A stretch of 60,544 bases of DNA from a virus. Positions 1-60,544 of this stretch are shown piece by piece; position 1 is the first letter of the stretch; each line of letters opens with the position of its first letter. The notes beneath the pieces are model-generated. The model did not search any database and was not told the origin of the DNA. It was given only the letters and a program-made list of their open reading frames with translations. The position numbers and the translations under genes are program-made. The DNA lies in the IMG/VR virus record IMGVR_UViG_3300027908_000020, positions 1-60,544 of that record; one strand, given 5' to 3'.

Positions 1-37
1 AAATCCAAATCCAAATCCAAATCCAAATCCAAATCCA
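1..37 (+). repeat. (AAATCC)6 tandem repeat, encoding (Asn-Pro)6 in frame 2
   Basis: Six direct copies of AAATCC, truncated by the window edge. Confidence 0.9.
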
Positions 38-220
38 AAAACAAAAAGCTATATTTATATTTCAAATTTAGATGATATCATAGATAACAATTGTCCCAAG
101 AAGAAAGTATTCTTAAATAGAATTAAATTATTTGTAGTTGAACAAATACATAAATATAGTTTATCGATTGATGACTCACAATGTGACCATGAAATCTCTA
201 AATTACTGTTGTTGAGGTAA
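2..220 (+). CDS. 3' part of hypothetical protein (5'-truncated)
   Basis: Frame 2 is open from the window start (NPNPNP...KTKSYIY...KLLLLR) to TAA at 218-220, two nt before the rmlA start. Confidence 0.7.
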   Translation, partial: NPNPNPNPNPNPKTKSYIYISNLDDIIDNNCPKKKVFLNRIKLFVVEQIHKYSLSIDDSQCDHEISKLLLLR

Positions 221-222
221 GC

Positions 223-981
223 ATGAAAAAGGCCATACTACTTGCTGGCGGTACCGGTTCAAGACTACTTCCGTTTACAAAACTTATCAATAAGCATTTG
301 ATGCCAATTATCGATAAACCAATAATAGATTATCCTATCAATACATTGGTAGGGATGGGTGTTAAATACTTAACTGTAGTTCTTGGTGGTGCCAATTTTG
401 CACAAGTGGTGAATTATTTAGAAAATGGATCCAAATTTGGATTAAACATCAACTATGTTTTTCAGGGTGAGCCAAAAGGTATAGCAGAAGCTATTAATTT
501 GTGTCAGCCATATGTAGAAGATGAGGAAGCTTTCGCTGTGATCCTTGGGGACAATTTGTATACCAAGCCTATTAACTGGCCAACATTAGGCGGACCAGGA
601 GGGCATGATCCGTTCTCCGCAAAAATAACGCTCTATAGACATCCAGATTTATATAGGTTTGGTGTAGCATCTATTGACCAAACTAGAAAGATCGTTAGAA
701 TAGAGGAGAAGCCAAAGACTCTGGACGAGAGCTTAGAGAATTATGCTATTACAGGCTGTTATCAATTTAATAGAGATTATTTTAATTACTACAAAAACTT
801 AAAACTTAGCGCTCGTGGTGAGTACGAGATTGTTGATATTATTACACAGTATCTTAAAAATGGCGATTTACAATATTTTATTATTGATGGTTGCTGGTCT
901 GACGCCGGAACGTTTGAGTCCATTGAAGAAGTCAGAACTATGCTAAAATACCTTACTCCAGTTAAAAATGGAAATACATAA
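223..981 (+). CDS. rmlA: Glucose-1-phosphate thymidylyltransferase (RmlA-like sugar-phosphate nucleotidyltransferase)
   Basis: LAGGTGSRLLPFT, NKHLMPI, QGEPKGIAEA, LGDN, IEEKP, SARGEYEI, WSDAGT. Confidence 0.9.
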   Translation: MKKAILLAGGTGSRLLPFTKLINKHLMPIIDKPIIDYPINTLVGMGVKYLTVVLGGANFAQVVNYLENGSKFGLNINYVFQGEPKGIAEAINLCQPYVEDEEAFAVILGDNLYTKPINWPTLGGPGGHDPFSAKITLYRHPDLYRFGVASIDQTRKIVRIEEKPKTLDESLENYAITGCYQFNRDYFNYYKNLKLSARGEYEIVDIITQYLKNGDLQYFIIDGCWSDAGTFESIEEVRTMLKYLTPVKNGNT

Positions 982-1642
982 AACAATTAAAGATGATACT
1001 TTTAAGTTATCGTTAAATGATTCATATTCAGAATATTTTTCAAAAGCCCTTGGGTTTGCGACCAAATATTATAAAGAAGATATGGAGCGCATCTCATCGA
1101 CCAAGTTTGATGAATTGATGCCAGAATTTTTCTTCCGAGAGTATTGCTGGGTAGTCTGCACTAGTGGTTTTAATGCCAAGATAGTCAGTCGGTTCTTTCC
1201 TGAACTGATGGTAGTGGTGCGCCCATTGTTTAATGTAGTAGAATTCAATACAAAAGATGTTAACGCGCTTGACATTGCTATTAAGGCATCGGAGTTAATT
1301 AACAACAAAAGAAAAATAAAAGCTATTATAGACAGTGCATTCAAAATTGGCGAAAGTATAAATGAAACTGGATGGCTGATATATAGAAATACGAAACTAA
1401 ATACGCCAGATAAACTCGAAGAATTGCCGTTCATTGGACCTATAACACGCTACCATTTAGCAAGAAATATTGGCTTATTAGATTGTGTTAAGCCCGATTT
1501 ACATTTGAATCGTGCCGCGGAAAATTGGGGTTTCCAGAATCCGTTGGAACTATGTCAAGCAATTAAAACGAAATATAATATTCCATTAGGAATTATTGAT
1601 TTGGTTTTATGGTATGCATTGTCATCATTTGGAAGTAAATAA
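968..1642 (+). CDS. HhH-superfamily DNA glycosylase-like protein
   Basis: Helix-hairpin-helix LEELPFIGPITRYHLARNIG followed by KPDLHL; upstream SGF and NKRKIKAII motifs. Confidence 0.6.
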   Translation: MEIHKTIKDDTFKLSLNDSYSEYFSKALGFATKYYKEDMERISSTKFDELMPEFFFREYCWVVCTSGFNAKIVSRFFPELMVVVRPLFNVVEFNTKDVNALDIAIKASELINNKRKIKAIIDSAFKIGESINETGWLIYRNTKLNTPDKLEELPFIGPITRYHLARNIGLLDCVKPDLHLNRAAENWGFQNPLELCQAIKTKYNIPLGIIDLVLWYALSSFGSK

Positions 1643-1665
1643 AGACCATAGAAATTTGGAACAAA

Positions 1666-2328
1666 ATGAATACGATGATGAAATCTAAAATTGCTAGCTA
1701 TATTGATGAATACAAAATTTGTAAAATCTGTGGGGCTCCAAACACGTATATTGTTACCAAGCACAAACAAGGTATCAAGAAGCCACGTGGAACAAAAAAT
1801 AATATCTCTATTCAAAATGAAAAAGTATTCATCACCGAAGAGGGTCCATACAAAATTTGGATCTCTGATGAGATTTTAGATATACAAAATAGCATCTATA
1901 CAATCAATGCCGTTAAAGATTATATTTTTGACCAAGTAATTTTCAGACTAGGATTAGTTTGTTCACGTTGTACACTACCTGATAAAGATGGTGATGACAG
2001 GGATGATGGTCTTAGTCCCAAGAAATCAATTAAAATGTTAACTCAATCGGATGACGATGAGGGCAAGTATTCTGATACAGAACCAGCGTTTCACTATGAA
2101 GCAGTATTTTTTGTAGATGTGGACCAAAAAACTCAAAATATCACCAGTGTAGTAATATCTAGTGAGTGGTTAGAGAATGATGAATTTTCAATAAACAAAA
2201 ATTATGCATTAAGTAGTACAAAGGTTATTAAAAAACAGCGGTCAATTCGATTGCCATTCATATATGATAAAGATTTCAAAGATTTCGATTTTACTAAATT
2301 ATTAGCTATTTCAAATTTATTAAAGTAA
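1666..2328 (+). CDS. Hypothetical protein with two CxxC pairs
   Basis: 220-aa ORF; CKIC and CSRC. Confidence 0.6.
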   Translation: MNTMMKSKIASYIDEYKICKICGAPNTYIVTKHKQGIKKPRGTKNNISIQNEKVFITEEGPYKIWISDEILDIQNSIYTINAVKDYIFDQVIFRLGLVCSRCTLPDKDGDDRDDGLSPKKSIKMLTQSDDDEGKYSDTEPAFHYEAVFFVDVDQKTQNITSVVISSEWLENDEFSINKNYALSSTKVIKKQRSIRLPFIYDKDFKDFDFTKLLAISNLLK

Positions 2329-3194
2329 TGAAAACAGTAGTATTAGGAAAAGGCTATATTAGCGAGCATTTGCCATATATAAAATATGTAAATGCCATAA
2401 CACCGGATCCAGATTTTATCAAAAAAGCAGTTATTGATAAACATCATCCAGACGTCATTATTAATTGTATTGGAAGGACTGGCTCTCCAAACGTGGACTG
2501 GTGTGAGTCCAGCAAGGCCGAAACAGCATACGCCAACACACAGATTCCCATTGCATTGGCAGATGCAACTAAGAGAGCCGGAGTTAGACTAATTCATTTG
2601 GGCTCCGGCTGTATTTATTGTGGCAAATCTCCGCATGGAGATCGGGTGAAACACACCAAAGTTCAGGGCAATGTAATAAAACATCAGTTCCTGGATTCTG
2701 GCTGGAAAGAAACGGATTATGCAAATCCAAAATCATACTATGCTATGACTAAGTACGCAGCTGATTTAGCTATCGCACCAATGGATCATACAACAATTCT
2801 TAGATTGCGTATGCCAATCAGCGCTGATCCTAGCCCCAGAAATTTAATTACTAAACTTATCTCCTATAAAAAAGTTCTCGAGGAGCCAAATTCCGTAACG
2901 TTTATGCATGACTTAGTTCGTGCTATTGACTGGGTTATCAAAAACAATAAGACTGGTATATACAATGTTACGAGTTCTATGCCGATAACTCATAGTATGA
3001 TCTTAGAAGAGTATAAAAAGTACGTACCCACACACACGTATGAAAGTATTACTGAAGAAGAATTAAGCCAGTTAGTTGTTTCACCACGTTCTAATTGTAT
3101 ATTGAACAATAATAAAATTATATCAGAAGGATTTGAATTTACACCTACTATGACATCTATAAATATGTGTGTAGAAGGGTTTGTAAAAATTTAG
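2328..3194 (+). CDS. dTDP-4-dehydrorhamnose reductase-like SDR (RmlD / NRS-ER type)
   Basis: GKGYI, CIGRTGSPNVDWCES, GSGCIY, YAMTK (YxxxK), LRLRMPI, PRNLITKL, PRSNCIL. Confidence 0.85.
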   Translation: MKTVVLGKGYISEHLPYIKYVNAITPDPDFIKKAVIDKHHPDVIINCIGRTGSPNVDWCESSKAETAYANTQIPIALADATKRAGVRLIHLGSGCIYCGKSPHGDRVKHTKVQGNVIKHQFLDSGWKETDYANPKSYYAMTKYAADLAIAPMDHTTILRLRMPISADPSPRNLITKLISYKKVLEEPNSVTFMHDLVRAIDWVIKNNKTGIYNVTSSMPITHSMILEEYKKYVPTHTYESITEEELSQLVVSPRSNCILNNNKIISEGFEFTPTMTSINMCVEGFVKI

Positions 3195-3202
3195 GAGAAA
3201 TT

Positions 3203-3427
3203 ATGAGTGATGGAAGAATTCATTTAGAACTTGAACCAAGGTTGGATGACTTTGGAAAAAAGTATTACGTAGCCAAGCTAAAGGGCCCATTTTTAATTGA
3301 TTGCAGTGAAAAAGCCGGTGGATCTGGTGGCGTTGCATTTATGATTTTCGTTTCTGAAGAAGGTAATGAGGAGCTGCAGATTTCTCAAATAACTGGCCCA
3401 AAGAGAGACCGAGATGAGCGAAAATAA
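3203..3427 (+). CDS. Hypothetical protein
   Basis: AGGAG SD before ATG 3203. Confidence 0.6.
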   Translation: MSDGRIHLELEPRLDDFGKKYYVAKLKGPFLIDCSEKAGGSGGVAFMIFVSEEGNEELQISQITGPKRDRDERK

Positions 3428-3701
3428 AATAAAACATTTCGAAACGCTTTGGGAGGAGGCAGAAAAGCTGTCAAGCGGAATGTACAAAGATATGCCAACT
3501 GACGAACTTATTAAATTTGTTAATGATTTACTAACAGGTTATAGCGAAGCTAGCCAAATAGAATCAAAAGAAATATCTGATTCCCTCAAAAATAAGCAAA
3601 TAGGCGAAATAGTATTTATTCTAACTGCATTGTCTCTTAGGGACAATATTAATGTGTATGCGGCATTGCAGGAGCAATGTGTGCTCCGTAATATCGGTTA
3701 A
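3414..3701 (+). CDS. MazG-like (degenerate) all-alpha NTP pyrophosphohydrolase
   Basis: QIGEIVFILTALS...INVYAALQ resembles the MazG ELGDxLF...IDxExAL pattern; acidic residues are partly missing. Confidence 0.4.
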   Translation: MSENKIKHFETLWEEAEKLSSGMYKDMPTDELIKFVNDLLTGYSEASQIESKEISDSLKNKQIGEIVFILTALSLRDNINVYAALQEQCVLRNIG

Positions 3702-4534
3702 CGCTGTACCGAAGGTAAAGCCTTAGCTGGTGGCATTGAAAATCCAACGGCAATCATACTATTTTTCATATTCTCTGGAAGCACCTGCAAAGCATTAGCT
3801 TTGAAGTTGTTTTCCATTTTTTGTTGTAGTTCGGGCGCTATAGCTTTTGGCAATTTGGCATTAGCCATAATTTTTGGTGGTACGCTAGCCGTATCAATAT
3901 GAACAGTGATATCTCTTTCATTGTACTGCCCTTGTACATAGCTAAGCACTATTGCGTTCCACGTAGTTTGTAATTTGCTCAATAGGTCTTGTGGCACGGC
4001 GACTAGGCCTGCGCTGGCAGGAGCCGATTGTGCTTTCTTAAATCTTTTTAGCAAGTTTACTCTTGCTGCCATTTTACTATTCATCTCATCTTCTCCAGAA
4101 GCTGTTATTGCTTGCTTTAACAAGTACACTGCACCTTCGCGATTACTTGCAATCGCCATTATCATATCATCGAGACCAAGAGTCATCTTGCCCTCGTCCT
4201 TAATAGTATTGTAAAATTTCTCAGAGAAATCTAAAAACTTCTTTTCAATCTTGAGCGAGCCCTCGATCGGATCTCCAGAAGCAAAGTTTCCCATTATTTT
4301 ACCAATCATCTGGGCTTGTAAGTTCAAATCTAGTACATCGGTACCAAAAAGTCCCGTGAACTTTTCTGCTGCCAAATCTGCATCCTCAGTGGCCGATTTG
4401 TATATTCTTTCAAATAGCAAATGATTACCGTAGAAATTCTTACCCTTGGTTATCCAGTGATGATTTTGGTGAACTAAATAAATAGAGCGGATCAACGCTA
4501 CATAATAACAACAAAGCTCTTCTACTCTCTCCAT
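3698..4534 (-). CDS. Dps/ferritin-like protein with long C-terminal extension
   Basis: HQNHHWITKGKNFYGNHLLFERIY...DLAAEK matches the Dps HWxxxGxxFxxxHxxFE...DxxAER pattern. Confidence 0.8.
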   Translation of the reverse strand: MERVEELCCYYVALIRSIYLVHQNHHWITKGKNFYGNHLLFERIYKSATEDADLAAEKFTGLFGTDVLDLNLQAQMIGKIMGNFASGDPIEGSLKIEKKFLDFSEKFYNTIKDEGKMTLGLDDMIMAIASNREGAVYLLKQAITASGEDEMNSKMAARVNLLKRFKKAQSAPASAGLVAVPQDLLSKLQTTWNAIVLSYVQGQYNERDITVHIDTASVPPKIMANAKLPKAIAPELQQKMENNFKANALQVLPENMKNSMIAVGFSMPPAKALPSVQR

Positions 4535-4568
4535 ATTAACCCTATAAAATTATAGGTTAATATTGATA

Positions 4569-5084
4569 TTAGAGCTTTACGATGGTATTTGCGCTGCGGC
4601 CATCAAGTTTATGCAGGTGCCGATGGTTTATGCTAGCTGCATAATTATAGTATATGACATCCTCCGGGGCGTCGTGGGATGTTAAAACATATCCAAATCT
4701 CCCATCGTACTTTCTAGTCCAATCGTCTTCTGCTTTGGGCCTAATATTTTTTAGAGACATTCCATCAAGAATAGGACAGTTTGTGATTATGTATTTGCTG
4801 AAATTAGTCATTTCAGCCTCAAAATATTTATTTCTGATTAATAAACTAGCTAATATCGTATATTTAGGGTTCTTACTATTCTCAATAGCAAACCTAAAAT
4901 CCTCTAATCTTGGAATGAAAATATGTGATTTTATAAAGTCTGTTAAGTTAACTAGTGAAAAATCTGTATAATCTATTTTAGATAGGAAAACTAATGTACT
5001 ATCTGGCTCCGAAAATTCTAATAGTTTATTATCCTGAATTGCATTATTATCGGCGATTGCTACGTAAACGGTTTGGAAGTTCAT
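4569..5084 (-). CDS. Hypothetical protein
   Basis: 171-aa ORF, co-oriented with the Dps-like gene. Confidence 0.6.
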   Translation of the reverse strand: MNFQTVYVAIADNNAIQDNKLLEFSEPDSTLVFLSKIDYTDFSLVNLTDFIKSHIFIPRLEDFRFAIENSKNPKYTILASLLIRNKYFEAEMTNFSKYIITNCPILDGMSLKNIRPKAEDDWTRKYDGRFGYVLTSHDAPEDVIYYNYAASINHRHLHKLDGRSANTIVKL

Positions 5085-5205
5085 CTGACTTTAGGTTGAT
5101 CTGGCGATGCGAAACTTGTCGTCAAATCTTACGGGGGAAAGAACCTATGGAGATAGGGGGAAGATTCTCTGTGTGTCCCCCTAGGGCGGTGATATATGTC
5201 TAGCT

Positions 5206-5511
5206 ATGGCAACTTCATCTGACAGATTGAAAGCCACCCTAAATCAAGAATTTCCTATTTCTCTCAAAGAGATTGAGCCTCTGATTGTAAGAGTGCACGA
5301 TAGATATCCATATTTAAGCAGTTATGAAATTACAATGATTGTCAAAACATTTTTTGAAACTATGCGTTATCTACTGTTAGTTGGTGAAACCATATCTTTG
5401 AATAGGTTAGCTTCGAATATCAAATTACTTAGTTTTAGTAAAATCATTAATGATAAGCGAGTATCAGCGACTAAAATAAAGTTAACGACCCCAAGAAAAA
5501 TGAAGAAATGA
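5206..5511 (+). CDS. HU/IHF-like DNA-binding protein (divergent)
   Basis: LSSYEITMIVKTFFETMRYLLLVGETISL resembles IHF-beta helix 2 and strand 1; basic C-terminus. Confidence 0.55.
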   Translation: MATSSDRLKATLNQEFPISLKEIEPLIVRVHDRYPYLSSYEITMIVKTFFETMRYLLLVGETISLNRLASNIKLLSFSKIINDKRVSATKIKLTTPRKMKK

Positions 5512-5789
5512 TAAATAGTAAAGAAGATTTAACAGAATTCAAAACTAAACTCCAGGATGCTGCAAACGAAAAACTTTGTGAAATAATCGTCGCAAGTAAG
5601 TATCTAGGAATTATGAAAGAACAGGCCATCCTATGCATGGAAGAACTTGCAAGACGTCGAGCTAATGGAGATGTATTTGATTTCGAAAAACGTATCGAAG
5701 AAATGCATGAAAGTTTGCCAAAATATAAAATTAACATAAAAGAAATTCTGGCCCCATCAATGAATAAAATATTTGGAATCTTTAAATGA
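5508..5789 (+). CDS. Hypothetical protein
   Basis: ORF with ATGA overlaps on both sides. Confidence 0.65.
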   Translation: MINSKEDLTEFKTKLQDAANEKLCEIIVASKYLGIMKEQAILCMEELARRRANGDVFDFEKRIEEMHESLPKYKINIKEILAPSMNKIFGIFK

Positions 5790-6289
5790 ATCTAAAACTT
5801 CAAAAAGAAATTATTCATCATATCCTGCAAAAGCTTGGTTTATTTTTGGCCGGAGGCGTGCAGCCAGGGTTTGTTGCTAATTTGATAGATAATAACTATT
5901 TAACCAATAAGAAAATAGGGTTTGAGAACGAAGATAACAAGAAATATGAGAATCCTATTTGGGCCGCTACAACAAAGTTAGAGCCAGCAAAGGTCAAGGT
6001 TTTGATTGCAGATACTCATGAAGATATAGAAGAATACACAATAATATTTCAGATGGACATATTACCTGCGTATGCCCTTAGGCTATCTGCTGATGACAAT
6101 GATTTTGGAACACTCTTCGTTAACGTAAAAGATGACAAATGGATTCAGGCATCAATTGCAGTCCAGGCAAAATTTCTTTTTGGTATAGAAGGCCTTTCCG
6201 AAATCCCATTGACATGGGAGCGACTTGACGATTTTAAGGATATGTATAAACTTTTAATTCAGTTTTTGAATTTCTATGAACGTGAGTAA
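5786..6289 (+). CDS. Hypothetical protein
   Basis: 167-aa ORF in an operon-like run. Confidence 0.65.
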   Translation: MNLKLQKEIIHHILQKLGLFLAGGVQPGFVANLIDNNYLTNKKIGFENEDNKKYENPIWAATTKLEPAKVKVLIADTHEDIEEYTIIFQMDILPAYALRLSADDNDFGTLFVNVKDDKWIQASIAVQAKFLFGIEGLSEIPLTWERLDDFKDMYKLLIQFLNFYERE

Positions 6290-6294
6290 GACTA

Positions 6295-6744
6295 ATGCGT
6301 GGTAAAAGTATTGACACAGAATTTGTTGGAACATTTATTCAGGATTGTATAAAACAAGAAAAAACGACTCCGCCGGAAATTTGTGATGAGGCGATTCGTC
6401 AAATAAGTGTTATTGACGAGCAGCTCAAAATGCGAACCAAACTCACTGACGTTTTGAGTCATTTTAACTATAAGAAAAAGATTTCTGAAGCAAAGAAAGA
6501 ACTTTTATCATTTGATAGGATAGATAAATCTATTTGCAATGATATCTTTTCCTTGGTGAATGATGAGCCAGTAGCGATGGAAAATATCATGGCAACCTTT
6601 GCTAAATTTAATGATAAGTATAGACAAGATATTATCTTTACATTCAAGCAATTGCTTGAAGTCAAAGTGTTAAATCGCACAACGGAGAATGCCATTACAA
6701 GGGGTGAGTTATTTAACGATTTCAATGAATCAAAGATACAATAA
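6295..6744 (+). CDS. Hypothetical protein
   Basis: 149-aa ORF in an operon-like run. Confidence 0.65.
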   Translation: MRGKSIDTEFVGTFIQDCIKQEKTTPPEICDEAIRQISVIDEQLKMRTKLTDVLSHFNYKKKISEAKKELLSFDRIDKSICNDIFSLVNDEPVAMENIMATFAKFNDKYRQDIIFTFKQLLEVKVLNRTTENAITRGELFNDFNESKIQ

Positions 6745-7048
6745 AAGAAAATTATGGACTTTACTGATTAAAGAATTAAATCATTTTGTACATAGCTCTC
6801 ACATATATTCTGTGTTAAATATTCTTATTGAAGAAATGATTAGTGATTTGGTATCTGGTAAGAATATTAAAATAATTAATTTTGGTTCCTTTTCTCTTAA
6901 AGAACTCAAACCCAGAAGATATCTTGATCTTGCAACTAGACGATTTAAGATATCGGGCCCATCTAAAGCCTTGAGATTTAAAATCTCTAGAAATATTTCA
7001 AAATTTATCAATTCGGAGAAGATATGCGACAACGAGCAAGACCAATAA
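6725..7048 (+). CDS. HU/IHF family DNA-binding protein
   Basis: LVSGKNIKIINFGSFSLKELKPRRYLDLAT...LRFKIS matches the HU GxxVxxxxFGxF...R..RNPxT...FKxS pattern; start chosen at ATG 6725. Confidence 0.8.
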   Translation: MNQRYNKRKLWTLLIKELNHFVHSSHIYSVLNILIEEMISDLVSGKNIKIINFGSFSLKELKPRRYLDLATRRFKISGPSKALRFKISRNISKFINSEKICDNEQDQ

Positions 7049-7419
7049 TTTTCGTTTGTAGTTCTGTTACGGTGGGCAACGAGCTTTTGTCCAAAATGGT
7101 AGAAGCGAAAAATATTGATGAAGCCTATTCACTTTTTGAACAAGAAAATGGCATAAAACCACAAATAGTGCTGGGTCCTTTCTATAAAAAAAGAACTGCT
7201 GTTCTAGATAAAAATTGCAATGTACAATTTAAACCAAATCAAAGCACACGAGGAATTCATAATGGGTGGCATGTGACAGTGATACCGCTATCTAATCCGC
7301 CTGATTCAGTTTATCTTTTATATGATAGAAGAGTAGATGGACAAAAAATTCCGAAACCGAATCTGAATATAGTAAAAATAAAGGAGCTTGAATCAAATGA
7401 GAAAAATATTTTTGAATAA
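7024..7419 (+). CDS. Hypothetical protein
   Basis: 131-aa ORF. Confidence 0.6.
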   Translation: MRQRARPIIFVCSSVTVGNELLSKMVEAKNIDEAYSLFEQENGIKPQIVLGPFYKKRTAVLDKNCNVQFKPNQSTRGIHNGWHVTVIPLSNPPDSVYLLYDRRVDGQKIPKPNLNIVKIKELESNEKNIFE

Positions 7420-7750
7420 GATTAAGAGGATGCTTGAAGATGAGCGATCTGAAATAATTAATCGTACTAAACAAAGCTCTAACCTAGATATAGATATTGA
7501 TGGTGATGAGACAGACGAGATCCAAGGGAAAATATTAGCTCTCACTAATAATCAATTAATAGCTAGAGATAAAGAAAAATTGGTACGAATCGAAAATGCT
7601 TTTAGAAAAATTGCAGATGGTAGCTTTGGCGTATGTGAAGAGTGCAGTGATGAGATCTCTGAAAAACGTTTATTAGTAAATCCTGGGTTCATAACTTGTA
7701 TAAGTTGCGCCGAACGAATAGAGATGATGGAGAAGAGAAACAGGAGATAA
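7397..7750 (+). CDS. dksA: DksA/TraR family C4 zinc-finger transcription factor
   Basis: Coiled coil with acidic tip GDETD; IENAFRKIADGSFGVCEEC...ISEKRL...P...CISC; AAGGAG SD. Confidence 0.85.
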   Translation: MRKIFLNKIKRMLEDERSEIINRTKQSSNLDIDIDGDETDEIQGKILALTNNQLIARDKEKLVRIENAFRKIADGSFGVCEECSDEISEKRLLVNPGFITCISCAERIEMMEKRNRR

Positions 7751-7751
7751 T

Positions 7752-8336
7752 GTGAATACAATAATTACTGAGAAAACTGACGATGGCGAAGTTTCTTATG
7801 ATGTTTTTAGTAAACTTGTAGATCACAGAATATTATTTCTTTATGAATACATAGATGATAAAACTGCTGCCGATGTAGTTGCAACACTGTTGTACTTGGA
7901 TCGAGACAAAGAGCAAATTTCTCTCTATATTAATTCTGAGGGCGGTGATCCAAGAAGCGTTTTTATGATCTATGATATAATGAAAATGCTTAAATCTCCA
8001 ATTGCGACCTATTGTATTGGTTCGGCAATGTATGAATCATTATTAATTCTTGCAGCCGGTACTAAAGGGTTAAGACATGCTACAAAGAGTTCGACAATTT
8101 GTTTAAGCCAACTCGTTGTTGGAGATCATAGATACTCTAATATGTCCGATGCCGAAATCCTTTTACAACAAGCAAAAAGAAGCAATCTATCTTTTATAGA
8201 TGCATTGAGTTCTAACACGGGGAAGTCTACTAAAAAGTTAATGAAGGATTCTGAAAGACAGCTTTTCTTATCCGCAGCTGAAGCTAAAAAATATGGGTTT
8301 ATAGACAATATTATAGGGCCTAGCAAAGATGACTAA
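7752..8336 (+). CDS. ClpP-family subunit lacking the catalytic triad (ClpR-like)
   Basis: YDVFSKL..RILFL, LYINSEGG, AEAKKYGFID; catalytic Ser->Tyr (GSAMYE), His->Ser (CLSQ), Asp->Gln (ERQ). Confidence 0.8.
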   Translation: MNTIITEKTDDGEVSYDVFSKLVDHRILFLYEYIDDKTAADVVATLLYLDRDKEQISLYINSEGGDPRSVFMIYDIMKMLKSPIATYCIGSAMYESLLILAAGTKGLRHATKSSTICLSQLVVGDHRYSNMSDAEILLQQAKRSNLSFIDALSSNTGKSTKKLMKDSERQLFLSAAEAKKYGFIDNIIGPSKDD

Positions 8337-8889
8337 TAATAATCAGATACTCCCAAAGTATACAGAATGCTATGCTGCTCTGGCGAAAGAGCGCATGATT
8401 TTTATATCGGAAGATATTACCAAGGATACAGCATCATCACTATCTGGAATGTTATTATATTATGATTCAGAGAATGATGTAGATGATATTAGTATATATA
8501 TTAATACTAATGGTGGGGATACTCACGCTCTATCAAATATCTATGATGTTATGCAAATGATTAAGTCCCCAATAAAGACTATTTGCATAGGTAAAGCATA
8601 TTCTGCAGGTGCTGTAGTTTTAGCGGCAGGTACAAAAGGGAAGAGGTTTATCACAAAAAATGCTTCGGTTATGACCCATGGTATTCAATTTGCTTTCCCT
8701 AGTTCTCCTGACCAGAGAGATTCTGAAATTTATTTTAAATATTTAAAGGATCATAATGATATGATCCTTACAATTTTAGCCAAACATACGGGTCAAACTA
8801 TCGAAAAAATTCTTGAAGATTGTAAAAAAGATAATTATTTTGATGCCAAACAAGCATTAGAATATGGAATTGTAGACGAAATTATATAG
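8329..8889 (+). CDS. clpP: ATP-dependent Clp protease proteolytic subunit
   Basis: IYINTNGG, GKAYSAG (Ser), VMTHG (His), KKDNYF (Asp), ALEYGIVDEI. Confidence 0.9.
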   Translation: MTNNNQILPKYTECYAALAKERMIFISEDITKDTASSLSGMLLYYDSENDVDDISIYINTNGGDTHALSNIYDVMQMIKSPIKTICIGKAYSAGAVVLAAGTKGKRFITKNASVMTHGIQFAFPSSPDQRDSEIYFKYLKDHNDMILTILAKHTGQTIEKILEDCKKDNYFDAKQALEYGIVDEII

Positions 8890-8923
8890 TATTATTATAT
8901 AATAATCTGGCATTTGTTTCGAT

Positions 8924-10417
8924 ATGCCAGCTCCTCCAGCAGCCCCAGGAAAACCAAAAGATCCTTCTCAAATGAGTTTGAGAAGGCACAAGCGTCAGTG
9001 GAACACTGTCTATAAGGATTTTTCCCAAAAGATAAAAGCATTTAAAAATGGTTTAAACGGTAAGGGTGATACCAAGTTTCAACTTCCTCCGTCAGATATT
9101 AAGTTTCCATTTCCAAATGAAGTTGGTAATTTTCTTGATACTCTAGCTGCTGAATTTCAAGCTATGGTTAACGATGCCCATAGTATTATGCAGGAACAAG
9201 AAACCTATTCTCGTGTCAGAAGAAAAAGGAAGCCGAAGCCAGCCCCAACTGCAGAAGCTCCCCCAGTAACTCCAACTGGTCCTCCTGTAGAGGCTCCGGA
9301 GGCCGTTGTTGATACATTGTCTAGATTAGGTAGTGATTATGAAACTATGCTTGAGGTATATTCTTCGAGTAGACTCAGTAGGTTTTGGCAATACACAAAG
9401 GCTCCCTTCTCACGAAAACCTTATAACAAACAGCGTATTAGTCTTTTAAGTCTTTCTGCGGATTTATACTATCAACTTTTAGATTTCGAAAATGAAATTT
9501 TGTCGTTAAAGCTAAACAGTATTCCTAAGTCATTGTCTAGATATCAGGCAGCTCGCTACACTTTTGATTCAATTAGGTCTACAATTGTACGACTGGTTGA
9601 AGCTATGGAGGGAAAGAAGGACGAGAAAGGTAATTTACCTCCGTCACAAACACCACCTATAGTTTCAAACAACCCGACACCAAGTACTGATGTTCCAGAA
9701 TCACCAACACCCCCAAGTAACGATATTAAAAGAATAGAACAAAACCTGCATATCGTTCATAATATAGGTTTAGCATCTCAAGAAATTATGGAAATTCATC
9801 GAGTAATTCAAGATTATTATCAAGAGACTGATGAGCACACCAAGGCCATGTTTAAAGACCAGATATTAAAATCTTATCGTAAGATGATGAAATCGGTTGT
9901 TAATGAGGTTCAAAAGAGATTTGGGCCCGCTGATATAAAGAGTCCGCAGGACGTCATTAATCTCATAATGAAAAATCGTGCCGCAACAGCTAGTACTGCA
10001 GCTGATCAAATTGTTAAGGAAGGGCACAACCATATAACACGTTTTTTAAAGAGACAACTTATAAAAGCTCGATCATACAATCAAAGTGCTGGTCCACGAC
10101 TTGAAGTAGTTGAAACGTTAGAAGAAACTAAGAAACTTCTTAAGAAGTTTATGGACTATCTTGAAAAGGGTCTCGATCCAGAAGAACTTTCTACATATCT
10201 AGCAGCTCTAGATGAGAATTTTAAAACGATAAATAATCCGCTCTCAACATTAATCACAATGTATGAACAAGAATTTTACAAACAAGAAGGTAAAAAAGGC
10301 AAGGGAAGAAAAGGTAAAGGAAAAGAACCATTATCTCCTGATTCCGATCTTGACTCATTTACAGATGTCCTTCTAAAGAGAAAAGTTAAAAGAGACATTC
10401 AGAAAGGACTTCTATAA
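8924..10417 (+). CDS. Hypothetical helical protein with Pro-rich linkers
   Basis: 497-aa ORF. Confidence 0.7.
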   Translation: MPAPPAAPGKPKDPSQMSLRRHKRQWNTVYKDFSQKIKAFKNGLNGKGDTKFQLPPSDIKFPFPNEVGNFLDTLAAEFQAMVNDAHSIMQEQETYSRVRRKRKPKPAPTAEAPPVTPTGPPVEAPEAVVDTLSRLGSDYETMLEVYSSSRLSRFWQYTKAPFSRKPYNKQRISLLSLSADLYYQLLDFENEILSLKLNSIPKSLSRYQAARYTFDSIRSTIVRLVEAMEGKKDEKGNLPPSQTPPIVSNNPTPSTDVPESPTPPSNDIKRIEQNLHIVHNIGLASQEIMEIHRVIQDYYQETDEHTKAMFKDQILKSYRKMMKSVVNEVQKRFGPADIKSPQDVINLIMKNRAATASTAADQIVKEGHNHITRFLKRQLIKARSYNQSAGPRLEVVETLEETKKLLKKFMDYLEKGLDPEELSTYLAALDENFKTINNPLSTLITMYEQEFYKQEGKKGKGRKGKGKEPLSPDSDLDSFTDVLLKRKVKRDIQKGLL

Positions 10418-10815
10418 TGAATTCTTGTTACATTGTTATAGCTGGTTCAAAATTTGAGGCTCTCGTAGCGTTGACACATGATGAGCAGGCAGTCGGTCTC
10501 ATGTATCGAGACCCGCCACTACCAGCAATGGTTTTCCCTTACCCAACCCAAAAAATAAATAAATTCTGGATGCAGAATACCAAGCAGGCGTTAGACATAC
10601 TATTTTGTCTTGATAGTAAGGTTGTTTCAATTTGTAAAGGCATGCCTTACTCTACTTCCATTATAGGCAGTGATACTCCATCGGATTTGGTTATTGAATT
10701 ACCGGCAGGTACCTGCGCCCTGAATGGTATTAAAGTAGGAGATTCGGCCCGCCCCCAATACTCTGTAGATTCCTTAATGAAACTCTTTATGATGAAGAGC
10801 GGCCTACAGATTTAG
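10417..10815 (+). CDS. DUF192 family protein
   Basis: EQAVGLMYR, MVFPY, FWMQNT..LDILF, VIELPAG...GIKVGD. Confidence 0.8.
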   Translation: MNSCYIVIAGSKFEALVALTHDEQAVGLMYRDPPLPAMVFPYPTQKINKFWMQNTKQALDILFCLDSKVVSICKGMPYSTSIIGSDTPSDLVIELPAGTCALNGIKVGDSARPQYSVDSLMKLFMMKSGLQI

Positions 10816-10867
10816 ATTTTTTAACATTGTACATACTGACGCACCGCATTATGTTATTCTATGTAGA

Positions 10868-11884
10868 ATGAATAATAGCGGAGCAAACCTAAATCAAATC
10901 TTGGAATTATTCAAGATTAAAGCTTCTTGCGTGAGCTTTAAAAAAGTACGTAACGTCACTCTTTATGATGTTTTACTAAATCCGGGAACCAGAGTCAGAG
11001 ATTTGCAAAAGTTTTCTGATGAAATATCCTTGGCGCTAAGAGCTAAAGCGAAACCAATGGTTCGTCCGATTCTAGAGCATGGTATTGTTAGGCTTGAAGT
11101 CATTGATGAGAATCCGCATAAGATATCATTTTTTGATGAATTCTTGAAAACTCATAAAACCGATGAGTCTATTCCTATGTATCTTGGTAGCTCTATAGAT
11201 GGAAATGACTTACAGTTTGATATCACAAAGAATCCTCATACATTAATTGCCGGTACAACTGGCTCCGGTAAGAGCACACTATTACATGTAATAGTTGCAA
11301 ATGCATTAGCTACACCTAATGTTAATGTATGTGTAATAGATTCAAAGAACGTAGAATTTGAGAGTTATAAACGTAATAAAAGAGTTTGCGTGGCAAACTC
11401 TTTTGAGGATGCGATTTCACTTTTGAAATATGTATACGACGAGATGGAGAATAGATATTCTATGATTACAGAATACTCTTTGTCATCGAATTATTTTACA
11501 ACACCTCGCTCTAATTTTGCTCAGTATGTATTTATCATTGATGAGTATGCTGATATGGTTATGCAGGATAAAGACAAAACGTTTCATAATCTTGTCTGTA
11601 AACTTGCACAAAAATGCAGAGCAGCTGGTATCTATTGCGTTCTCGCAACACAGCGTCCATCGGTTGATATCATTAGCGGCTCAATTAAAGCAAATTTCCC
11701 ATCCAGAATATCTTGCCAAGTTGCATCAGGAAGAGATTCTAAGGTTATATTAGATACAACTGGAGCAGAGCTATTGGCCGGAATGGGCGATGCTATTATA
11801 AAAAATTATAAATATAACTATCAGAGATTTCAGATAGCTTATACTAATCCAGAAGAGGTTTGTACATTTTATGCAGCAGAATAA
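10868..11884 (+). CDS. FtsK/SpoIIIE motor-domain ATPase (no TM or gamma domain)
   Basis: PHTLIAGTTGSGKS, IDSKNVE, EMENRY, IIDEYAD, LAQKCRAAGI, ATQRPS, IKANFPSRI, GAELLAGMGD. Confidence 0.9.
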   Translation: MNNSGANLNQILELFKIKASCVSFKKVRNVTLYDVLLNPGTRVRDLQKFSDEISLALRAKAKPMVRPILEHGIVRLEVIDENPHKISFFDEFLKTHKTDESIPMYLGSSIDGNDLQFDITKNPHTLIAGTTGSGKSTLLHVIVANALATPNVNVCVIDSKNVEFESYKRNKRVCVANSFEDAISLLKYVYDEMENRYSMITEYSLSSNYFTTPRSNFAQYVFIIDEYADMVMQDKDKTFHNLVCKLAQKCRAAGIYCVLATQRPSVDIISGSIKANFPSRISCQVASGRDSKVILDTTGAELLAGMGDAIIKNYKYNYQRFQIAYTNPEEVCTFYAAE

Positions 11885-13262
11885 TTCTCTATTTAAAATT
11901 GAAGATATAAGCGATTCTTACATAGAACTATTTGTTAGAGATTTTATGGATCGAAATATAAATGCAATAAATAATTTGTGTTTCAGCGTTTATGGAGAGA
12001 GCTCAAAATTATCTATTCTAGCTTTTCAGGAAATAATTTATTCAGAGTTAAAAAAAGCATGCTATTCGTTCGTAAATAACGATCATGATCCAGCATACAT
12101 AGACTCTTATATGTTTTCTTGCATTAGGAGAACAATAAAAAATTTAAATAATGAGGATAAATCCAGTATCTATGTTTGTCCTGCCTGCAAATATCTCAAC
12201 AGAATTGAAGTTCTTGAGATAAAAGGTAAAAAACTGGTTTGCAATTCATGTCGTAATCGGATTGTGTCCGTAACCAGTCAGTGGGAAGAAACGTTATTTA
12301 CTACCTTTTACGAACATGGCAGAAAAGGGTATAGATGCCCGGACTGCAATAATTTTATTCCAGAGGGTGGAGCTGATACTATCAGATGTCCTTACCCAAA
12401 TTGTTTTTTTGTTGGCGAGGCATCCAGCCTTAAATCCATGAGGCACCCATCCGTTAAAGTTAACTTGGAAATACCGTCCCTTAATAATCAAGAAATTAAT
12501 AGCAATAGATCTCCAGATACCGAGATTGTGATGCAAGATGATTTTAGGGGATACCTTAAAATTCTTAATGAAGTAATTGACTCTCAAATAAATCTTATTC
12601 ACTATAAGAGCAATGAGTCGACTATAAAAAATAAACTATGCATGTATCAAGCATTCAAAAATATTATAGATAGGTATCCAGAGGAGATGATATCTTATTT
12701 GATTTTCTTAAATAGAAATGTAAGATTACAGCATAAAATATTTCAAGAGTTCGTTAAACTTCTAGAAGATTGTTTACCGTTCTCATTTAAAAAAAATGGT
12801 AAACAATATGAAGTAAAAACTCTTACCGATGAAAACTTATGTATTTTTGATGGTACAAGTGAATTTACCGCTACGTTAGATGAGCACCATGAAATACCAA
12901 ATGGAACACAAGAACTTTACGTGGGTGGCAGAAAGGGCTCGTACTGCAGATCTTTCTACATAGGAAAAGTTCTTGATATCATTGATATAGATTCTCAGAA
13001 GTCCATACTAGATCAAATGAAGGAGTATACGTTTTTTAAAATTATAATGTCTGAAACTATTGAATCAGGACGAAAAGTGTTTGTTAGACATTTAAGAATT
13101 CCGCCCCACTATCAGATGGGAGGAATGGTCTACCTCAATAGAATTCGAAGGAATATTGTTGATAAAGCGTACTACGTGATCAATGGCAAGAAGAGAGCTA
13201 TAAAGAGAAATGAGAAAGCAATCGATAATCAAGCTGAAATGTGCCCAGACATTTGTATTTAA
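11871..13262 (+). CDS. Hypothetical protein with zinc ribbons and a possible sigma region-2-like N-terminus
   Basis: CPAC/CNSC/CPDC/CPYPNC; FQEIIYSELKKACYSF...SYMFSCIRRTI. Confidence 0.55.
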   Translation: MQQNNSLFKIEDISDSYIELFVRDFMDRNINAINNLCFSVYGESSKLSILAFQEIIYSELKKACYSFVNNDHDPAYIDSYMFSCIRRTIKNLNNEDKSSIYVCPACKYLNRIEVLEIKGKKLVCNSCRNRIVSVTSQWEETLFTTFYEHGRKGYRCPDCNNFIPEGGADTIRCPYPNCFFVGEASSLKSMRHPSVKVNLEIPSLNNQEINSNRSPDTEIVMQDDFRGYLKILNEVIDSQINLIHYKSNESTIKNKLCMYQAFKNIIDRYPEEMISYLIFLNRNVRLQHKIFQEFVKLLEDCLPFSFKKNGKQYEVKTLTDENLCIFDGTSEFTATLDEHHEIPNGTQELYVGGRKGSYCRSFYIGKVLDIIDIDSQKSILDQMKEYTFFKIIMSETIESGRKVFVRHLRIPPHYQMGGMVYLNRIRRNIVDKAYYVINGKKRAIKRNEKAIDNQAEMCPDICI

Positions 13263-13665
13263 ATCAAGATGTAAGTTCTGTAAGAGTGGACCTAAGTATA
13301 TATTTTTCCTACTGAATAGATTTTTAGATGAGAAAAACATCGTAGCTATACTAAAATACTACAGTGATAATTTTCAGCTACCTCATGTGATTAATGACAA
13401 TCATTATATTGAGTCATCTATCAAAAATAGAGCATTTAGACCATCGTATATGTTTGATTTTAATACAACATACTTCCGAAAAATTACGCCTCCAAATTCT
13501 AAGTACGAAGCAAACAAAGATAAATTCACTTCTATTTTAGAATGTGAATGTGCCGCAACTACCTGGTCGTTCGTAGATTCTAGACGTAAGCATATTAGAA
13601 ATCGTAAAAATATTCGCACCGCACCCAAGCTTGATGTAAAATCTCTCTATAAGATAATGATCTAA
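13210..13665 (+). CDS. Hypothetical protein
   Basis: 151-aa ORF with CKFC and CEC. Confidence 0.55.
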   Translation: MRKQSIIKLKCAQTFVFKSRCKFCKSGPKYIFFLLNRFLDEKNIVAILKYYSDNFQLPHVINDNHYIESSIKNRAFRPSYMFDFNTTYFRKITPPNSKYEANKDKFTSILECECAATTWSFVDSRRKHIRNRKNIRTAPKLDVKSLYKIMI

Positions 13666-14447
13666 TGCGTAAATGGCGCCCGACTTTCCGTTGCCTATAT
13701 ATTATTCCTGAGATCCATGGGAATATGCAGAGTCTTGAAGTGATTCTCAATAGGGTTCTTCCTCTAAGAAAATTTAAGAACCAAGAAGACATTTTAGTAA
13801 TGCTTGGTGATTACATAGATGGTGAACAGGGTAGTGCCGAAGTAATCGATACCCTCATTAATATAAAAGAAGAATATAAAGAGCGCGCTATTTTCCTCAA
13901 AGGAAACCACGAGGAATCTTTTATCAGAGCAATGCTTGGTTCTGATTTTGATTTTAATTCATGGATGAATATGGGAGGATTATCTACGATCTCTAGTTAT
14001 GTAAAAAAGTATCATCCTAATGTAATACCATCAAATATATCTAGAAATAGATTATCTCAGATAGTACCGAAGGCTCATCTGGAATTTTTACAGTCTTTGG
14101 AAAATTTTAGAGTTCTTGATAACTACGTCTTTTTCCACGGAAGTTTTGATCATAATAAAAGCATAGCAAATAATAGTATAAACAATTTCATATTTGATTC
14201 TACTGCTAGCCGCTACGTAAAAGAATGTATTAACAAACGTATAGCTCCCGAATTTTTGGACGATTATATATTTGTCGGAGCACATAACTTTAACTCAGAT
14301 GAACTCTTTATTCACCCGAGATATTTTATGCTCGGTGGAACAGCACCGGCTCGACTTGTTGTGTTCGAGTTAAATTCTATGACAGCATGTGCAGCTACTC
14401 GTGGCAAGTCTAGAATTTACAAACACGATTTTAAGGTTTTCGAATAA
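13665..14447 (+). CDS. Calcineurin-like metallophosphoesterase (lambda PP-like Ser/Thr phosphatase)
   Basis: PEIHG, LGDYIDG, LKGNHE, WMNMGG, FFHG. Confidence 0.85.
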   Translation: MRKWRPTFRCLYIIPEIHGNMQSLEVILNRVLPLRKFKNQEDILVMLGDYIDGEQGSAEVIDTLINIKEEYKERAIFLKGNHEESFIRAMLGSDFDFNSWMNMGGLSTISSYVKKYHPNVIPSNISRNRLSQIVPKAHLEFLQSLENFRVLDNYVFFHGSFDHNKSIANNSINNFIFDSTASRYVKECINKRIAPEFLDDYIFVGAHNFNSDELFIHPRYFMLGGTAPARLVVFELNSMTACAATRGKSRIYKHDFKVFE

Positions 14448-14832
14448 TTTTTCTTGCAGATTGCGATAAAGGAATAAATTCGTCTGCCAAATTTTCATAC
14501 AATTTCCATTGCCTATTTATAAGTTTATAGCAGGAATAATACGATGACCGACCTAAAGAGCAGTAGTAATTATTAGATGCATTTTTCAAATGTTCTGGAT
14601 ACAACGTATTACAGAAAAATATCCAGTCCCCTATGTTCTGAAAAGTAAAAAAGTCCTGGTTATATGTTGCTTCGGCATAAATTAAAGTAATACTTTCTTT
14701 AGAGTAATCAAAAGTCGAGTCCAGAAATTTATTGAAGATACTAGTTATGTAGGCACGAGTATCATCATCGCATCTCAGTGCCCCAAGTTGTTGATCAAAG
14801 AACGCATTTAGATTTTGATTTATGTTTTGCAT
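14431..14832 (-). CDS. Hypothetical protein
   Basis: 133-aa ORF with QNIGDWIFF...YYCSLGRSSY; convergent with the phosphatase gene. Confidence 0.7.
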   Translation of the reverse strand: MQNINQNLNAFFDQQLGALRCDDDTRAYITSIFNKFLDSTFDYSKESITLIYAEATYNQDFFTFQNIGDWIFFCNTLYPEHLKNASNNYYCSLGRSSYYSCYKLINRQWKLYENLADEFIPLSQSARKIIRKP

Positions 14833-14980
14833 AAGTTTATTAGTTAAAAACGACAGAACCCTTTATTAAAAGGGCCAACAAAATACATCACTATAAATAC
14901 GATTATAGTGATACTAAGTATGCTAATTCAGATCTAAAGTAGAAATTAAATACAAAGACCACATTTGATAAGAAAATAAA

Positions 14981-16753
14981 ATGAATAAAGCAAAAAAACT
15001 TGTTATCGTCGAGTCGCCAGCTAAAGCGGCAACAATAAAAAAGTATTTGGGAGAAGATTTTATTGTTATGTCATCTATTGGACATATTTGCGAACTTGCT
15101 AGCGGCGGGAAGTTTGGTATTGGCATTGATATTGATAATAAATTTAAGCCTCATTATCATTTAATAAAAGACAAAATAACATTATTGGATGAAATAATTC
15201 GTATAGCAGAGAAATCCGAAATTATTCTTTTAGCTACAGACGATGACCGAGAGGGGGAAGCCATATCTTTCCATTTATCAAGATATCTGTCATCAATAAA
15301 TAAACCAATTAAAAGAATTAAATTCAATGAAATAACAAAATCATCTATATTAAAAGCTGTAAATAATCTACAAGATATAGATACTAACCTAGTACGAGCC
15401 CAAGAGGCCCGCCGTATTCTAGATAGAATCGTAGGATTTATGGTTTCGCCGTTCCTTATTAATTATTACGGTCCAAATCTTTCTGCTGGTAGAGTACAAT
15501 CTGTAGCAGTGAGGATGATTGTAGATAGGGAGCGTGACATCGATAAGTTTAAGCCAGAAGAATATTGGAACATTCACGCGAAGTTCGCTACCCATAACGG
15601 CGAGACTTTTGAAACAAAAGCCAATACTCGTCCCAAGAATAAAGAGTCTACAGACTCATACCTTGAGGCTCTTAAGAAGCAGGAAGAATTTTATGTAACT
15701 TCTGTTTCTGCTCAGAAGAAAAAAGAAAAGCCATGCCCTCCGCTTACCACGGTAACACTACAACAGTATATGGCCAAGAAGTTTTCGATGGAGCCCGAAA
15801 AAACAATGAAGATTGCTCAGAATCTTTATGAAAATGGATACTGCACTTATATCAGAACCGATTCGACAAGAATCTCAGAAGAAGCAATAGAGTCAGTTAG
15901 AATTTGGATTAAAGAGCATTACGATTTACCAGAGAAGCCAAACCTATATACAACAAAAGATTCGGCGCAAGATGCGCATGAATGCATCAGGCCAACTAAT
16001 ATCAATACTCTTCCAGACAGTTCTATCCTAACTGGAGACGAAAGAAATGTGTATCGAGCAATATGGCAGCACTTTATTGCTTGTCAGATGAATCCAGCTA
16101 TTTGGAGCACGATGCACGTAAATATATGTGCTAGACATAACCAAAAAATATCCTTCAGTGTTTCTGGGAAGGCTCTAGACTATAAGGGATATCTTGAGAT
16201 TTTTGGAGATATTGATCCAGGAAAAATCGATATACCGAATCTTCATGAGAATGATATTCTAACTCTTGTTGGAGATGTTAAGTCAGAACAAAAATTTACC
16301 AAACCCCCTCCAAGGTATAATGATGCCTCTATAGTTGAAGAACTAGATTCAAAACAAATAGGAAGACCAGCAACATATGCTGAGATTATCAAGAAAATTG
16401 CTTCTAGAAATTATGTTGAGAAGCAAGGCTCTACCTATAGGCCCACAGAACTAGGTAAAAAGATTACTACAATACTAGTAGATTTGTTCCCATTTATGGA
16501 ATACAAATATACAGCTGAGATGGAAAAGAAACTCGACGATATAGCAAGTGGTTCTCTAGATCACCTAAATATGCTAAAAGATTTTTTTGGCCCCTTCAAA
16601 GAACAGCTTAGGCAGGCTTATATTGGTAATGGAAGTAGCGTTTGCGATAAGTGTGGATCGCCAATGATTCTAAGAATTAACTCTAAAGATCAAACAAAAT
16701 TTTTGGCATGCTCTGGCTATCCAAAATGTAGAAATACAAAAACTGTCTCATAA
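14981..16753 (+). CDS. topA: DNA topoisomerase IA
   Basis: LVIVESPAKA, GHI, ATDDDREGEAI, RRILDRIVG, SAGRVQS, AQNLYE, TYIRTDS, AHECIRPT, GRPATYA; one C-terminal C4 zinc finger. Confidence 0.97.
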   Translation: MNKAKKLVIVESPAKAATIKKYLGEDFIVMSSIGHICELASGGKFGIGIDIDNKFKPHYHLIKDKITLLDEIIRIAEKSEIILLATDDDREGEAISFHLSRYLSSINKPIKRIKFNEITKSSILKAVNNLQDIDTNLVRAQEARRILDRIVGFMVSPFLINYYGPNLSAGRVQSVAVRMIVDRERDIDKFKPEEYWNIHAKFATHNGETFETKANTRPKNKESTDSYLEALKKQEEFYVTSVSAQKKKEKPCPPLTTVTLQQYMAKKFSMEPEKTMKIAQNLYENGYCTYIRTDSTRISEEAIESVRIWIKEHYDLPEKPNLYTTKDSAQDAHECIRPTNINTLPDSSILTGDERNVYRAIWQHFIACQMNPAIWSTMHVNICARHNQKISFSVSGKALDYKGYLEIFGDIDPGKIDIPNLHENDILTLVGDVKSEQKFTKPPPRYNDASIVEELDSKQIGRPATYAEIIKKIASRNYVEKQGSTYRPTELGKKITTILVDLFPFMEYKYTAEMEKKLDDIASGSLDHLNMLKDFFGPFKEQLRQAYIGNGSSVCDKCGSPMILRINSKDQTKFLACSGYPKCRNTKTVS

Positions 16754-16764
16754 CGAGGAATAAG

Positions 16765-18105
16765 ATGGCAAAATTAGAAGAATCAAAAAATCCATTCTCA
16801 TCCAATGAATTGGATTTACAAGAAAGCCTCACCAATGAAAGATTAAAACTTTTATCAAAGGTATTCCCTTCAAAGGAGCCATGTCTCCCAGCGATGCGAC
16901 CAAAAGATAGTTTTTTAGAATTAATGGCTTGGGCCCAAGAACAGGCCACGATTTATAAAGCTCCAGTCAGAGAATATAATAGATTTATTCATAATAAAAT
17001 TATTATGGATGGTCAGTTTATGCAATTCTGTGAGGAGAAAAAACTAAAAATTATTCCAATTCTAAAAGACTCATTTGTATCCTGGAGATCTGACCAGGGT
17101 AATGAAAAATTTTTCATGCAAGGAATGTTCGAGATTCGTAGCGAAAAACATTATTTCATTCATTGTGCCTTATTTCATAAGGGAAATCAAAATGAGGACG
17201 AAATAAGCTTCTTCATTTTAGTAGATAATGATAATTACGATAACTACATTAGTATTAGAAATGAATATGATGAGTGGTCTCTCAAGAGGGATCGTAGTAA
17301 TTTGCAAATAAGAGTTATAGATGGAGAAGATATTCCTTACGAGCGCGACATGAAATGGGATGATATTTTTCTTCCAAACGAGCTTAAAGATAATATTCGT
17401 CTTTCCATTGAGGGATTTCTCAAGTCTAAGCCAATTTATGAGTCTCGCAAAATTCCTTGGAAGCGCGGAATCTTACTTTGGGGTCACCCAGGTAATGGAA
17501 AGACTAGTCTAATTAAAACAATTATAAGCAATTATGATTTTAAGCCTGTCACGGTTCTTCCAGGTGCCAACGATGATGCTATACGAGATGCGTTTTCTTA
17601 TGCTCAAGAACAAAATCCGGCCCTCTTATATTTTGAAGATTTAGACTCTCTGCTACAAACTATTAATCTTTCATTATTTTTGAATTTGTTAGATGGCATT
17701 TCAACAAAAAATGGATTGTTAATCATTGCTACTGCTAACAGTTTGGAATCGCTTAAAGCAAATATAAAAGATAGGCCATCCAGATTTGATAGAAAATTTG
17801 AAATACCACTACCCGATAGTGCGATGTCTATAAAATATCTTAAAAAGTGGTTTGGATCTCTTATGAACGATAAAGAAACTAAGAAAATGGCCGATTATGT
17901 GAGTGAGCATAATTTTTCTTATGCATATATAAAAGAATTATATATTTCTTCTGTATATAATGCTATTGCTGATAACAGAGAGTCTCCAACATCTGCTGAT
18001 GTCGATAAGGCTTTGAGCCAATTAATGGAAGATAAGTTCCGGAAGAGTTCAAAAACTATTGGTATTGATAAGTATATCGATAAAAATTCTTCTAAGAAGA
18101 AGTAG
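16765..18105 (+). CDS. AAA+ ATPase (classic clade, FtsH/BCS1-like)
   Basis: KRGILLWGHPGNGKT, YFEDLD, IATAN, RPSRFDRK. Confidence 0.9.
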   Translation: MAKLEESKNPFSSNELDLQESLTNERLKLLSKVFPSKEPCLPAMRPKDSFLELMAWAQEQATIYKAPVREYNRFIHNKIIMDGQFMQFCEEKKLKIIPILKDSFVSWRSDQGNEKFFMQGMFEIRSEKHYFIHCALFHKGNQNEDEISFFILVDNDNYDNYISIRNEYDEWSLKRDRSNLQIRVIDGEDIPYERDMKWDDIFLPNELKDNIRLSIEGFLKSKPIYESRKIPWKRGILLWGHPGNGKTSLIKTIISNYDFKPVTVLPGANDDAIRDAFSYAQEQNPALLYFEDLDSLLQTINLSLFLNLLDGISTKNGLLIIATANSLESLKANIKDRPSRFDRKFEIPLPDSAMSIKYLKKWFGSLMNDKETKKMADYVSEHNFSYAYIKELYISSVYNAIADNRESPTSADVDKALSQLMEDKFRKSSKTIGIDKYIDKNSSKKK

Positions 18106-18148
18106 AGTTTGTTATATGTTATGTAAGGAGCGCTAAAGCGTTTATATT

Positions 18149-18523
18149 ATGAAAAGAAATAAGTCCCCTAAGAAAGTTGAAACGGAAGTAAAGACCTCTG
18201 GCCCGCCAGAGATGGATTGGTCATATTTTTCTCCACTTGAAGTGAAAGTTTATGGTAATTTTGATAAGGCATTCAAGGCATTTAGAGCTTTAGTTCAGTC
18301 AGAAAAGATTCTTTCTTTATACAAAGAGAAGCAATCATATGAAAAGCCATCCGAGAAGCGTCGCCGCAAGCATAGCGAGTCTATCAAGCGCACCCTTGAA
18401 CTTCAAACGAAACAAAAGAAGATTTTGTCCGGCGAATATGAGAAAGAAAAAATCAAAAAGCAGGCCGAAAAAGATAAGCGCAAAAGAGAACGCAATACTA
18501 AAAGCGATTCAGATTTAGGATAA
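18149..18523 (+). CDS. rpsU: 30S ribosomal protein bS21 with N- and C-terminal extensions
   Basis: VKVYGNFDKAFKAFRALVQSEKILSLYKEKQSYEKPSEKRRRK. Confidence 0.85.
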   Translation: MKRNKSPKKVETEVKTSGPPEMDWSYFSPLEVKVYGNFDKAFKAFRALVQSEKILSLYKEKQSYEKPSEKRRRKHSESIKRTLELQTKQKKILSGEYEKEKIKKQAEKDKRKRERNTKSDSDLG

Positions 18524-18531
18524 GGTAAGCA

Positions 18532-19023
18532 ATGGCTGGAGATAAAGAATTAGATCGAGAAGCGGCAGACGTAATTAAAAATCCTACAAGATCAGCACCA
18601 CCAGTTCGTTCCAGATATGAACCGGAGTATGTCAGATTGAATAAAGATCCGGTTTTTCAGCCTTCTGAAATGTATGCTTCCGTCGACGATGTACCTTTTG
18701 ATGAAGATGGTGATGTGGTAGATGTCCGAAGCGGACACATTATTGATAATAATGATTTTGTGAACTTTGGGTCGCAACCTTCCCCACTACCAGCTCGACG
18801 TGAGGAACCGGCCAAAGAAACATCGACACCAGAAATTGGTGAATATATATTGATGGTACTTGGTAAATTAATATCATTAGGCTCGCTTGAGATGATTGAA
18901 AAACGTGTTAAGGGAATTATCTATGGTGAGGACCTATCCTTTAAAGGGCTAGAAGTTGGACTAGATGATATCGTGGTTCTCAAGCGAGTTGCCCTTAAAA
19001 TTGGAGTATTTATAGATGGCTGA
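18532..19023 (+). CDS. Hypothetical protein
   Basis: 163-aa ORF with TAAGGT SD. Confidence 0.65.
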   Translation: MAGDKELDREAADVIKNPTRSAPPVRSRYEPEYVRLNKDPVFQPSEMYASVDDVPFDEDGDVVDVRSGHIIDNNDFVNFGSQPSPLPARREEPAKETSTPEIGEYILMVLGKLISLGSLEMIEKRVKGIIYGEDLSFKGLEVGLDDIVVLKRVALKIGVFIDG

Positions 19024-19678
19024 TCAACCAAGAAAAGCCTCTGAGGTCGTTGTATCGATTGAAGATAAAGTTAATACTATTATTCAATCGATGAGCGTAT
19101 ACAATATGAACATCAAGTTAATTCTAGATCGTGTAAATAAGATATATAATTATATTGAACAAGGAAATGCTCAGGCACCAGAAACCCAGGTTGTTGGTCC
19201 TACTGTACCTCCCACACCACAATCAGATAAAGAAATTGTTCAAACATCTGCTGAACACGTCTTAACGGTGGCAGAAGAGCCATCATCCCTTAGACGTACA
19301 GCTCGTTCTGAGTCATATACGTCACCAAAGCCAGAACCACCAATTCAGGATATACATAGGAAGTCAGATCAGCCTGGTAGTTCGGAAAAGAAAGTTCCTG
19401 TCGTACAAAGAATAACAGATAGCAAGGGCAAAGATTTATTTATGGCTTATGTAAGTATCATGAATGACCAAAAAGAAGTTATACAAAAAACTAAGACAAA
19501 TGCTAATGGTAAATGGCAAGCTCATCTAAAACCTGGCAAATATTTTGTTGAAGTGATGAAAACTGATACGGCCACGAAAGAAGAAATCAAGGCCATGCAG
19601 GAATTATCTATCCCTAATGCAGACTCTGTTGTTACACTCCCAACTGCTATAATTAAAAGGCCTAAAGAGGCTTTGTAA
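19016..19678 (+). CDS. Hypothetical protein with C-terminal prealbumin/CnaB-like beta-sandwich
   Basis: ITDSKGK..., KTKTNANGKW..HLKPGKYFVEV. Confidence 0.55.
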   Translation: MADQPRKASEVVVSIEDKVNTIIQSMSVYNMNIKLILDRVNKIYNYIEQGNAQAPETQVVGPTVPPTPQSDKEIVQTSAEHVLTVAEEPSSLRRTARSESYTSPKPEPPIQDIHRKSDQPGSSEKKVPVVQRITDSKGKDLFMAYVSIMNDQKEVIQKTKTNANGKWQAHLKPGKYFVEVMKTDTATKEEIKAMQELSIPNADSVVTLPTAIIKRPKEAL

Positions 19679-20007
19679 TGGATGGGTATGAAATTCAAGA
19701 TATTATCAACCGATTTGAAGCTATGGAACACCTGTTTGATGTTCAAGTTCATCTAAACCGTGAGATGGCAAATATTTTGGCAGAACTGGATGCTATGCCA
19801 GATATACCTGATATTGATGACTGGGTATCTTCTATATTAGACTTAGAAGCCAAAGGATTCAAGCTTCAGAATTTTAGAAGAATGTTCGAAATTAATAGAC
19901 AATATAACACAATAGTAGAAGAAAAAGATAAAACTGCTAGCCAAATTAAAGTTATCGTTATTGACAACTTGCTTGATAAAATTAAAGATGTACTAGATAA
20001 AGAATGA
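19678..20007 (+). CDS. Hypothetical protein
   Basis: 109-aa ORF with coupled stop/start. Confidence 0.6.
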   Translation: MDGYEIQDIINRFEAMEHLFDVQVHLNREMANILAELDAMPDIPDIDDWVSSILDLEAKGFKLQNFRRMFEINRQYNTIVEEKDKTASQIKVIVIDNLLDKIKDVLDKE

Positions 20008-20666
20008 AATTCCAAATTATTGTAGCAGATCCCCCGTGGAGCCTTTCTGACCAATTAAAAATGTCCTCTGTAAAACGGGGCTCCGCTGCAAATTATAATG
20101 TTATGACGGTGAAAGACATTTCTGCTTTACCCGTGGCCGATTTAGCCGATCCTAAAGGATGTGTACTTGCTTTATGGGTTCTTGGATCTATGTTAGAGGA
20201 GGGTATGACCGTAATGACCGATTGGGGCTTCACGCAGAAACAAGTCTTTGTGTGGGTTAAAACTAAGAAAAGATCTTCAGTAACCGATCTTTTGATACAT
20301 AATGCTATAAATTGGTTCGAAAATTTCATACCAGAGCAACTACTCGCGTTTGGGATGGGGCGTCTGTTTAGACAGACCCATGAAATTTGTTTGATCGGAA
20401 TCAATAATACGAAGATATATAGAAAATTACAGGACAAATCACAACGCTCAGTTTGCTTCGACGTTAATCAAGGTCATTCCATAAAGCCAGAAGCTTTGCA
20501 GGATAGACTAGAAATTATGTTTCCAGGCACACAAAGACTAGAAATGTTTTCAAGACGTAAGAGAGAAGGATGGGTTAATGTAGGTGATGAGGTATCAAAA
20601 GAAGATATTCTAACATCTATCTCTAAACTAAAGTTACTAAATGAAAAAGGTACTGCTACTAAATAA
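20004..20666 (+). CDS. MT-A70 family N6-adenine methyltransferase
   Basis: IIVADPPW, YNVMT, LALWV, WGF...FVWVK, GMG..FRQTHE, HSIKPE, LEMFSR..REGW. Confidence 0.9.
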   Translation: MKFQIIVADPPWSLSDQLKMSSVKRGSAANYNVMTVKDISALPVADLADPKGCVLALWVLGSMLEEGMTVMTDWGFTQKQVFVWVKTKKRSSVTDLLIHNAINWFENFIPEQLLAFGMGRLFRQTHEICLIGINNTKIYRKLQDKSQRSVCFDVNQGHSIKPEALQDRLEIMFPGTQRLEMFSRRKREGWVNVGDEVSKEDILTSISKLKLLNEKGTATK

Positions 20667-21156
20667 CACTTACGAAGTCCTTTCGTTCATTTCTGAACGA
20701 AAGGCTATTAAGCTTGTATGTAAGGACAAAGTTGATATAGTTGCAACTTGGCCAGATGTACAGATCCGTTTTGGTGGCAAAACTGTCAATTTTCCGTCCA
20801 TACTTCGTCTACGATATTACGTTAGAAAGAAGTATTCTCAACTCTCATTTTCAAGAAAAGCAGTTTTTAAACGAGATAGGTTTACTTGTCAGTACTGCTC
20901 AAAACTCTTAAAGTCCGGTCAGGTAACAGTAGACCACGTTATACCTAAAAGTATAGGTGGTCAATCGTCCTTTACCAATTGCGTTACTGCATGCTATAGC
21001 TGCAACAATCGCAAAGGTAGTAGAACACCTGAAGGCGCTAGTATGGAACTTATCAACAAGCCGGTCGCTCCAGCAGGATATATGCACTATATATCTGAAA
21101 ACGATCACTGGCATGCTGATTGGGATAAATTTTTCGGTGGCGAGAGAAAATTCTAA
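20641..21156 (+). CDS. HNH endonuclease (McrA-like)
   Basis: LLLNNTYE, PSILRL, RDRFTCQYC, TVDHVIPKSIGG, NCVTACYSCNNRKG. Confidence 0.9.
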   Translation: MKKVLLLNNTYEVLSFISERKAIKLVCKDKVDIVATWPDVQIRFGGKTVNFPSILRLRYYVRKKYSQLSFSRKAVFKRDRFTCQYCSKLLKSGQVTVDHVIPKSIGGQSSFTNCVTACYSCNNRKGSRTPEGASMELINKPVAPAGYMHYISENDHWHADWDKFFGGERKF

Positions 21157-21237
21157 TCCGAAATAACCAATATCTTAATATATAAATATAAATTGTTGAA
21201 TAGACAATTTTTTAAAGCCTTCAAAGGAGGTGATCTA

Positions 21238-21327
21238 ATGGCAAAGAAATCAACCAGCTCAAAATCCAAATCAAGCAAGTCTTCAAAGAAGTCTTCAGTG
21301 AAAAAGGGAAAAAAGAGCAGCAAATAA
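21238..21327 (+). CDS. 29-aa Lys/Ser-rich basic peptide (histone-tail/protamine-like); absent from the ORF track
   Basis: MAKKSTSSKSKSSKSSKKSSVKKGKKSSK; SD AAAGGAGGTGATC at 21223-21235; tandem TAA stops; terminator downstream. Confidence 0.8.
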   Translation: MAKKSTSSKSKSSKSSKKSSVKKGKKSSK

Positions 21328-21346
21328 TAAATCTTAAGTGATTTTT

Positions 21347-21384
21347 AAGCGTGGTTCTCTAGCGGGAGCCACGCTTTTTATTTT
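21347..21384 (+). terminator. Rho-independent terminator
   Basis: AAGCGTGGTTCTC-TAGC-GGGAGCCACGCTT 13-bp stem (two G-U pairs) followed by TTTATTTT. Confidence 0.85.
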
Positions 21385-21427
21385 CGGGCATAATATAGGA
21401 TAGATATATAGATCCATAAGGTCCGAA

Positions 21428-22030
21428 ATGGTAAAGAATTATCCAGATAATTGCATAGTATGTGCCAACGAATTCAATACCGAAGAACTATTCTCAGTTT
21501 GTGCAGACGCTAATTATAAAATTTGTATTAAGTGTCTAGCTAAGTCGGACCCACAGGATGATTTTGCACAAGTTAGAAATATCGTTTCGAAGTATGTAAA
21601 ATTCTCCCAGATGGATGCTGAGTTGGCATCACCTGACATAAAGGTCGAACCTGGGGATACTTACATTCAAAAGGCGGTAGAACTTCTCAAGCGTATGAAT
21701 CCTAGTTATTTTGTAGGAGTACGCAAGATTGTAGCTGACATGGGTAAAGGATTAGGGCATGTAGCGTCCGGTCCTGGTCAAGACTCAGCCGTTATACATA
21801 TCAATCTTTCTCGTATCAAATCTGAGCTTCAAGCGAAACTTCCAAATGCCCCGCAAAATCAATTCGAGAAGGAATTTGTTCGCCAAATAGCCCTTACGAT
21901 TGCGCACGAAAAAGGGCACGTAGGGTCGTTTAAGCAAGAGTCCGGATTCGTAGGTGGTGAGTCGCCTGCCGAGTCAGAAGAATCGTCTATGATGGGAAAA
22001 GTAGATACGTATTACAATACTCTAAAATAA
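21428..22030 (+). CDS. Hypothetical protein with N-terminal Cys cluster and HExxH zincin-like motif
   Basis: CIVC...CIKC; TIAHEKGH followed by ESPAE. Confidence 0.6.
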   Translation: MVKNYPDNCIVCANEFNTEELFSVCADANYKICIKCLAKSDPQDDFAQVRNIVSKYVKFSQMDAELASPDIKVEPGDTYIQKAVELLKRMNPSYFVGVRKIVADMGKGLGHVASGPGQDSAVIHINLSRIKSELQAKLPNAPQNQFEKEFVRQIALTIAHEKGHVGSFKQESGFVGGESPAESEESSMMGKVDTYYNTLK

Positions 22031-22177
22031 CTCAATAATTGTAATGTTCTTATTTTCTTCTTCTTTGTTTTTCTTTTCTAAAATTTCAAAATCTTTTTCG
22101 ATGTATAGAGGAATTTGTACTGGTTTAGTTTTTTCTTTCTTAATTATTTTATGAATGAAAGGGATATATAAACTCAT
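22022..22177 (-). CDS. 51-aa hypothetical protein; absent from the ORF track
   Basis: MSLYIPFIHK...QIPLYIE...ITIIELF with GAGGA SD; fills an otherwise empty gap. Confidence 0.55.
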   Translation of the reverse strand: MSLYIPFIHKIIKKEKTKPVQIPLYIEKDFEILEKKNKEEENKNITIIELF

Positions 22178-22221
22178 GCTTTCCTCACTTATATTATAGC
22201 AAATTATTGATGGAGTAATTT

Positions 22222-22437
22222 ATGTTTTGTCCCAGCTGTGCTAAGTTATCGATTTTAGTAACCAAACGAACCTGTATAAGATGCAAAGGTGAGATACTTA
22301 ATAATATTTCTTGTATTTGCGAGAACTGCGCTAAAGAGAAAAAAGTATGCTCAGTATGTCTTAAAAAATTATCAATAGATCAAAATGGACAAAATAAATT
22401 TAGAGTAAAGCCTTCTTGCCGTAGCTGTAGAAAGTGA
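22222..22437 (+). CDS. Cys-rich zinc-binding protein (CRIPT-like Cys spacing)
   Basis: MFCPSC...CIRCK-x10-CENCA-x5-CSVCLKK...CRSC; GGAG SD. Confidence 0.7.
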   Translation: MFCPSCAKLSILVTKRTCIRCKGEILNNISCICENCAKEKKVCSVCLKKLSIDQNGQNKFRVKPSCRSCRK

Positions 22438-22451
22438 TATATTGTCTAGGG

Positions 22452-22997
22452 ATGATTATTACTAATAATGAAGAAGCTCTTCGCGTTAAATGTGAAGATG
22501 TTAAGCCAGAGGAAGTTGGCGAGCTTATAGCTCTGTTAGAGCAAGAGCTAGAGCATTCAGCCAAGCTTGGTAGGCCAGGAATAGGTCTTGCCGCACCCCA
22601 AATAGGTATTGCCAAAGATATTGCTATTGTGCGGATTGATAATGTGTACAGAGTCGATCTTATCAACTGTAAAATTAAAGAACAATATGATCAAGCAATT
22701 TTCAAGGAGGAAGGCTGCTTATCTTTTCCAGGACGAATCGAAGATACGCTCAGGTACCAAGAAATTTACGTCGTTAATAATTTAGTTGCCCCACACTCCT
22801 TTCAAGCTGCCGGTCTGATGGCTGTTGTGTGCCAACATGAGCTTGATCATATTAACGGAATTCTCTTACCAGACATGGCAATTAAAAAATCAGTAGGAGC
22901 AAAACGCAAAACAGGTCCAAACGATCCATGCTTCTGCGGAAAAATTGATCCCATCACGAATAAACCAAAAAAGTATAAAAAATGCTGTGGAATATGA
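22452..22997 (+). CDS. def: Peptide deformylase with C-terminal SEC-C motif
   Basis: GIGLAAPQIG, EGCLS, QHELDH; GPNDPCFCG...KKYKKCCG. Confidence 0.93.
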   Translation: MIITNNEEALRVKCEDVKPEEVGELIALLEQELEHSAKLGRPGIGLAAPQIGIAKDIAIVRIDNVYRVDLINCKIKEQYDQAIFKEEGCLSFPGRIEDTLRYQEIYVVNNLVAPHSFQAAGLMAVVCQHELDHINGILLPDMAIKKSVGAKRKTGPNDPCFCGKIDPITNKPKKYKKCCGI

Positions 22998-23013
22998 TAT
23001 ATGAGGTCCGAAA

Positions 23014-23253
23014 ATGGTTGATGAAAAGACAAAATCGAATAGTTTAACTGATCAAGATTATTTATTAGCTGAAGTTGTCGTTAAGGTTGCAGCTCTTGAA
23101 AGAATTTTGATTAAAGCTGGAATTACAAATTCAGAAGATCTTGTAGAAGAGATGAGAAAGATTTCGCAGGAAGTTATAACCTTCATGTCGTCCTTCGGCT
23201 CTAAGTCTGTAGAAAATATATTTGCACCGGACATAGATAAAAAGAAGAACTAA
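23014..23253 (+). CDS. Hypothetical protein
   Basis: GAGGT SD; 79 aa. Confidence 0.65.
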   Translation: MVDEKTKSNSLTDQDYLLAEVVVKVAALERILIKAGITNSEDLVEEMRKISQEVITFMSSFGSKSVENIFAPDIDKKKN

Positions 23254-23546
23254 TGCTATTTCTAACATCTGATAAAGAATTCAAAGTAAATAATACTCCA
23301 ATTGTTTATTTCTTTTCTTCTGAAATGGTTTATCCTTTAGTAAAAACTGTATTTTCTTTACTTAATTTAATCGAACAAAATTATAATATAAGTGTTCTTT
23401 GCGTAGATGTAGACAGATTCAAAAATATTTCAAAACGAACCCAAATAACTGAGTTACCAACTTTTCTCATCTACAAGGGTGGAAAAGAAATTAAAAGAAT
23501 TACTGGTATGCCAAATTTTGACGACATGAAAAATATTTTTGAGTGA
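23253..23546 (+). CDS. Thioredoxin-fold protein lacking CxxC
   Basis: VDVD, ELPTFLIYKGGKEIKRITG; no WCxxC. Confidence 0.65.
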   Translation: MLFLTSDKEFKVNNTPIVYFFSSEMVYPLVKTVFSLLNLIEQNYNISVLCVDVDRFKNISKRTQITELPTFLIYKGGKEIKRITGMPNFDDMKNIFE

Positions 23547-23577
23547 GATATATATTGTATAGCAAGACGGAGATAAA

Positions 23578-23892
23578 ATGACTAACGAAAACGAAAAGAA
23601 GACACCAGAAGTTTCAGAACAACCAGCAGTTACAAGTCCAGCGGTTCCACCTACTGAGGCTGATTTGATTTGGGCCGAGATAAAGAACAAGCCAATCATG
23701 ATGTTCTCTCTGCCAGGCCAGAAGGTTTCTGATTATTGTAGGCCAGCACCAATCGATCCTACACGATGCTTTTTGCTTTATAAAGCAGGATCTGCTATAC
23801 CAGCTATCGAAGAGGCTGTGGGTTCAAAGTACTCATGTGAAGGCGTGGAAAAGTACATTATTGTATCGAGAAAAAAGCCAAATGCCTTTTGA
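23578..23892 (+). CDS. Hypothetical protein
   Basis: GGAG SD; 104 aa. Confidence 0.65.
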   Translation: MTNENEKKTPEVSEQPAVTSPAVPPTEADLIWAEIKNKPIMMFSLPGQKVSDYCRPAPIDPTRCFLLYKAGSAIPAIEEAVGSKYSCEGVEKYIIVSRKKPNAF

Positions 23893-24331
23893 TGATAACA
23901 AAAAGCCAAAACCAAGAAAAACTGGATTAAAGATTAACAACGAGGGGTCCAACTTACCCCCACCGAAGCCATCTACTTCTGAAGCTTTTTCTCAAAAAGC
24001 AGATGCGGCCTTTATAAAAATTCAAGGCTACAAACAGAGGATGTGGGACCTCTCAGCAAAATTCAAGTCTTTTATTGAGGATAAAATTCTGCCACTCAAT
24101 AAAACCCTTGTCTCCAAAGATCTAGAGAATGAAGTACTACAGCAGTTAATTACTGTAGCATCTGAGATGAATGAGGATGATACTCAACCCGAAGGCTTGG
24201 GGTCAACTGCTCTGTGCATGCTCTTAATGAAAATGACTTTATTACAGCGCGACATAATCAATAGTCTCGCTTACGAGGTCGATAAGCTTAAGATGCAACT
24301 GCAGAAGCAGAGTAAGCCAGAAGACAAGTAA
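23882..24331 (+). CDS. Hypothetical protein
   Basis: Start chosen at ATG 23882 (MPFDD). Confidence 0.65.
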   Translation: MPFDDNKKPKPRKTGLKINNEGSNLPPPKPSTSEAFSQKADAAFIKIQGYKQRMWDLSAKFKSFIEDKILPLNKTLVSKDLENEVLQQLITVASEMNEDDTQPEGLGSTALCMLLMKMTLLQRDIINSLAYEVDKLKMQLQKQSKPEDK

Positions 24332-24334
24332 TTT

Positions 24335-24505
24335 ATGATTACCAAAGATAAAATTCTGGATTTGATTTCTGAAGAGAAGGAAAGATATAGTACATATTCC
24401 CAGCTATGTTCCCACTACAAAGTAACCCCGGACCCGCTAGTATTGGCGAAGCATTCATCCAAGATCGAGACGCTGGATCTAATGATAAAGATTCAAAAGT
24501 CTTAA
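24335..24505 (+). CDS. 56-aa hypothetical protein; absent from the ORF track
   Basis: MITKDKILDLISEEKERY...; starts 3 nt after the previous stop and overlaps the next ORF. Confidence 0.45.
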   Translation: MITKDKILDLISEEKERYSTYSQLCSHYKVTPDPLVLAKHSSKIETLDLMIKIQKS

Positions 24506-25011
24506 TTAGAAAAGCAAATTCTGTAGATATTGTCTCAATATTTAGACAGTATGATCTTAAGATTGATGAGTACTTAACCAAATGTTTTTGTCCTTTTCCT
24601 TTCCACAGAGAAAGAACAGCATCTTTCAAGTATTATAAAGATACTAACAGCTTCTATTGTTTTGGCTGTAAGAGTGGAGGAGGCCCCGTAGAGTTTGTAG
24701 CACTCATAAGAAATGAGTCAAAAGATAAATCTGCGGCTCGAATTCTATCTAGATTTGATATAGATCCAACACAAGAAATCGCTTCAGATCATGCTGACTT
24801 CGTCAGCAGGCAACAGCTGTTTCTTGAGTTTTCAACATTGATTAGAAATTTCATATCGGACAACTTAGACGATAAATCCGCAGTTGACTACTGTGAAAAG
24901 GTGAGTCTGATATTTGACACAATCAACTTCAAGCATAATCTTGATAATGATGGACTAAAGTCTCTAATCTCTAAGTTGAAAATTAAGTTGGATCAATATA
25001 AATGTCAATAA
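24406..25011 (+). CDS. Stand-alone DnaG-type CHC2 zinc-binding domain protein
   Basis: VDIVSIF, CPFPFHRERTASF, FYCFGCKSGGGPVEFV; no TOPRIM domain. Confidence 0.85.
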   Translation: MFPLQSNPGPASIGEAFIQDRDAGSNDKDSKVLIRKANSVDIVSIFRQYDLKIDEYLTKCFCPFPFHRERTASFKYYKDTNSFYCFGCKSGGGPVEFVALIRNESKDKSAARILSRFDIDPTQEIASDHADFVSRQQLFLEFSTLIRNFISDNLDDKSAVDYCEKVSLIFDTINFKHNLDNDGLKSLISKLKIKLDQYKCQ

Positions 25012-25319
25012 CAAAAATGTGGCGTAGGGGTGATCCCCGTTACACAATAAACAAACGCGATAACATTATTATACTTCGGCCACAAGTTCATGGCTGGATA
25101 GCTGGTACAGCTTTTGTAGATACAAAAGATGGTTGGTATATTCATACATCTTTCGATGACCATAAATCTATAGATAAATGGGATCCTGATTGGGCGTGGT
25201 GTTTTGCGCCAAAAATTGATTTCAACGAAGAAGAGGAAGAACGATTCCAAAAAATGGTGCAGGACATTTGTAAAGAATGCGGATATTTCCATCCTGGTGG
25301 AACTTGTATGGATTCTTAA
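25002..25319 (+). CDS. Hypothetical protein
   Basis: 105 aa, Trp-rich, C-terminal CKECG..H. Confidence 0.55.
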   Translation: MSITKMWRRGDPRYTINKRDNIIILRPQVHGWIAGTAFVDTKDGWYIHTSFDDHKSIDKWDPDWAWCFAPKIDFNEEEEERFQKMVQDICKECGYFHPGGTCMDS

Positions 25320-25537
25320 CATTGGTGACCCAGTTAGGAAAAACAAGGCCCTAGAAAACGGAATATTTGGTAAGAGGGCGCACGGCGCCAAGTTATCATT
25401 TTCACGAGCTGAAAAAAATAAGACGAGAGTATGCTCTAGGGATGACATCTATGTCTAAGTTGGCCGTGAAATATGGTGTAAGTAAACGAACTATATTGTT
25501 TATCATTCATAATGAAAAATATATTTTTAAGGATTGA
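25320..25537 (+). pseudogene. Frameshifted remnant of an HNH homing endonuclease C-terminal HTH
   Basis: GKRAHGAKLS..AEK, then a +1 shift in the A7 run at 25412-25418 gives IRREY..G..SMSKLAVKYGVSKRTILFII. Confidence 0.6.
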
Positions 25538-25540
25538 GTA

Positions 25541-26746
25541 ATGTCCGTATCTGTTATTTTAGGAGATGTTCATCTTGGAAAAGGCCTCTCGATAGGTAAG
25601 CCAGGTATTGGGGCCGCTCTCAATAGCAGAATTGTTGACCAGTTGAATATACTTGAGTGGACGTTAGATAGAGCCATGGAATACATGGCAAGAAGCATCA
25701 TCATTACTGGTGATGTATTCCAAGATTCTAAACCGCATCCCACTATCATTGCACTCTTTATATCATGGCTAAAGAAATGTACAGATAATGATATTGATGT
25801 ACATATCATAGCTGGTAATCATGACATATTGAGGAGCGGACAGTTTTATATGTCCGCCCTCGATATCATATCTGCCGCTGATATTGAAGGTGTATACGTG
25901 TACAAGTACATGAGTACGCTTCATACCCCCGGCGTTTCATTTACATTAATTCCATTTAGGGATCGCAGGTCTTTCAACACAGATTCAAATGCTGAGGCCA
26001 TGCAAAATATACGTGCGGCCGTTCCATATGAACTTGCAAGCATCGAGGCTCACAACGCTAAAGTTGTTGTTGGGCACTTGTGTATCGAGGGCTCGATACC
26101 GGTTGGTGATGAAATAGATGATCTTGGTAATGAACTGTTCTGTCCGGTGGAAATGTTTGAAGGTTATGATTTTACATGGATGGGTCATGTACATAAGCCA
26201 CAGATTTTATCTAAAGATCCATATGTTTCACATATAGGGAGTATGGATTTGTCTGATTTTGGAGAAGCAGATCATACAAAAGTAATAGTAGTTTTTGATC
26301 CGAAGAAGAGTGAGCCTTATAAATATTTGGAAATTCCATCTCGTCCACTAAAACAAATATCGGTATCCGTGCCAGCAAGTAACTTAAGCACGACTGACTA
26401 TGTGCTTGGAGAACTTAAAACCAAACATAAAGATTTAAGCAAAGCAATTGTAAGCCTAAGCATCACTCTAAGTAGTCCAGATCTAGTGACTGTAGATAGA
26501 ACTCAGGTTGAAAGCTGCCTAACTGGTTTGGGGGCATTCCATATATCAAGAATAAGTGAAGAAAAGAAAGTATCCCTCATAAAGAAAAACTCAGCCAATG
26601 AGGTTATAGATAGCACTGTTAACGAGTTTACAGCTATAAAGATGTATGCAGACGTGAACGTGGATACAAAAATAAGGAATGATTTTATAACCCTTGCAAC
26701 CGCTATAGCTAAAGAGTGTTCTTCAGAATCTAAGGAAAGCAAGTAA
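25541..26746 (+). CDS. sbcD: SbcD/Mre11-like nuclease
   Basis: GDVHLG, TGDVF, AGNHD, GHL, MGHVH, IGS. Confidence 0.9.
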   Translation: MSVSVILGDVHLGKGLSIGKPGIGAALNSRIVDQLNILEWTLDRAMEYMARSIIITGDVFQDSKPHPTIIALFISWLKKCTDNDIDVHIIAGNHDILRSGQFYMSALDIISAADIEGVYVYKYMSTLHTPGVSFTLIPFRDRRSFNTDSNAEAMQNIRAAVPYELASIEAHNAKVVVGHLCIEGSIPVGDEIDDLGNELFCPVEMFEGYDFTWMGHVHKPQILSKDPYVSHIGSMDLSDFGEADHTKVIVVFDPKKSEPYKYLEIPSRPLKQISVSVPASNLSTTDYVLGELKTKHKDLSKAIVSLSITLSSPDLVTVDRTQVESCLTGLGAFHISRISEEKKVSLIKKNSANEVIDSTVNEFTAIKMYADVNVDTKIRNDFITLATAIAKECSSESKESK

Positions 26747-28893
26747 TGGAACCCATAAGGTTAGTACTAGAAAATTTCTGTAGTCATTCTAAGAGTGATA
26801 TTGATTTTACAGATTTTAATAGCGCTCTTATTATAGGAAAAATTAAAGGTAATGATAAGTTTTCTAATGGTTCAGGGAAAAGCACAATATTTGCTGCTAT
26901 CAAATATGCTATTTTTAATAGAACTGATTTCTCTATCCTTGATAAAATCGTTAGACATGGTTGTGATCACTGTCAAGTTATATTTGAATTTAAGTCTGAT
27001 TCATCTATTATATACAAAATTACAAGAAAGTATTCTAAAAGATCCGGAACAGATATTAGGTTAGCTAGAAAAAATGGGGAGACCTGGGAAGAAATTACTC
27101 AAAGAAAACCCTCGGAAACAGAAAAAGATATAGCCAAGATAATTAAGATTAATTATAAAACTTTTTGTAATTCTGTTTTATTTTCACAAAGAGATCTACT
27201 TGATGGGTTAGCGGCCATAACGCCAGGTGATAGGAAGAAGGCTCTAAAGGAAGCCCTACAACTAAATGTGTATTCTGTTTTTGAGAAGGTAGCCAAGAAG
27301 AAGGTTGCAGACATAATTAGAGAGATTGATATAGCTGAAACTATTCTTGGAACCGTTGGTGATCCCATTAAAGACATATCAGATATAGATATTAAATTAA
27401 TTGATATCGATAATTTTTTATCAGAAAAAAGCTCGCTATATTCTATTACAAAAGAGAAGCTGGAAAATGAAAATAAGATGTTCGCATCTCTTAATACAAA
27501 ATTTGAGTTGTTAGAAAAACAATCTTCTGAATCAGCGATCAAACAAAAACAGTTACAATCTGAGATTACAAGTTTAACTGCTGCTAGCACAGAATACGAA
27601 AAGAAGCTTGCCCTCCTAAAGAGAGAGGGTAAACAACTTGCTGAAGAAGTATCGGATTTGACAATAAAGATAAAGCGCCCTAGTAGTATTAATTTTGAAA
27701 AATTACAAAACGATATAATTGAGTTGTCATCTAGTGTTGTAGAAAAACTTGCTCTACAAAAGAATGTGGAAATGATTCTTAAAGATCTTGGTACTCCGCT
27801 GCCAAAAGATGGCATATGCAAGCATTGTAGGCAGCCAATTACAGACGAACATAGAAGAGCCTGTATGGAGCAGATAGATCAAGAGATAGAAGAATATTCG
27901 AAACAACAAATATCTCTTGATACAGAGATTAAAAATTTGCGTTTGCGAGAAAGTGCGCTCAACAAAGATAAATCTGCTTATGAACTTCATGAGAAAGAGC
28001 TTGTATCTTTTAGAAACTCTCTAGAGATAAAGAGAAAAGAAATTGAGCACAAACGAGCATTGTATACAGAATATACTGAATCTGCTGACAAAAATAAGGT
28101 ATCTTTAGATGATAAGAGCGCCCAATTCGATAAGCTCAAGAAAACGCAATTTATGCAAAGTGCTGATGAGTATACCAATCTAAAGACAGATATTAGTAAT
28201 GTTAAAACAAAAATCTTTTCATTCTCAAAAGAGATAGATGATATTTCTAAATTACTTTCATCATTATCAAATAATAAAGCCATTCTCCTTCATAAAAAAG
28301 ATGAGCGTACCAGTGACATAGAAAAGATTAAATCAATTAAAGAAAACATTAAGGTTCTCGAAGATAAGTTTTCATTGCATCAAAAAGTGGTTCAGGCGTT
28401 CGGAGCTGCCGGTATACCTGCGCTTATAACGCACACTATTTTAGATGATTTCCAGATTGAAACAAATAATCTTCTAACTCAGTTACGTCCTGGGTTGCAG
28501 GCTCAGTTCTCGGTCATTAAAGATAGGGACGATGGAGACCAAGAAGACACGCTTGATATAACGTATCTTCTTAACGGATATGAATTAGAGTACGATCAAT
28601 TGTCTGGTGCTCAGAAACTTATTGCATCCCTATGTCTAAAACTAGGCCTGGCTTCGGTCATTAAGAAAAGGCTGGGAACAGATATTAAATTACTTTTGAT
28701 TGATGAAGCAGATCAATCCTTAGATGATGGTATATTGGAAGCATTTGAAGATTCTATAAAGAAATTACAAAAAGACTTCAAGATACTTGTTATAACACAC
28801 AACAAAGAACTTAAAGAAAAATTTAGTCATGCAATTCTGGTAGAACAAGACGAGAACTTAGTTTCTACAGCAAAGGTTGTTAACACATGGTGA
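26746..28893 (+). CDS. sbcC: SbcC/Rad50-like SMC ATPase
   Basis: LENFCSH, NGSGKST, long coiled coil with CKHC zinc hook, LSGAQ, LLIDE, VITH. Confidence 0.92.
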   Translation: MEPIRLVLENFCSHSKSDIDFTDFNSALIIGKIKGNDKFSNGSGKSTIFAAIKYAIFNRTDFSILDKIVRHGCDHCQVIFEFKSDSSIIYKITRKYSKRSGTDIRLARKNGETWEEITQRKPSETEKDIAKIIKINYKTFCNSVLFSQRDLLDGLAAITPGDRKKALKEALQLNVYSVFEKVAKKKVADIIREIDIAETILGTVGDPIKDISDIDIKLIDIDNFLSEKSSLYSITKEKLENENKMFASLNTKFELLEKQSSESAIKQKQLQSEITSLTAASTEYEKKLALLKREGKQLAEEVSDLTIKIKRPSSINFEKLQNDIIELSSSVVEKLALQKNVEMILKDLGTPLPKDGICKHCRQPITDEHRRACMEQIDQEIEEYSKQQISLDTEIKNLRLRESALNKDKSAYELHEKELVSFRNSLEIKRKEIEHKRALYTEYTESADKNKVSLDDKSAQFDKLKKTQFMQSADEYTNLKTDISNVKTKIFSFSKEIDDISKLLSSLSNNKAILLHKKDERTSDIEKIKSIKENIKVLEDKFSLHQKVVQAFGAAGIPALITHTILDDFQIETNNLLTQLRPGLQAQFSVIKDRDDGDQEDTLDITYLLNGYELEYDQLSGAQKLIASLCLKLGLASVIKKRLGTDIKLLLIDEADQSLDDGILEAFEDSIKKLQKDFKILVITHNKELKEKFSHAILVEQDENLVSTAKVVNTW

Positions 28894-28896
28894 ATT

Positions 28897-29511
28897 ATGG
28901 ATATCATAAATAACAAAGCGGGGATTCAGTATTTATTTGCAATATCAGGCAAAGCCCGCGCCGGAAAAAATACTGTTGCGTCCCTAATGATTAAACATCT
29001 TGGTTATCCAGAAGATAAAACTAAAATAGTTGCTTTAGCAGATCCAATGAAACGAATAGTGAAATCCATGTTTCCAGAGGCTTCCGAAGAGTGTCTTTAT
29101 GGTCCAAGCGAGTTGAGGTCTACAATCATTGCTGATAAGTATTTTGACAAGAATGGCAAATCATTAACTTATAGGCAGGCTCTTATAGATCTAGGCGCAT
29201 TTGGACGCCAATATAATGGAGATATCTGGCTTAATTGTTTAGTCGAAGATGCAAGAAGCTCAACAGATAAATGGGCCTATATTGTTAGCGACGTAAGATT
29301 TATTAATGAATTCAAATTTCTTAAAGAAGCAGGATTTACGATGATTCGCGTTCTTAGGGATGATGCTGCTAGAATTGATGACATATCTGAAACCCAGCAA
29401 GAAATTATTCCAAATACAGATTTTCACTACGTAATAGATAATAATAGTTCTTTAAATGATTTATCGGAGAGCGTTAGATGTACCATCCTCCGAAATACTG
29501 GTATGATATAG
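28897..29511 (+). CDS. Deoxynucleoside monophosphate kinase (T4 gp1-like)
   Basis: SGKARAGKNT, LADPMK, RQALIDLG, SDVRFINE. Confidence 0.8.
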   Translation: MDIINNKAGIQYLFAISGKARAGKNTVASLMIKHLGYPEDKTKIVALADPMKRIVKSMFPEASEECLYGPSELRSTIIADKYFDKNGKSLTYRQALIDLGAFGRQYNGDIWLNCLVEDARSSTDKWAYIVSDVRFINEFKFLKEAGFTMIRVLRDDAARIDDISETQQEIIPNTDFHYVIDNNSSLNDLSESVRCTILRNTGMI

Positions 29512-29532
29512 TTATAATATAGGATATATGTA

Positions 29533-29877
29533 ATGATCCCCGAAGAATCAAAGAAGCTATTTGTAGATAAGTATTCTAGTATAGGTACTGAGAAGTTCTA
29601 TAAATTTCTTTTAAATTACGCAGTCAATAGAATAATAACTAGCCGAGAAGATTCTCCATCACAGGGAGTTAAAAAGCAAGAAATAAAGGGTGCTAGTCCA
29701 GAGTTAGAGCTTATGGATTACCATGATAAATTTATGATTCTTTACCGAAGAGAGGGTGAAGGTGTATATCTTGAAATGGCTAAATTATTTAGAAAAGCAG
29801 CACACAAGATATATAGGATCATGTTAAAGAAAGAATTAATAGAAAAAAATGTAAGATTTCTAAACACAGTGGAATAG
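29533..29877 (+). CDS. Hypothetical protein
   Basis: 114-aa ORF. Confidence 0.65.
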   Translation: MIPEESKKLFVDKYSSIGTEKFYKFLLNYAVNRIITSREDSPSQGVKKQEIKGASPELELMDYHDKFMILYRREGEGVYLEMAKLFRKAAHKIYRIMLKKELIEKNVRFLNTVE

Positions 29878-29878
29878 C

Positions 29879-30901
29879 ATGGCGATAATAAATATTACAA
29901 TTACTCCTTCCACTACAGAGGTTCAGCCAGGTATTCCGGCTACTATAATGCTATCTACTAACATACCTGCTACAATTTTTTATACTTTAGATGGTTCTTC
30001 TCCAACCACGTTCTCGCCCGTATATGTGGCACCGATATTAATGCCCTCGGGCCCCCTCTCTATAATTCTATCGGTTAATGCCTCTGACGGTACAAATAAT
30101 TCTGCTACGATAGTTCAGACATATACAACGAATCCAGACCAATTGTCAACAGATGCTGGCGCTCGGCTTCCTCATTCTGCGACAACAAATGTAAATAATG
30201 CATCCACAAATAATAGTTTGTTTCCATTCGGAACCAACAGTCCAAATCCAAATTTTCAGTATCTAAATCCTGCAGATGCTGGTTACACAGTAAATAACGA
30301 AGCTTTACCATCGACTCCAGCCGGATTTGATGGTGAGGGTAATCCAGCAGTATTCACTAACCAACCACTTAGCTACTACGAGTTTCAAGAAGTATATTCC
30401 ACATTGAATTGGCTCAATGAAGAAGAGCCTGGTGTTGGGAACTTACCTGGACAAACTCAGGTGGTTGCAAGCTCATTTCCAGTACAGTACAGCCCAGAAC
30501 GTTCTAGCACCTCTGACAAAATCTTTAATCCAAGAGCCCTTGTGATTTATCAGGATTCAACTACAGAAGATCCTACCAATCCAGTTGTTATCAATAGACC
30601 ATACATGTCATTGGAAAATCCAGAAACTGTACGTGATGGTAATTTACTTTACAATTCCACATTAGACAGTCCCCCAACAATGGGAGGTTTTGTGAATAGA
30701 TGGTATAATGCAAGAACTAATATGATGACGTATTACTATTATGATAACACTGTTGGTCGATGGATTATATCGACAACCCCATATTCACCAACTCAAAATG
30801 TTGGGGCGCTTCAAAATGTGGTGTTCGGGCGGAACTCTAAAGAGGGCGGAGGATCAAAATATTTCAAATGGGTTCCGTTTCTATACCGCACACTTATTTA
30901 A
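29879..30901 (+). CDS. Hypothetical protein with N-terminal Fn3-associated/chitobiase-C Ig-like domain (possibly virion)
   Basis: ATIFYTLDGSSPT..SPVY..PI; Thr/Asn/Pro-rich. Confidence 0.65.
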   Translation: MAIINITITPSTTEVQPGIPATIMLSTNIPATIFYTLDGSSPTTFSPVYVAPILMPSGPLSIILSVNASDGTNNSATIVQTYTTNPDQLSTDAGARLPHSATTNVNNASTNNSLFPFGTNSPNPNFQYLNPADAGYTVNNEALPSTPAGFDGEGNPAVFTNQPLSYYEFQEVYSTLNWLNEEEPGVGNLPGQTQVVASSFPVQYSPERSSTSDKIFNPRALVIYQDSTTEDPTNPVVINRPYMSLENPETVRDGNLLYNSTLDSPPTMGGFVNRWYNARTNMMTYYYYDNTVGRWIISTTPYSPTQNVGALQNVVFGRNSKEGGGSKYFKWVPFLYRTLI

Positions 30902-31013
30902 ACCTTTTACCTACCGCTACCGTATTTCCGGTCGACGTCATACGATGTAGTTTACAGATAGGCTCCGATAAATAGCTTGTCGAGTTAGCATCATTTGTTT
31001 ATTATTATCTATA

Positions 31014-31787
31014 ATGCCCGAATTATCGTTACGATTATCTGTTAGTAAATGTAAAACATATTCTGACTGCCAAAAAAAATATAAATTTGCATATATTGAT
31101 AAACTACCTCAAAAGGAATTTATTTTTCATACTTTTGGAAAATTCTTACATAAAGTGTTAGAAGATTTTCACCTTGAATATATAAATGGTTCAACTGAAA
31201 AATTTAGCACCGTAATGTCTAAGGTATTTAAATCTGCCAAATCGGAATTTAAATTATCTAGTGAAATGCAAAAAGAAGCTTATGAAATAATAAATGCTTA
31301 TTTAAAAAAAATATCTATTGAGGATGGCGAATCTAAAATTATTGCAGTCGAAAAAAAATTCGATTTTGCCATAACTGATAGAGTGATATTAAATGGTATG
31401 ATTGATAGAATTCAATTAGATGGTGATGGTATTTTGCATGTGGCAGATTACAAAACTACTAAGAATAAAAAATATCTTAAAAATGATTTTTTACAATTAC
31501 TTACGTACGCATACGTAATTTGGTCAGAAAATCAAGATATCGAAAAAGTTCGGGGCTCGTATGTTCTATTGAGACATAATTTTGAGTACATAACAAAAGA
31601 ATTTGTTAAGGACGAAATATTAGAAATAAAAAATAAATATGAAGATTATGCAAAACAGATCGAGGAAGAACAATTATGGAGGCCGAACCCGACACGGTTA
31701 TGTGAATATTGCTCATACTTAGATATTTGTAAAGAAGGAATTGCCGCTACTAGACCAAAGGTATCATATGGCGAATCATCCTGGTAG
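31014..31787 (+). CDS. PD-(D/E)XK nuclease, RecB/Cas4-like, with probable Fe-S Cys ligands
   Basis: LSVS..YSDCQKKY, G..LHKVLE, E..F, GMIDRI, DYKT, QLLTY, CEYCSYLDIC. Confidence 0.85.
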   Translation: MPELSLRLSVSKCKTYSDCQKKYKFAYIDKLPQKEFIFHTFGKFLHKVLEDFHLEYINGSTEKFSTVMSKVFKSAKSEFKLSSEMQKEAYEIINAYLKKISIEDGESKIIAVEKKFDFAITDRVILNGMIDRIQLDGDGILHVADYKTTKNKKYLKNDFLQLLTYAYVIWSENQDIEKVRGSYVLLRHNFEYITKEFVKDEILEIKNKYEDYAKQIEEEQLWRPNPTRLCEYCSYLDICKEGIAATRPKVSYGESSW

Positions 31788-32493
31788 TACAAAAATTTGT
31801 ATTAATTGCTCAAAGATTAAAGAATTTTTAGAGTACCCAAAAGTTAAGGGTAAAAACGAAATCATTTATTTTAAAAATAAATGCAAACAGTGTTATAGTG
31901 AATATAATTCAAAATATTACATCGATAATTTAGAATATTTTGATTCACACAATAGAGAATATTGGGAAAATAATAGAGAAGAATTAGTTATAAGAAATAA
32001 ACTTTATAAATTGAACAACAAAGATAAAGTTGATGAAACTAGAAAAAAATATCGGGACAATAATAAAATTCATCTTAATGAGAAACGCGCTGAACGAGCT
32101 AAGTTTCTAAGAAAAACCGATCCAAGTTTTAAACTAAAAGAGATAGTTTCATCGACAATTAGAAGTGCTTTGCGTAAAGCTGGTTCTACTAAAAATGGCA
32201 ATTCTATTTTAGATGTGTTGCCATATACTATTGAGCAACTTAAGATTTATTTAGAATCCCAATTCGAGTCTTGGATGTCCTGGGAAAATTGGGGAGTATA
32301 TGATGCTACAACGTGGAAAGATGACGACACGACTACTTGGACTTGGCAGATAGATCACATAATTCCACAGGCCAACTTGCCATATGAGTCAATGTCTGAT
32401 GAAAATTTTCAAAAATGTTGGGCATTAATCAATTTGAGACCATATTCAGCAAAATCTAATGTATTAGATGGAGTTAAGAAATCAAGGAAGTAA
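31768..32493 (+). CDS. Putative HNH-type homing endonuclease
   Basis: N-terminal CINC/CKQC, LESQFESWMSWENWG, WQIDHIIP, CWALINLRP..AKSN. Confidence 0.75.
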   Translation: MANHPGSTKICINCSKIKEFLEYPKVKGKNEIIYFKNKCKQCYSEYNSKYYIDNLEYFDSHNREYWENNREELVIRNKLYKLNNKDKVDETRKKYRDNNKIHLNEKRAERAKFLRKTDPSFKLKEIVSSTIRSALRKAGSTKNGNSILDVLPYTIEQLKIYLESQFESWMSWENWGVYDATTWKDDDTTTWTWQIDHIIPQANLPYESMSDENFQKCWALINLRPYSAKSNVLDGVKKSRK

Positions 32494-32494
32494 T

Positions 32495-33736
32495 ATGAAT
32501 ATTACGATGGAAGAAATAGAATATTGTAAGGTTGACGTTCACTATGAGTCAGATATTGAAACTATTATCTCGAAAAGAAGTGAAGTTGTAGCGAAATTTA
32601 AGGATGTTGCTGTACCAGGATTTAGGCTCGGACATGCTTCTCCCGAAGTTCTAAAAATCTATTTTAGAAAAGAGATAGACGAAGCTCTTCAGAAAGAGCT
32701 TGCTAATGATGCAGTTCAAAATACAATTTTCGAAAAAGGTATAAAGCCATTTGGGTACCCACAATTTAAATCCATTCATCTGGAAGGTAACAAATTCAAT
32801 TGTGATTTTACATTACATGTACAGCCAGCGTTTGAACTTCAACAGTATAAGGATTTTGAAATTCCTAAGCCAGCTGAAAAGATGAATGCGGTTGAGTTAG
32901 CGCAAAAAATTCTTCAAGATCTAAGAGTTAGATATGGCGAGACAACTCCATATGGAGAAAATGATTTTGTCCAAATTGGGGATAACGTGGTTATTAATTA
33001 TAATGGCACCGTTGATGAGCAGCCGGTTGACAGGCTTACGGCTTCTGGTGAACTTGTACAAGTTGGTAAAACGCCAATACCAGGATTCGATGATAACCTT
33101 CTCGGTATGAAGACCGGCGAAGAACGAGTTTTCTCATTAGTTATGCCTGCTGAGGTTACTGATAGTTTGGCCGGGAAAAATGTTACATTCAATGTAAAAC
33201 TTATCTTAGGATCAAAGGTTCAACCAGCACCATTGGATGATAGTTTAGCAAAGAAGGTTGGTTTTGAAAGTTTTGAAATCATGATGAACCATGCTAGCAG
33301 TACAGCTTCAAACAGGGTTCAGGAAACCACACGTAACCAGATTATGGATCAAGTATCTAAAAGATTGATAACTAATCATGAATTTAAAATTCCACATTGG
33401 ATTTCTTCGGCAGAAGCTCAAATGAGCGCCAAGAATAATGGAGAGAATTGGGAAGTTCTTTCTGATGTCCAAAAAGAAAGATATCTAGAGCACGCCGATA
33501 ATAGCATCAAACTATCTTTAGTCTTAGCAAAAATACGTGATGTGGAGCCAGAGGCTCAGCTAAGTGATGAAGAAGTATTTAAGATAGCAAAAGAGAATAT
33601 ATCTAAATTCTCGGATAAGCCTGAGGAAGTATTTGAAGGCATGTTTAAAAATGGGCATCTTCCAATTCTTTTTAACAGAATCAGAGACGAGAACACATTA
33701 GGCTTCATACAGAAGCATTGTACAATAATTGAATAA
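32495..33736 (+). CDS. tig: Trigger factor
   Basis: VPGFRLGHAS ribosome-binding loop, GDNVVINYNG, IPGFDDNLLGMKTGEE, LAGKNVTFNVK; full three-domain length. Confidence 0.9.
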   Translation: MNITMEEIEYCKVDVHYESDIETIISKRSEVVAKFKDVAVPGFRLGHASPEVLKIYFRKEIDEALQKELANDAVQNTIFEKGIKPFGYPQFKSIHLEGNKFNCDFTLHVQPAFELQQYKDFEIPKPAEKMNAVELAQKILQDLRVRYGETTPYGENDFVQIGDNVVINYNGTVDEQPVDRLTASGELVQVGKTPIPGFDDNLLGMKTGEERVFSLVMPAEVTDSLAGKNVTFNVKLILGSKVQPAPLDDSLAKKVGFESFEIMMNHASSTASNRVQETTRNQIMDQVSKRLITNHEFKIPHWISSAEAQMSAKNNGENWEVLSDVQKERYLEHADNSIKLSLVLAKIRDVEPEAQLSDEEVFKIAKENISKFSDKPEEVFEGMFKNGHLPILFNRIRDENTLGFIQKHCTIIE

Positions 33737-33744
33737 GAGGCATT

Positions 33745-34026
33745 ATGAGTAAGACTATTTTTCCAGATAAGTATCGTAAAAAAATTGAACCAGAGTTTCT
33801 AGATAATGTTAATGCTATGGATACAGAAGAGATTAAGAAAAGACTTCTGGAGCAAGAATCTGCTGTTTATGACGCAGAAAACGAAAAAGAAGAGGATAAG
33901 GAATTAACCGAGGCTCGTGAAAAGGTTAAGGAATTTTCAAAACCTTACAGAGAGAAGAAGGCACAAGCAACTGCAAAAATTAAATATTGCATGTTTGTGC
34001 TGGAAAATCGGGGAGTTAATCTTTGA
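33745..34026 (+). CDS. Hypothetical coiled-coil protein
   Basis: GAGG SD; 93 aa. Confidence 0.65.
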   Translation: MSKTIFPDKYRKKIEPEFLDNVNAMDTEEIKKRLLEQESAVYDAENEKEEDKELTEAREKVKEFSKPYREKKAQATAKIKYCMFVLENRGVNL

Positions 34027-34313
34027 CGGAAATCAAAAAAATTGTAACAAAGTCATGTTCAGCCTGCTCCAAGGGCCAAATATTATTACAATTTGATTTT
34101 CCGCTAGATATAGCACATAAACAATTTTTTGCGGATTCTAAGTTTATAGAATCGAAAGCCTATGCAGACCGGGGTATATTGTATGTGGAAGATGCTAATC
34201 TTGTCGCCATGGGGCCTTTTGGTTCTAATCGATTAAATATAAGATGTAAAACGAATTCTTGTGATGACAGCGTAGCAATTGTGGAAGGGATACTTCGGAA
34301 CATAAAAGGATAA
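34023..34313 (+). CDS. Hypothetical protein
   Basis: TTG start after GGGAG; CSAC. Confidence 0.6.
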   Translation: MTEIKKIVTKSCSACSKGQILLQFDFPLDIAHKQFFADSKFIESKAYADRGILYVEDANLVAMGPFGSNRLNIRCKTNSCDDSVAIVEGILRNIKG

Positions 34314-34315
34314 TT

Positions 34316-34987
34316 GTGAAAAAATGTACTTCTTGTCAAATAGAGAAGGAATTTTCTGAATTTCGATTTAGAAAGGATCGAAATTCTTATATTGCAATTT
34401 GTCGGGTATGTGAAGCTTTTAAAAAAGCAGAGTATGCTAAAACCCATAAGCCACAACAAGCTATCTCAAGACATCTTTATTATTTAAATAATAAAGATAA
34501 AGAAAGAGAAAATAATAAAAAGTGGTTATTAGATAATAAATCTGAGAGGGCAAAGTATCATACTGAATATGAAAAGAAAAGAAAAGAGATAGACCCGTCG
34601 TTTAGAATTAGAGTTTCTGTATCAAAATTAATAAATAATTATTTTATATTAAATGGTCTAACGAAAGGTAATCTGTCTTTTTTAAAATTTGTTGGTTGGA
34701 ATTTAGAAGAATTGAAACAACATTTAGAGTCTCTTTTTGAGCCATGGATGAGTTGGAATAATTGGGGCAAATATAATCCAAAAGAATGGGATGATAACAA
34801 TACGTCTACATGGACATGGAACATAGATCATATAGTCCCACATTCAACATTTAAATATTCCTCAATGGAGGATGATGATTTTAAGAAATGTTGGGCTTTA
34901 AGTAATTTAAGACCTTTAAGTTCAAAACAAAATTTGCTTGATGGCTCTAAACGAACGAGGCACCAAAATGTCAATAAAGGACGTTAG
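34316..34987 (+). CDS. Putative HNH-type homing endonuclease (paralogue of 31768-32493)
   Basis: CTSC/CRVC, LESLFEPWMSWNNWG, WNIDHIVP, CWALSNLRPL..KQN. Confidence 0.75.
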   Translation: MKKCTSCQIEKEFSEFRFRKDRNSYIAICRVCEAFKKAEYAKTHKPQQAISRHLYYLNNKDKERENNKKWLLDNKSERAKYHTEYEKKRKEIDPSFRIRVSVSKLINNYFILNGLTKGNLSFLKFVGWNLEELKQHLESLFEPWMSWNNWGKYNPKEWDDNNTSTWTWNIDHIVPHSTFKYSSMEDDDFKKCWALSNLRPLSSKQNLLDGSKRTRHQNVNKGR

Positions 34988-35621
34988 AAATCAATCATAT
35001 GATTATGAATTAATTGCCATGTCTTATCATGAGGCAGGTCATGCCATTTGTGCTTTAAGCAATTTCTTACAAGTCATTGATGTAAGTGTAATGACGCCCA
35101 AAACTAATATGGGGTACACTAATTGGTATATTTATGATGCCAATGATGTGAAAGATGAGGATTTGCGTAAAGTTCTTTTTATAGCTGAGGTTCAAGCACT
35201 CTATGCGGGGCTCTTAGCTGAAAAAATGTATTATAAAGATATCTGTGGCTCTGATGATTTTCCCATGCATTTGAGGGCTGGTTCATCAGAGGATACTACT
35301 ACGGCATCTTCTATAATAAGAAAAAATAATCTAGCCAAGTCTGGTAGACAAACTCATTTGTTCAAAAAACAAATGAAATGTGATGTTGAAGAATTTCTTC
35401 AAGAACATTGGGAAGAAGTAAAAATAGTTGCCCATGCTCTATACAAGAAGACGAGACTGTCACATGACGAACTCAAGTACCTACTAACCAGAAAGACCGA
35501 GTATAGGGATTTCTGGAAAGATAAGTTTAAGAAACTCAAGATCATACACAATGATAAAACTCCCCCACTGGAGGAAACTGTCAAAGACATAGTTCTTGAA
35601 AATGTAATATATAGTATATAA
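34968..35621 (+). CDS. Stand-alone M41 (FtsH-type) zinc peptidase domain
   Basis: SYHEAGHAI, AGLLAE, GSSED, VAHALYKKTRLS. Confidence 0.75.
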   Translation: MSIKDVRNQSYDYELIAMSYHEAGHAICALSNFLQVIDVSVMTPKTNMGYTNWYIYDANDVKDEDLRKVLFIAEVQALYAGLLAEKMYYKDICGSDDFPMHLRAGSSEDTTTASSIIRKNNLAKSGRQTHLFKKQMKCDVEEFLQEHWEEVKIVAHALYKKTRLSHDELKYLLTRKTEYRDFWKDKFKKLKIIHNDKTPPLEETVKDIVLENVIYSI

Positions 35622-35701
35622 TATTCAACTTCATTTGAACATGGTACAAGTACCATAGACCTTTCGTAGGCTGTATTAAATGTTGATAATACTGAGGAAA
35701 T

Positions 35702-38700
35702 ATGACTGATTTTGTATCGTTGCATAACCATACCCATTTTTCAATTCTAAATTCATTAGTGTCTCCGAAAGAACTTTTTGTAAGAGCAAAAGAACTTGGA
35801 CAAAATGCTGTGGCAGTTACAGACTATGGCACGCTTTCGGGGGCGTGGGACTCTCTAAAAGTTTCCAAAGAAACAGGTGTAAAATTGATTATTGGTTGCG
35901 AGTTATATTTCGTAAACAATACTTCCCAGAAGGATGACAAACTTAGATACATTGTACTGATAGCTAAAAACCATCAAGGATACAGAAATCTACTTTCCAT
36001 TAATAAATATGGTTTTGAAAATTCCGCCATCGTAATGAAAAAAGTGCTTCCAATAATTGATTGGCCTGCGCTTGAAAAATATGCAGAAGGCCTAATCTGT
36101 TTAACTGGTTGTGGTAATGGGATAGTTGGGCAGCTCATCAATGATAAGAATTTTGATGAAGCTGAAAGCACACTTAAGCGGTTGTCCAAAATTTTTGGCT
36201 CCAACTTGGGGGTTGAAGTGCAAACACATAATTTAGCCAGAGGAGCTACTTATTATAGCGGTAGCGTTAATCAAGTATTTACAAATGCTCAACTTATTAG
36301 GTTAGCTAAGAAACTAGATTTACGTCTTGTACCAACTTCGAATTCACATTATTTAAAAAAAGATGAGTCTGATGTGCATGATGTTTTACTGGCCATCGCG
36401 GCTATGCAGCCGGTTTATTCTAATGCGCGAATTAAGTACAACGTATCTGATCTTTACTTAAAAAGTGGAGATGAGGTAAAAACTTTTTTTTCCAGAAATC
36501 ATGGTGAAGATTTTGCCAAAGAATTATGTGCCAATTCTATTTATTTTTCAGAACTTTGTGAGAAGCCAGATTGGATCGATCCAAAATTTTCTAATCCAAC
36601 TGGAAAAGAACTCCCCGTTTTCCCAGTAGAGAGGGAAGATGATTATTCTTTATTCAAGGACTGGATGTCCATTCATGAAGATTCGCAAAGGATAGATCAG
36701 GATAAGGCGTACCTAAGGTTTAGATGCGAGCAAGAGTTCAAAACCAAGGTAGCGCAAGATAGAGTTGCTGAGTATAAGGCACGTCTAGATGAAGAGCTAG
36801 ATGTTATCGAGTATCACGGTTTCTCTAGCTATATGTTAATCGTTGCTGATTATATTACTTGGGCCCGCCGTAATGGAATACGGGTTGGTTTGGGAAGAGG
36901 ATCTGTTGGTGGTTCACTTATTGCATTCTTGCTTGGCATCCACGGAGCTGATCCAATAAAGTATAAACTAATTTTTGCCAGATTCCACAACAAAGAGAAG
37001 TCATCTTTCCCTGATATAGATACAGATTTTTCTCCAGCTGGAAGAGATAAGGTACAGGAATACATTAGGCAGAAGTATGGTTCTGAACACGTTGCACACG
37101 TATCTAATATAAATACAATAACGCCTAAGGTGTTCGCGCGTGACGTTGCTAGGGCTTGTGAGTTTGGTGGCAGCAGACAGGCTGCAGTTGATATTGGCAA
37201 TAGTCTGGCTGATAGTATACCAAAGAAGATTGATGAAAAAGAAGTCAAGACTTTTGAAGAAGCTATCGAAAAAGCGCCACTATTTGGTGAATATGCTTCT
37301 AAGAGTTATCCTGAATTAAAGAAATACGCTGCTATTTGTGGGAAATATAGGGCGTGGGCAACCCACGCTGCCGGTCTAGTTATCTCACAAAGACCACTAC
37401 CAGGGTTTGTTCCTCTACGAAAAGATAAGGATGGAGCTATTGCGATTGAGTTTGATAAGGAGCGAGCTGAAGAACTTGGTCTCGTAAAGATGGACACTCT
37501 TGGTCTTGAGACTTTAGATATAATTGATGAAACATATCGTCTGGTAAAAGAAGCAGGAAAACCATTACCACCTGATCCCCCAAATTTTGAAGAATATGAT
37601 AAGGAGACTTATGATCTTATTTCAAAAGGGGATACATTCTGTGTATTCCAGTTGGGGACAAGTGCAGGCACGATTGATCTGTGCAGAAAAATAAGACCAA
37701 AATCAATCGAAGATATAAGCCATATCAATTCACTCGCCCGCCCATCCGCGCGCGATATTAGAGAAGGGTTTATAGCAGCTAAGGAAGGTCGTACAAAAGT
37801 CAAACTTTTGCATCCTTCTTTGAAGAGGGCGTTTGGTGATACATTTGGATTTGGTCTGTACGAAGAATCTCTAATGTATCTAGCGCAGGATGTCGCTGGC
37901 TGGAGCCTTCATGAAGCAGATCGTCTTCGTAAGCTAACAAAAGAAAAAGGTAAGAATCCAAAAAAGGTATTGCAGTGGAGAAGTGACTTTATTTCCGATG
38001 CTAAAAAAAATAATGACATCTCAGAAAATATTGCTATGAAAATATGGGATGAAGTTGTTGACAAGTTCCAGGGTTATGGTTTTAACATGAGTCACTCAAT
38101 TATGTATTCAATGATAAGTTATTATACAGCTTATTTGAAAGCTCATTATCCTGTAGAATTTTTATTGGCTAACTTGATGTCTGAACTAAGATCTAATGCA
38201 AAGGTATCTAAAGATAATATAGATAAGATAAAGCAGGAGCTTAGGAATCGTGGAATAAAGATTAATTCTCCTGATATCAATCAATCAGATATTGATTACA
38301 AAGTTCTGTCCGATGGTTCACTTCTTACTGGTCTGCAAGCACTAGCCTTCGTTGGTGATGATGCTATGAAAGACCTTGTAAGTAAAAGACCATTCAAGAG
38401 TTTTGATGATTTCATGCTGCGTGTTGATTCGCAAAAGGTAAAGACTAATCATGTACAAGCGTTAGCGGCAAGCGGATTTCTTGATAACTTTGGAATATCA
38501 AGGAAGGTAATGTATCTATATTGTTCTGATTATAAAAAGAAACTGCAGGTATGGCTTAAAAAGCATAATCCAGAATTTGATAAATTTGAATATCCCTGGC
38601 CAGTTGATAAAGAGTGGTCGCCATCAGAGCTGTATGCTTTGGAAAAATCTTACCTTGATGAAACATTCATATGTGGTAAAAAAGAAGCATATATGAATTT

Positions 38701-39220
38701 TTTCAGGCAGCGTTCATTTCTAGTAAAGGATATTCTTCTTATGAAGGATAGAGACCCAATTCCATCTGTGCGCGCTGAAATCAAAAGCGTGTTCGAGTTT
38801 AAGGTAAAGAAGGAAACTTCTAGGTACCTTGGTGAGAACATGATTAAGGCAACAATTGAAGATGAGGGAGGAGATCAGATAACTTTGACGGTGTTTCCGA
38901 ATAAGTGGAAAGATGTCAAAGCAAGGATGAGAGACCTCTACGGCAATAAATATAAGTTCGAGCCAGGATTAGCGGTTCACTTTTCTGGAACTCTTAATGT
39001 GTACGAGGACGAAATTGGTATCATATTAGAAAGCTTTTATGAAGCTGCTCCTCCTCCTCCCATGCCAAAAGACATGAAGCATAAAAAGATTTCTTTAAAG
39101 AAATCAAATAATGATTCTATCAAAAATATAGATTTGAATAGTACTGATAAAGTGATTGAAAATATAGAAGATGAACTATTTGATGAAGGTCTGATTGATC
39201 TAGATCAAGAAGATGACTGA
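35702..39220 (+). CDS. dnaE: DNA polymerase III alpha subunit
   Basis: LHNHTHFS PHP domain, GRGSVGGSL, PDIDTD, THAAG, KMDTLGL, YGFNMSHS, C-terminal OB fold. Confidence 0.97.
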   Translation: MTDFVSLHNHTHFSILNSLVSPKELFVRAKELGQNAVAVTDYGTLSGAWDSLKVSKETGVKLIIGCELYFVNNTSQKDDKLRYIVLIAKNHQGYRNLLSINKYGFENSAIVMKKVLPIIDWPALEKYAEGLICLTGCGNGIVGQLINDKNFDEAESTLKRLSKIFGSNLGVEVQTHNLARGATYYSGSVNQVFTNAQLIRLAKKLDLRLVPTSNSHYLKKDESDVHDVLLAIAAMQPVYSNARIKYNVSDLYLKSGDEVKTFFSRNHGEDFAKELCANSIYFSELCEKPDWIDPKFSNPTGKELPVFPVEREDDYSLFKDWMSIHEDSQRIDQDKAYLRFRCEQEFKTKVAQDRVAEYKARLDEELDVIEYHGFSSYMLIVADYITWARRNGIRVGLGRGSVGGSLIAFLLGIHGADPIKYKLIFARFHNKEKSSFPDIDTDFSPAGRDKVQEYIRQKYGSEHVAHVSNINTITPKVFARDVARACEFGGSRQAAVDIGNSLADSIPKKIDEKEVKTFEEAIEKAPLFGEYASKSYPELKKYAAICGKYRAWATHAAGLVISQRPLPGFVPLRKDKDGAIAIEFDKERAEELGLVKMDTLGLETLDIIDETYRLVKEAGKPLPPDPPNFEEYDKETYDLISKGDTFCVFQLGTSAGTIDLCRKIRPKSIEDISHINSLARPSARDIREGFIAAKEGRTKVKLLHPSLKRAFGDTFGFGLYEESLMYLAQDVAGWSLHEADRLRKLTKEKGKNPKKVLQWRSDFISDAKKNNDISENIAMKIWDEVVDKFQGYGFNMSHSIMYSMISYYTAYLKAHYPVEFLLANLMSELRSNAKVSKDNIDKIKQELRNRGIKINSPDINQSDIDYKVLSDGSLLTGLQALAFVGDDAMKDLVSKRPFKSFDDFMLRVDSQKVKTNHVQALAASGFLDNFGISRKVMYLYCSDYKKKLQVWLKKHNPEFDKFEYPWPVDKEWSPSELYALEKSYLDETFICGKKEAYMNFFRQRSFLVKDILLMKDRDPIPSVRAEIKSVFEFKVKKETSRYLGENMIKATIEDEGGDQITLTVFPNKWKDVKARMRDLYGNKYKFEPGLAVHFSGTLNVYEDEIGIILESFYEAAPPPPMPKDMKHKKISLKKSNNDSIKNIDLNSTDKVIENIEDELFDEGLIDLDQEDD

Positions 39221-39234
39221 TATATACTATCGGT

Positions 39235-39399
39235 ATGAGATACTGCCCCAAATGCCTTGAAGATAAGCATGATGATGAATTTTCATCAGCAAAAGCTCGT
39301 TGGTGTAAGGCTTGCAAAAAAGAATATGATTCTAATCGTTTCATTCAAAATAGAGAAACTATTTTAGATGGTGTAACTAAAATAAGGCATAAAGGATAA
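39235..39399 (+). pseudogene. Internally deleted mini homing endonuclease (54 aa); absent from the ORF track
   Basis: CPKC..K...EF...CKAC N-terminus joined directly to LDGVTKIRHKG, which resembles the C-termini of the two intact HNH genes. Confidence 0.6.
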
Positions 39400-39410
39400 A
39401 TAGGAATAAT

Positions 39411-40067
39411 ATGCGCTGTAAATCATGTAAGGAAGATGTACCGCCTAAGTTCGTACATGCTATTTCGGTAAATGTTTGTCCGTTATGCGGACAAGAGATT
39501 ATGGATGCGAAATTGCAGTCAATTTTGAACGATCTTAAGTCTGCGATGGATAAAGCATCAGAATACTCTGAAGAGTCAGCTGATTGGCTATTCTCTAATT
39601 ACGGGCTGAAGAAGTGGGACCCAAATCAAATAAATAATGAAGCTTATTTTCAGGGAGGAAGCATTCTAACACCCACTCATCCAAAGCAGCAACTGCCAGG
39701 TTTTAGGTCCCCATCACCTGTTCGTCGTTCCGAGGATGAGGACTCAGATATGGAAGTGGAATCACCCGCTGAAGAAGTATCTATATTTGCCAAACGGGCT
39801 GGTCTCAAACCTTCAAATTTTAAGAAAGTTATAGAGCATATACAGGGTGCAGCGGATCCAACTGCATTCCACGGTCAAGACGATGAGTATGGCGAATTGG
39901 AGGGCATTGAGGAGCCATCTGCCCCTCTTGACGCCAGAGGCAAGAAGGAAATAATGTCAATCTTTAAAGAAGATGATGCCAAATCATTAGAACTTGAGAA
40001 ACTTAAAAAGTTCAGGTCGCAGGCCTCTGTCGCCGGGAATGGTGGCAAATTTTGGCGCTCATCATAG
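39411..40067 (+). CDS. Hypothetical protein with N-terminal zinc ribbon
   Basis: CKSC...CPLCG; AGGA SD. Confidence 0.65.
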   Translation: MRCKSCKEDVPPKFVHAISVNVCPLCGQEIMDAKLQSILNDLKSAMDKASEYSEESADWLFSNYGLKKWDPNQINNEAYFQGGSILTPTHPKQQLPGFRSPSPVRRSEDEDSDMEVESPAEEVSIFAKRAGLKPSNFKKVIEHIQGAADPTAFHGQDDEYGELEGIEEPSAPLDARGKKEIMSIFKEDDAKSLELEKLKKFRSQASVAGNGGKFWRSS

Positions 40068-40077
40068 GTAGGTTAAT

Positions 40078-40422
40078 ATGGGCATTAAAATAATCGATAA
40101 TAAAAAAGTCGAAATGACCGAAACCGAAATTAGTATGTATCGAGATATTTGTAGATCTTATGATCGCCCAAATTTCAAAGGAGAAGATCTTTTCAAAGAT
40201 CTTTTTGAGACCGATGAACTAGGAAGAATTGTATATTTAAAGCCCCCATCTACCAGGCATACAAGTATGGAAGTTTTTTTATTTGTTGCAATTTTGATGC
40301 AGCATCAGCACATCAGATCTATGCACTTTCAGGTATCTAATATGTGTAAGCAAATGCAAGAAAAAATGAATGAATTAGACGCTCTAATGAGCTCAGTAAA
40401 AAAAGAAAAAGAAGCCGAGTAG
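40078..40422 (+). CDS. Hypothetical protein
   Basis: 114-aa ORF. Confidence 0.65.
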   Translation: MGIKIIDNKKVEMTETEISMYRDICRSYDRPNFKGEDLFKDLFETDELGRIVYLKPPSTRHTSMEVFLFVAILMQHQHIRSMHFQVSNMCKQMQEKMNELDALMSSVKKEKEAE

Positions 40423-40490
40423 TAAGTCGATATAAGCCGTTCAACACGCAAAAGTAGATGCGTGATTCTAGATGAACAAAAGAAGATAAA

Positions 40491-40913
40491 ATGAGTACGA
40501 ACAAAGCAGAATTTGAAGAATTAGTTGAGAAGTGTTTTGCTGAATTGAAAGCAGCCTCTCAAGACAAGTACGAAACGGATAAAGCCGAAAGAACGGCAGC
40601 TCTGTTTTTGCAAGCGCAAATGAAGCTTGCATTCTTTATTGAAGATATTGAAAGCGCTGCGCGCCATTCCAAATCTTTTATTGATAAAATTGAATCAGAC
40701 AAATACTTTGAAATCAAAGATGCGGCCGTTGGTAAAAAAATTACCGAAGCAGCTATGGAACATTCTGTAGCTCATGACCCTGTTGTCGTAGAGGCTAAAA
40801 AGGCTAACTCTAACGCAGAATCTGAGTTAAGGAAATACAATTATCTTATGGCTTCTCTAAAGGAAGGTCATATCTTTTTCCGTGGTATGGGCCGTAAAAG
40901 TTACATGGAATAA
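40491..40913 (+). CDS. Helical protein, possibly a UvsY-like recombination mediator
   Basis: KKITEAAMEHSVAHDP helical pattern, about 140 aa, directly upstream of recA. Confidence 0.4.
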   Translation: MSTNKAEFEELVEKCFAELKAASQDKYETDKAERTAALFLQAQMKLAFFIEDIESAARHSKSFIDKIESDKYFEIKDAAVGKKITEAAMEHSVAHDPVVVEAKKANSNAESELRKYNYLMASLKEGHIFFRGMGRKSYME

Positions 40914-40920
40914 ATAGTAA

Positions 40921-41910
40921 ATGGAGAATGCAATGACTAAGCAAGCAGCGAAAACAGAATTAGGAAAGATAGACATAAATAAACTAGTGAGAGCAGCTCA
41001 AGAATCATATTCCAAAAAGGAAGCGGGATTAGCCAATCAACTATCTACAGGCAAGGGTCTCGTAAGACCAACGGAAGATAAAGACTTCGTACTATGGACT
41101 GGTGGCGATCACTGGTATCAGTTGACCCATCTCAAAGGAATTCCGTTCGGACGTATTATAGAAATCTCCGGTAAACCAGATTCAGGTAAGAGTACCCACG
41201 CGATGGCATTCATGAAATTCGCCCAAGATCAAGGAGTGCTTGTTGTTCTATGGGATGCAGAGAAGAAATTCTCACCATCAAGATTCGACAACAAGATTGG
41301 TGGTTGCTCAGACAATTTACTTGTTGTAAATACTAATAACATTCTAAATGGAGCAAAAGCTGTTGCCCACCTTGTTAATTCAGCCAAAGAATTAAACCCA
41401 GATGTAAAGATTCTAATTGTTTGGGATAGTGTTGGGGCATCCGTAAACTCAACCGAAGATAAAGATGATAGTGAGGATTATTCACAGCAACCAGGTGTTA
41501 CAGCAAAGGAAAATGCTTATACCATAAGAAAGTTCAACAAGTTAATCAACAAGTTTACAAACAGAGAAACTGGTGAAGAAACTGTTGCAGTTCTAGTTAT
41601 CAATCAGACATACGTTAATATTGGAAGCGTTGGCCAAACAGAGAAGGGCGGAGGCGAAATATATTACCTCTCTAGTGTAATTGTTCAGCTTTCTCGAAAG
41701 CAAGATTTGAACCGTGTAAAAGCTGGCGAGAAATACAAATATGGTATCGTAACCAGAGCCAAAGTTAAGAAGAATCATTTGTTTGATGGTGATGAGTGCA
41801 TTGCAGAAATGGATTTGGTTGTTTCGGCAGATGGTATTCATCTTGCAAAAGATGTAAAGAACTTCGACGATATCAAAGGCTGGAGTGCCAGCGAGGAAGA
41901 GGGAGAATAA
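40921..41910 (+). CDS. recA: RecA/UvsX-like recombinase
   Basis: GIPFGRIIEISGKPDSGKST, WDAE, VWDSVGA, INQ, GG, VKKNH. Confidence 0.9.
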   Translation: MENAMTKQAAKTELGKIDINKLVRAAQESYSKKEAGLANQLSTGKGLVRPTEDKDFVLWTGGDHWYQLTHLKGIPFGRIIEISGKPDSGKSTHAMAFMKFAQDQGVLVVLWDAEKKFSPSRFDNKIGGCSDNLLVVNTNNILNGAKAVAHLVNSAKELNPDVKILIVWDSVGASVNSTEDKDDSEDYSQQPGVTAKENAYTIRKFNKLINKFTNRETGEETVAVLVINQTYVNIGSVGQTEKGGGEIYYLSSVIVQLSRKQDLNRVKAGEKYKYGIVTRAKVKKNHLFDGDECIAEMDLVVSADGIHLAKDVKNFDDIKGWSASEEEGE

Positions 41911-41911
41911 T

Positions 41912-42238
41912 ATGCCTGATTTAACAATAAAACCGGCGTCATCGGTAGATGATCAAGGTGTACTTAGAATGCCAGAAATTAGAACTGGCAAAATAGTACC
42001 AACATATCTGGTAACAATAGAAGCAGGGAAGAAAGAACTACATTTCATTGCTACAAAATTTGATGAAACAAATACTTGTGGTAAATTCGTTGGTTTCTAT
42101 TGTACTGCAACAGAGGAAAAGATTGTCAGCAGCTACGATGAGATTATTAAAAGTACTGATAAGACAAACTATGTCGAGATCCAGATTCCATGGAACAGAA
42201 TACTGAGTGTACGCAGTTTGCTATACAAGCACAAATAG
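41912..42238 (+). CDS. Hypothetical protein
   Basis: GGAG SD before ATG 41912. Confidence 0.6.
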   Translation: MPDLTIKPASSVDDQGVLRMPEIRTGKIVPTYLVTIEAGKKELHFIATKFDETNTCGKFVGFYCTATEEKIVSSYDEIIKSTDKTNYVEIQIPWNRILSVRSLLYKHK

Positions 42239-42247
42239 GAGATTAAA

Positions 42248-42580
42248 ATGGCAAGAATGAATAGAAGAAACGTAAGAACAGCTAACAGAGTCGCAAGAAT
42301 GAACATTGATCGGGATCTTATCGAGACCATTCAAACTAGAATTCAGACTCTTCTAGGTCGCAGAAATGGTTCATGGAATGGTACCATGACTGAACTCAAC
42401 CAAGCGATTACATCAGGATTAAGAAGGGCTACGCCAACTAACTGGCCAAAGACACCAAGCGTGTTGCGACGAGTTATCAACAGCGTAGTACCTGCTTTGA
42501 GAAGATCTGGTGTGCGAGTCCAGTTTGGCCGCACAACCGATCATTCAAGGACCCGTTTTGTTAGTTTTACACAAAACTAA
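42248..42580 (+). CDS. Basic protein, probable winged-helix DNA-binding domain
   Basis: WNGTMTEL...WPKTPSVL...VPALRRSGVRVQFGR; AGGAG SD. Confidence 0.55.
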   Translation: MARMNRRNVRTANRVARMNIDRDLIETIQTRIQTLLGRRNGSWNGTMTELNQAITSGLRRATPTNWPKTPSVLRRVINSVVPALRRSGVRVQFGRTTDHSRTRFVSFTQN

Positions 42581-42636
42581 TACGTACTAGTAGTTAGATT
42601 CAAAAATAGTACACAGAAAATAAATAGGAGAATAAT

Positions 42637-43323
42637 ATGAATAAATATGGTGAACAGTCTTGGACTGATGTAGTTCTAAATTCGTCAGAAAAGAAAAACA
42701 GCAAAGATCTATTTTTGCGTTTGAACCCAGGCTCTAACGTCGTAAGGTTGCTTACCCTTCCATACGCTTATTATCAGCACAAGCATATGATAGATGGTGG
42801 GAAAAAGTTCGGATACAGAATCAACTGTTCCGATCCTGAGCACCGTACTAGTTGCCCAGTTTGTGAAAAGGGCGAGGATAAGGCCAAGCGTAGGTGGTTT
42901 CTTGGTGTAATCGATCGTAAGAACGATGCATACAAGATACTTGATATCGGTTTCTCTGTCTTCAAGGCAATTCAAACGCTTGCCAAAGATGATGACTGGG
43001 GCGATCCAAGTAGATATGATATCGATATTGTGGTCGATCCACATGGAGGTGCAACCGGTTACTACACAGTAGTAGCCAAGCCACCAAAGCCATTATCTGC
43101 TAGTGATTTGGTAAAGCGCGAAGAGAACAGCACGGAAGAGATTGCTCGTAGAGCAAGCCCTCCAACCCGTGAAAAGGTTCAAGAGAGATTGGACAAGATA
43201 ATGGAAGAAATCAATTCCGGCTCAAGTTCGTCCTCAGCTTCAGCTTCTGAAGAAGACTCAACAACTGATAGTGAGGAAGAATTTCCTGACTATGATAACA
43301 AGACCAAGAAAGCTCCTTTCTAA
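42637..43323 (+). CDS. Single-stranded DNA-binding protein (T4 gp32-like)
   Basis: FLRL..G.NVVRLL, H...C...CPVC, VIDR, WGDP..YDI, acidic Ser-rich tail ending in PF. Confidence 0.75.
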   Translation: MNKYGEQSWTDVVLNSSEKKNSKDLFLRLNPGSNVVRLLTLPYAYYQHKHMIDGGKKFGYRINCSDPEHRTSCPVCEKGEDKAKRRWFLGVIDRKNDAYKILDIGFSVFKAIQTLAKDDDWGDPSRYDIDIVVDPHGGATGYYTVVAKPPKPLSASDLVKREENSTEEIARRASPPTREKVQERLDKIMEEINSGSSSSSASASEEDSTTDSEEEFPDYDNKTKKAPF

Positions 43324-43357
43324 TCTTTTACCCTAGAGCTTAGTTTCCGCTGAGCAG

Positions 43358-43399
43358 CAAAAGAGATGTATTCTATACGAGTACATCTCTTTTGTTTTT
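43358..43399 (+). terminator. Rho-independent terminator
   Basis: 16-bp stem CAAAAGAGATGTATTC / GAGTACATCTCTTTTG with TATAC loop, then TTTTT. Confidence 0.8.
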
Positions 43400-43429
43400 A
43401 TAGTGCGATATATATCCAATAAAGGATAT

Positions 43430-44041
43430 ATGGCAATAATTCTGGGTCTAGACATATCTACTACATGTATAGGGTGGTCAGTTATACAATATAAAAACCT
43501 TACCTATAATCTTATAGGTATAGGTTATTTTGAACCGATTAAAAACGTATCTAATGTTTTTGATGCGCATCCAAAGAAATTAAAAGATTTGGATAGCTTA
43601 GAGTTTCTTGATATGATCCAAATGTCAAAAAATATGATAACAGAATTACTTAGGAAGTACAACCCAGATAAAGTGTGTATAGAAGATTATATAAGATACA
43701 TGGCTGGTGGTTCCGGCGCAAATACGATTATACCATTAGCATGTTTAAATAGATCTATTTGTTCCTTAGTGTATGAATATTTTGATTTTGATAAAAAAAG
43801 AGTTTCTATTTGCAATGTCATGTCGATACGATCGCTAATTAAAAAATCTGCTAAATTATCGGAGCTGCCAAAAAAAGAAGAGCTGCCCCCAATTCTAGAA
43901 AAATTAATGGGTATTAAAGTGCCTATTCTATTGGAAGAATCTAAAAGAAACAAATCAAAGATATCTTCATTTACATATGACCAGTCAGATAGTATAGCTT
44001 GTTCGTATTACATTACTGCAAACAATAAAGAAAATAAATGA
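43430..44041 (+). CDS. RuvC-like Holliday junction resolvase
   Basis: ILGLDISTTCIGW, PDKVCIED, DQSDSIA. Confidence 0.75.
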   Translation: MAIILGLDISTTCIGWSVIQYKNLTYNLIGIGYFEPIKNVSNVFDAHPKKLKDLDSLEFLDMIQMSKNMITELLRKYNPDKVCIEDYIRYMAGGSGANTIIPLACLNRSICSLVYEYFDFDKKRVSICNVMSIRSLIKKSAKLSELPKKEELPPILEKLMGIKVPILLEESKRNKSKISSFTYDQSDSIACSYYITANNKENK

Positions 44042-45054
44042 ATAAAGTTGATGAAGCATTTAATATCTTGGGATTACCTCGTTCGGTACCAGAGGATGAG
44101 TTAAAAGCAAAATATAAAGAACTCGCTAAAAAGTTTCATCCCGATGTGTACAAGGAAGACCCAGAGAAGTTTAAAAAAATAAATGAAGCCTACCAGCTTA
44201 TTCAAGATTACAAAGCAAATCCATCCAAGTATGAGCGCAAACAGTTTCAACAAAATGATGTTGGTTTCCAGTATAACGAGATAAATCTACAAGATTTATT
44301 TAATAATTTTCATAATAATTTTACTACCGAAGATAATGAGGGCCCACGAAGAAGTCCAAATATTTCCGCTCCACCACCAACCATTAATATAAATATTTCT
44401 TTCAAAGAATCAATATTAGGTAATGAGAAACAAATAACGTATAAGAGATATTTGAAATGTACGATATGTAATGGTATTGGATTAGAATATGTTAATAACG
44501 GATGCCAATCTTGTAACGGATTTGGAAGAATTGTAGCCAATAACAAAGGAATGGTATTTTCTAAAGTTTGTACTAAATGTTATGGAAAAAATATCAAAAA
44601 GAATAAATGCTCGAACTGTAATGTTAAAGGTGTTATGGAGAATGATGTTGCAGGCACAGTTCAAATTCCCCCGGGCATTGTCAACGGAACAACTCTTCGT
44701 CTTGCCGCAGCTGGTCACTACATGGGTAATTCATTATTTGGAGATTCTTATGGCGATGTGTTTATACGAGTAACTGTAGATAAGGATCTTGAGCTTGAGT
44801 TAATGGGGTCAGATGTTGTAAGTCATGTAAATCTATCTTTACTCGATGCACTTATCGGATCCCATCAAGAAATAAAAACAGTACATGGTACCAGAAATAT
44901 AGCGATCCCAGCACTCACTAAAAACAAAGATGAATTGCGAATCCAAGATTGTGGTGTCAAAGGAACAACTGGGGTCCAAAGGGTTATATTAGATGTAAGG
45001 TATCCAGATGATACTAAAGCTCTTGTGGAGTGGTTAAAGAATAGTCAGAACTAG
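44038..45054 (+). CDS. dnaJ: DnaJ chaperone (class A-like)
   Basis: FHPD J-domain, KINEAY, four CxxCxG-type repeats, IPPG..G..LRL, GDVF. Confidence 0.92.
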   Translation: MNKVDEAFNILGLPRSVPEDELKAKYKELAKKFHPDVYKEDPEKFKKINEAYQLIQDYKANPSKYERKQFQQNDVGFQYNEINLQDLFNNFHNNFTTEDNEGPRRSPNISAPPPTININISFKESILGNEKQITYKRYLKCTICNGIGLEYVNNGCQSCNGFGRIVANNKGMVFSKVCTKCYGKNIKKNKCSNCNVKGVMENDVAGTVQIPPGIVNGTTLRLAAAGHYMGNSLFGDSYGDVFIRVTVDKDLELELMGSDVVSHVNLSLLDALIGSHQEIKTVHGTRNIAIPALTKNKDELRIQDCGVKGTTGVQRVILDVRYPDDTKALVEWLKNSQN

Positions 45055-45062
45055 GAAAGATT

Positions 45063-45401
45063 ATGCCGTTTCTAATGAATTGTAATAATAGGGGTTGTGG
45101 TAAATATCAGCAGCCCTCACTCAACCTAAAAAGCAATGAAGTAATTTGTGGCGAGTGCGGGCAGATAATTGCTGGTGTCTCACATTTTACTAAAGTGCAG
45201 ATGAAAAGTTTGGGACAGACACTTAAACCGGCGAAACCAGCCTACTCAGTTAGATGCGAAAAATGTAAACAAGAAGCTTTACCAAAGCTAGATAAAAATC
45301 AGCTTGTCTGTTCATGGTGTAGTGAAATACTTAAAAATGTAAGTAAGCCATTTGAAATTCTGATAAGAAACGCAATTAAGAAAGGCGATGAAGAATTATA
45401 A
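45063..45401 (+). CDS. Double zinc-ribbon protein
   Basis: CNNRGC, CGEC, CEKC, CSWC. Confidence 0.65.
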   Translation: MPFLMNCNNRGCGKYQQPSLNLKSNEVICGECGQIIAGVSHFTKVQMKSLGQTLKPAKPAYSVRCEKCKQEALPKLDKNQLVCSWCSEILKNVSKPFEILIRNAIKKGDEEL

Positions 45402-45958
45402 TGAAAGAGATTAAAATATCTAATGAACATTTTAAGTTCATTGAGAACCAGGCCCCCAAGTTAGATATTGGTGGCTTCTCTAATTTGGATAGAAAAGATT
45501 TAACTAAAGCTAGCAGACTTGATTATCAATATACAGGTTTGTATGGAGAGCTTGCATGGTACATGCATAGATATAATAGTTTTGATAAACTATCCAATCT
45601 ATTAGATTATAAATTTGAAGTATGCAGAAAAAATAATATTGGTGATTCAGGTTATGATGATAGTATTACTCATAATGAAAAAACTAGATTTGTTGATATC
45701 AAAACAACTCATATAGATGATGAGAAAAGAATTAAATATCTAAACCTTGTTATTCCTCCAAGAGAACTGCATGAGCAAATGATCTATATTTGCGCATTCT
45801 CTATTGGTAAAGACAGAAAAAATGTAGATAAAGTCATCTTGGCCGGTTGGGAAATAAACGAATGTATTACTGATAGATGGAAGTATGATTCTAATAAGTA
45901 TTGCGTTTCAGTTCCAAGGTTACGGCCTATGAAAGAGTTAGAAAAATATATAAGATGA
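45401..45958 (+). CDS. Putative PD-(D/E)XK restriction-like nuclease
   Basis: GLYGELA, GDSGYD, VDIKT, ILAGW. Confidence 0.5.
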   Translation: MKEIKISNEHFKFIENQAPKLDIGGFSNLDRKDLTKASRLDYQYTGLYGELAWYMHRYNSFDKLSNLLDYKFEVCRKNNIGDSGYDDSITHNEKTRFVDIKTTHIDDEKRIKYLNLVIPPRELHEQMIYICAFSIGKDRKNVDKVILAGWEINECITDRWKYDSNKYCVSVPRLRPMKELEKYIR

Positions 45959-46167
45959 AAATATGGTATAAAGCCGTTTGCGATGAACATAAAGAAATGG
46001 TTGATATGTTTGTGAATAACGTAGCTACTACTTATCATTATCTTCTAGATAAGGATGAAACCATTAACATATGGCTCAATTTACATTACGGTTGTAAATT
46101 ACGATTAATACATCATGATTTAGATTTGGACGAGTGTTTCAATAATGGGTACAGTTTTGTTAAATGA
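45955..46167 (+). CDS. Hypothetical protein
   Basis: ATGA-coupled start at 45955. Confidence 0.55.
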   Translation: MKIWYKAVCDEHKEMVDMFVNNVATTYHYLLDKDETINIWLNLHYGCKLRLIHHDLDLDECFNNGYSFVK

Positions 46168-46922
46168 ATTACTATAAAGATATAGTTGCATCTTGCAGGG
46201 ATTTGCTTTTGAATTTCCCGGAGGCCGCTCATGTTGCTGACTATGCAAGTAAGCGACTAACTGAGTCGGGACAAGATAAGTTCTCGTTCGGGTATTTCCC
46301 TAGTAACGCTAATCTCTCTGTATTAGAAGCTATCGTGGGTGAGGATAAGCTTGCTAAATCAGATTTGATTTATGATCGAATTTTGCAGGATGGCGCATCC
46401 ACCAGAAAGATACGCCACTCAAGTTTAGAGAATCATAATCTCGTAATGCCATACCGAGATGTGTATGGCAACATTATTGCTTTAGTCGGACGAACTATCC
46501 TTGGTGAAGAGGAAAGACAAGCCCAAAATATTCCCAAGTATAAAAATACATCCTTTGACAAAGGTAGCCATCTATTTGGATTATATGAAGCTAAAGAAAG
46601 CATTATAAAAACTAATACGGCCTACGTAGTTGAGGGACAGTTTGACTGCATTACTGCTCATGGTAAAGGTATGACTAATGTAGTGGCTCTTGGATCGTCA
46701 AATATGACTTTTGAGCAGTTTGCATTATTAACTAGATATACCAATAATCTCTTTATCTTATTAGACAATGATCAGGCTGGCCGAGCGGGAACAGAGAGAA
46801 TACTTAAATTCTACTCAAAATATGCTAATATAAGGCGCTCCATCCTCCCCAAAGGGTTTAAAGATATTGATGAATATCTAGCAGATAATGATGTTGAGTC
46901 ATTAATTTACACTCTTAAATAA
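46164..46922 (+). CDS. dnaG: DnaG primase catalytic core (TOPRIM) lacking zinc-binding and helicase-binding domains
   Basis: LVMPYRD..G.II..VGR, PKYKNT, FDKG..LFGL, VVEGQFD, VALG, LDNDQAG, KDIDE. Confidence 0.9.
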   Translation: MNYYKDIVASCRDLLLNFPEAAHVADYASKRLTESGQDKFSFGYFPSNANLSVLEAIVGEDKLAKSDLIYDRILQDGASTRKIRHSSLENHNLVMPYRDVYGNIIALVGRTILGEEERQAQNIPKYKNTSFDKGSHLFGLYEAKESIIKTNTAYVVEGQFDCITAHGKGMTNVVALGSSNMTFEQFALLTRYTNNLFILLDNDQAGRAGTERILKFYSKYANIRRSILPKGFKDIDEYLADNDVESLIYTLK

Positions 46923-47006
46923 AATGGTTGATAGTTATCGGCATATAAATCAGTATTATTAAACGAAGAACTTATAATAAATGATATATAATTCTTCGGA
47001 GCCAAA

Positions 47007-47450
47007 ATGGAGAGACGAAAGAACAGATCAGATTCATACCAACATTTAATTGTGGAGAGAATTGTTCCAAATGAAATGTTAGAATCCTTTTCAAATGAAG
47101 AGGGGGTGTTTAAGCGCTTGAACCCTTTTTCCTATAATGACGAAATAGCGGATTTAGAAGATCAGTTAAAGAAGGAGTTCTGGCGTATAGTAGATACTCT
47201 TCTTACTCCGAGACAAAGGGAAGTTATTCGATTGTATGCTGATGGATATACACAGATGGAAATAGCAAAGATGTTAAATGTTAATCAGTCAAGTATAACG
47301 AAAAGTTTGAATGGAAATGTAGATTATAAAAATGGCAAAAAGATTTATGGTGGAGCTAGAAAGAAGATTAGGAAAATAATAGAAAACGATGATAGAATTA
47401 AAGATATATTGAAACGAATTTCTGAATTGAGAGACGAGAATTGGCTATAA
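47007..47450 (+). CDS. Sigma-70 region 4-like HTH protein
   Basis: LTPRQREVIRLYADGYTQMEIAKMLNVNQSSIT...ARKKIRK. Confidence 0.75.
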   Translation: MERRKNRSDSYQHLIVERIVPNEMLESFSNEEGVFKRLNPFSYNDEIADLEDQLKKEFWRIVDTLLTPRQREVIRLYADGYTQMEIAKMLNVNQSSITKSLNGNVDYKNGKKIYGGARKKIRKIIENDDRIKDILKRISELRDENWL

Positions 47451-47454
47451 GTTC

Positions 47455-47483
47455 TTGACTTTTCGTTGTCAACTGGTTATATT
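47455..47483 (+). promoter_or_regulatory. Sigma70-type promoter, probably leaderless transcript
   Basis: TTGACT-N17-TATATT, with the ATG beginning 7 nt after the end of the -10 hexamer. Confidence 0.6.
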
Positions 47484-47489
47484 TCCCAT

Positions 47490-48317
47490 ATGCATTGCAC
47501 AATTTATTTATTAAGAGATAATACCAATAATATGATCTATATTGGCCAAACTTGGTTGTCATTAAAGAAAAGATTTGGGCCACGTGGCCTCGGCTATAAA
47601 AATTCTATTTATCTGTATGCTGCCATACAAAAACATGGCCACGAAAATTTCACATATGAAGTATTAGATACTTGTGAAGATCAGGAAACTGCCGATCTTC
47701 TAGAAGATAACTATATAACGCAATATGATAGCAGAAATCCTGATGTTGGATACAATCTTAAAGAAGGCGGAAGTGCTGGCAGACACTCTAATGAAACTAG
47801 AGAAAAAATGTCAAAAACAATGAAGAACAAAACTGATAAACTATCTCCCGAAGAATTGGCAAATAAGGTTAAATATATAGTTGGATATTGGGAAGGTAAG
47901 GAACGGGGTCCACATTCAGAAGAATGGAAAGAAGAAAATTCAACAAGAATGACTGAATGGCACGAAAATAATGTTCACCCAATGCTTGGCAAAACTCATT
48001 CGGAAGAAGCTAAGATAAAAATCTCGGAAGCAAGCAAGGGACATCCCGTTTCTGAAGAACAAAGAAAAGCTATTAGTAAAGCTCATAAAATGGACCCAGA
48101 AAGAGAACGTGCTATTATTGCTGCATATCAAAACCAGACCAATATCTCTGATATTGAAAAAGAGTTCGGAACCAGCAGAAGCAGCATCTATAGAATATTA
48201 GATAGGAATAATATTCCTCGGGCCGGAAACTTTACAAAGTGGACCGGTAAGAAACATTCCAAAGAAACTAAAGAAAAACAAAGCGATGCAAGAAAGCAAT
48301 TCTGGGAAAAGAAGTAA
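47490..48317 (+). CDS. GIY-YIG homing endonuclease with NUMOD3 repeats and HTH
   Basis: TIYLL...YIGQT...R, AIQKHG.ENF, GYNL..GG, repeated HSEE motifs. Confidence 0.85.
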   Translation: MHCTIYLLRDNTNNMIYIGQTWLSLKKRFGPRGLGYKNSIYLYAAIQKHGHENFTYEVLDTCEDQETADLLEDNYITQYDSRNPDVGYNLKEGGSAGRHSNETREKMSKTMKNKTDKLSPEELANKVKYIVGYWEGKERGPHSEEWKEENSTRMTEWHENNVHPMLGKTHSEEAKIKISEASKGHPVSEEQRKAISKAHKMDPERERAIIAAYQNQTNISDIEKEFGTSRSSIYRILDRNNIPRAGNFTKWTGKKHSKETKEKQSDARKQFWEKK

Positions 48318-48405
48318 TTTTTAAGTTTTAAGTTATTAATATTCATAATTTTTATGGCATTATTCTAGTATTTGTAATAGTCAAAGTTTAATTATTGGAG
48401 ACATA

Positions 48406-48882
48406 ATGCCCAAGTTTTCTGTAGATTATCTACAATTATCCAATTCTGTGGAGAAGAAGTTTTTCAAGCTGTCAGACGTTCAGCACCGGCTTGAGAAAAT
48501 AGGTTTTGATGTAGTTCGCTTCAAGGACGGAAATCCAGAAGAACTCTGGCAAATTCAAAATTCTGACGATGGTGATTACATAGTCGCTAGATATGAGTCA
48601 GAATCATCGGAAGCCCCTAAAACAGAAAAGACCGCCTCTTCCAATGCTTGGGAAGTGTTAGTTAGCGAAGCATCTGGCTATATAAACATATTCTATAAAG
48701 GGTTTCCGGTTGTGAAAGCCAGTCTTGCTCAAGTTGGAATCCAGAAAGATGACCTAGATACTCTCAAAAGATTTTTGCCAAGTAAGTTGAGCACAGATAA
48801 ACAATTCGCCCAGTCTTTGTTAAAGACCTTAAATACGACTGAGCGATACGAGTTATTGAGACTGTATCCGGAGCTATCCTAA
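48406..48882 (+). CDS. Hypothetical (putative virion) protein
   Basis: GGAG SD; first gene of the cluster upstream of the terminase; KTAS motif. Confidence 0.65.
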   Translation: MPKFSVDYLQLSNSVEKKFFKLSDVQHRLEKIGFDVVRFKDGNPEELWQIQNSDDGDYIVARYESESSEAPKTEKTASSNAWEVLVSEASGYINIFYKGFPVVKASLAQVGIQKDDLDTLKRFLPSKLSTDKQFAQSLLKTLNTTERYELLRLYPELS

Positions 48883-48895
48883 TCACAGGTGTTAA

Positions 48896-50506
48896 ATGAG
48901 TCTTAATCAAATTAAAAAAGCAGCAGATTCTATATTAAAGCTGATCGAGGACAGCGAAAAAGTATCTTTACCTATTTTTGTTGCCAAGTTGGCTAAAGCT
49001 TCAGAGGCTTATCCAGAAGATTACACGATCGGCGCAATGGCTAACGTAGCTGCTAGAATGGCTGGTTCAAACAAGTTAGTTATTACCCGCGCCGAAGTAA
49101 AAGACCTATACAAGAGACTTTACTCCAGAAACACAAAGTTTGCTGAGCTATTTTCCAATGAACTTGGTGAAGTAGTTAAGCTTGCAGCTCCACAAATTTA
49201 CAATCGTGAAAACGACGATGAAAGCCTAAATATACTAAATAAAGCGTATGAGAAGCTTGTCGACCCAGCATTAGCAAATGCTCTCAATAGCGCATTTGGA
49301 AATAAGGCAAAGCCCTATACTTCAACTGCAGCTGACCAGGCACAAACAGTATGTTTGAATAGTCTGACGAGACATAAGCTTTCTGGACAGGTTGATGTTG
49401 TAAGTGGTCGCGAAGATGTTGTTATCTGCCGCGTTTCATTTGAAACACCAAAGGGGCAAACCTCTGTTTTCGTGCCAATAGAAATTGTGGCTGATAAAGC
49501 CCTTCTTCCATCGGTATTCGTTGGAAACAGTGGACCAGAAGATTTCACCAAAGAGAATTTGGTAAACTACGTCGTTGCTAATGTTGGTAAGAAGCTGGCT
49601 ATAAGTGATGCTGTTGTGCTAACTGCTATTGCCAATGTCAAGGATGGAGATGCCATCAGCAATGTAGACATCATATTGACCAAGCTCAATGCGGAGAAGG
49701 AATCTGCGGCTGATTTCTCACAAGGTCAGATTCTATTCCAGAGCATGGAACCAGAAGTTAAGAACCTTGAAGTTAGCGTACCATCATACAATGATCCAGA
49801 GATGCAATCCTTCGCAAGTCAATTTGAGACTCCGCTAGGACTTGCAAACTTTACGTTTGGTAAAGAGGCACTCGAAACCGCGAAGCGTGCAATCTTAAGC
49901 AAGTTAAGTTCATGTGGCGTAACAAACCCACAGATTTCTGTATTCGATATGTCTAGTGATTCGGTTGTTTATGCTATTTCAGCGAATGCTGGAAGAACAG
50001 CATTCCGCGTACCAATGAACATGAAGACCGGATTTACTCCAACCGTCATCATTTCAAATGGTATGGTAAGAGATTTCTCCCAAAAATCTGTTCAAGAATT
50101 ATTTGCGCTAGAAGCAACTGATTACAAGGCAGCAGCTGCAGCTTCTCCGCTATACCATCTAAAGGCATCTGAGCTAGTTGATGTTGTTAGACAAGCTGTC
50201 GTCGAACAGAACTATTCTAAGGCAGAAGATGCCTTGAATATCCTTGCAGAGCTGTCAGATGACAAAGCTTATCAGACAGCATTTGTGGCTTACACAAACG
50301 GTCTAAATGGTACTAAGCAAGCAGAATGCAAATGCAGCAGAGTTGTTAAGAATGCCTCAAGTAAGCATGCTCTCTGCGGACATACCGGTTTACCACTTCA
50401 CAAAGTTTATCAAGATAAAAATGGGGATTGTCATCCACTGTATAGAAAAGGTATGGATGATACTTATGAGGGCGCTTACTTCCTCAATTCAAAAATATTT
50501 TTCTAA
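48896..50506 (+). CDS. Hypothetical (putative virion) protein
   Basis: 536 aa, Ala-rich, C-terminal Cys/His cluster. Confidence 0.7.
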   Translation: MSLNQIKKAADSILKLIEDSEKVSLPIFVAKLAKASEAYPEDYTIGAMANVAARMAGSNKLVITRAEVKDLYKRLYSRNTKFAELFSNELGEVVKLAAPQIYNRENDDESLNILNKAYEKLVDPALANALNSAFGNKAKPYTSTAADQAQTVCLNSLTRHKLSGQVDVVSGREDVVICRVSFETPKGQTSVFVPIEIVADKALLPSVFVGNSGPEDFTKENLVNYVVANVGKKLAISDAVVLTAIANVKDGDAISNVDIILTKLNAEKESAADFSQGQILFQSMEPEVKNLEVSVPSYNDPEMQSFASQFETPLGLANFTFGKEALETAKRAILSKLSSCGVTNPQISVFDMSSDSVVYAISANAGRTAFRVPMNMKTGFTPTVIISNGMVRDFSQKSVQELFALEATDYKAAAAASPLYHLKASELVDVVRQAVVEQNYSKAEDALNILAELSDDKAYQTAFVAYTNGLNGTKQAECKCSRVVKNASSKHALCGHTGLPLHKVYQDKNGDCHPLYRKGMDDTYEGAYFLNSKIFF

Positions 50507-50508
50507 TC

Positions 50509-51042
50509 ATGCGGTTAAAAGATATTACAGATATACAATGTGCTAATATAATAGAATATTATCTATCTAATAATTCTACTAGAAAAACCGCAAAACAATT
50601 CAATATATCACAAACATTTGTGGTAAAGATTTTGAAAAAATTTAATATAAAAAAGGAAAGTAAAAATTCTAAATCTAAACAGTATGCCACGGAATGGCGT
50701 AATAATCATGGTCATGGCATAGATTATAGATTTAAGCATGGGAAAGGTAATGCTAAATATAGAGGCATAGATTTTAATCTTTCTCTTGATGAATATATGA
50801 AAATTATTTCAAATAAGTGTTATTATTGTGATGATAAATTAGGATCAACTACTAATACATCTGGTTTTAGCATAGACAGATTAAATAATGATATAGGATA
50901 TACTAAAGATAATTGTGTTTCTTGCTGTGGATTCTGTAATAAAGTTAGAATGCACCAATTAACACCAGAACAAACTAAAGCAGCTATTAGGGCAATTATT
51001 ATACATAATTCGTCATATGAAGAAGATAGCCATATTTGGTAA
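50509..51042 (+). CDS. HNH endonuclease with N-terminal HTH
   Basis: AKYRGIDFNLS, CYYC, SIDRLNNDIGY..DNCVSCCGFCN. Confidence 0.8.
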   Translation: MRLKDITDIQCANIIEYYLSNNSTRKTAKQFNISQTFVVKILKKFNIKKESKNSKSKQYATEWRNNHGHGIDYRFKHGKGNAKYRGIDFNLSLDEYMKIISNKCYYCDDKLGSTTNTSGFSIDRLNNDIGYTKDNCVSCCGFCNKVRMHQLTPEQTKAAIRAIIIHNSSYEEDSHIW

Positions 51043-51045
51043 GGA

Positions 51046-51759
51046 ATGTACATGAAATTATCACAAAAGCTTTTAATTGTAGCTAGCTGGTTAGAAGATA
51101 CTGATAACGATCTTTTGGTTAATGCAGAGTCTGAGCCAGAATGCTTAACGGTTGTAGCCAGCGCTCTTGTCCAGGCAGCCGAAGTGCTAAAGGCGAGTGC
51201 CGTAGAAGTTAGCAAAGTTGAAACAACTAACTTAACTCCAGAGGCTCTTGATGAAATGGCAGCTCTAGCTCAGGCATTTGACGAGTCTGATGATGAGTTA
51301 TTAAAGAAGCAAGCATCCGTTCTAGATGAGATTCTTCTTACACTTGCCGCTCCAAAGAACGCAGTTAACGAGCATAAAAAAGCCGAAGATGATAGAATCG
51401 AACAGTTAAAAAAAAAATACAAAAATACTAAAGAACGACAAGATGAACATATAAAAGTTTCTGATACAATAAAAGAAATTGAAAAAAGTCCGTATTACAG
51501 AGAATATCGCCCTCTAGAAGCCCCTCTCAGCACAAGAAGCTGCCCTGATCACCCAGGCGCGCTCGTCGCGAGAGTTGGTGAGCATACTTGGCAATGCATG
51601 CTCGATAAGAAAATTTATGACTATGAGACAGGGTTCACTACTCTAAACGGAAATAAAGTTCCAGGTGGGGCTGTAGAGAACCAAATCCCGATGCAGTGGG
51701 ACCAAGGGAGCCTGGTTTTCGACACTCGTGAGAGCAGACTAGGATTAGAGCGCAAGTAA
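51046..51759 (+). CDS. Hypothetical protein
   Basis: 237 aa; LSTRSCPDHPG motif. Confidence 0.7.
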   Translation: MYMKLSQKLLIVASWLEDTDNDLLVNAESEPECLTVVASALVQAAEVLKASAVEVSKVETTNLTPEALDEMAALAQAFDESDDELLKKQASVLDEILLTLAAPKNAVNEHKKAEDDRIEQLKKKYKNTKERQDEHIKVSDTIKEIEKSPYYREYRPLEAPLSTRSCPDHPGALVARVGEHTWQCMLDKKIYDYETGFTTLNGNKVPGGAVENQIPMQWDQGSLVFDTRESRLGLERK

Positions 51760-51778
51760 TCATGTTATATTAACATAC

Positions 51779-52531
51779 ATGAGTAAAAGCGTTGCATTAA
51801 AAATACTTGAACATCCTGATAAGGATGAGATAATATCTAAATTAGTTAGTAGAGTATCTATTAGTGATATTCATGAATGGCTTGAATCCAAATATATAAA
51901 TGTTGGAGAAGAAAAGTTTGTACTGTCAACAAAAGTACTGACATCATTCCAAAAAGATTATTTGGATGTTTATAACCTTATTCGTGAGGATCTCACAAAA
52001 ACCAAGATACAAAGGCTCTCTCCTGAGGAAGAGCTGAAACTAGACGTGCAGGGCAATCCCCAATACAGGAAATCATTAGAGAAATATTTAGATAATGAAT
52101 TAGATATCAAGATAATGACCAAGCGTGCTCTAGCGGCAATGGAGAGCCGTATTGAGCAAATGTTTGATATGATTCAGGATGATCCTGCCAATATTAAAAT
52201 AGATCGAACCCTAATAGAGTGGTTTAATACATTAATTTCTCTACTTGAGAAATATGATACTATTCAAAATGGTAATTTAGAACAAATAAATATTCAAAAT
52301 AATATAAATATACAAATACTCGATGAGCACATAAACGTTGTTTATAAAGTAATTAAAGATATTTTATCGAGACTAGACTATGATACTTCGCTTGCTTTCA
52401 TAGATATGTTTAATGAAGAAATGCAGAAAATTAAACCAATGCTTGAGAAGGAAGTACTGCCGGTAGAAGTCAGACTAACTGAAGCCAGTTTAATGAGCCA
52501 GACGATTTCCGCAAAATTAGAAAAGGACTAG
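51779..52531 (+). CDS. Hypothetical helical protein (possible small terminase or DNA-binding protein)
   Basis: HTH-like N-terminus HPDKDEIISKL...ISDIHEWL; lies in the packaging neighbourhood. Confidence 0.4.
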   Translation: MSKSVALKILEHPDKDEIISKLVSRVSISDIHEWLESKYINVGEEKFVLSTKVLTSFQKDYLDVYNLIREDLTKTKIQRLSPEEELKLDVQGNPQYRKSLEKYLDNELDIKIMTKRALAAMESRIEQMFDMIQDDPANIKIDRTLIEWFNTLISLLEKYDTIQNGNLEQINIQNNINIQILDEHINVVYKVIKDILSRLDYDTSLAFIDMFNEEMQKIKPMLEKEVLPVEVRLTEASLMSQTISAKLEKD

Positions 52532-52562
52532 CCATTATAAGGTATTATAACATAAGGACCAC

Positions 52563-54308
52563 ATGAAGATGGCTTACCCAAATTACAATGAATTCATACC
52601 ACCTAGCCCATCATACGACCTGGGCAAGTGGATGAATGCAATGAAGGATATTTACATAAAGGTTCACCTCGGTGCCAACAAAAGCGAATCTATAAACGCC
52701 ATAACAAATGATTGGGACCATATGGAGAAGGTAAGTTTTCTCGATTGGATGAAGTACTATGAATCCGGTGACCAAAATAAATACAAAAAAGCCTACAAGA
52801 TGGCTCAGCATTCGTACTATGTAAATGATGCCTTAAATTATTTCGTTCCCAATCCTCCTAAGCCACCAAGTCCCCTCATGAATGTGAATGAGCAGATTGC
52901 TCAAGTTCCTCAGCAGGCAACACAAGCTATAACACAAAAACCAGCCGAAGTAAATCAAGAAGATAAAAGAAAGATTATTGAAGATCAGAGAAGAAAGATT
53001 CTTGGACGATTAAACTCGGCCGAAAAATTACTTAGCTCTCATCAAGGGCAAATCTTTGCTGGGCCAGATTTCGAAAGATTACTTAGTGCAATTTATGAAC
53101 TAAAAAAGCAAATCCAAACAGTTAACAAGATAACTCTATCAGCTCAGACTTGTGTAGATTTGATTGTTCGGCAGGCTAACATTTTACGTAGACAAGGGTT
53201 CCGGCAAGCTTCAGAATTTATGGTAAAGCTTGCACAGAACACTCCTGGTGATTTTAATATGAATCTGGGGGATGTACCAGCTGGTGGCAGTCAACCACAA
53301 GGTGGAGGAAATCTAGCAAATAATACTCCATCACCAGACAGCATGGAGAGTCCTCCTCCCGCTGGAATGGAGCCTGGTCCAGAAGATAGCAACGATCCTC
53401 TCAATGGTGGTATGGCCGGATTCATGTCCAACATGAGCGGCGGTGGTATAACTTTATTTGACAATGATAAAAAAGATAAAGCAAACGTTGACGATGATGC
53501 CAACATTGCTGAAGATGAAGTAGATTTGGGTGATGAGGACGATGTTCTTTTGGATCAGGAAGTTCTCCCAGATGACAATGAGTTAGTTGTTGAGGCTCAA
53601 GCTGCTCAACCAACACCACCTGTGCCAGATGCGGCTAAAGAACCGGTAGCTCCAGGTGCCGGAGGAGATTTACAGGTTGAATCACCACCAGAGAATGCTA
53701 CCCCAGATGCAGCTCAAGCTCCAGCCCCGGAAGCTAAGTCTCCAGCTCAGATGGATGCCGAAGAGGTCAAGAGCGATATTGATAATATCATAGACTCGGC
53801 GTTTGCTAATCTAACAGTTATGGATGTTATTAAGAAACTTGAAGATGTTAACAAGATCTTTAGAACCCGTGAAATAAGCAGGCAATTAGCAATCGTAGAC
53901 GTTATGTTAGGAAGAATGGGTCTAGCTCCTTATTTTCCACAGCTTGGAGAAGCTACAACTAAGCAACTTGAAGCAAATCAATATTGTCTCTCTCGTATCG
54001 AAGATATTTTATCCAAACTACGCGGCACACAACAAACTGGTGAAATTGATCTTACACATGAAGATCAGCCAAAAAATGAAGGAGCTACGCAGATTGCCCA
54101 AAATCTTGAACAATCCGAACAAAAAGATAAAGCCAAAAAAGAAATGAAGAGACAGCTCGAAGATAACCAAATGATGTCAAAACTAAAGCCACAGCCTGAA
54201 GTGGAAGGCGCTCCACAAGAACTAGCAGCCCAACCAACAGAGCTAGAAACTCCGGCTCCAGCAGATCAAGAAGCGGCCCCAGTACCAACCCCAAGACCAA
54301 CAAGATAA
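52563..54308 (+). CDS. Hypothetical protein with acidic and Pro-rich disordered regions (scaffold or internal head-like)
   Basis: 581 aa; KMAQ, KLAQ and VEAQ motifs before low-complexity segments. Confidence 0.7.
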   Translation: MKMAYPNYNEFIPPSPSYDLGKWMNAMKDIYIKVHLGANKSESINAITNDWDHMEKVSFLDWMKYYESGDQNKYKKAYKMAQHSYYVNDALNYFVPNPPKPPSPLMNVNEQIAQVPQQATQAITQKPAEVNQEDKRKIIEDQRRKILGRLNSAEKLLSSHQGQIFAGPDFERLLSAIYELKKQIQTVNKITLSAQTCVDLIVRQANILRRQGFRQASEFMVKLAQNTPGDFNMNLGDVPAGGSQPQGGGNLANNTPSPDSMESPPPAGMEPGPEDSNDPLNGGMAGFMSNMSGGGITLFDNDKKDKANVDDDANIAEDEVDLGDEDDVLLDQEVLPDDNELVVEAQAAQPTPPVPDAAKEPVAPGAGGDLQVESPPENATPDAAQAPAPEAKSPAQMDAEEVKSDIDNIIDSAFANLTVMDVIKKLEDVNKIFRTREISRQLAIVDVMLGRMGLAPYFPQLGEATTKQLEANQYCLSRIEDILSKLRGTQQTGEIDLTHEDQPKNEGATQIAQNLEQSEQKDKAKKEMKRQLEDNQMMSKLKPQPEVEGAPQELAAQPTELETPAPADQEAAPVPTPRPTR

Positions 54309-54311
54309 TGA

Positions 54312-55217
54312 ATGAAGCTGAGAGATATCCTTGCTCTAATGTATAAGATACATAAGGATAGTGGCATATCTATGCCATATCTCACAGGTGGAGTTCCACG
54401 CGACAAAATTCTGGGATTGATTAGAGATGAAATTTCCGATCTAGACATTACAACTGGCGACGCATCGATACATAATTTAGCTAAAGAATTCTCAATATCA
54501 TTGGGACATCAGTATAGTATAGATTCAAAACAAATGGATGATGGACATACATCTGTGTATGTAGGTAATCTAAAAATAGATTTTTCATCGAATTTTGAAG
54601 TTCCAAGTGCGGAACAGATTCTAAAAAAACATGGCATTAAAAACCCAACAGATTTACAAAAAGAAGTGTTTAGTAGAGATTTCACATGTAATACTCTTCT
54701 GATGACACTTGACTTAAAAAAAATAAAAGATCCAACAAAACAGGGGTTCCCAGATATAAAAAAGAAAATACTGAAAACATGTTTAGACCCTGATATCACA
54801 TTAAGATATAATCCAAATAGAATAATAAGAGTCATTTATCTTGCATCTAAGTTGGGATTTGATGTTGACCCAGAAATAATAGAATGGGTATCTAAAAACA
54901 AAGACTTCGTAAGAATGTCTTCCGAAGGATACCTGGCAAAAAATCTGGATAAAGCTTTAAGTAAGGATCCTGACAGATCTGTTTATCTAATAACTAAAAT
55001 GAATCTCTGGGATACACTTCCAATAACAGATAGTCTATATCCATATTACGCCAAAAAATCAGTTATTAAAGGCGCACAATGGCGCACAAACTACGATTAT
55101 GGTGAAGGGCTATACATGAATCTTGATAAATATAAAAGCGTATCAGAGTTTAGAAGAAAACGAAGAAAGAACAGATTAAAGCAATTACGAAAACTAAAAG
55201 ATATGAAACTAAAATGA
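54312..55217 (+). CDS. CCA-adding enzyme / poly(A) polymerase family nucleotidyltransferase
   Basis: LTGGVPRD, DLDITT, RDFTCN, NPNRIIR; basic C-terminal extension. Confidence 0.85.
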   Translation: MKLRDILALMYKIHKDSGISMPYLTGGVPRDKILGLIRDEISDLDITTGDASIHNLAKEFSISLGHQYSIDSKQMDDGHTSVYVGNLKIDFSSNFEVPSAEQILKKHGIKNPTDLQKEVFSRDFTCNTLLMTLDLKKIKDPTKQGFPDIKKKILKTCLDPDITLRYNPNRIIRVIYLASKLGFDVDPEIIEWVSKNKDFVRMSSEGYLAKNLDKALSKDPDRSVYLITKMNLWDTLPITDSLYPYYAKKSVIKGAQWRTNYDYGEGLYMNLDKYKSVSEFRRKRRKNRLKQLRKLKDMKLK

Positions 55218-55741
55218 AATCAATAGATTATTTAGTTACAAAATATTCATATTATAATGGGAATCCAGATTATCTTGAGGAGTTTTCCCCGTTTCATGGA
55301 TACTATCAGCCTGGGCAGGCTGCTGGAGAAGCTTTAGATAAACAGCAAAACTATTCAGATTACTTTAATGATAAACAAAGAGATGGCAAAGAGTTTAAGG
55401 AATTTGAAGAATTTAGAAAAAAACGCAATAAAAAACTAAAAAGAATCAAGCAGCTTCAAAAGTTAAAGAAACTCAGGAAAATGAAAGAAGAAGAAATCCC
55501 AGAACAGGATAAAAAGGATGTGTTCGAACCTCATCCTTTTTATTCCTCTATGTATGGATATACAGGGTTTGAGGGCGCATATACTTCCCCTCTAGAGTAT
55601 TATTCGGGTAGTATAGCTGACGAGCCTGGGTCCCAAACAATAAACCCCTATAACAGTACCTGGCAACTCGCCAGCGATAATTCAGTCAAAATTATAATCA
55701 GATCTATGATTTTAAAAGATTTTTGCAAAAATGGGTCATAA
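55214..55741 (+). CDS. Hypothetical Tyr-rich protein with basic helix
   Basis: ATGA-coupled to the CCA gene. Confidence 0.65.
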   Translation: MKSIDYLVTKYSYYNGNPDYLEEFSPFHGYYQPGQAAGEALDKQQNYSDYFNDKQRDGKEFKEFEEFRKKRNKKLKRIKQLQKLKKLRKMKEEEIPEQDKKDVFEPHPFYSSMYGYTGFEGAYTSPLEYYSGSIADEPGSQTINPYNSTWQLASDNSVKIIIRSMILKDFCKNGS

Positions 55742-55808
55742 CCTAACTATACATATTGCTGCATAACTAGTGCATTACAAAAGGTAGTTTTTAAACTTGA
55801 GGTCGTAA

Positions 55809-56711
55809 ATGGCATTGTATAAAAGTTCACAACTCATGTATGCTGATGATTTTATGAAAGATCTAGGCGATGAAGATGAGGTAGTTCTATATGAAGATAA
55901 ACCATCTGAAGAGGATGTTGTCGAACTACATTCTCCAGGTGAGGAGGAATCCTCTTCCCCAATGGAAATAACATTCAAGCTACCACCATTGCCAGGCTCC
56001 GATGCTGATATGCCACTTGAAGTTTCTACCGACGATGATATCGAAGTAGAAGAGGGCGGAGGAAAGAAAGATAAGAACGATCTTAAAGAAGATATAGAGG
56101 TCCAAGACCCATGGAATCCACAGAAGACTCACGGCGCAGATCGTATCTTTGAATGGTACCAAGATAGAATTAACAGTATCCCACGTCATAGCGGAAGAGA
56201 GATATCTGGTATTGAGCGAGTTATTGCTTACTTGCAGAGAATGGACAGAGAAATGTCCAAAGTAATTGCAAACGATTATGATGGTAAGGTTGACATCCAG
56301 GCTTTTGAAAACGCTCGAAGAGAAATTCATAGTGCAGTCGATAGATGTGAAAAAGCCCTCGACACCCTCAAGAAGTCTTTGAAAAAGGCTTTTGTACAAG
56401 AAGATGATCTGGTAAAAGAAGCACAGAAGTCAACTCATGTTGGTGGTATTATCGTAACAGTTCCAATATTTATCTCTAGATTAGCCCGTATCTGCATCAA
56501 CGGGATGGTATCTGCCGGACATGACATCGAAGATCTATATGGTCGTTTGGTTAAAAAATATGCCCTTGATGAGCGTGAACAAGCCGAACTTATGCAATTA
56601 CTTTTTGACATGGGTTTCCCACTCAGGAGAGACCGTGGTTTCAACACAAACGAGTTAATTGACCAGACCTCGTCTGATAATATGGACTGGGCTGCAAATT
56701 ATCCATCGTAA
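55809..56711 (+). CDS. Hypothetical protein with acidic N-terminus
   Basis: GAGG SD; KSSQ and KEAQ motifs. Confidence 0.7.
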   Translation: MALYKSSQLMYADDFMKDLGDEDEVVLYEDKPSEEDVVELHSPGEEESSSPMEITFKLPPLPGSDADMPLEVSTDDDIEVEEGGGKKDKNDLKEDIEVQDPWNPQKTHGADRIFEWYQDRINSIPRHSGREISGIERVIAYLQRMDREMSKVIANDYDGKVDIQAFENARREIHSAVDRCEKALDTLKKSLKKAFVQEDDLVKEAQKSTHVGGIIVTVPIFISRLARICINGMVSAGHDIEDLYGRLVKKYALDEREQAELMQLLFDMGFPLRRDRGFNTNELIDQTSSDNMDWAANYPS

Positions 56712-56719
56712 GGATTCCC

Positions 56720-57325
56720 ATGCCGAGCAACAAATATTACGGAAGATCTGTTTCAACTATTTCTCGCGACAACGGTGGCGTAGAGCGTGGTGAACGTGGT
56801 CCATCGTGGTTCAACGATTTTGTATCTAATCTTGAAAAAAATAGCATAAAGTCTAAAAGAGATATTTCAATGTTGGAACAAATAAACAACATATTAGGAA
56901 ATAAGTCAAAGTATTCAAATGTTGAAGAAGCAGTTCTAGACATGCAAAAAAGAACTGGACTATTCGATTATCTTCAACACAAGCATGCAGAAACAAACGA
57001 ACCAGCGATTTTTTCAAAGGTTCCAGTGATGAAGACCTATATAGATAATTATGTTAAGGACCGTCCGGGTACTACGGTCGACGCTGTAGTTATGGACCTT
57101 GTTAAGTTTGGTCCGATCAAAGATCATCTTCCAGAAAGTCATGATGTTCCAGAGGATGTAAAGCGTTACATTAGTAATAAAATATCTGAAATCAAATCAT
57201 ACAACCCTAGAGGTGATGAAGAGAATATGCAGATAGGTAAGCTTGATTTGCACGTAGATGACAATACATCACAAGATAATGATCCATTTGCAAATTGCAT
57301 GCCGAATAAAGATAGTATTAAGTAA
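56720..57325 (+). CDS. Hypothetical protein
   Basis: AAGGA SD; 201 aa. Confidence 0.7.
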   Translation: MPSNKYYGRSVSTISRDNGGVERGERGPSWFNDFVSNLEKNSIKSKRDISMLEQINNILGNKSKYSNVEEAVLDMQKRTGLFDYLQHKHAETNEPAIFSKVPVMKTYIDNYVKDRPGTTVDAVVMDLVKFGPIKDHLPESHDVPEDVKRYISNKISEIKSYNPRGDEENMQIGKLDLHVDDNTSQDNDPFANCMPNKDSIK

Positions 57326-57331
57326 ATTCAT

Positions 57332-60238
57332 ATGCCAGCTCAAGCCACAGATTTTATATTCGAAAAAATTAAAAATGCCCTGCTAAATATAGATCCTGTG
57401 GCGTTTTGCGAGAAGTACTTAAAACTAGATGGCAAACCGTTTCGATTGCATGGAAACGGGTACAAACCTTTTGCCGATATTTATCGTTATGTCGGTATCA
57501 AAGCGTTAGAAAAAGATTCAATACCAGTAATCATCGTTAAAGGACGTCAAGTAGGCGCAACAACAATGGCAGCGGCCCTTGAAATGTATTTCATGGGCTG
57601 TGGTCTTTTTGGGTCAACAGGTAAGCCACCAATAAGAATTGTTCATGCTTTCCCACAACTTGATTTGGCCTTTGCGTACACTAAGGTAAAGCTTAATGGA
57701 ATGATTAGTGATTCGGTTGTTCCAGAAGAACAGGTTCTTGCAAAAGGTATCAAGCCAAGAGCCTACATGCAATCGATGATTGATCCAGGATCACCAACAA
57801 ACGATTCTTTACAGTTCAAACAGTTTGTTGGAGGGAATCATATCTGGATTGAGTCAACCGGAATTGATGGTAACAGACTCAGAGGTAAACAGTTATCACT
57901 AGATACTGACTTACCAACACCACTAGGATTTATTAAACTACGTGATCTTAAAAAAGGAGATCGATTATTTGATGAACAAGGAAATATTTGTAATGTAATT
58001 AAATTACATCCGATAAATCTATCACCAGAATCTTATCGAATAACTTTCGATGATGGTACAAGCATAGATGCATGTGCAGATCATTTGTGGCTTACGTACA
58101 CAAGACGAGATCGTGCAGCAGCATGCAGATTTTTTAATCAAAAAAGCGATTATAAACCAAGACCAACAGTTAAAAAAACCAAAGAAATATTTGAAACTAT
58201 TAAAGTAAACAACGAAAGTAATCATTCTATACCTAATACTTTACCTTTGAATTATTCAGAAAAAGAGTTACCAATTGATCCATATTTATTTGGATTATGG
58301 CTTGGGGATGGTGATGGAAATGGTAGAATAGAAACGGCAGACCCAGAAATTCTTAATGATTATAATAATCATATTATACCATCATCAACTGGTAAATCAA
58401 AATCTGCCTCATACAGAGTAGCTGGACTCACAACGAAGTTAAGGAAGCTTGGATTATTATTAAATAATCATAAAAGAAAAAATAATATATATAAAAAATA
58501 TATACCAAATGATTACATGCTTGCTTCGTATGCGCAAAGACTTGCCCTTGTTCAAGGGCTTATGGATACAGATGGATTTTGTGATAAGAATGGCAGAGTA
58601 GAGTTTTGTTCCACAATATCAGAATTGGCGCATGATGTATTTGAATTACTATTAAGTTTAGGTATCAAAGCTCATATGTCAGAATCAGAAAGTTGGCTCT
58701 ATGACAATAAATGTAAAAATAGATTTAGAATTAATTTCGTTTCTAGGCTACCAGTATTTAGGCTAAAAAGAAAATTACATAATTTGAAAACAGATAATAA
58801 AGCTATTTTCATGAGTACACATAGGTATATTGTAGATGCGAAGAAGATAGACTCTGTGCCAATGAGATGCATAACTGTTGATAGTCCTAATCAATTATTT
58901 TTGATAACAAAAAAATTTATACCTACCCATAATACCGCTGATGTCCTTTTTTTCGATGAAGTTCAAGATATGCCAGCCTCTGCATTAAGCAATTCAACTA
59001 AGATTCTTGCCAAGGCCCAATATGGTTCGCAAGGTAATGGTATACAGGTTTATTTCGGAACACCAAAGCAGCGTGGCTCAGAATTCTGGACAATGTGGAA
59101 TCAATCATCTCAACAATATTATTATTTGGGATGTGATAAATGCAAGAAGCATTTTCCATTGTATACCCCAGGCTCCAATGATTGGGAAAACATTTGGCTC
59201 TACGGGTACATTGTTAGATGTACACACTGTGGATTCGAACAAGATAAACGTGATGCAGCTGAAAGAGGTAAATGGATTGCAACTAGAGATGCCTCCGACG
59301 CTAAGATAATTGGATTTCATATCAATCAGCTTTACATGCCTGAGTTTACAAGAGAGAAGATAATCTCCGAAAAGCCAGGTATTAGTGCCATTAATACAGA
59401 AAGAGCATATCAGAATGAAGTTCTTGGAGAGTTCTATCATGGTGAAGCAACAATAATAACTCCAGAACAAATCAGAGAATTATGTGGTGATCCTGAAAGA
59501 AAGTTTAGAGCTAGCATATCTACAGCAGAAGATTTGATGGTGTTCCTTGGAATAGATATCGGAGCAAGAAATGATTTAGAGCAATTGGTAGATTCTGAAA
59601 AAATTAAACCACAGGGCCAAAGCTATAGCACAGCTGTTGTAATTGCGATGACAGGGCCCAAACGAATGTCAATTGAATTTGCAACAAAATTCAAAAGAAA
59701 TGATCTTGCAAGTAAAAAGGGCTTAATTGATCAGGTTATGAGACAATATAATTGTAATTTAGCTGTGTGCGATATCGGATTCTCAAATGATTTAAGTGAA
59801 ATTTTACAAACAGAATATGGAGATAAGTTCTTATCATCACAATCATTACCACGTGTAAATGAACACATAAAATTTAATGATCAAACATTTCCAAAAATAA
59901 TTGCATTTGAAAAAGATTATTGGGTAGCAGATTTGTATGAGCAAATGAAAAAAGGAAACATAAGATTTCCGCTGGGTGATTATGAAAAAATTGCATGGCT
60001 TATACAGCATTGTACAAGTATGGAAATTAAACCAAGTATATCTAGAACTGGTGAAATAACTCCACATTATGTTAAAGGAAGTTCACCTAATGATGGATTT
60101 ATGGCTTTGCTTAATGCTTACATAGCATATAAATTTTATGTATCAGATGGATTTCAAATTAAACATCCTTTATCAATGACCGATAGCCAGGGAAGAAAAC
60201 CACCTGTTTTAAGTGGGTATCTACCGCGAATGAAGTAA
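57332..60238 (+). CDS. terL: Terminase large subunit (gpA-like), intein-containing
   Basis: KGRQVGATT Walker A; LRGK/TADVLFFDE Walker B after splicing; FGTP; CDKC...CTHC; GKW; GFHINQL; NEVLGEFY; GIDIG nuclease motif. Confidence 0.9.
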   Translation: MPAQATDFIFEKIKNALLNIDPVAFCEKYLKLDGKPFRLHGNGYKPFADIYRYVGIKALEKDSIPVIIVKGRQVGATTMAAALEMYFMGCGLFGSTGKPPIRIVHAFPQLDLAFAYTKVKLNGMISDSVVPEEQVLAKGIKPRAYMQSMIDPGSPTNDSLQFKQFVGGNHIWIESTGIDGNRLRGKQLSLDTDLPTPLGFIKLRDLKKGDRLFDEQGNICNVIKLHPINLSPESYRITFDDGTSIDACADHLWLTYTRRDRAAACRFFNQKSDYKPRPTVKKTKEIFETIKVNNESNHSIPNTLPLNYSEKELPIDPYLFGLWLGDGDGNGRIETADPEILNDYNNHIIPSSTGKSKSASYRVAGLTTKLRKLGLLLNNHKRKNNIYKKYIPNDYMLASYAQRLALVQGLMDTDGFCDKNGRVEFCSTISELAHDVFELLLSLGIKAHMSESESWLYDNKCKNRFRINFVSRLPVFRLKRKLHNLKTDNKAIFMSTHRYIVDAKKIDSVPMRCITVDSPNQLFLITKKFIPTHNTADVLFFDEVQDMPASALSNSTKILAKAQYGSQGNGIQVYFGTPKQRGSEFWTMWNQSSQQYYYLGCDKCKKHFPLYTPGSNDWENIWLYGYIVRCTHCGFEQDKRDAAERGKWIATRDASDAKIIGFHINQLYMPEFTREKIISEKPGISAINTERAYQNEVLGEFYHGEATIITPEQIRELCGDPERKFRASISTAEDLMVFLGIDIGARNDLEQLVDSEKIKPQGQSYSTAVVIAMTGPKRMSIEFATKFKRNDLASKKGLIDQVMRQYNCNLAVCDIGFSNDLSEILQTEYGDKFLSSQSLPRVNEHIKFNDQTFPKIIAFEKDYWVADLYEQMKKGNIRFPLGDYEKIAWLIQHCTSMEIKPSISRTGEITPHYVKGSSPNDGFMALLNAYIAYKFYVSDGFQIKHPLSMTDSQGRKPPVLSGYLPRMK
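57890..58933 (+). mobile_element. Class 3 intein (348 aa) with LAGLIDADG endonuclease
   Basis: Begins QLSLDTDLPTP; block B DHLW; block F MRCITV; ends PTHN before Thr; PYLFGLWLGDG and QGLMDTDG motifs. Confidence 0.9.
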
Positions 60239-60312
60239 TAACTGATAGTAAAAATGATAATGTTTTCCGTTTGATATATAGTATTTTACAAGTATAATAG
60301 TAGGGAGTTTTT

Positions 60313-60544
60313 GTGCAACCTAAGCAAGCTAAGACGGAACAATTTTTTCAGAATAAGAATTTGCCACCACTAGTGTCCAATACAATGTACAAGAGTGTCT
60401 CAGATTTTCGTAAGGAGACATTAGCAACAGAAGTTGATAAAGGTATTTATCGAGATGGCTCGCCATCTGCCGCTCGCGAAGGTTTGACCCCAGCATCGTT
60501 TGTTACTTCTTCTGTTGGTCTCAAGAAGAACGCACAACTAATTA
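60313..60544 (+). CDS. 5' part of a protein after the terminase (possibly portal), 3'-truncated
   Basis: GGGAG SD, GTG start, frame open to the window end (MQPKQAK...LKKNAQLI); the portal guess rests on gene order only. Confidence 0.55.
   Translation, partial: MQPKQAKTEQFFQNKNLPPLVSNTMYKSVSDFRKETLATEVDKGIYRDGSPSAAREGLTPASFVTSSVGLKKNAQLI

Follow-up and report, generated by a model that had tools for sequence, protein, structure and literature searches.

Conserved nascent-chain and proteostasis genes in an uncultured clade of giant phages related to Bacillus phage G

We analyzed the first 60,544 nucleotides (the window) of a 150-kb viral fragment in IMG/VR (IMGVR_UViG_3300027908_000020; CheckV completeness, 35%). 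The window encodes homologues of ribosomal protein bS21, peptide deformylase (PDF), trigger factor (TF), and DnaJ, together with ClpP, ClpR, and an M41 protease domain. All these genes, named in the original prediction, are real, each being an intact plus-strand open reading frame at the coordinates given below with support from Pfam, NCBIfam, and PDB matches; ClpR and ClpP, however, lie at 7752-8889, outside the 18149-45054 span to which the toolkit had been assigned. The bS21 homologue (124 aa; 18149..18523) matches PF01165 (Ribosomal_S21; E 2e-14) and scores 43.9 bits on TIGR00030 against a cut-off of 28.95, and it carries a basic/aromatic N-terminal extension of about 34 aa and a Lys/Glu-rich C-terminal one. 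The PDF (181 aa; 22452..22997; PF01327 Pep_deformylase, E 2e-27) scores below the NCBIfam equivalog cut-offs, and its motifs GIGLAAPQ, EGCLS, and HELDH are readable, followed by a C-terminal CxCG...KKYKKCCG of the SEC-C type (SecA-type, Cys4). The three motifs and the four cysteines are kept in nine of nine genomes, and of at least 120 relatives, about half have a PF02810 annotation. In SecA, the SEC-C motif is an established SecB-binding element; we know of no role for it on a PDF, and a literature search turned up no account of a PDF-SEC-C fusion. A type I methionine aminopeptidase (MAP; TIGR00500, above cut-off) is encoded by all eight near-complete relatives and there completes the exit-tunnel trio of PDF, MAP, and TF; the kit is thus more centered on the nascent chain than had been foreseen. 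Elongation factor-type GTPases (two of seven relatives), IF3, and HSP20 occur only sporadically.

The trigger factor (413 aa; 32495..33736) exceeds the Pfam gathering scores for Trigger_N, FKBP_C, and Trigger_C and reaches 199 bits on TIGR00115 against a cut-off of 180. Its three domains are a ribosome-binding domain at the N terminus, which carries a VPGFRxGK loop, then an FKBP-type domain, and finally an arm domain at the C terminus. E. coli TF (1W26) aligns with it over the full length, GFR loop included (E 3e-21), and its AF2 model (pLDDT 93.9) matches ribosome-bound E. coli TF (2VRH) at a Foldseek TM of 0.75, with Thermotoga TF complexes 3GTY and 3GU0 also among the matches. Family-wide, the G-F-R-x-x-K loop is among the best-conserved positions, G42 and R44 being invariant; the phage loop, GFRxGK(A/G), is missing the Pro found in the canonical GFRxGxxP, which makes docking on the ribosome less than certain. 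TF has a phage-specific clade: 47 phage-type sequences form a single deep clade with a long stem in the gene tree (SH-aLRT 100). Bacterial TFs are 21 to 27% identical to the phage protein, and the best ones among 185,579 species genomes reach 23 to 27%, with none above 27%. The view that TF is rare in phages holds for described ones, in that matches in the GenBank phage collection are weak and mostly resemble bacterial fragments, but not for metagenomes, where clustering at 50% identity gives about 149 clusters of the phage-type family, with E below 1e-30 and lengths all near 413 aa. Our literature search found no paper reporting a trigger factor in a phage.

The DnaJ-type J-domain cochaperone (338 aa; 44038..45054; PF00226, E 6e-13; PF01556, E 9e-23) consists of a J domain with HPD, an N/Q/F/P-rich linker without Gly, a CxxCxGxG zinc-finger region, and DnaJ_C. 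DnaJ_C is above its gathering score, the zinc finger (PF00684) is below the Pfam gathering score, and the whole protein scores below the NCBIfam equivalog cut-offs; the HPD is kept in nine of nine genomes. The ClpR-like dead ClpP paralogue (194 aa; 7752..8336; PF00574, E 3e-46) has lost its triad (Ser to Tyr, His to Ser, Asp to Gln in an alignment to ClpP 6MX2), as it has in all six aligned genomes bearing the pair. Its end overlaps the start of ClpP (186 aa; 8329..8889; PF00574, E 5e-53), which scores under the NCBIfam equivalog cut-offs and has a Ser-His-Asp triad that is intact in comparison with 3Q7H and in all relatives. The M41 zinc metalloprotease domain (226 aa; 34941..35621; PF01434, 31.2 bits against a gathering score of 29.9) is of the FtsH type and stands alone, with an HEAGH motif but without an AAA+ or membrane part. 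Its 65 relatives are all 179 to 238 aa long, with H22, E23, H26, E86, and D110 invariant, and the top Foldseek matches of its AF2 model (pLDDT 93.7) are the protease domains of FtsH, YME1, and AFG3L2 (probability 1.0). Immediately upstream of bS21, and also on the plus strand, lies the gene for a classical-clade AAA+ ATPase (446 aa; 16765..18105; PF00004, E 2e-16) that among PDB sequences resembles B. subtilis YjoB most closely (7W42, E 5e-36). With Walker A and B kept and 50 to 56% identity in seven of eight relatives, this YjoB-like protein is a candidate unfoldase or chaperone.

The original prediction took the contig to be phage DNA, and this stands: TerL lies at 57332-60238 (phrog_675, 2e-51), and the portal and major capsid protein genes, the latter product 54.7% identical to gp27 of Bacillus phage G, are located just past the window end on the same contig. 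Coding density is 96%, with genes almost all on one strand, and no tRNA genes were found in the 150 kb examined. The contig belongs to a tailed phage of an uncultured, widespread giant-phage clade related to Bacillus phage G, with genome sizes of about 350 to 460 kb. We compared it with 11 related IMG/VR records (12 records in total), of which 7 are at least 95% complete (361 to 459 kb); one relative, G008 (452 kb), carries direct terminal repeats. The genes co-occur in related genomes, with bS21, PDF, TF, and DnaJ in 12 of 12 records, in the same gene order, and ClpP in 10 of 12. ClpR/P and the AAA+ gene are missing from one relative (G001), whereas a second (G007) encodes only one ClpP and gave no match in the M41 search; the degradation arm is therefore not found throughout the clade.

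A single collinear block of about 40 kb is shared by eight independently assembled genomes from different samples. Across it, identities are 57 to 66% for bS21, 52 to 67% for PDF, 34 to 51% for TF, and 33 to 49% for DnaJ, a divergence about as large as that of the replication genes in the same block (PolIII alpha, 57 to 62%; topoisomerase, 46 to 53%; SbcD, 46 to 56%). The purifying selection called for by the original prediction was found where it was measured, with dN/dS of 0.105 for TF, 0.124 for PDF, and 0.168 for M41 (reference genes: PolIII alpha, 0.062; RecA, 0.097), and catalytic and partner-binding motifs are kept in every genome aligned. These data indicate that the toolkit genes are old, vertically inherited core genes under purifying selection rather than recent captures. 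They are, however, dispersed over about 37 kb of the replication block without operon arrangement, which leaves coregulation unproven and does not sustain the idea of a single coordinated pipeline from initiation to degradation. Further, searches of five near-complete relatives yielded no Hsp70, Cpn60 (GroEL), or clear Clp unfoldase, and those of eight yielded no GrpE or SecB. The kit would accordingly supplement the host machinery, one half of what had been proposed, and not replace it, and DnaJ and ClpP/R must presumably rely on host partners.

Parts of this gene set are known from other systems. The huge phages of Al-Shayeb et al. (2020; PMC7162821) are likewise uncultured, exceed 200 kb, and encode PDF and a bS21 with N-terminal basic/aromatic extensions, and their translation genes were read as a means to redirect or sustain translation by the host. 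Trigger factor, chaperone, DnaJ, and Clp go unmentioned in that paper's main text, whereas in the present clade the conserved set, among the genes searched for, centers on the exit tunnel (PDF, MAP, and TF). The cyanophage PDF of Frank et al. (2013; PMC3660681) is also phage encoded and catalytically intact and reportedly would sustain protein maturation during infection; the PDF described here differs in bearing a SEC-C zinc motif, in belonging to the core genes of a giant-phage clade, and in having MAP and TF alongside it. Bacterial TF (E. coli Tig; 1W26, 2VRH) shares with the phage protein its three-domain architecture, length, and N-domain GFR loop, yet the latter is virus encoded, forms its own deep clade, has a loop without the canonical Pro, and lacks the tig-clpP-clpX operon context.

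J proteins with HPD and presumed Hsp70 recruitment occur in other large phages (RB43; moraphages, PMC12619734; Lak phages), and full-length DnaJ homologues are also found in Lak phages and in 595- to 642-kb phages. Some moraphages encode DnaK too and show recent transfer from Flavobacteriales (PMC12619734), whereas the DnaJ studied here is an old core gene (33 to 49% identity in the clade) unaccompanied by Hsp70 or GrpE. The closest cultured relative, Bacillus phage G (Donellivirus gee, JN638751), has a genome of about 0.5 Mb, a DnaE-type polymerase, and ClpP, but searches of its genome for TF, PDF, bS21, and DnaJ found none. There, a single ClpP is followed by ClpX (PMC12484599), whereas in the present clade the ClpR-ClpP pair is followed by an unrelated 497-aa protein, with no cognate unfoldase gene recognized nearby. 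The latter also distinguishes the phage-encoded pair from the ClpP/ClpR cores of cyanobacteria and plastids and the ClpP1P2 of actinobacteria, which similarly combine tandem active and triad-less paralogues. Such tandem genes imply a hetero-oligomeric ring, and we infer that phage ClpP and ClpR assemble into a mixed one.

Taken as a whole, a model in which the phage's own factors act on proteins during and just after their synthesis seems to us somewhat better than an even bet. In this model, phage bS21, with its extra basic tails, would join the host 30S subunit at the mRNA/anti-Shine-Dalgarno platform. The phage deformylase would then remove the N-formyl group while being held near the exit tunnel by its SecA-type zinc tail, which replaces the usual C-terminal helix, and Met1 would be removed by the phage type I MAP encoded elsewhere in near-complete relatives. 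TF, using its conserved GFRxGK loop, would dock on the ribosome and cradle the nascent chain, and DnaJ would pass clients to host DnaK for want of a phage Hsp70. Finally, the ClpP/ClpR ring, the M41 domain, and the AAA+ ATPase may remove or remodel failed or unwanted proteins. Giant clients would be at hand in the products of open reading frames of 1,950 and 2,307 aa on the same contig. Docking, this order of action, and a preference for phage clients are what we infer.

The same proteins could instead work away from the ribosome, with TF as a posttranslational holdase or assembly chaperone for capsid, tail, and giant proteins, and with DnaJ, ClpP/R, and M41 processing, or being packaged with, virion components. 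Off-ribosome assembly activity of TF is known (Thermotoga TF complexes are among the fold matches of our model), a Hodor megaplasmid paper proposes TF as a giant-protein chaperone (PMC12934698), and phage G virions contain ClpP and ClpX (PMC12484599), which hints at an assembly role rather than quality control. The toolkit block, moreover, lies directly upstream of the head module, on a contig encoding several proteins longer than 1,300 aa. We nevertheless consider this account unlikely, as a purely off-ribosome role would not need the high conservation of the TF loop, PDF and MAP act only on nascent N termini, bS21 is a ribosomal protein, and a head-maturation protease domain separate from the toolkit proteases is already present on the contig.

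Host takeover or counterdefense strikes us as similarly doubtful. Here, the phage copies would substitute for host factors inactivated or depleted in a long infection or serve as decoys; for example, DnaJ might divert DnaK or blunt DnaJ-dependent sensors, and ClpP/R and M41 might degrade host defense or housekeeping proteins. The presence of only client-selecting or catalytic parts (DnaJ and ClpP/R) and none of the host motors would suit this scenario, as would the SecB-binding character of the SEC-C motif. Phage sensing by bNACHT25 requires host DnaJ, antiphage TAC systems are controlled by SecB-type chaperones (work cited in PMC12619734 and a TAC preprint), and the phage RB43 J protein reportedly acts on DnaK and sigma32 (reference 79 of PMC12619734). 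Decoys, however, usually lose catalytic residues, whereas the PDF metal ligands, ClpP triad, M41 HEXXH, and DnaJ HPD are all kept; dN/dS of about 0.1 to 0.17 (measured for PDF, TF, and M41) also speaks against decoys, and counterdefense genes are typically variable and in accessory regions, unlike these collinear core genes. Far less probable still is an artifact, be it a contig from a bacterium or megaplasmid, a chimeric assembly, or a recent, accidental capture of host genes that serve no function in the phage. IMG/VR labels 4 of the 11 relatives "provirus," TF, DnaJ, ClpP, and PDF are typically cellular genes, and many GenBank "phage" records matching TF are evidently bacterial fragments. 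Yet terminase, portal, head protease, and a phage G-like major capsid protein share this densely coded, nearly one-stranded contig, gene order is identical in eight independently assembled genomes, one with terminal repeats, close TFs are absent from bacterial genomes, and the genes are under purifying selection, so that an artifactual or recently captured origin is refuted as far as sequence data allow.

Returning to the model of phage factors acting during and just after synthesis, the clade keeps intact bS21, exit-tunnel factors, DnaJ, and protease parts, and its phages therefore probably manage the maturation of their own proteins. The likely benefit would be added capacity, or capacity tuned to the phage, when virion proteins are made in a large burst, a load that comprises thousands of capsid subunits together with single proteins as long as about 2,300 residues.

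Phages are commonly assumed to borrow host machinery for maturing and folding newly made proteins, and the known exceptions are single items such as bS21, the peptide deformylase (PDF) of cyanophages, GroES-like co-chaperonins and isolated J-proteins. The present analysis extends the translation repertoire of huge phages to a conserved set for co-translational maturation and folding, here called the kit, which comprises bS21, a PDF, trigger factor (TF), DnaJ, a ClpR/ClpP pair, a stand-alone M41 protease domain and a YjoB-like AAA+ ATPase, together with a type I methionine aminopeptidase (MAP) in related genomes. The original prediction had named bS21, PDF, TF and DnaJ, and family profiles and motifs found at 18149, 22452, 32495 and 44038 bear these names out; ClpP and ClpR, which it had placed within 18149-45054, are real genes but lie at 7752-8889, outside that span.

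The record that carries these genes belongs to a tailed phage. It measures 150,580 bp as a whole (the window being its bases 1-60544) and is rated 35% complete by CheckV, which implies a genome of ∼430 kb; its coding density is 96%, 132 of its 145 ORFs lie on the plus strand, and no tRNA genes were found in these 150 kb. The large terminase gene (57332-60238; phrog_675, E 2e-51) contains a LAGLIDADG insert, and genes for a portal (phrog_16240, 2e-52), the major capsid protein (MCP; phrog_2522, 1e-77) and a head-maturation protease domain follow just past the window end. The closest relative in culture is Bacillus phage G, with whose gp27 the MCP shares 54.7% identity. Among the proteins compared with GenBank phages, the MCP alone tied the genome to phage G; TF, PolIII alpha, TerL and a 581-aa ORF had no GenBank-phage kin closer than ∼30%. 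Shine-Dalgarno use was only moderate and gave no host assignment, and the bacterial TFs that we recovered (from Armatimonadota, Chloroflexota and Acidobacteriota) are not host indicators because they were selected by motif. In the 968-aa terminase, a LAGLIDADG_3 domain (aa ∼402 to 452) sits between the ATPase segments and is probably an intein or homing-endonuclease insert. A tRNA nucleotidyltransferase-like gene (54312-55217; phrog_2244, E 2e-15) was also seen within the head-gene region of this tRNA-free record.

Bacterial TF docks on uL23, at the exit tunnel, where it chaperones nascent chains. The TF of the window (32495-33736) contains Trigger_N, FKBP-type PPIase and Trigger_C domains, all above their Pfam gathering scores, passes the NCBIfam equivalog TIGR00115 with 199.2 bits (cut-off 180.2), and can be aligned over its whole length to E. 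coli TF, GFR loop included. An AF2 model built from a 56-sequence alignment (pLDDT 93.9) was matched by Foldseek to ribosome-bound E. coli TF (2VRH) over 429 columns, with TM scores of 0.75/0.72. The loop carries G-F-R-x-G, with G42 and R44 invariant in 56 family members, and its consensus in phage-type TFs, VPGFRxGKA, lacks the conserved Pro at the canonical GFRxGxxP position. Relatives of this protein are numerous: at least 120 were found at 44 to 80% identity, each of ∼413 aa and many on contigs of 350 to 500 kb, and an exhaustive profile-free search returned 149 clusters (50% identity) at E < 1e-30, the many weaker matches after these being ordinary bacterial TFs. Scanning IMG/VR with a single TF sequence as query recovered one locus only, and a later scan was seeded with a 20-sequence TF alignment; the same TF neighborhood recurs at 29 loci in IMG/VR and on two long contigs from metagenomes. 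No phage-type TF was detected in 185,579 prokaryote species (GTDB, one genome each), where the best bacterial TFs reached 23 to 27% identity. The original prediction had suggested gene trees as a check for phage-specific clades. When 72 TFs were placed in a maximum-likelihood tree, 47 phage-type sequences formed one clade (SH-aLRT 100; stem of 0.95 substitutions per site) apart from 24 bacterial TFs, and P0280, a borderline database match, grouped with the bacterial TFs. Because the bacterial sample of this quick tree search was biased, having been chosen by motif match, what the tree shows is that the phage-type TFs stand apart, not which donor they came from. A TF-like family in PHROGs is labeled "unknown function," and we found no paper treating TF as a phage gene in the literature on jumbo, huge and Caudoviricetes phages; in Hodor megaplasmids, a TF adjoins SecYEG (PMC12934698). 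Directly downstream of TF are two short ORFs, of 93 and 96 aa (33745-34313), without family matches, whose position is kept in nearly all relatives and whose dN/dS values are 0.07 and 0.10; they could be TF-associated partners.

The PDF (22452-22997) carries GIGLAAPQ, EGCLS and HELDH and scores 96.4 bits against 22.8 in Pfam, and the corresponding motifs GxGxAAxQ, EGCLS and HExxH, which hold the metal ligands, are kept in nine out of nine genomes. With 90 bits it stays below the TIGR00079 equivalog cut-off of 103.95; this PDF is divergent, and its C terminus has been replaced. This terminus reads NDPCFCG...KKYKKCCG, an SEC-C-type Cys4 motif that has a 7-aa insert in the window; the four cysteines are conserved in all nine genomes and are predicted to bind metal. 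Pfam made no SEC-C call on the window's own copy, and PF02810 is recorded on syntenic PDF orthologues. In SecA, the SEC-C motif is a known SecB binder, and contact with the ribosome has been reported as well. A Peptidase_M24 protein (PF00557) of 268 to 285 aa is encoded elsewhere in the genome in all eight near-complete relatives; the orthologue in G008, one of these, reaches 209.9 bits against the TIGR00500 equivalog cut-off of 171.35, identifying it as MAP. MAP was not found in the window's 150-kb fragment, about one-third of the genome, and we infer its presence in the window's own genome from the relatives. Since all eight near-complete relatives have MAP, the clade carries PDF, MAP and TF, the three factors of the bacterial exit tunnel. 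Our literature search returned no report of a PDF-SEC-C fusion or of MAP as a phage gene. The S21 core domain of bS21 (18149-18523) exceeds both curated cut-offs (PF01165, 53.4 bits vs 27; TIGR00030, 43.9 vs 28.95), and the protein is a candidate for incorporation into the 30S subunit; the core is flanked by a basic/aromatic N-terminal and a Lys/Glu-rich C-terminal extension.

DnaJ (44038-45054) combines a J domain (PF00226, 49.1 bits vs 27.8), whose HPD tripeptide is present in nine out of nine genomes, with a DnaJ C-terminal domain. Type I DnaJ (Hsp40) proteins have a Gly/Phe-rich linker and four CxxCxGxG repeats, and the window's DnaJ departs from them in both respects: its linker (aa 60 to 115) is rich in N, Q, F and P, with only two glycines and no Gly-rich run, and two canonical repeats are conserved whereas the others are degenerate. 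Its zinc finger (PF00684) scores 21.4 bits, under the gathering score of 32.7, and the whole protein 213 bits with TIGR02349, against a cut-off of 377. ClpP (8329-8889) has an intact Ser-His-Asp catalytic triad, while in its ClpR-like neighbor (7752-8336) Tyr, Ser and Gln replace Ser, His and Asp, and ClpR has lost the triad in every genome that bears the pair. Just after ClpP, where phage G has ClpX, lies a conserved 497-aa protein (8924-10417) that has no P-loop and no match in Pfam, PHROGs, NCBIfam or the ESM Atlas, its ESM Atlas model being poor (pLDDT 0.48). The YjoB-like protein (16765-18105), a classical AAA+ ATPase, is encoded directly upstream of bS21.

The M41 protease of the original prediction is borne out by its fold and by the zinc-site motif HEAGH, and it is not an FtsH. 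The gene (34941-35621) encodes a stand-alone domain, because the protein has 226 aa, its relatives (65 clusters) all have 179 to 238 aa, and Pfam detected no AAA domain in it; as it lacks both the membrane anchor and the fused AAA+ module, FtsH is ruled out. Across 42 sequences, H22, E23, H26, E86 and D110 do not vary. No sequence match was found in the PDB, and the protein was placed by fold search only, its AF2 model (pLDDT 93.7) matching the protease domains of FtsH, YME1 and AFG3L2 at a Foldseek probability of 1.0. An HNH-type ORF of 223 aa (34316-34987) lies between the 96-aa ORF and the M41 gene, whose start it overlaps; it occupies this site in the window's genome only, its best matches in relatives being elsewhere or absent, and is probably a mobile homing endonuclease.

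The kit is conserved across the clade. bS21, DnaJ and PDF are each present in all 12 records (the window's own and 11 further IMG/VR records), 7 of which are at least 95% complete (361 to 459 kb) and one of which has direct terminal repeats; ClpP is found in 10 of the 12, with the tandem pair in 8. Comparing the block from eight genomes with the window, we found a collinear order of ClpR-ClpP, FtsK-like, topoisomerase, AAA+, bS21, MT-A70, PDF, Trx, DnaG-Zn, SbcD, SbcC, dNMP kinase, PD-(D/E)XK, TF, two small ORFs, M41, PolIII alpha, RecA-like, SSB-like, RuvC-like and DnaJ, which bears out co-occurrence in related genomes, a check that the original prediction had suggested. In the same comparison, the kit genes are about as divergent as the replication genes, and the TF loop, PDF motifs, SEC-C cysteines, HPD, ClpP triad, M41 HExxH and Walker A/B motifs are kept in all nine genomes. 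Estimates of ω from one moderately close genome pair (dS ∼0.9 to 1.3, most other pairs being saturated) were 0.105 for TF, 0.124 for PDF and 0.168 for M41, next to 0.062 for PolIII alpha, 0.097 for RecA and 0.128 for SbcD. The kit genes are thus not recent captures, and host genes taken up lately without purifying selection do not account for them. Within the block, the RecA-like gene (40921-41910) has orthologues (48 to 67% identical) in G002 and G007 only, and the other six genomes have a ∼390-aa RecA-family protein (24 to 27% identical) at the same syntenic position, which looks like a non-orthologous recombinase swap; the DnaG-Zn gene (24406-25011) encodes a stand-alone DnaG-type CHC2 zinc-ribbon protein of 201 aa, conserved across the clade. 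The collinear relatives G002, G003, G004 and G006 are classed as "provirus" in IMG/VR, and G008 has terminal repeats at 452 kb.

Several elements of the kit taken singly are already published, namely bS21 and PDF in huge phages (PMC7162821), PDF in cyanophages (PMC3660681) and DnaJ and DnaK as phage genes (PMC12619734), and full-length DnaJ was also found in Lak and other megaphages. Phage G (JN638751) lacks TF, PDF, bS21 and DnaJ and has a single ClpP only, and the 485-kb phage of Al-Shayeb et al., with a capsid protein 36% identical, has only DnaJ of the kit; as neither has the full kit, the kit therefore defines an uncultured sister clade. In phage G, a DnaE-type polymerase (239329-249237) matches the window's PolIII alpha in five pieces over ∼10 kb, and the gene is probably broken by inteins or introns, or split.

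The original prediction held that the phage supplements or replaces the host's co-translational pipeline. Supplementing stands and replacement does not, since no Hsp70 or Cpn60 was found in the five near-complete relatives searched and no GrpE or SecB in all eight: the kit adds to host machinery, and replacing the host's is not possible. Nor was a clear Clp unfoldase found in five near-complete genomes, weak AAA_2 matches having been rejected as 370-aa proteins without ClpX or ClpA identity. Other factors are sporadic in the relatives: EF-type GTPases in two out of seven, IF3 in three out of nine and HSP20 in three out of seven. An EF-G-like gene (695 aa) lies in G006 ∼6 kb from the record end and an EF-Tu-like gene (389 aa) in G002; whether they belong to the phage as sporadic genes or are flanks of host DNA, they could be of use in identifying the host.

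How, then, might the kit work? Most likely, these are phage-supplied ribosome-associated factors working on host ribosomes. Phage bS21 would join the 30S platform, PDF would be tethered by its SecA-type zinc finger, MAP and TF would act at the exit site, DnaJ would feed clients to host DnaK, and a putative ClpP/ClpR ring, the M41 domain and the AAA+ ATPase would serve proteolysis or remodeling. A plausible selective reason is that virion proteins, correctly matured, are needed in very large amounts; the window's contig includes ORFs of 1,950 and 2,307 aa. A bolder version, which we consider improbable, is that the phage customizes ribosomes, with bS21 at the mRNA platform and, at the exit site, a phage complex in which TF and MAP are joined by a deformylase whose tether is a SecA-type zinc finger instead of the usual helix; together these would favor the translation and maturation of phage proteins. 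If true, a virus would here be remodeling the bacterial ribosome at both its ends, and PDF would be recruited to it in a new way.

Two other readings compete with this one, and the data exclude that the kit is an artefact. It might act off the ribosome, in virion assembly, in line with the kit block adjoining the head genes and with the virion-associated ClpP and ClpX of phage G (PMC12484599), and yet we regard this as unlikely. Equally doubtful to us is a role in host takeover or counter-defense, for which the literature on DnaJ-dependent and SecB-dependent defense speaks, as cited in PMC12619734. Our preferred reading remains that of factors working on host ribosomes.

The phage TFs form a deeply divergent, compact natural family, which, together with a PDF whose ribosome anchor appears to be swapped, is of use in studies of how the ribosome is shared among exit-site factors. 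The kit also accounts for "provirus" or cellular flags on such phage contigs. More broadly, the set conserved in this large clade of giant phages, which is distributed globally, covers deformylation, Met excision, chaperoning during translation, Hsp70 targeting and proteolysis, a sign that viral fitness can be limited by co-translational maturation.
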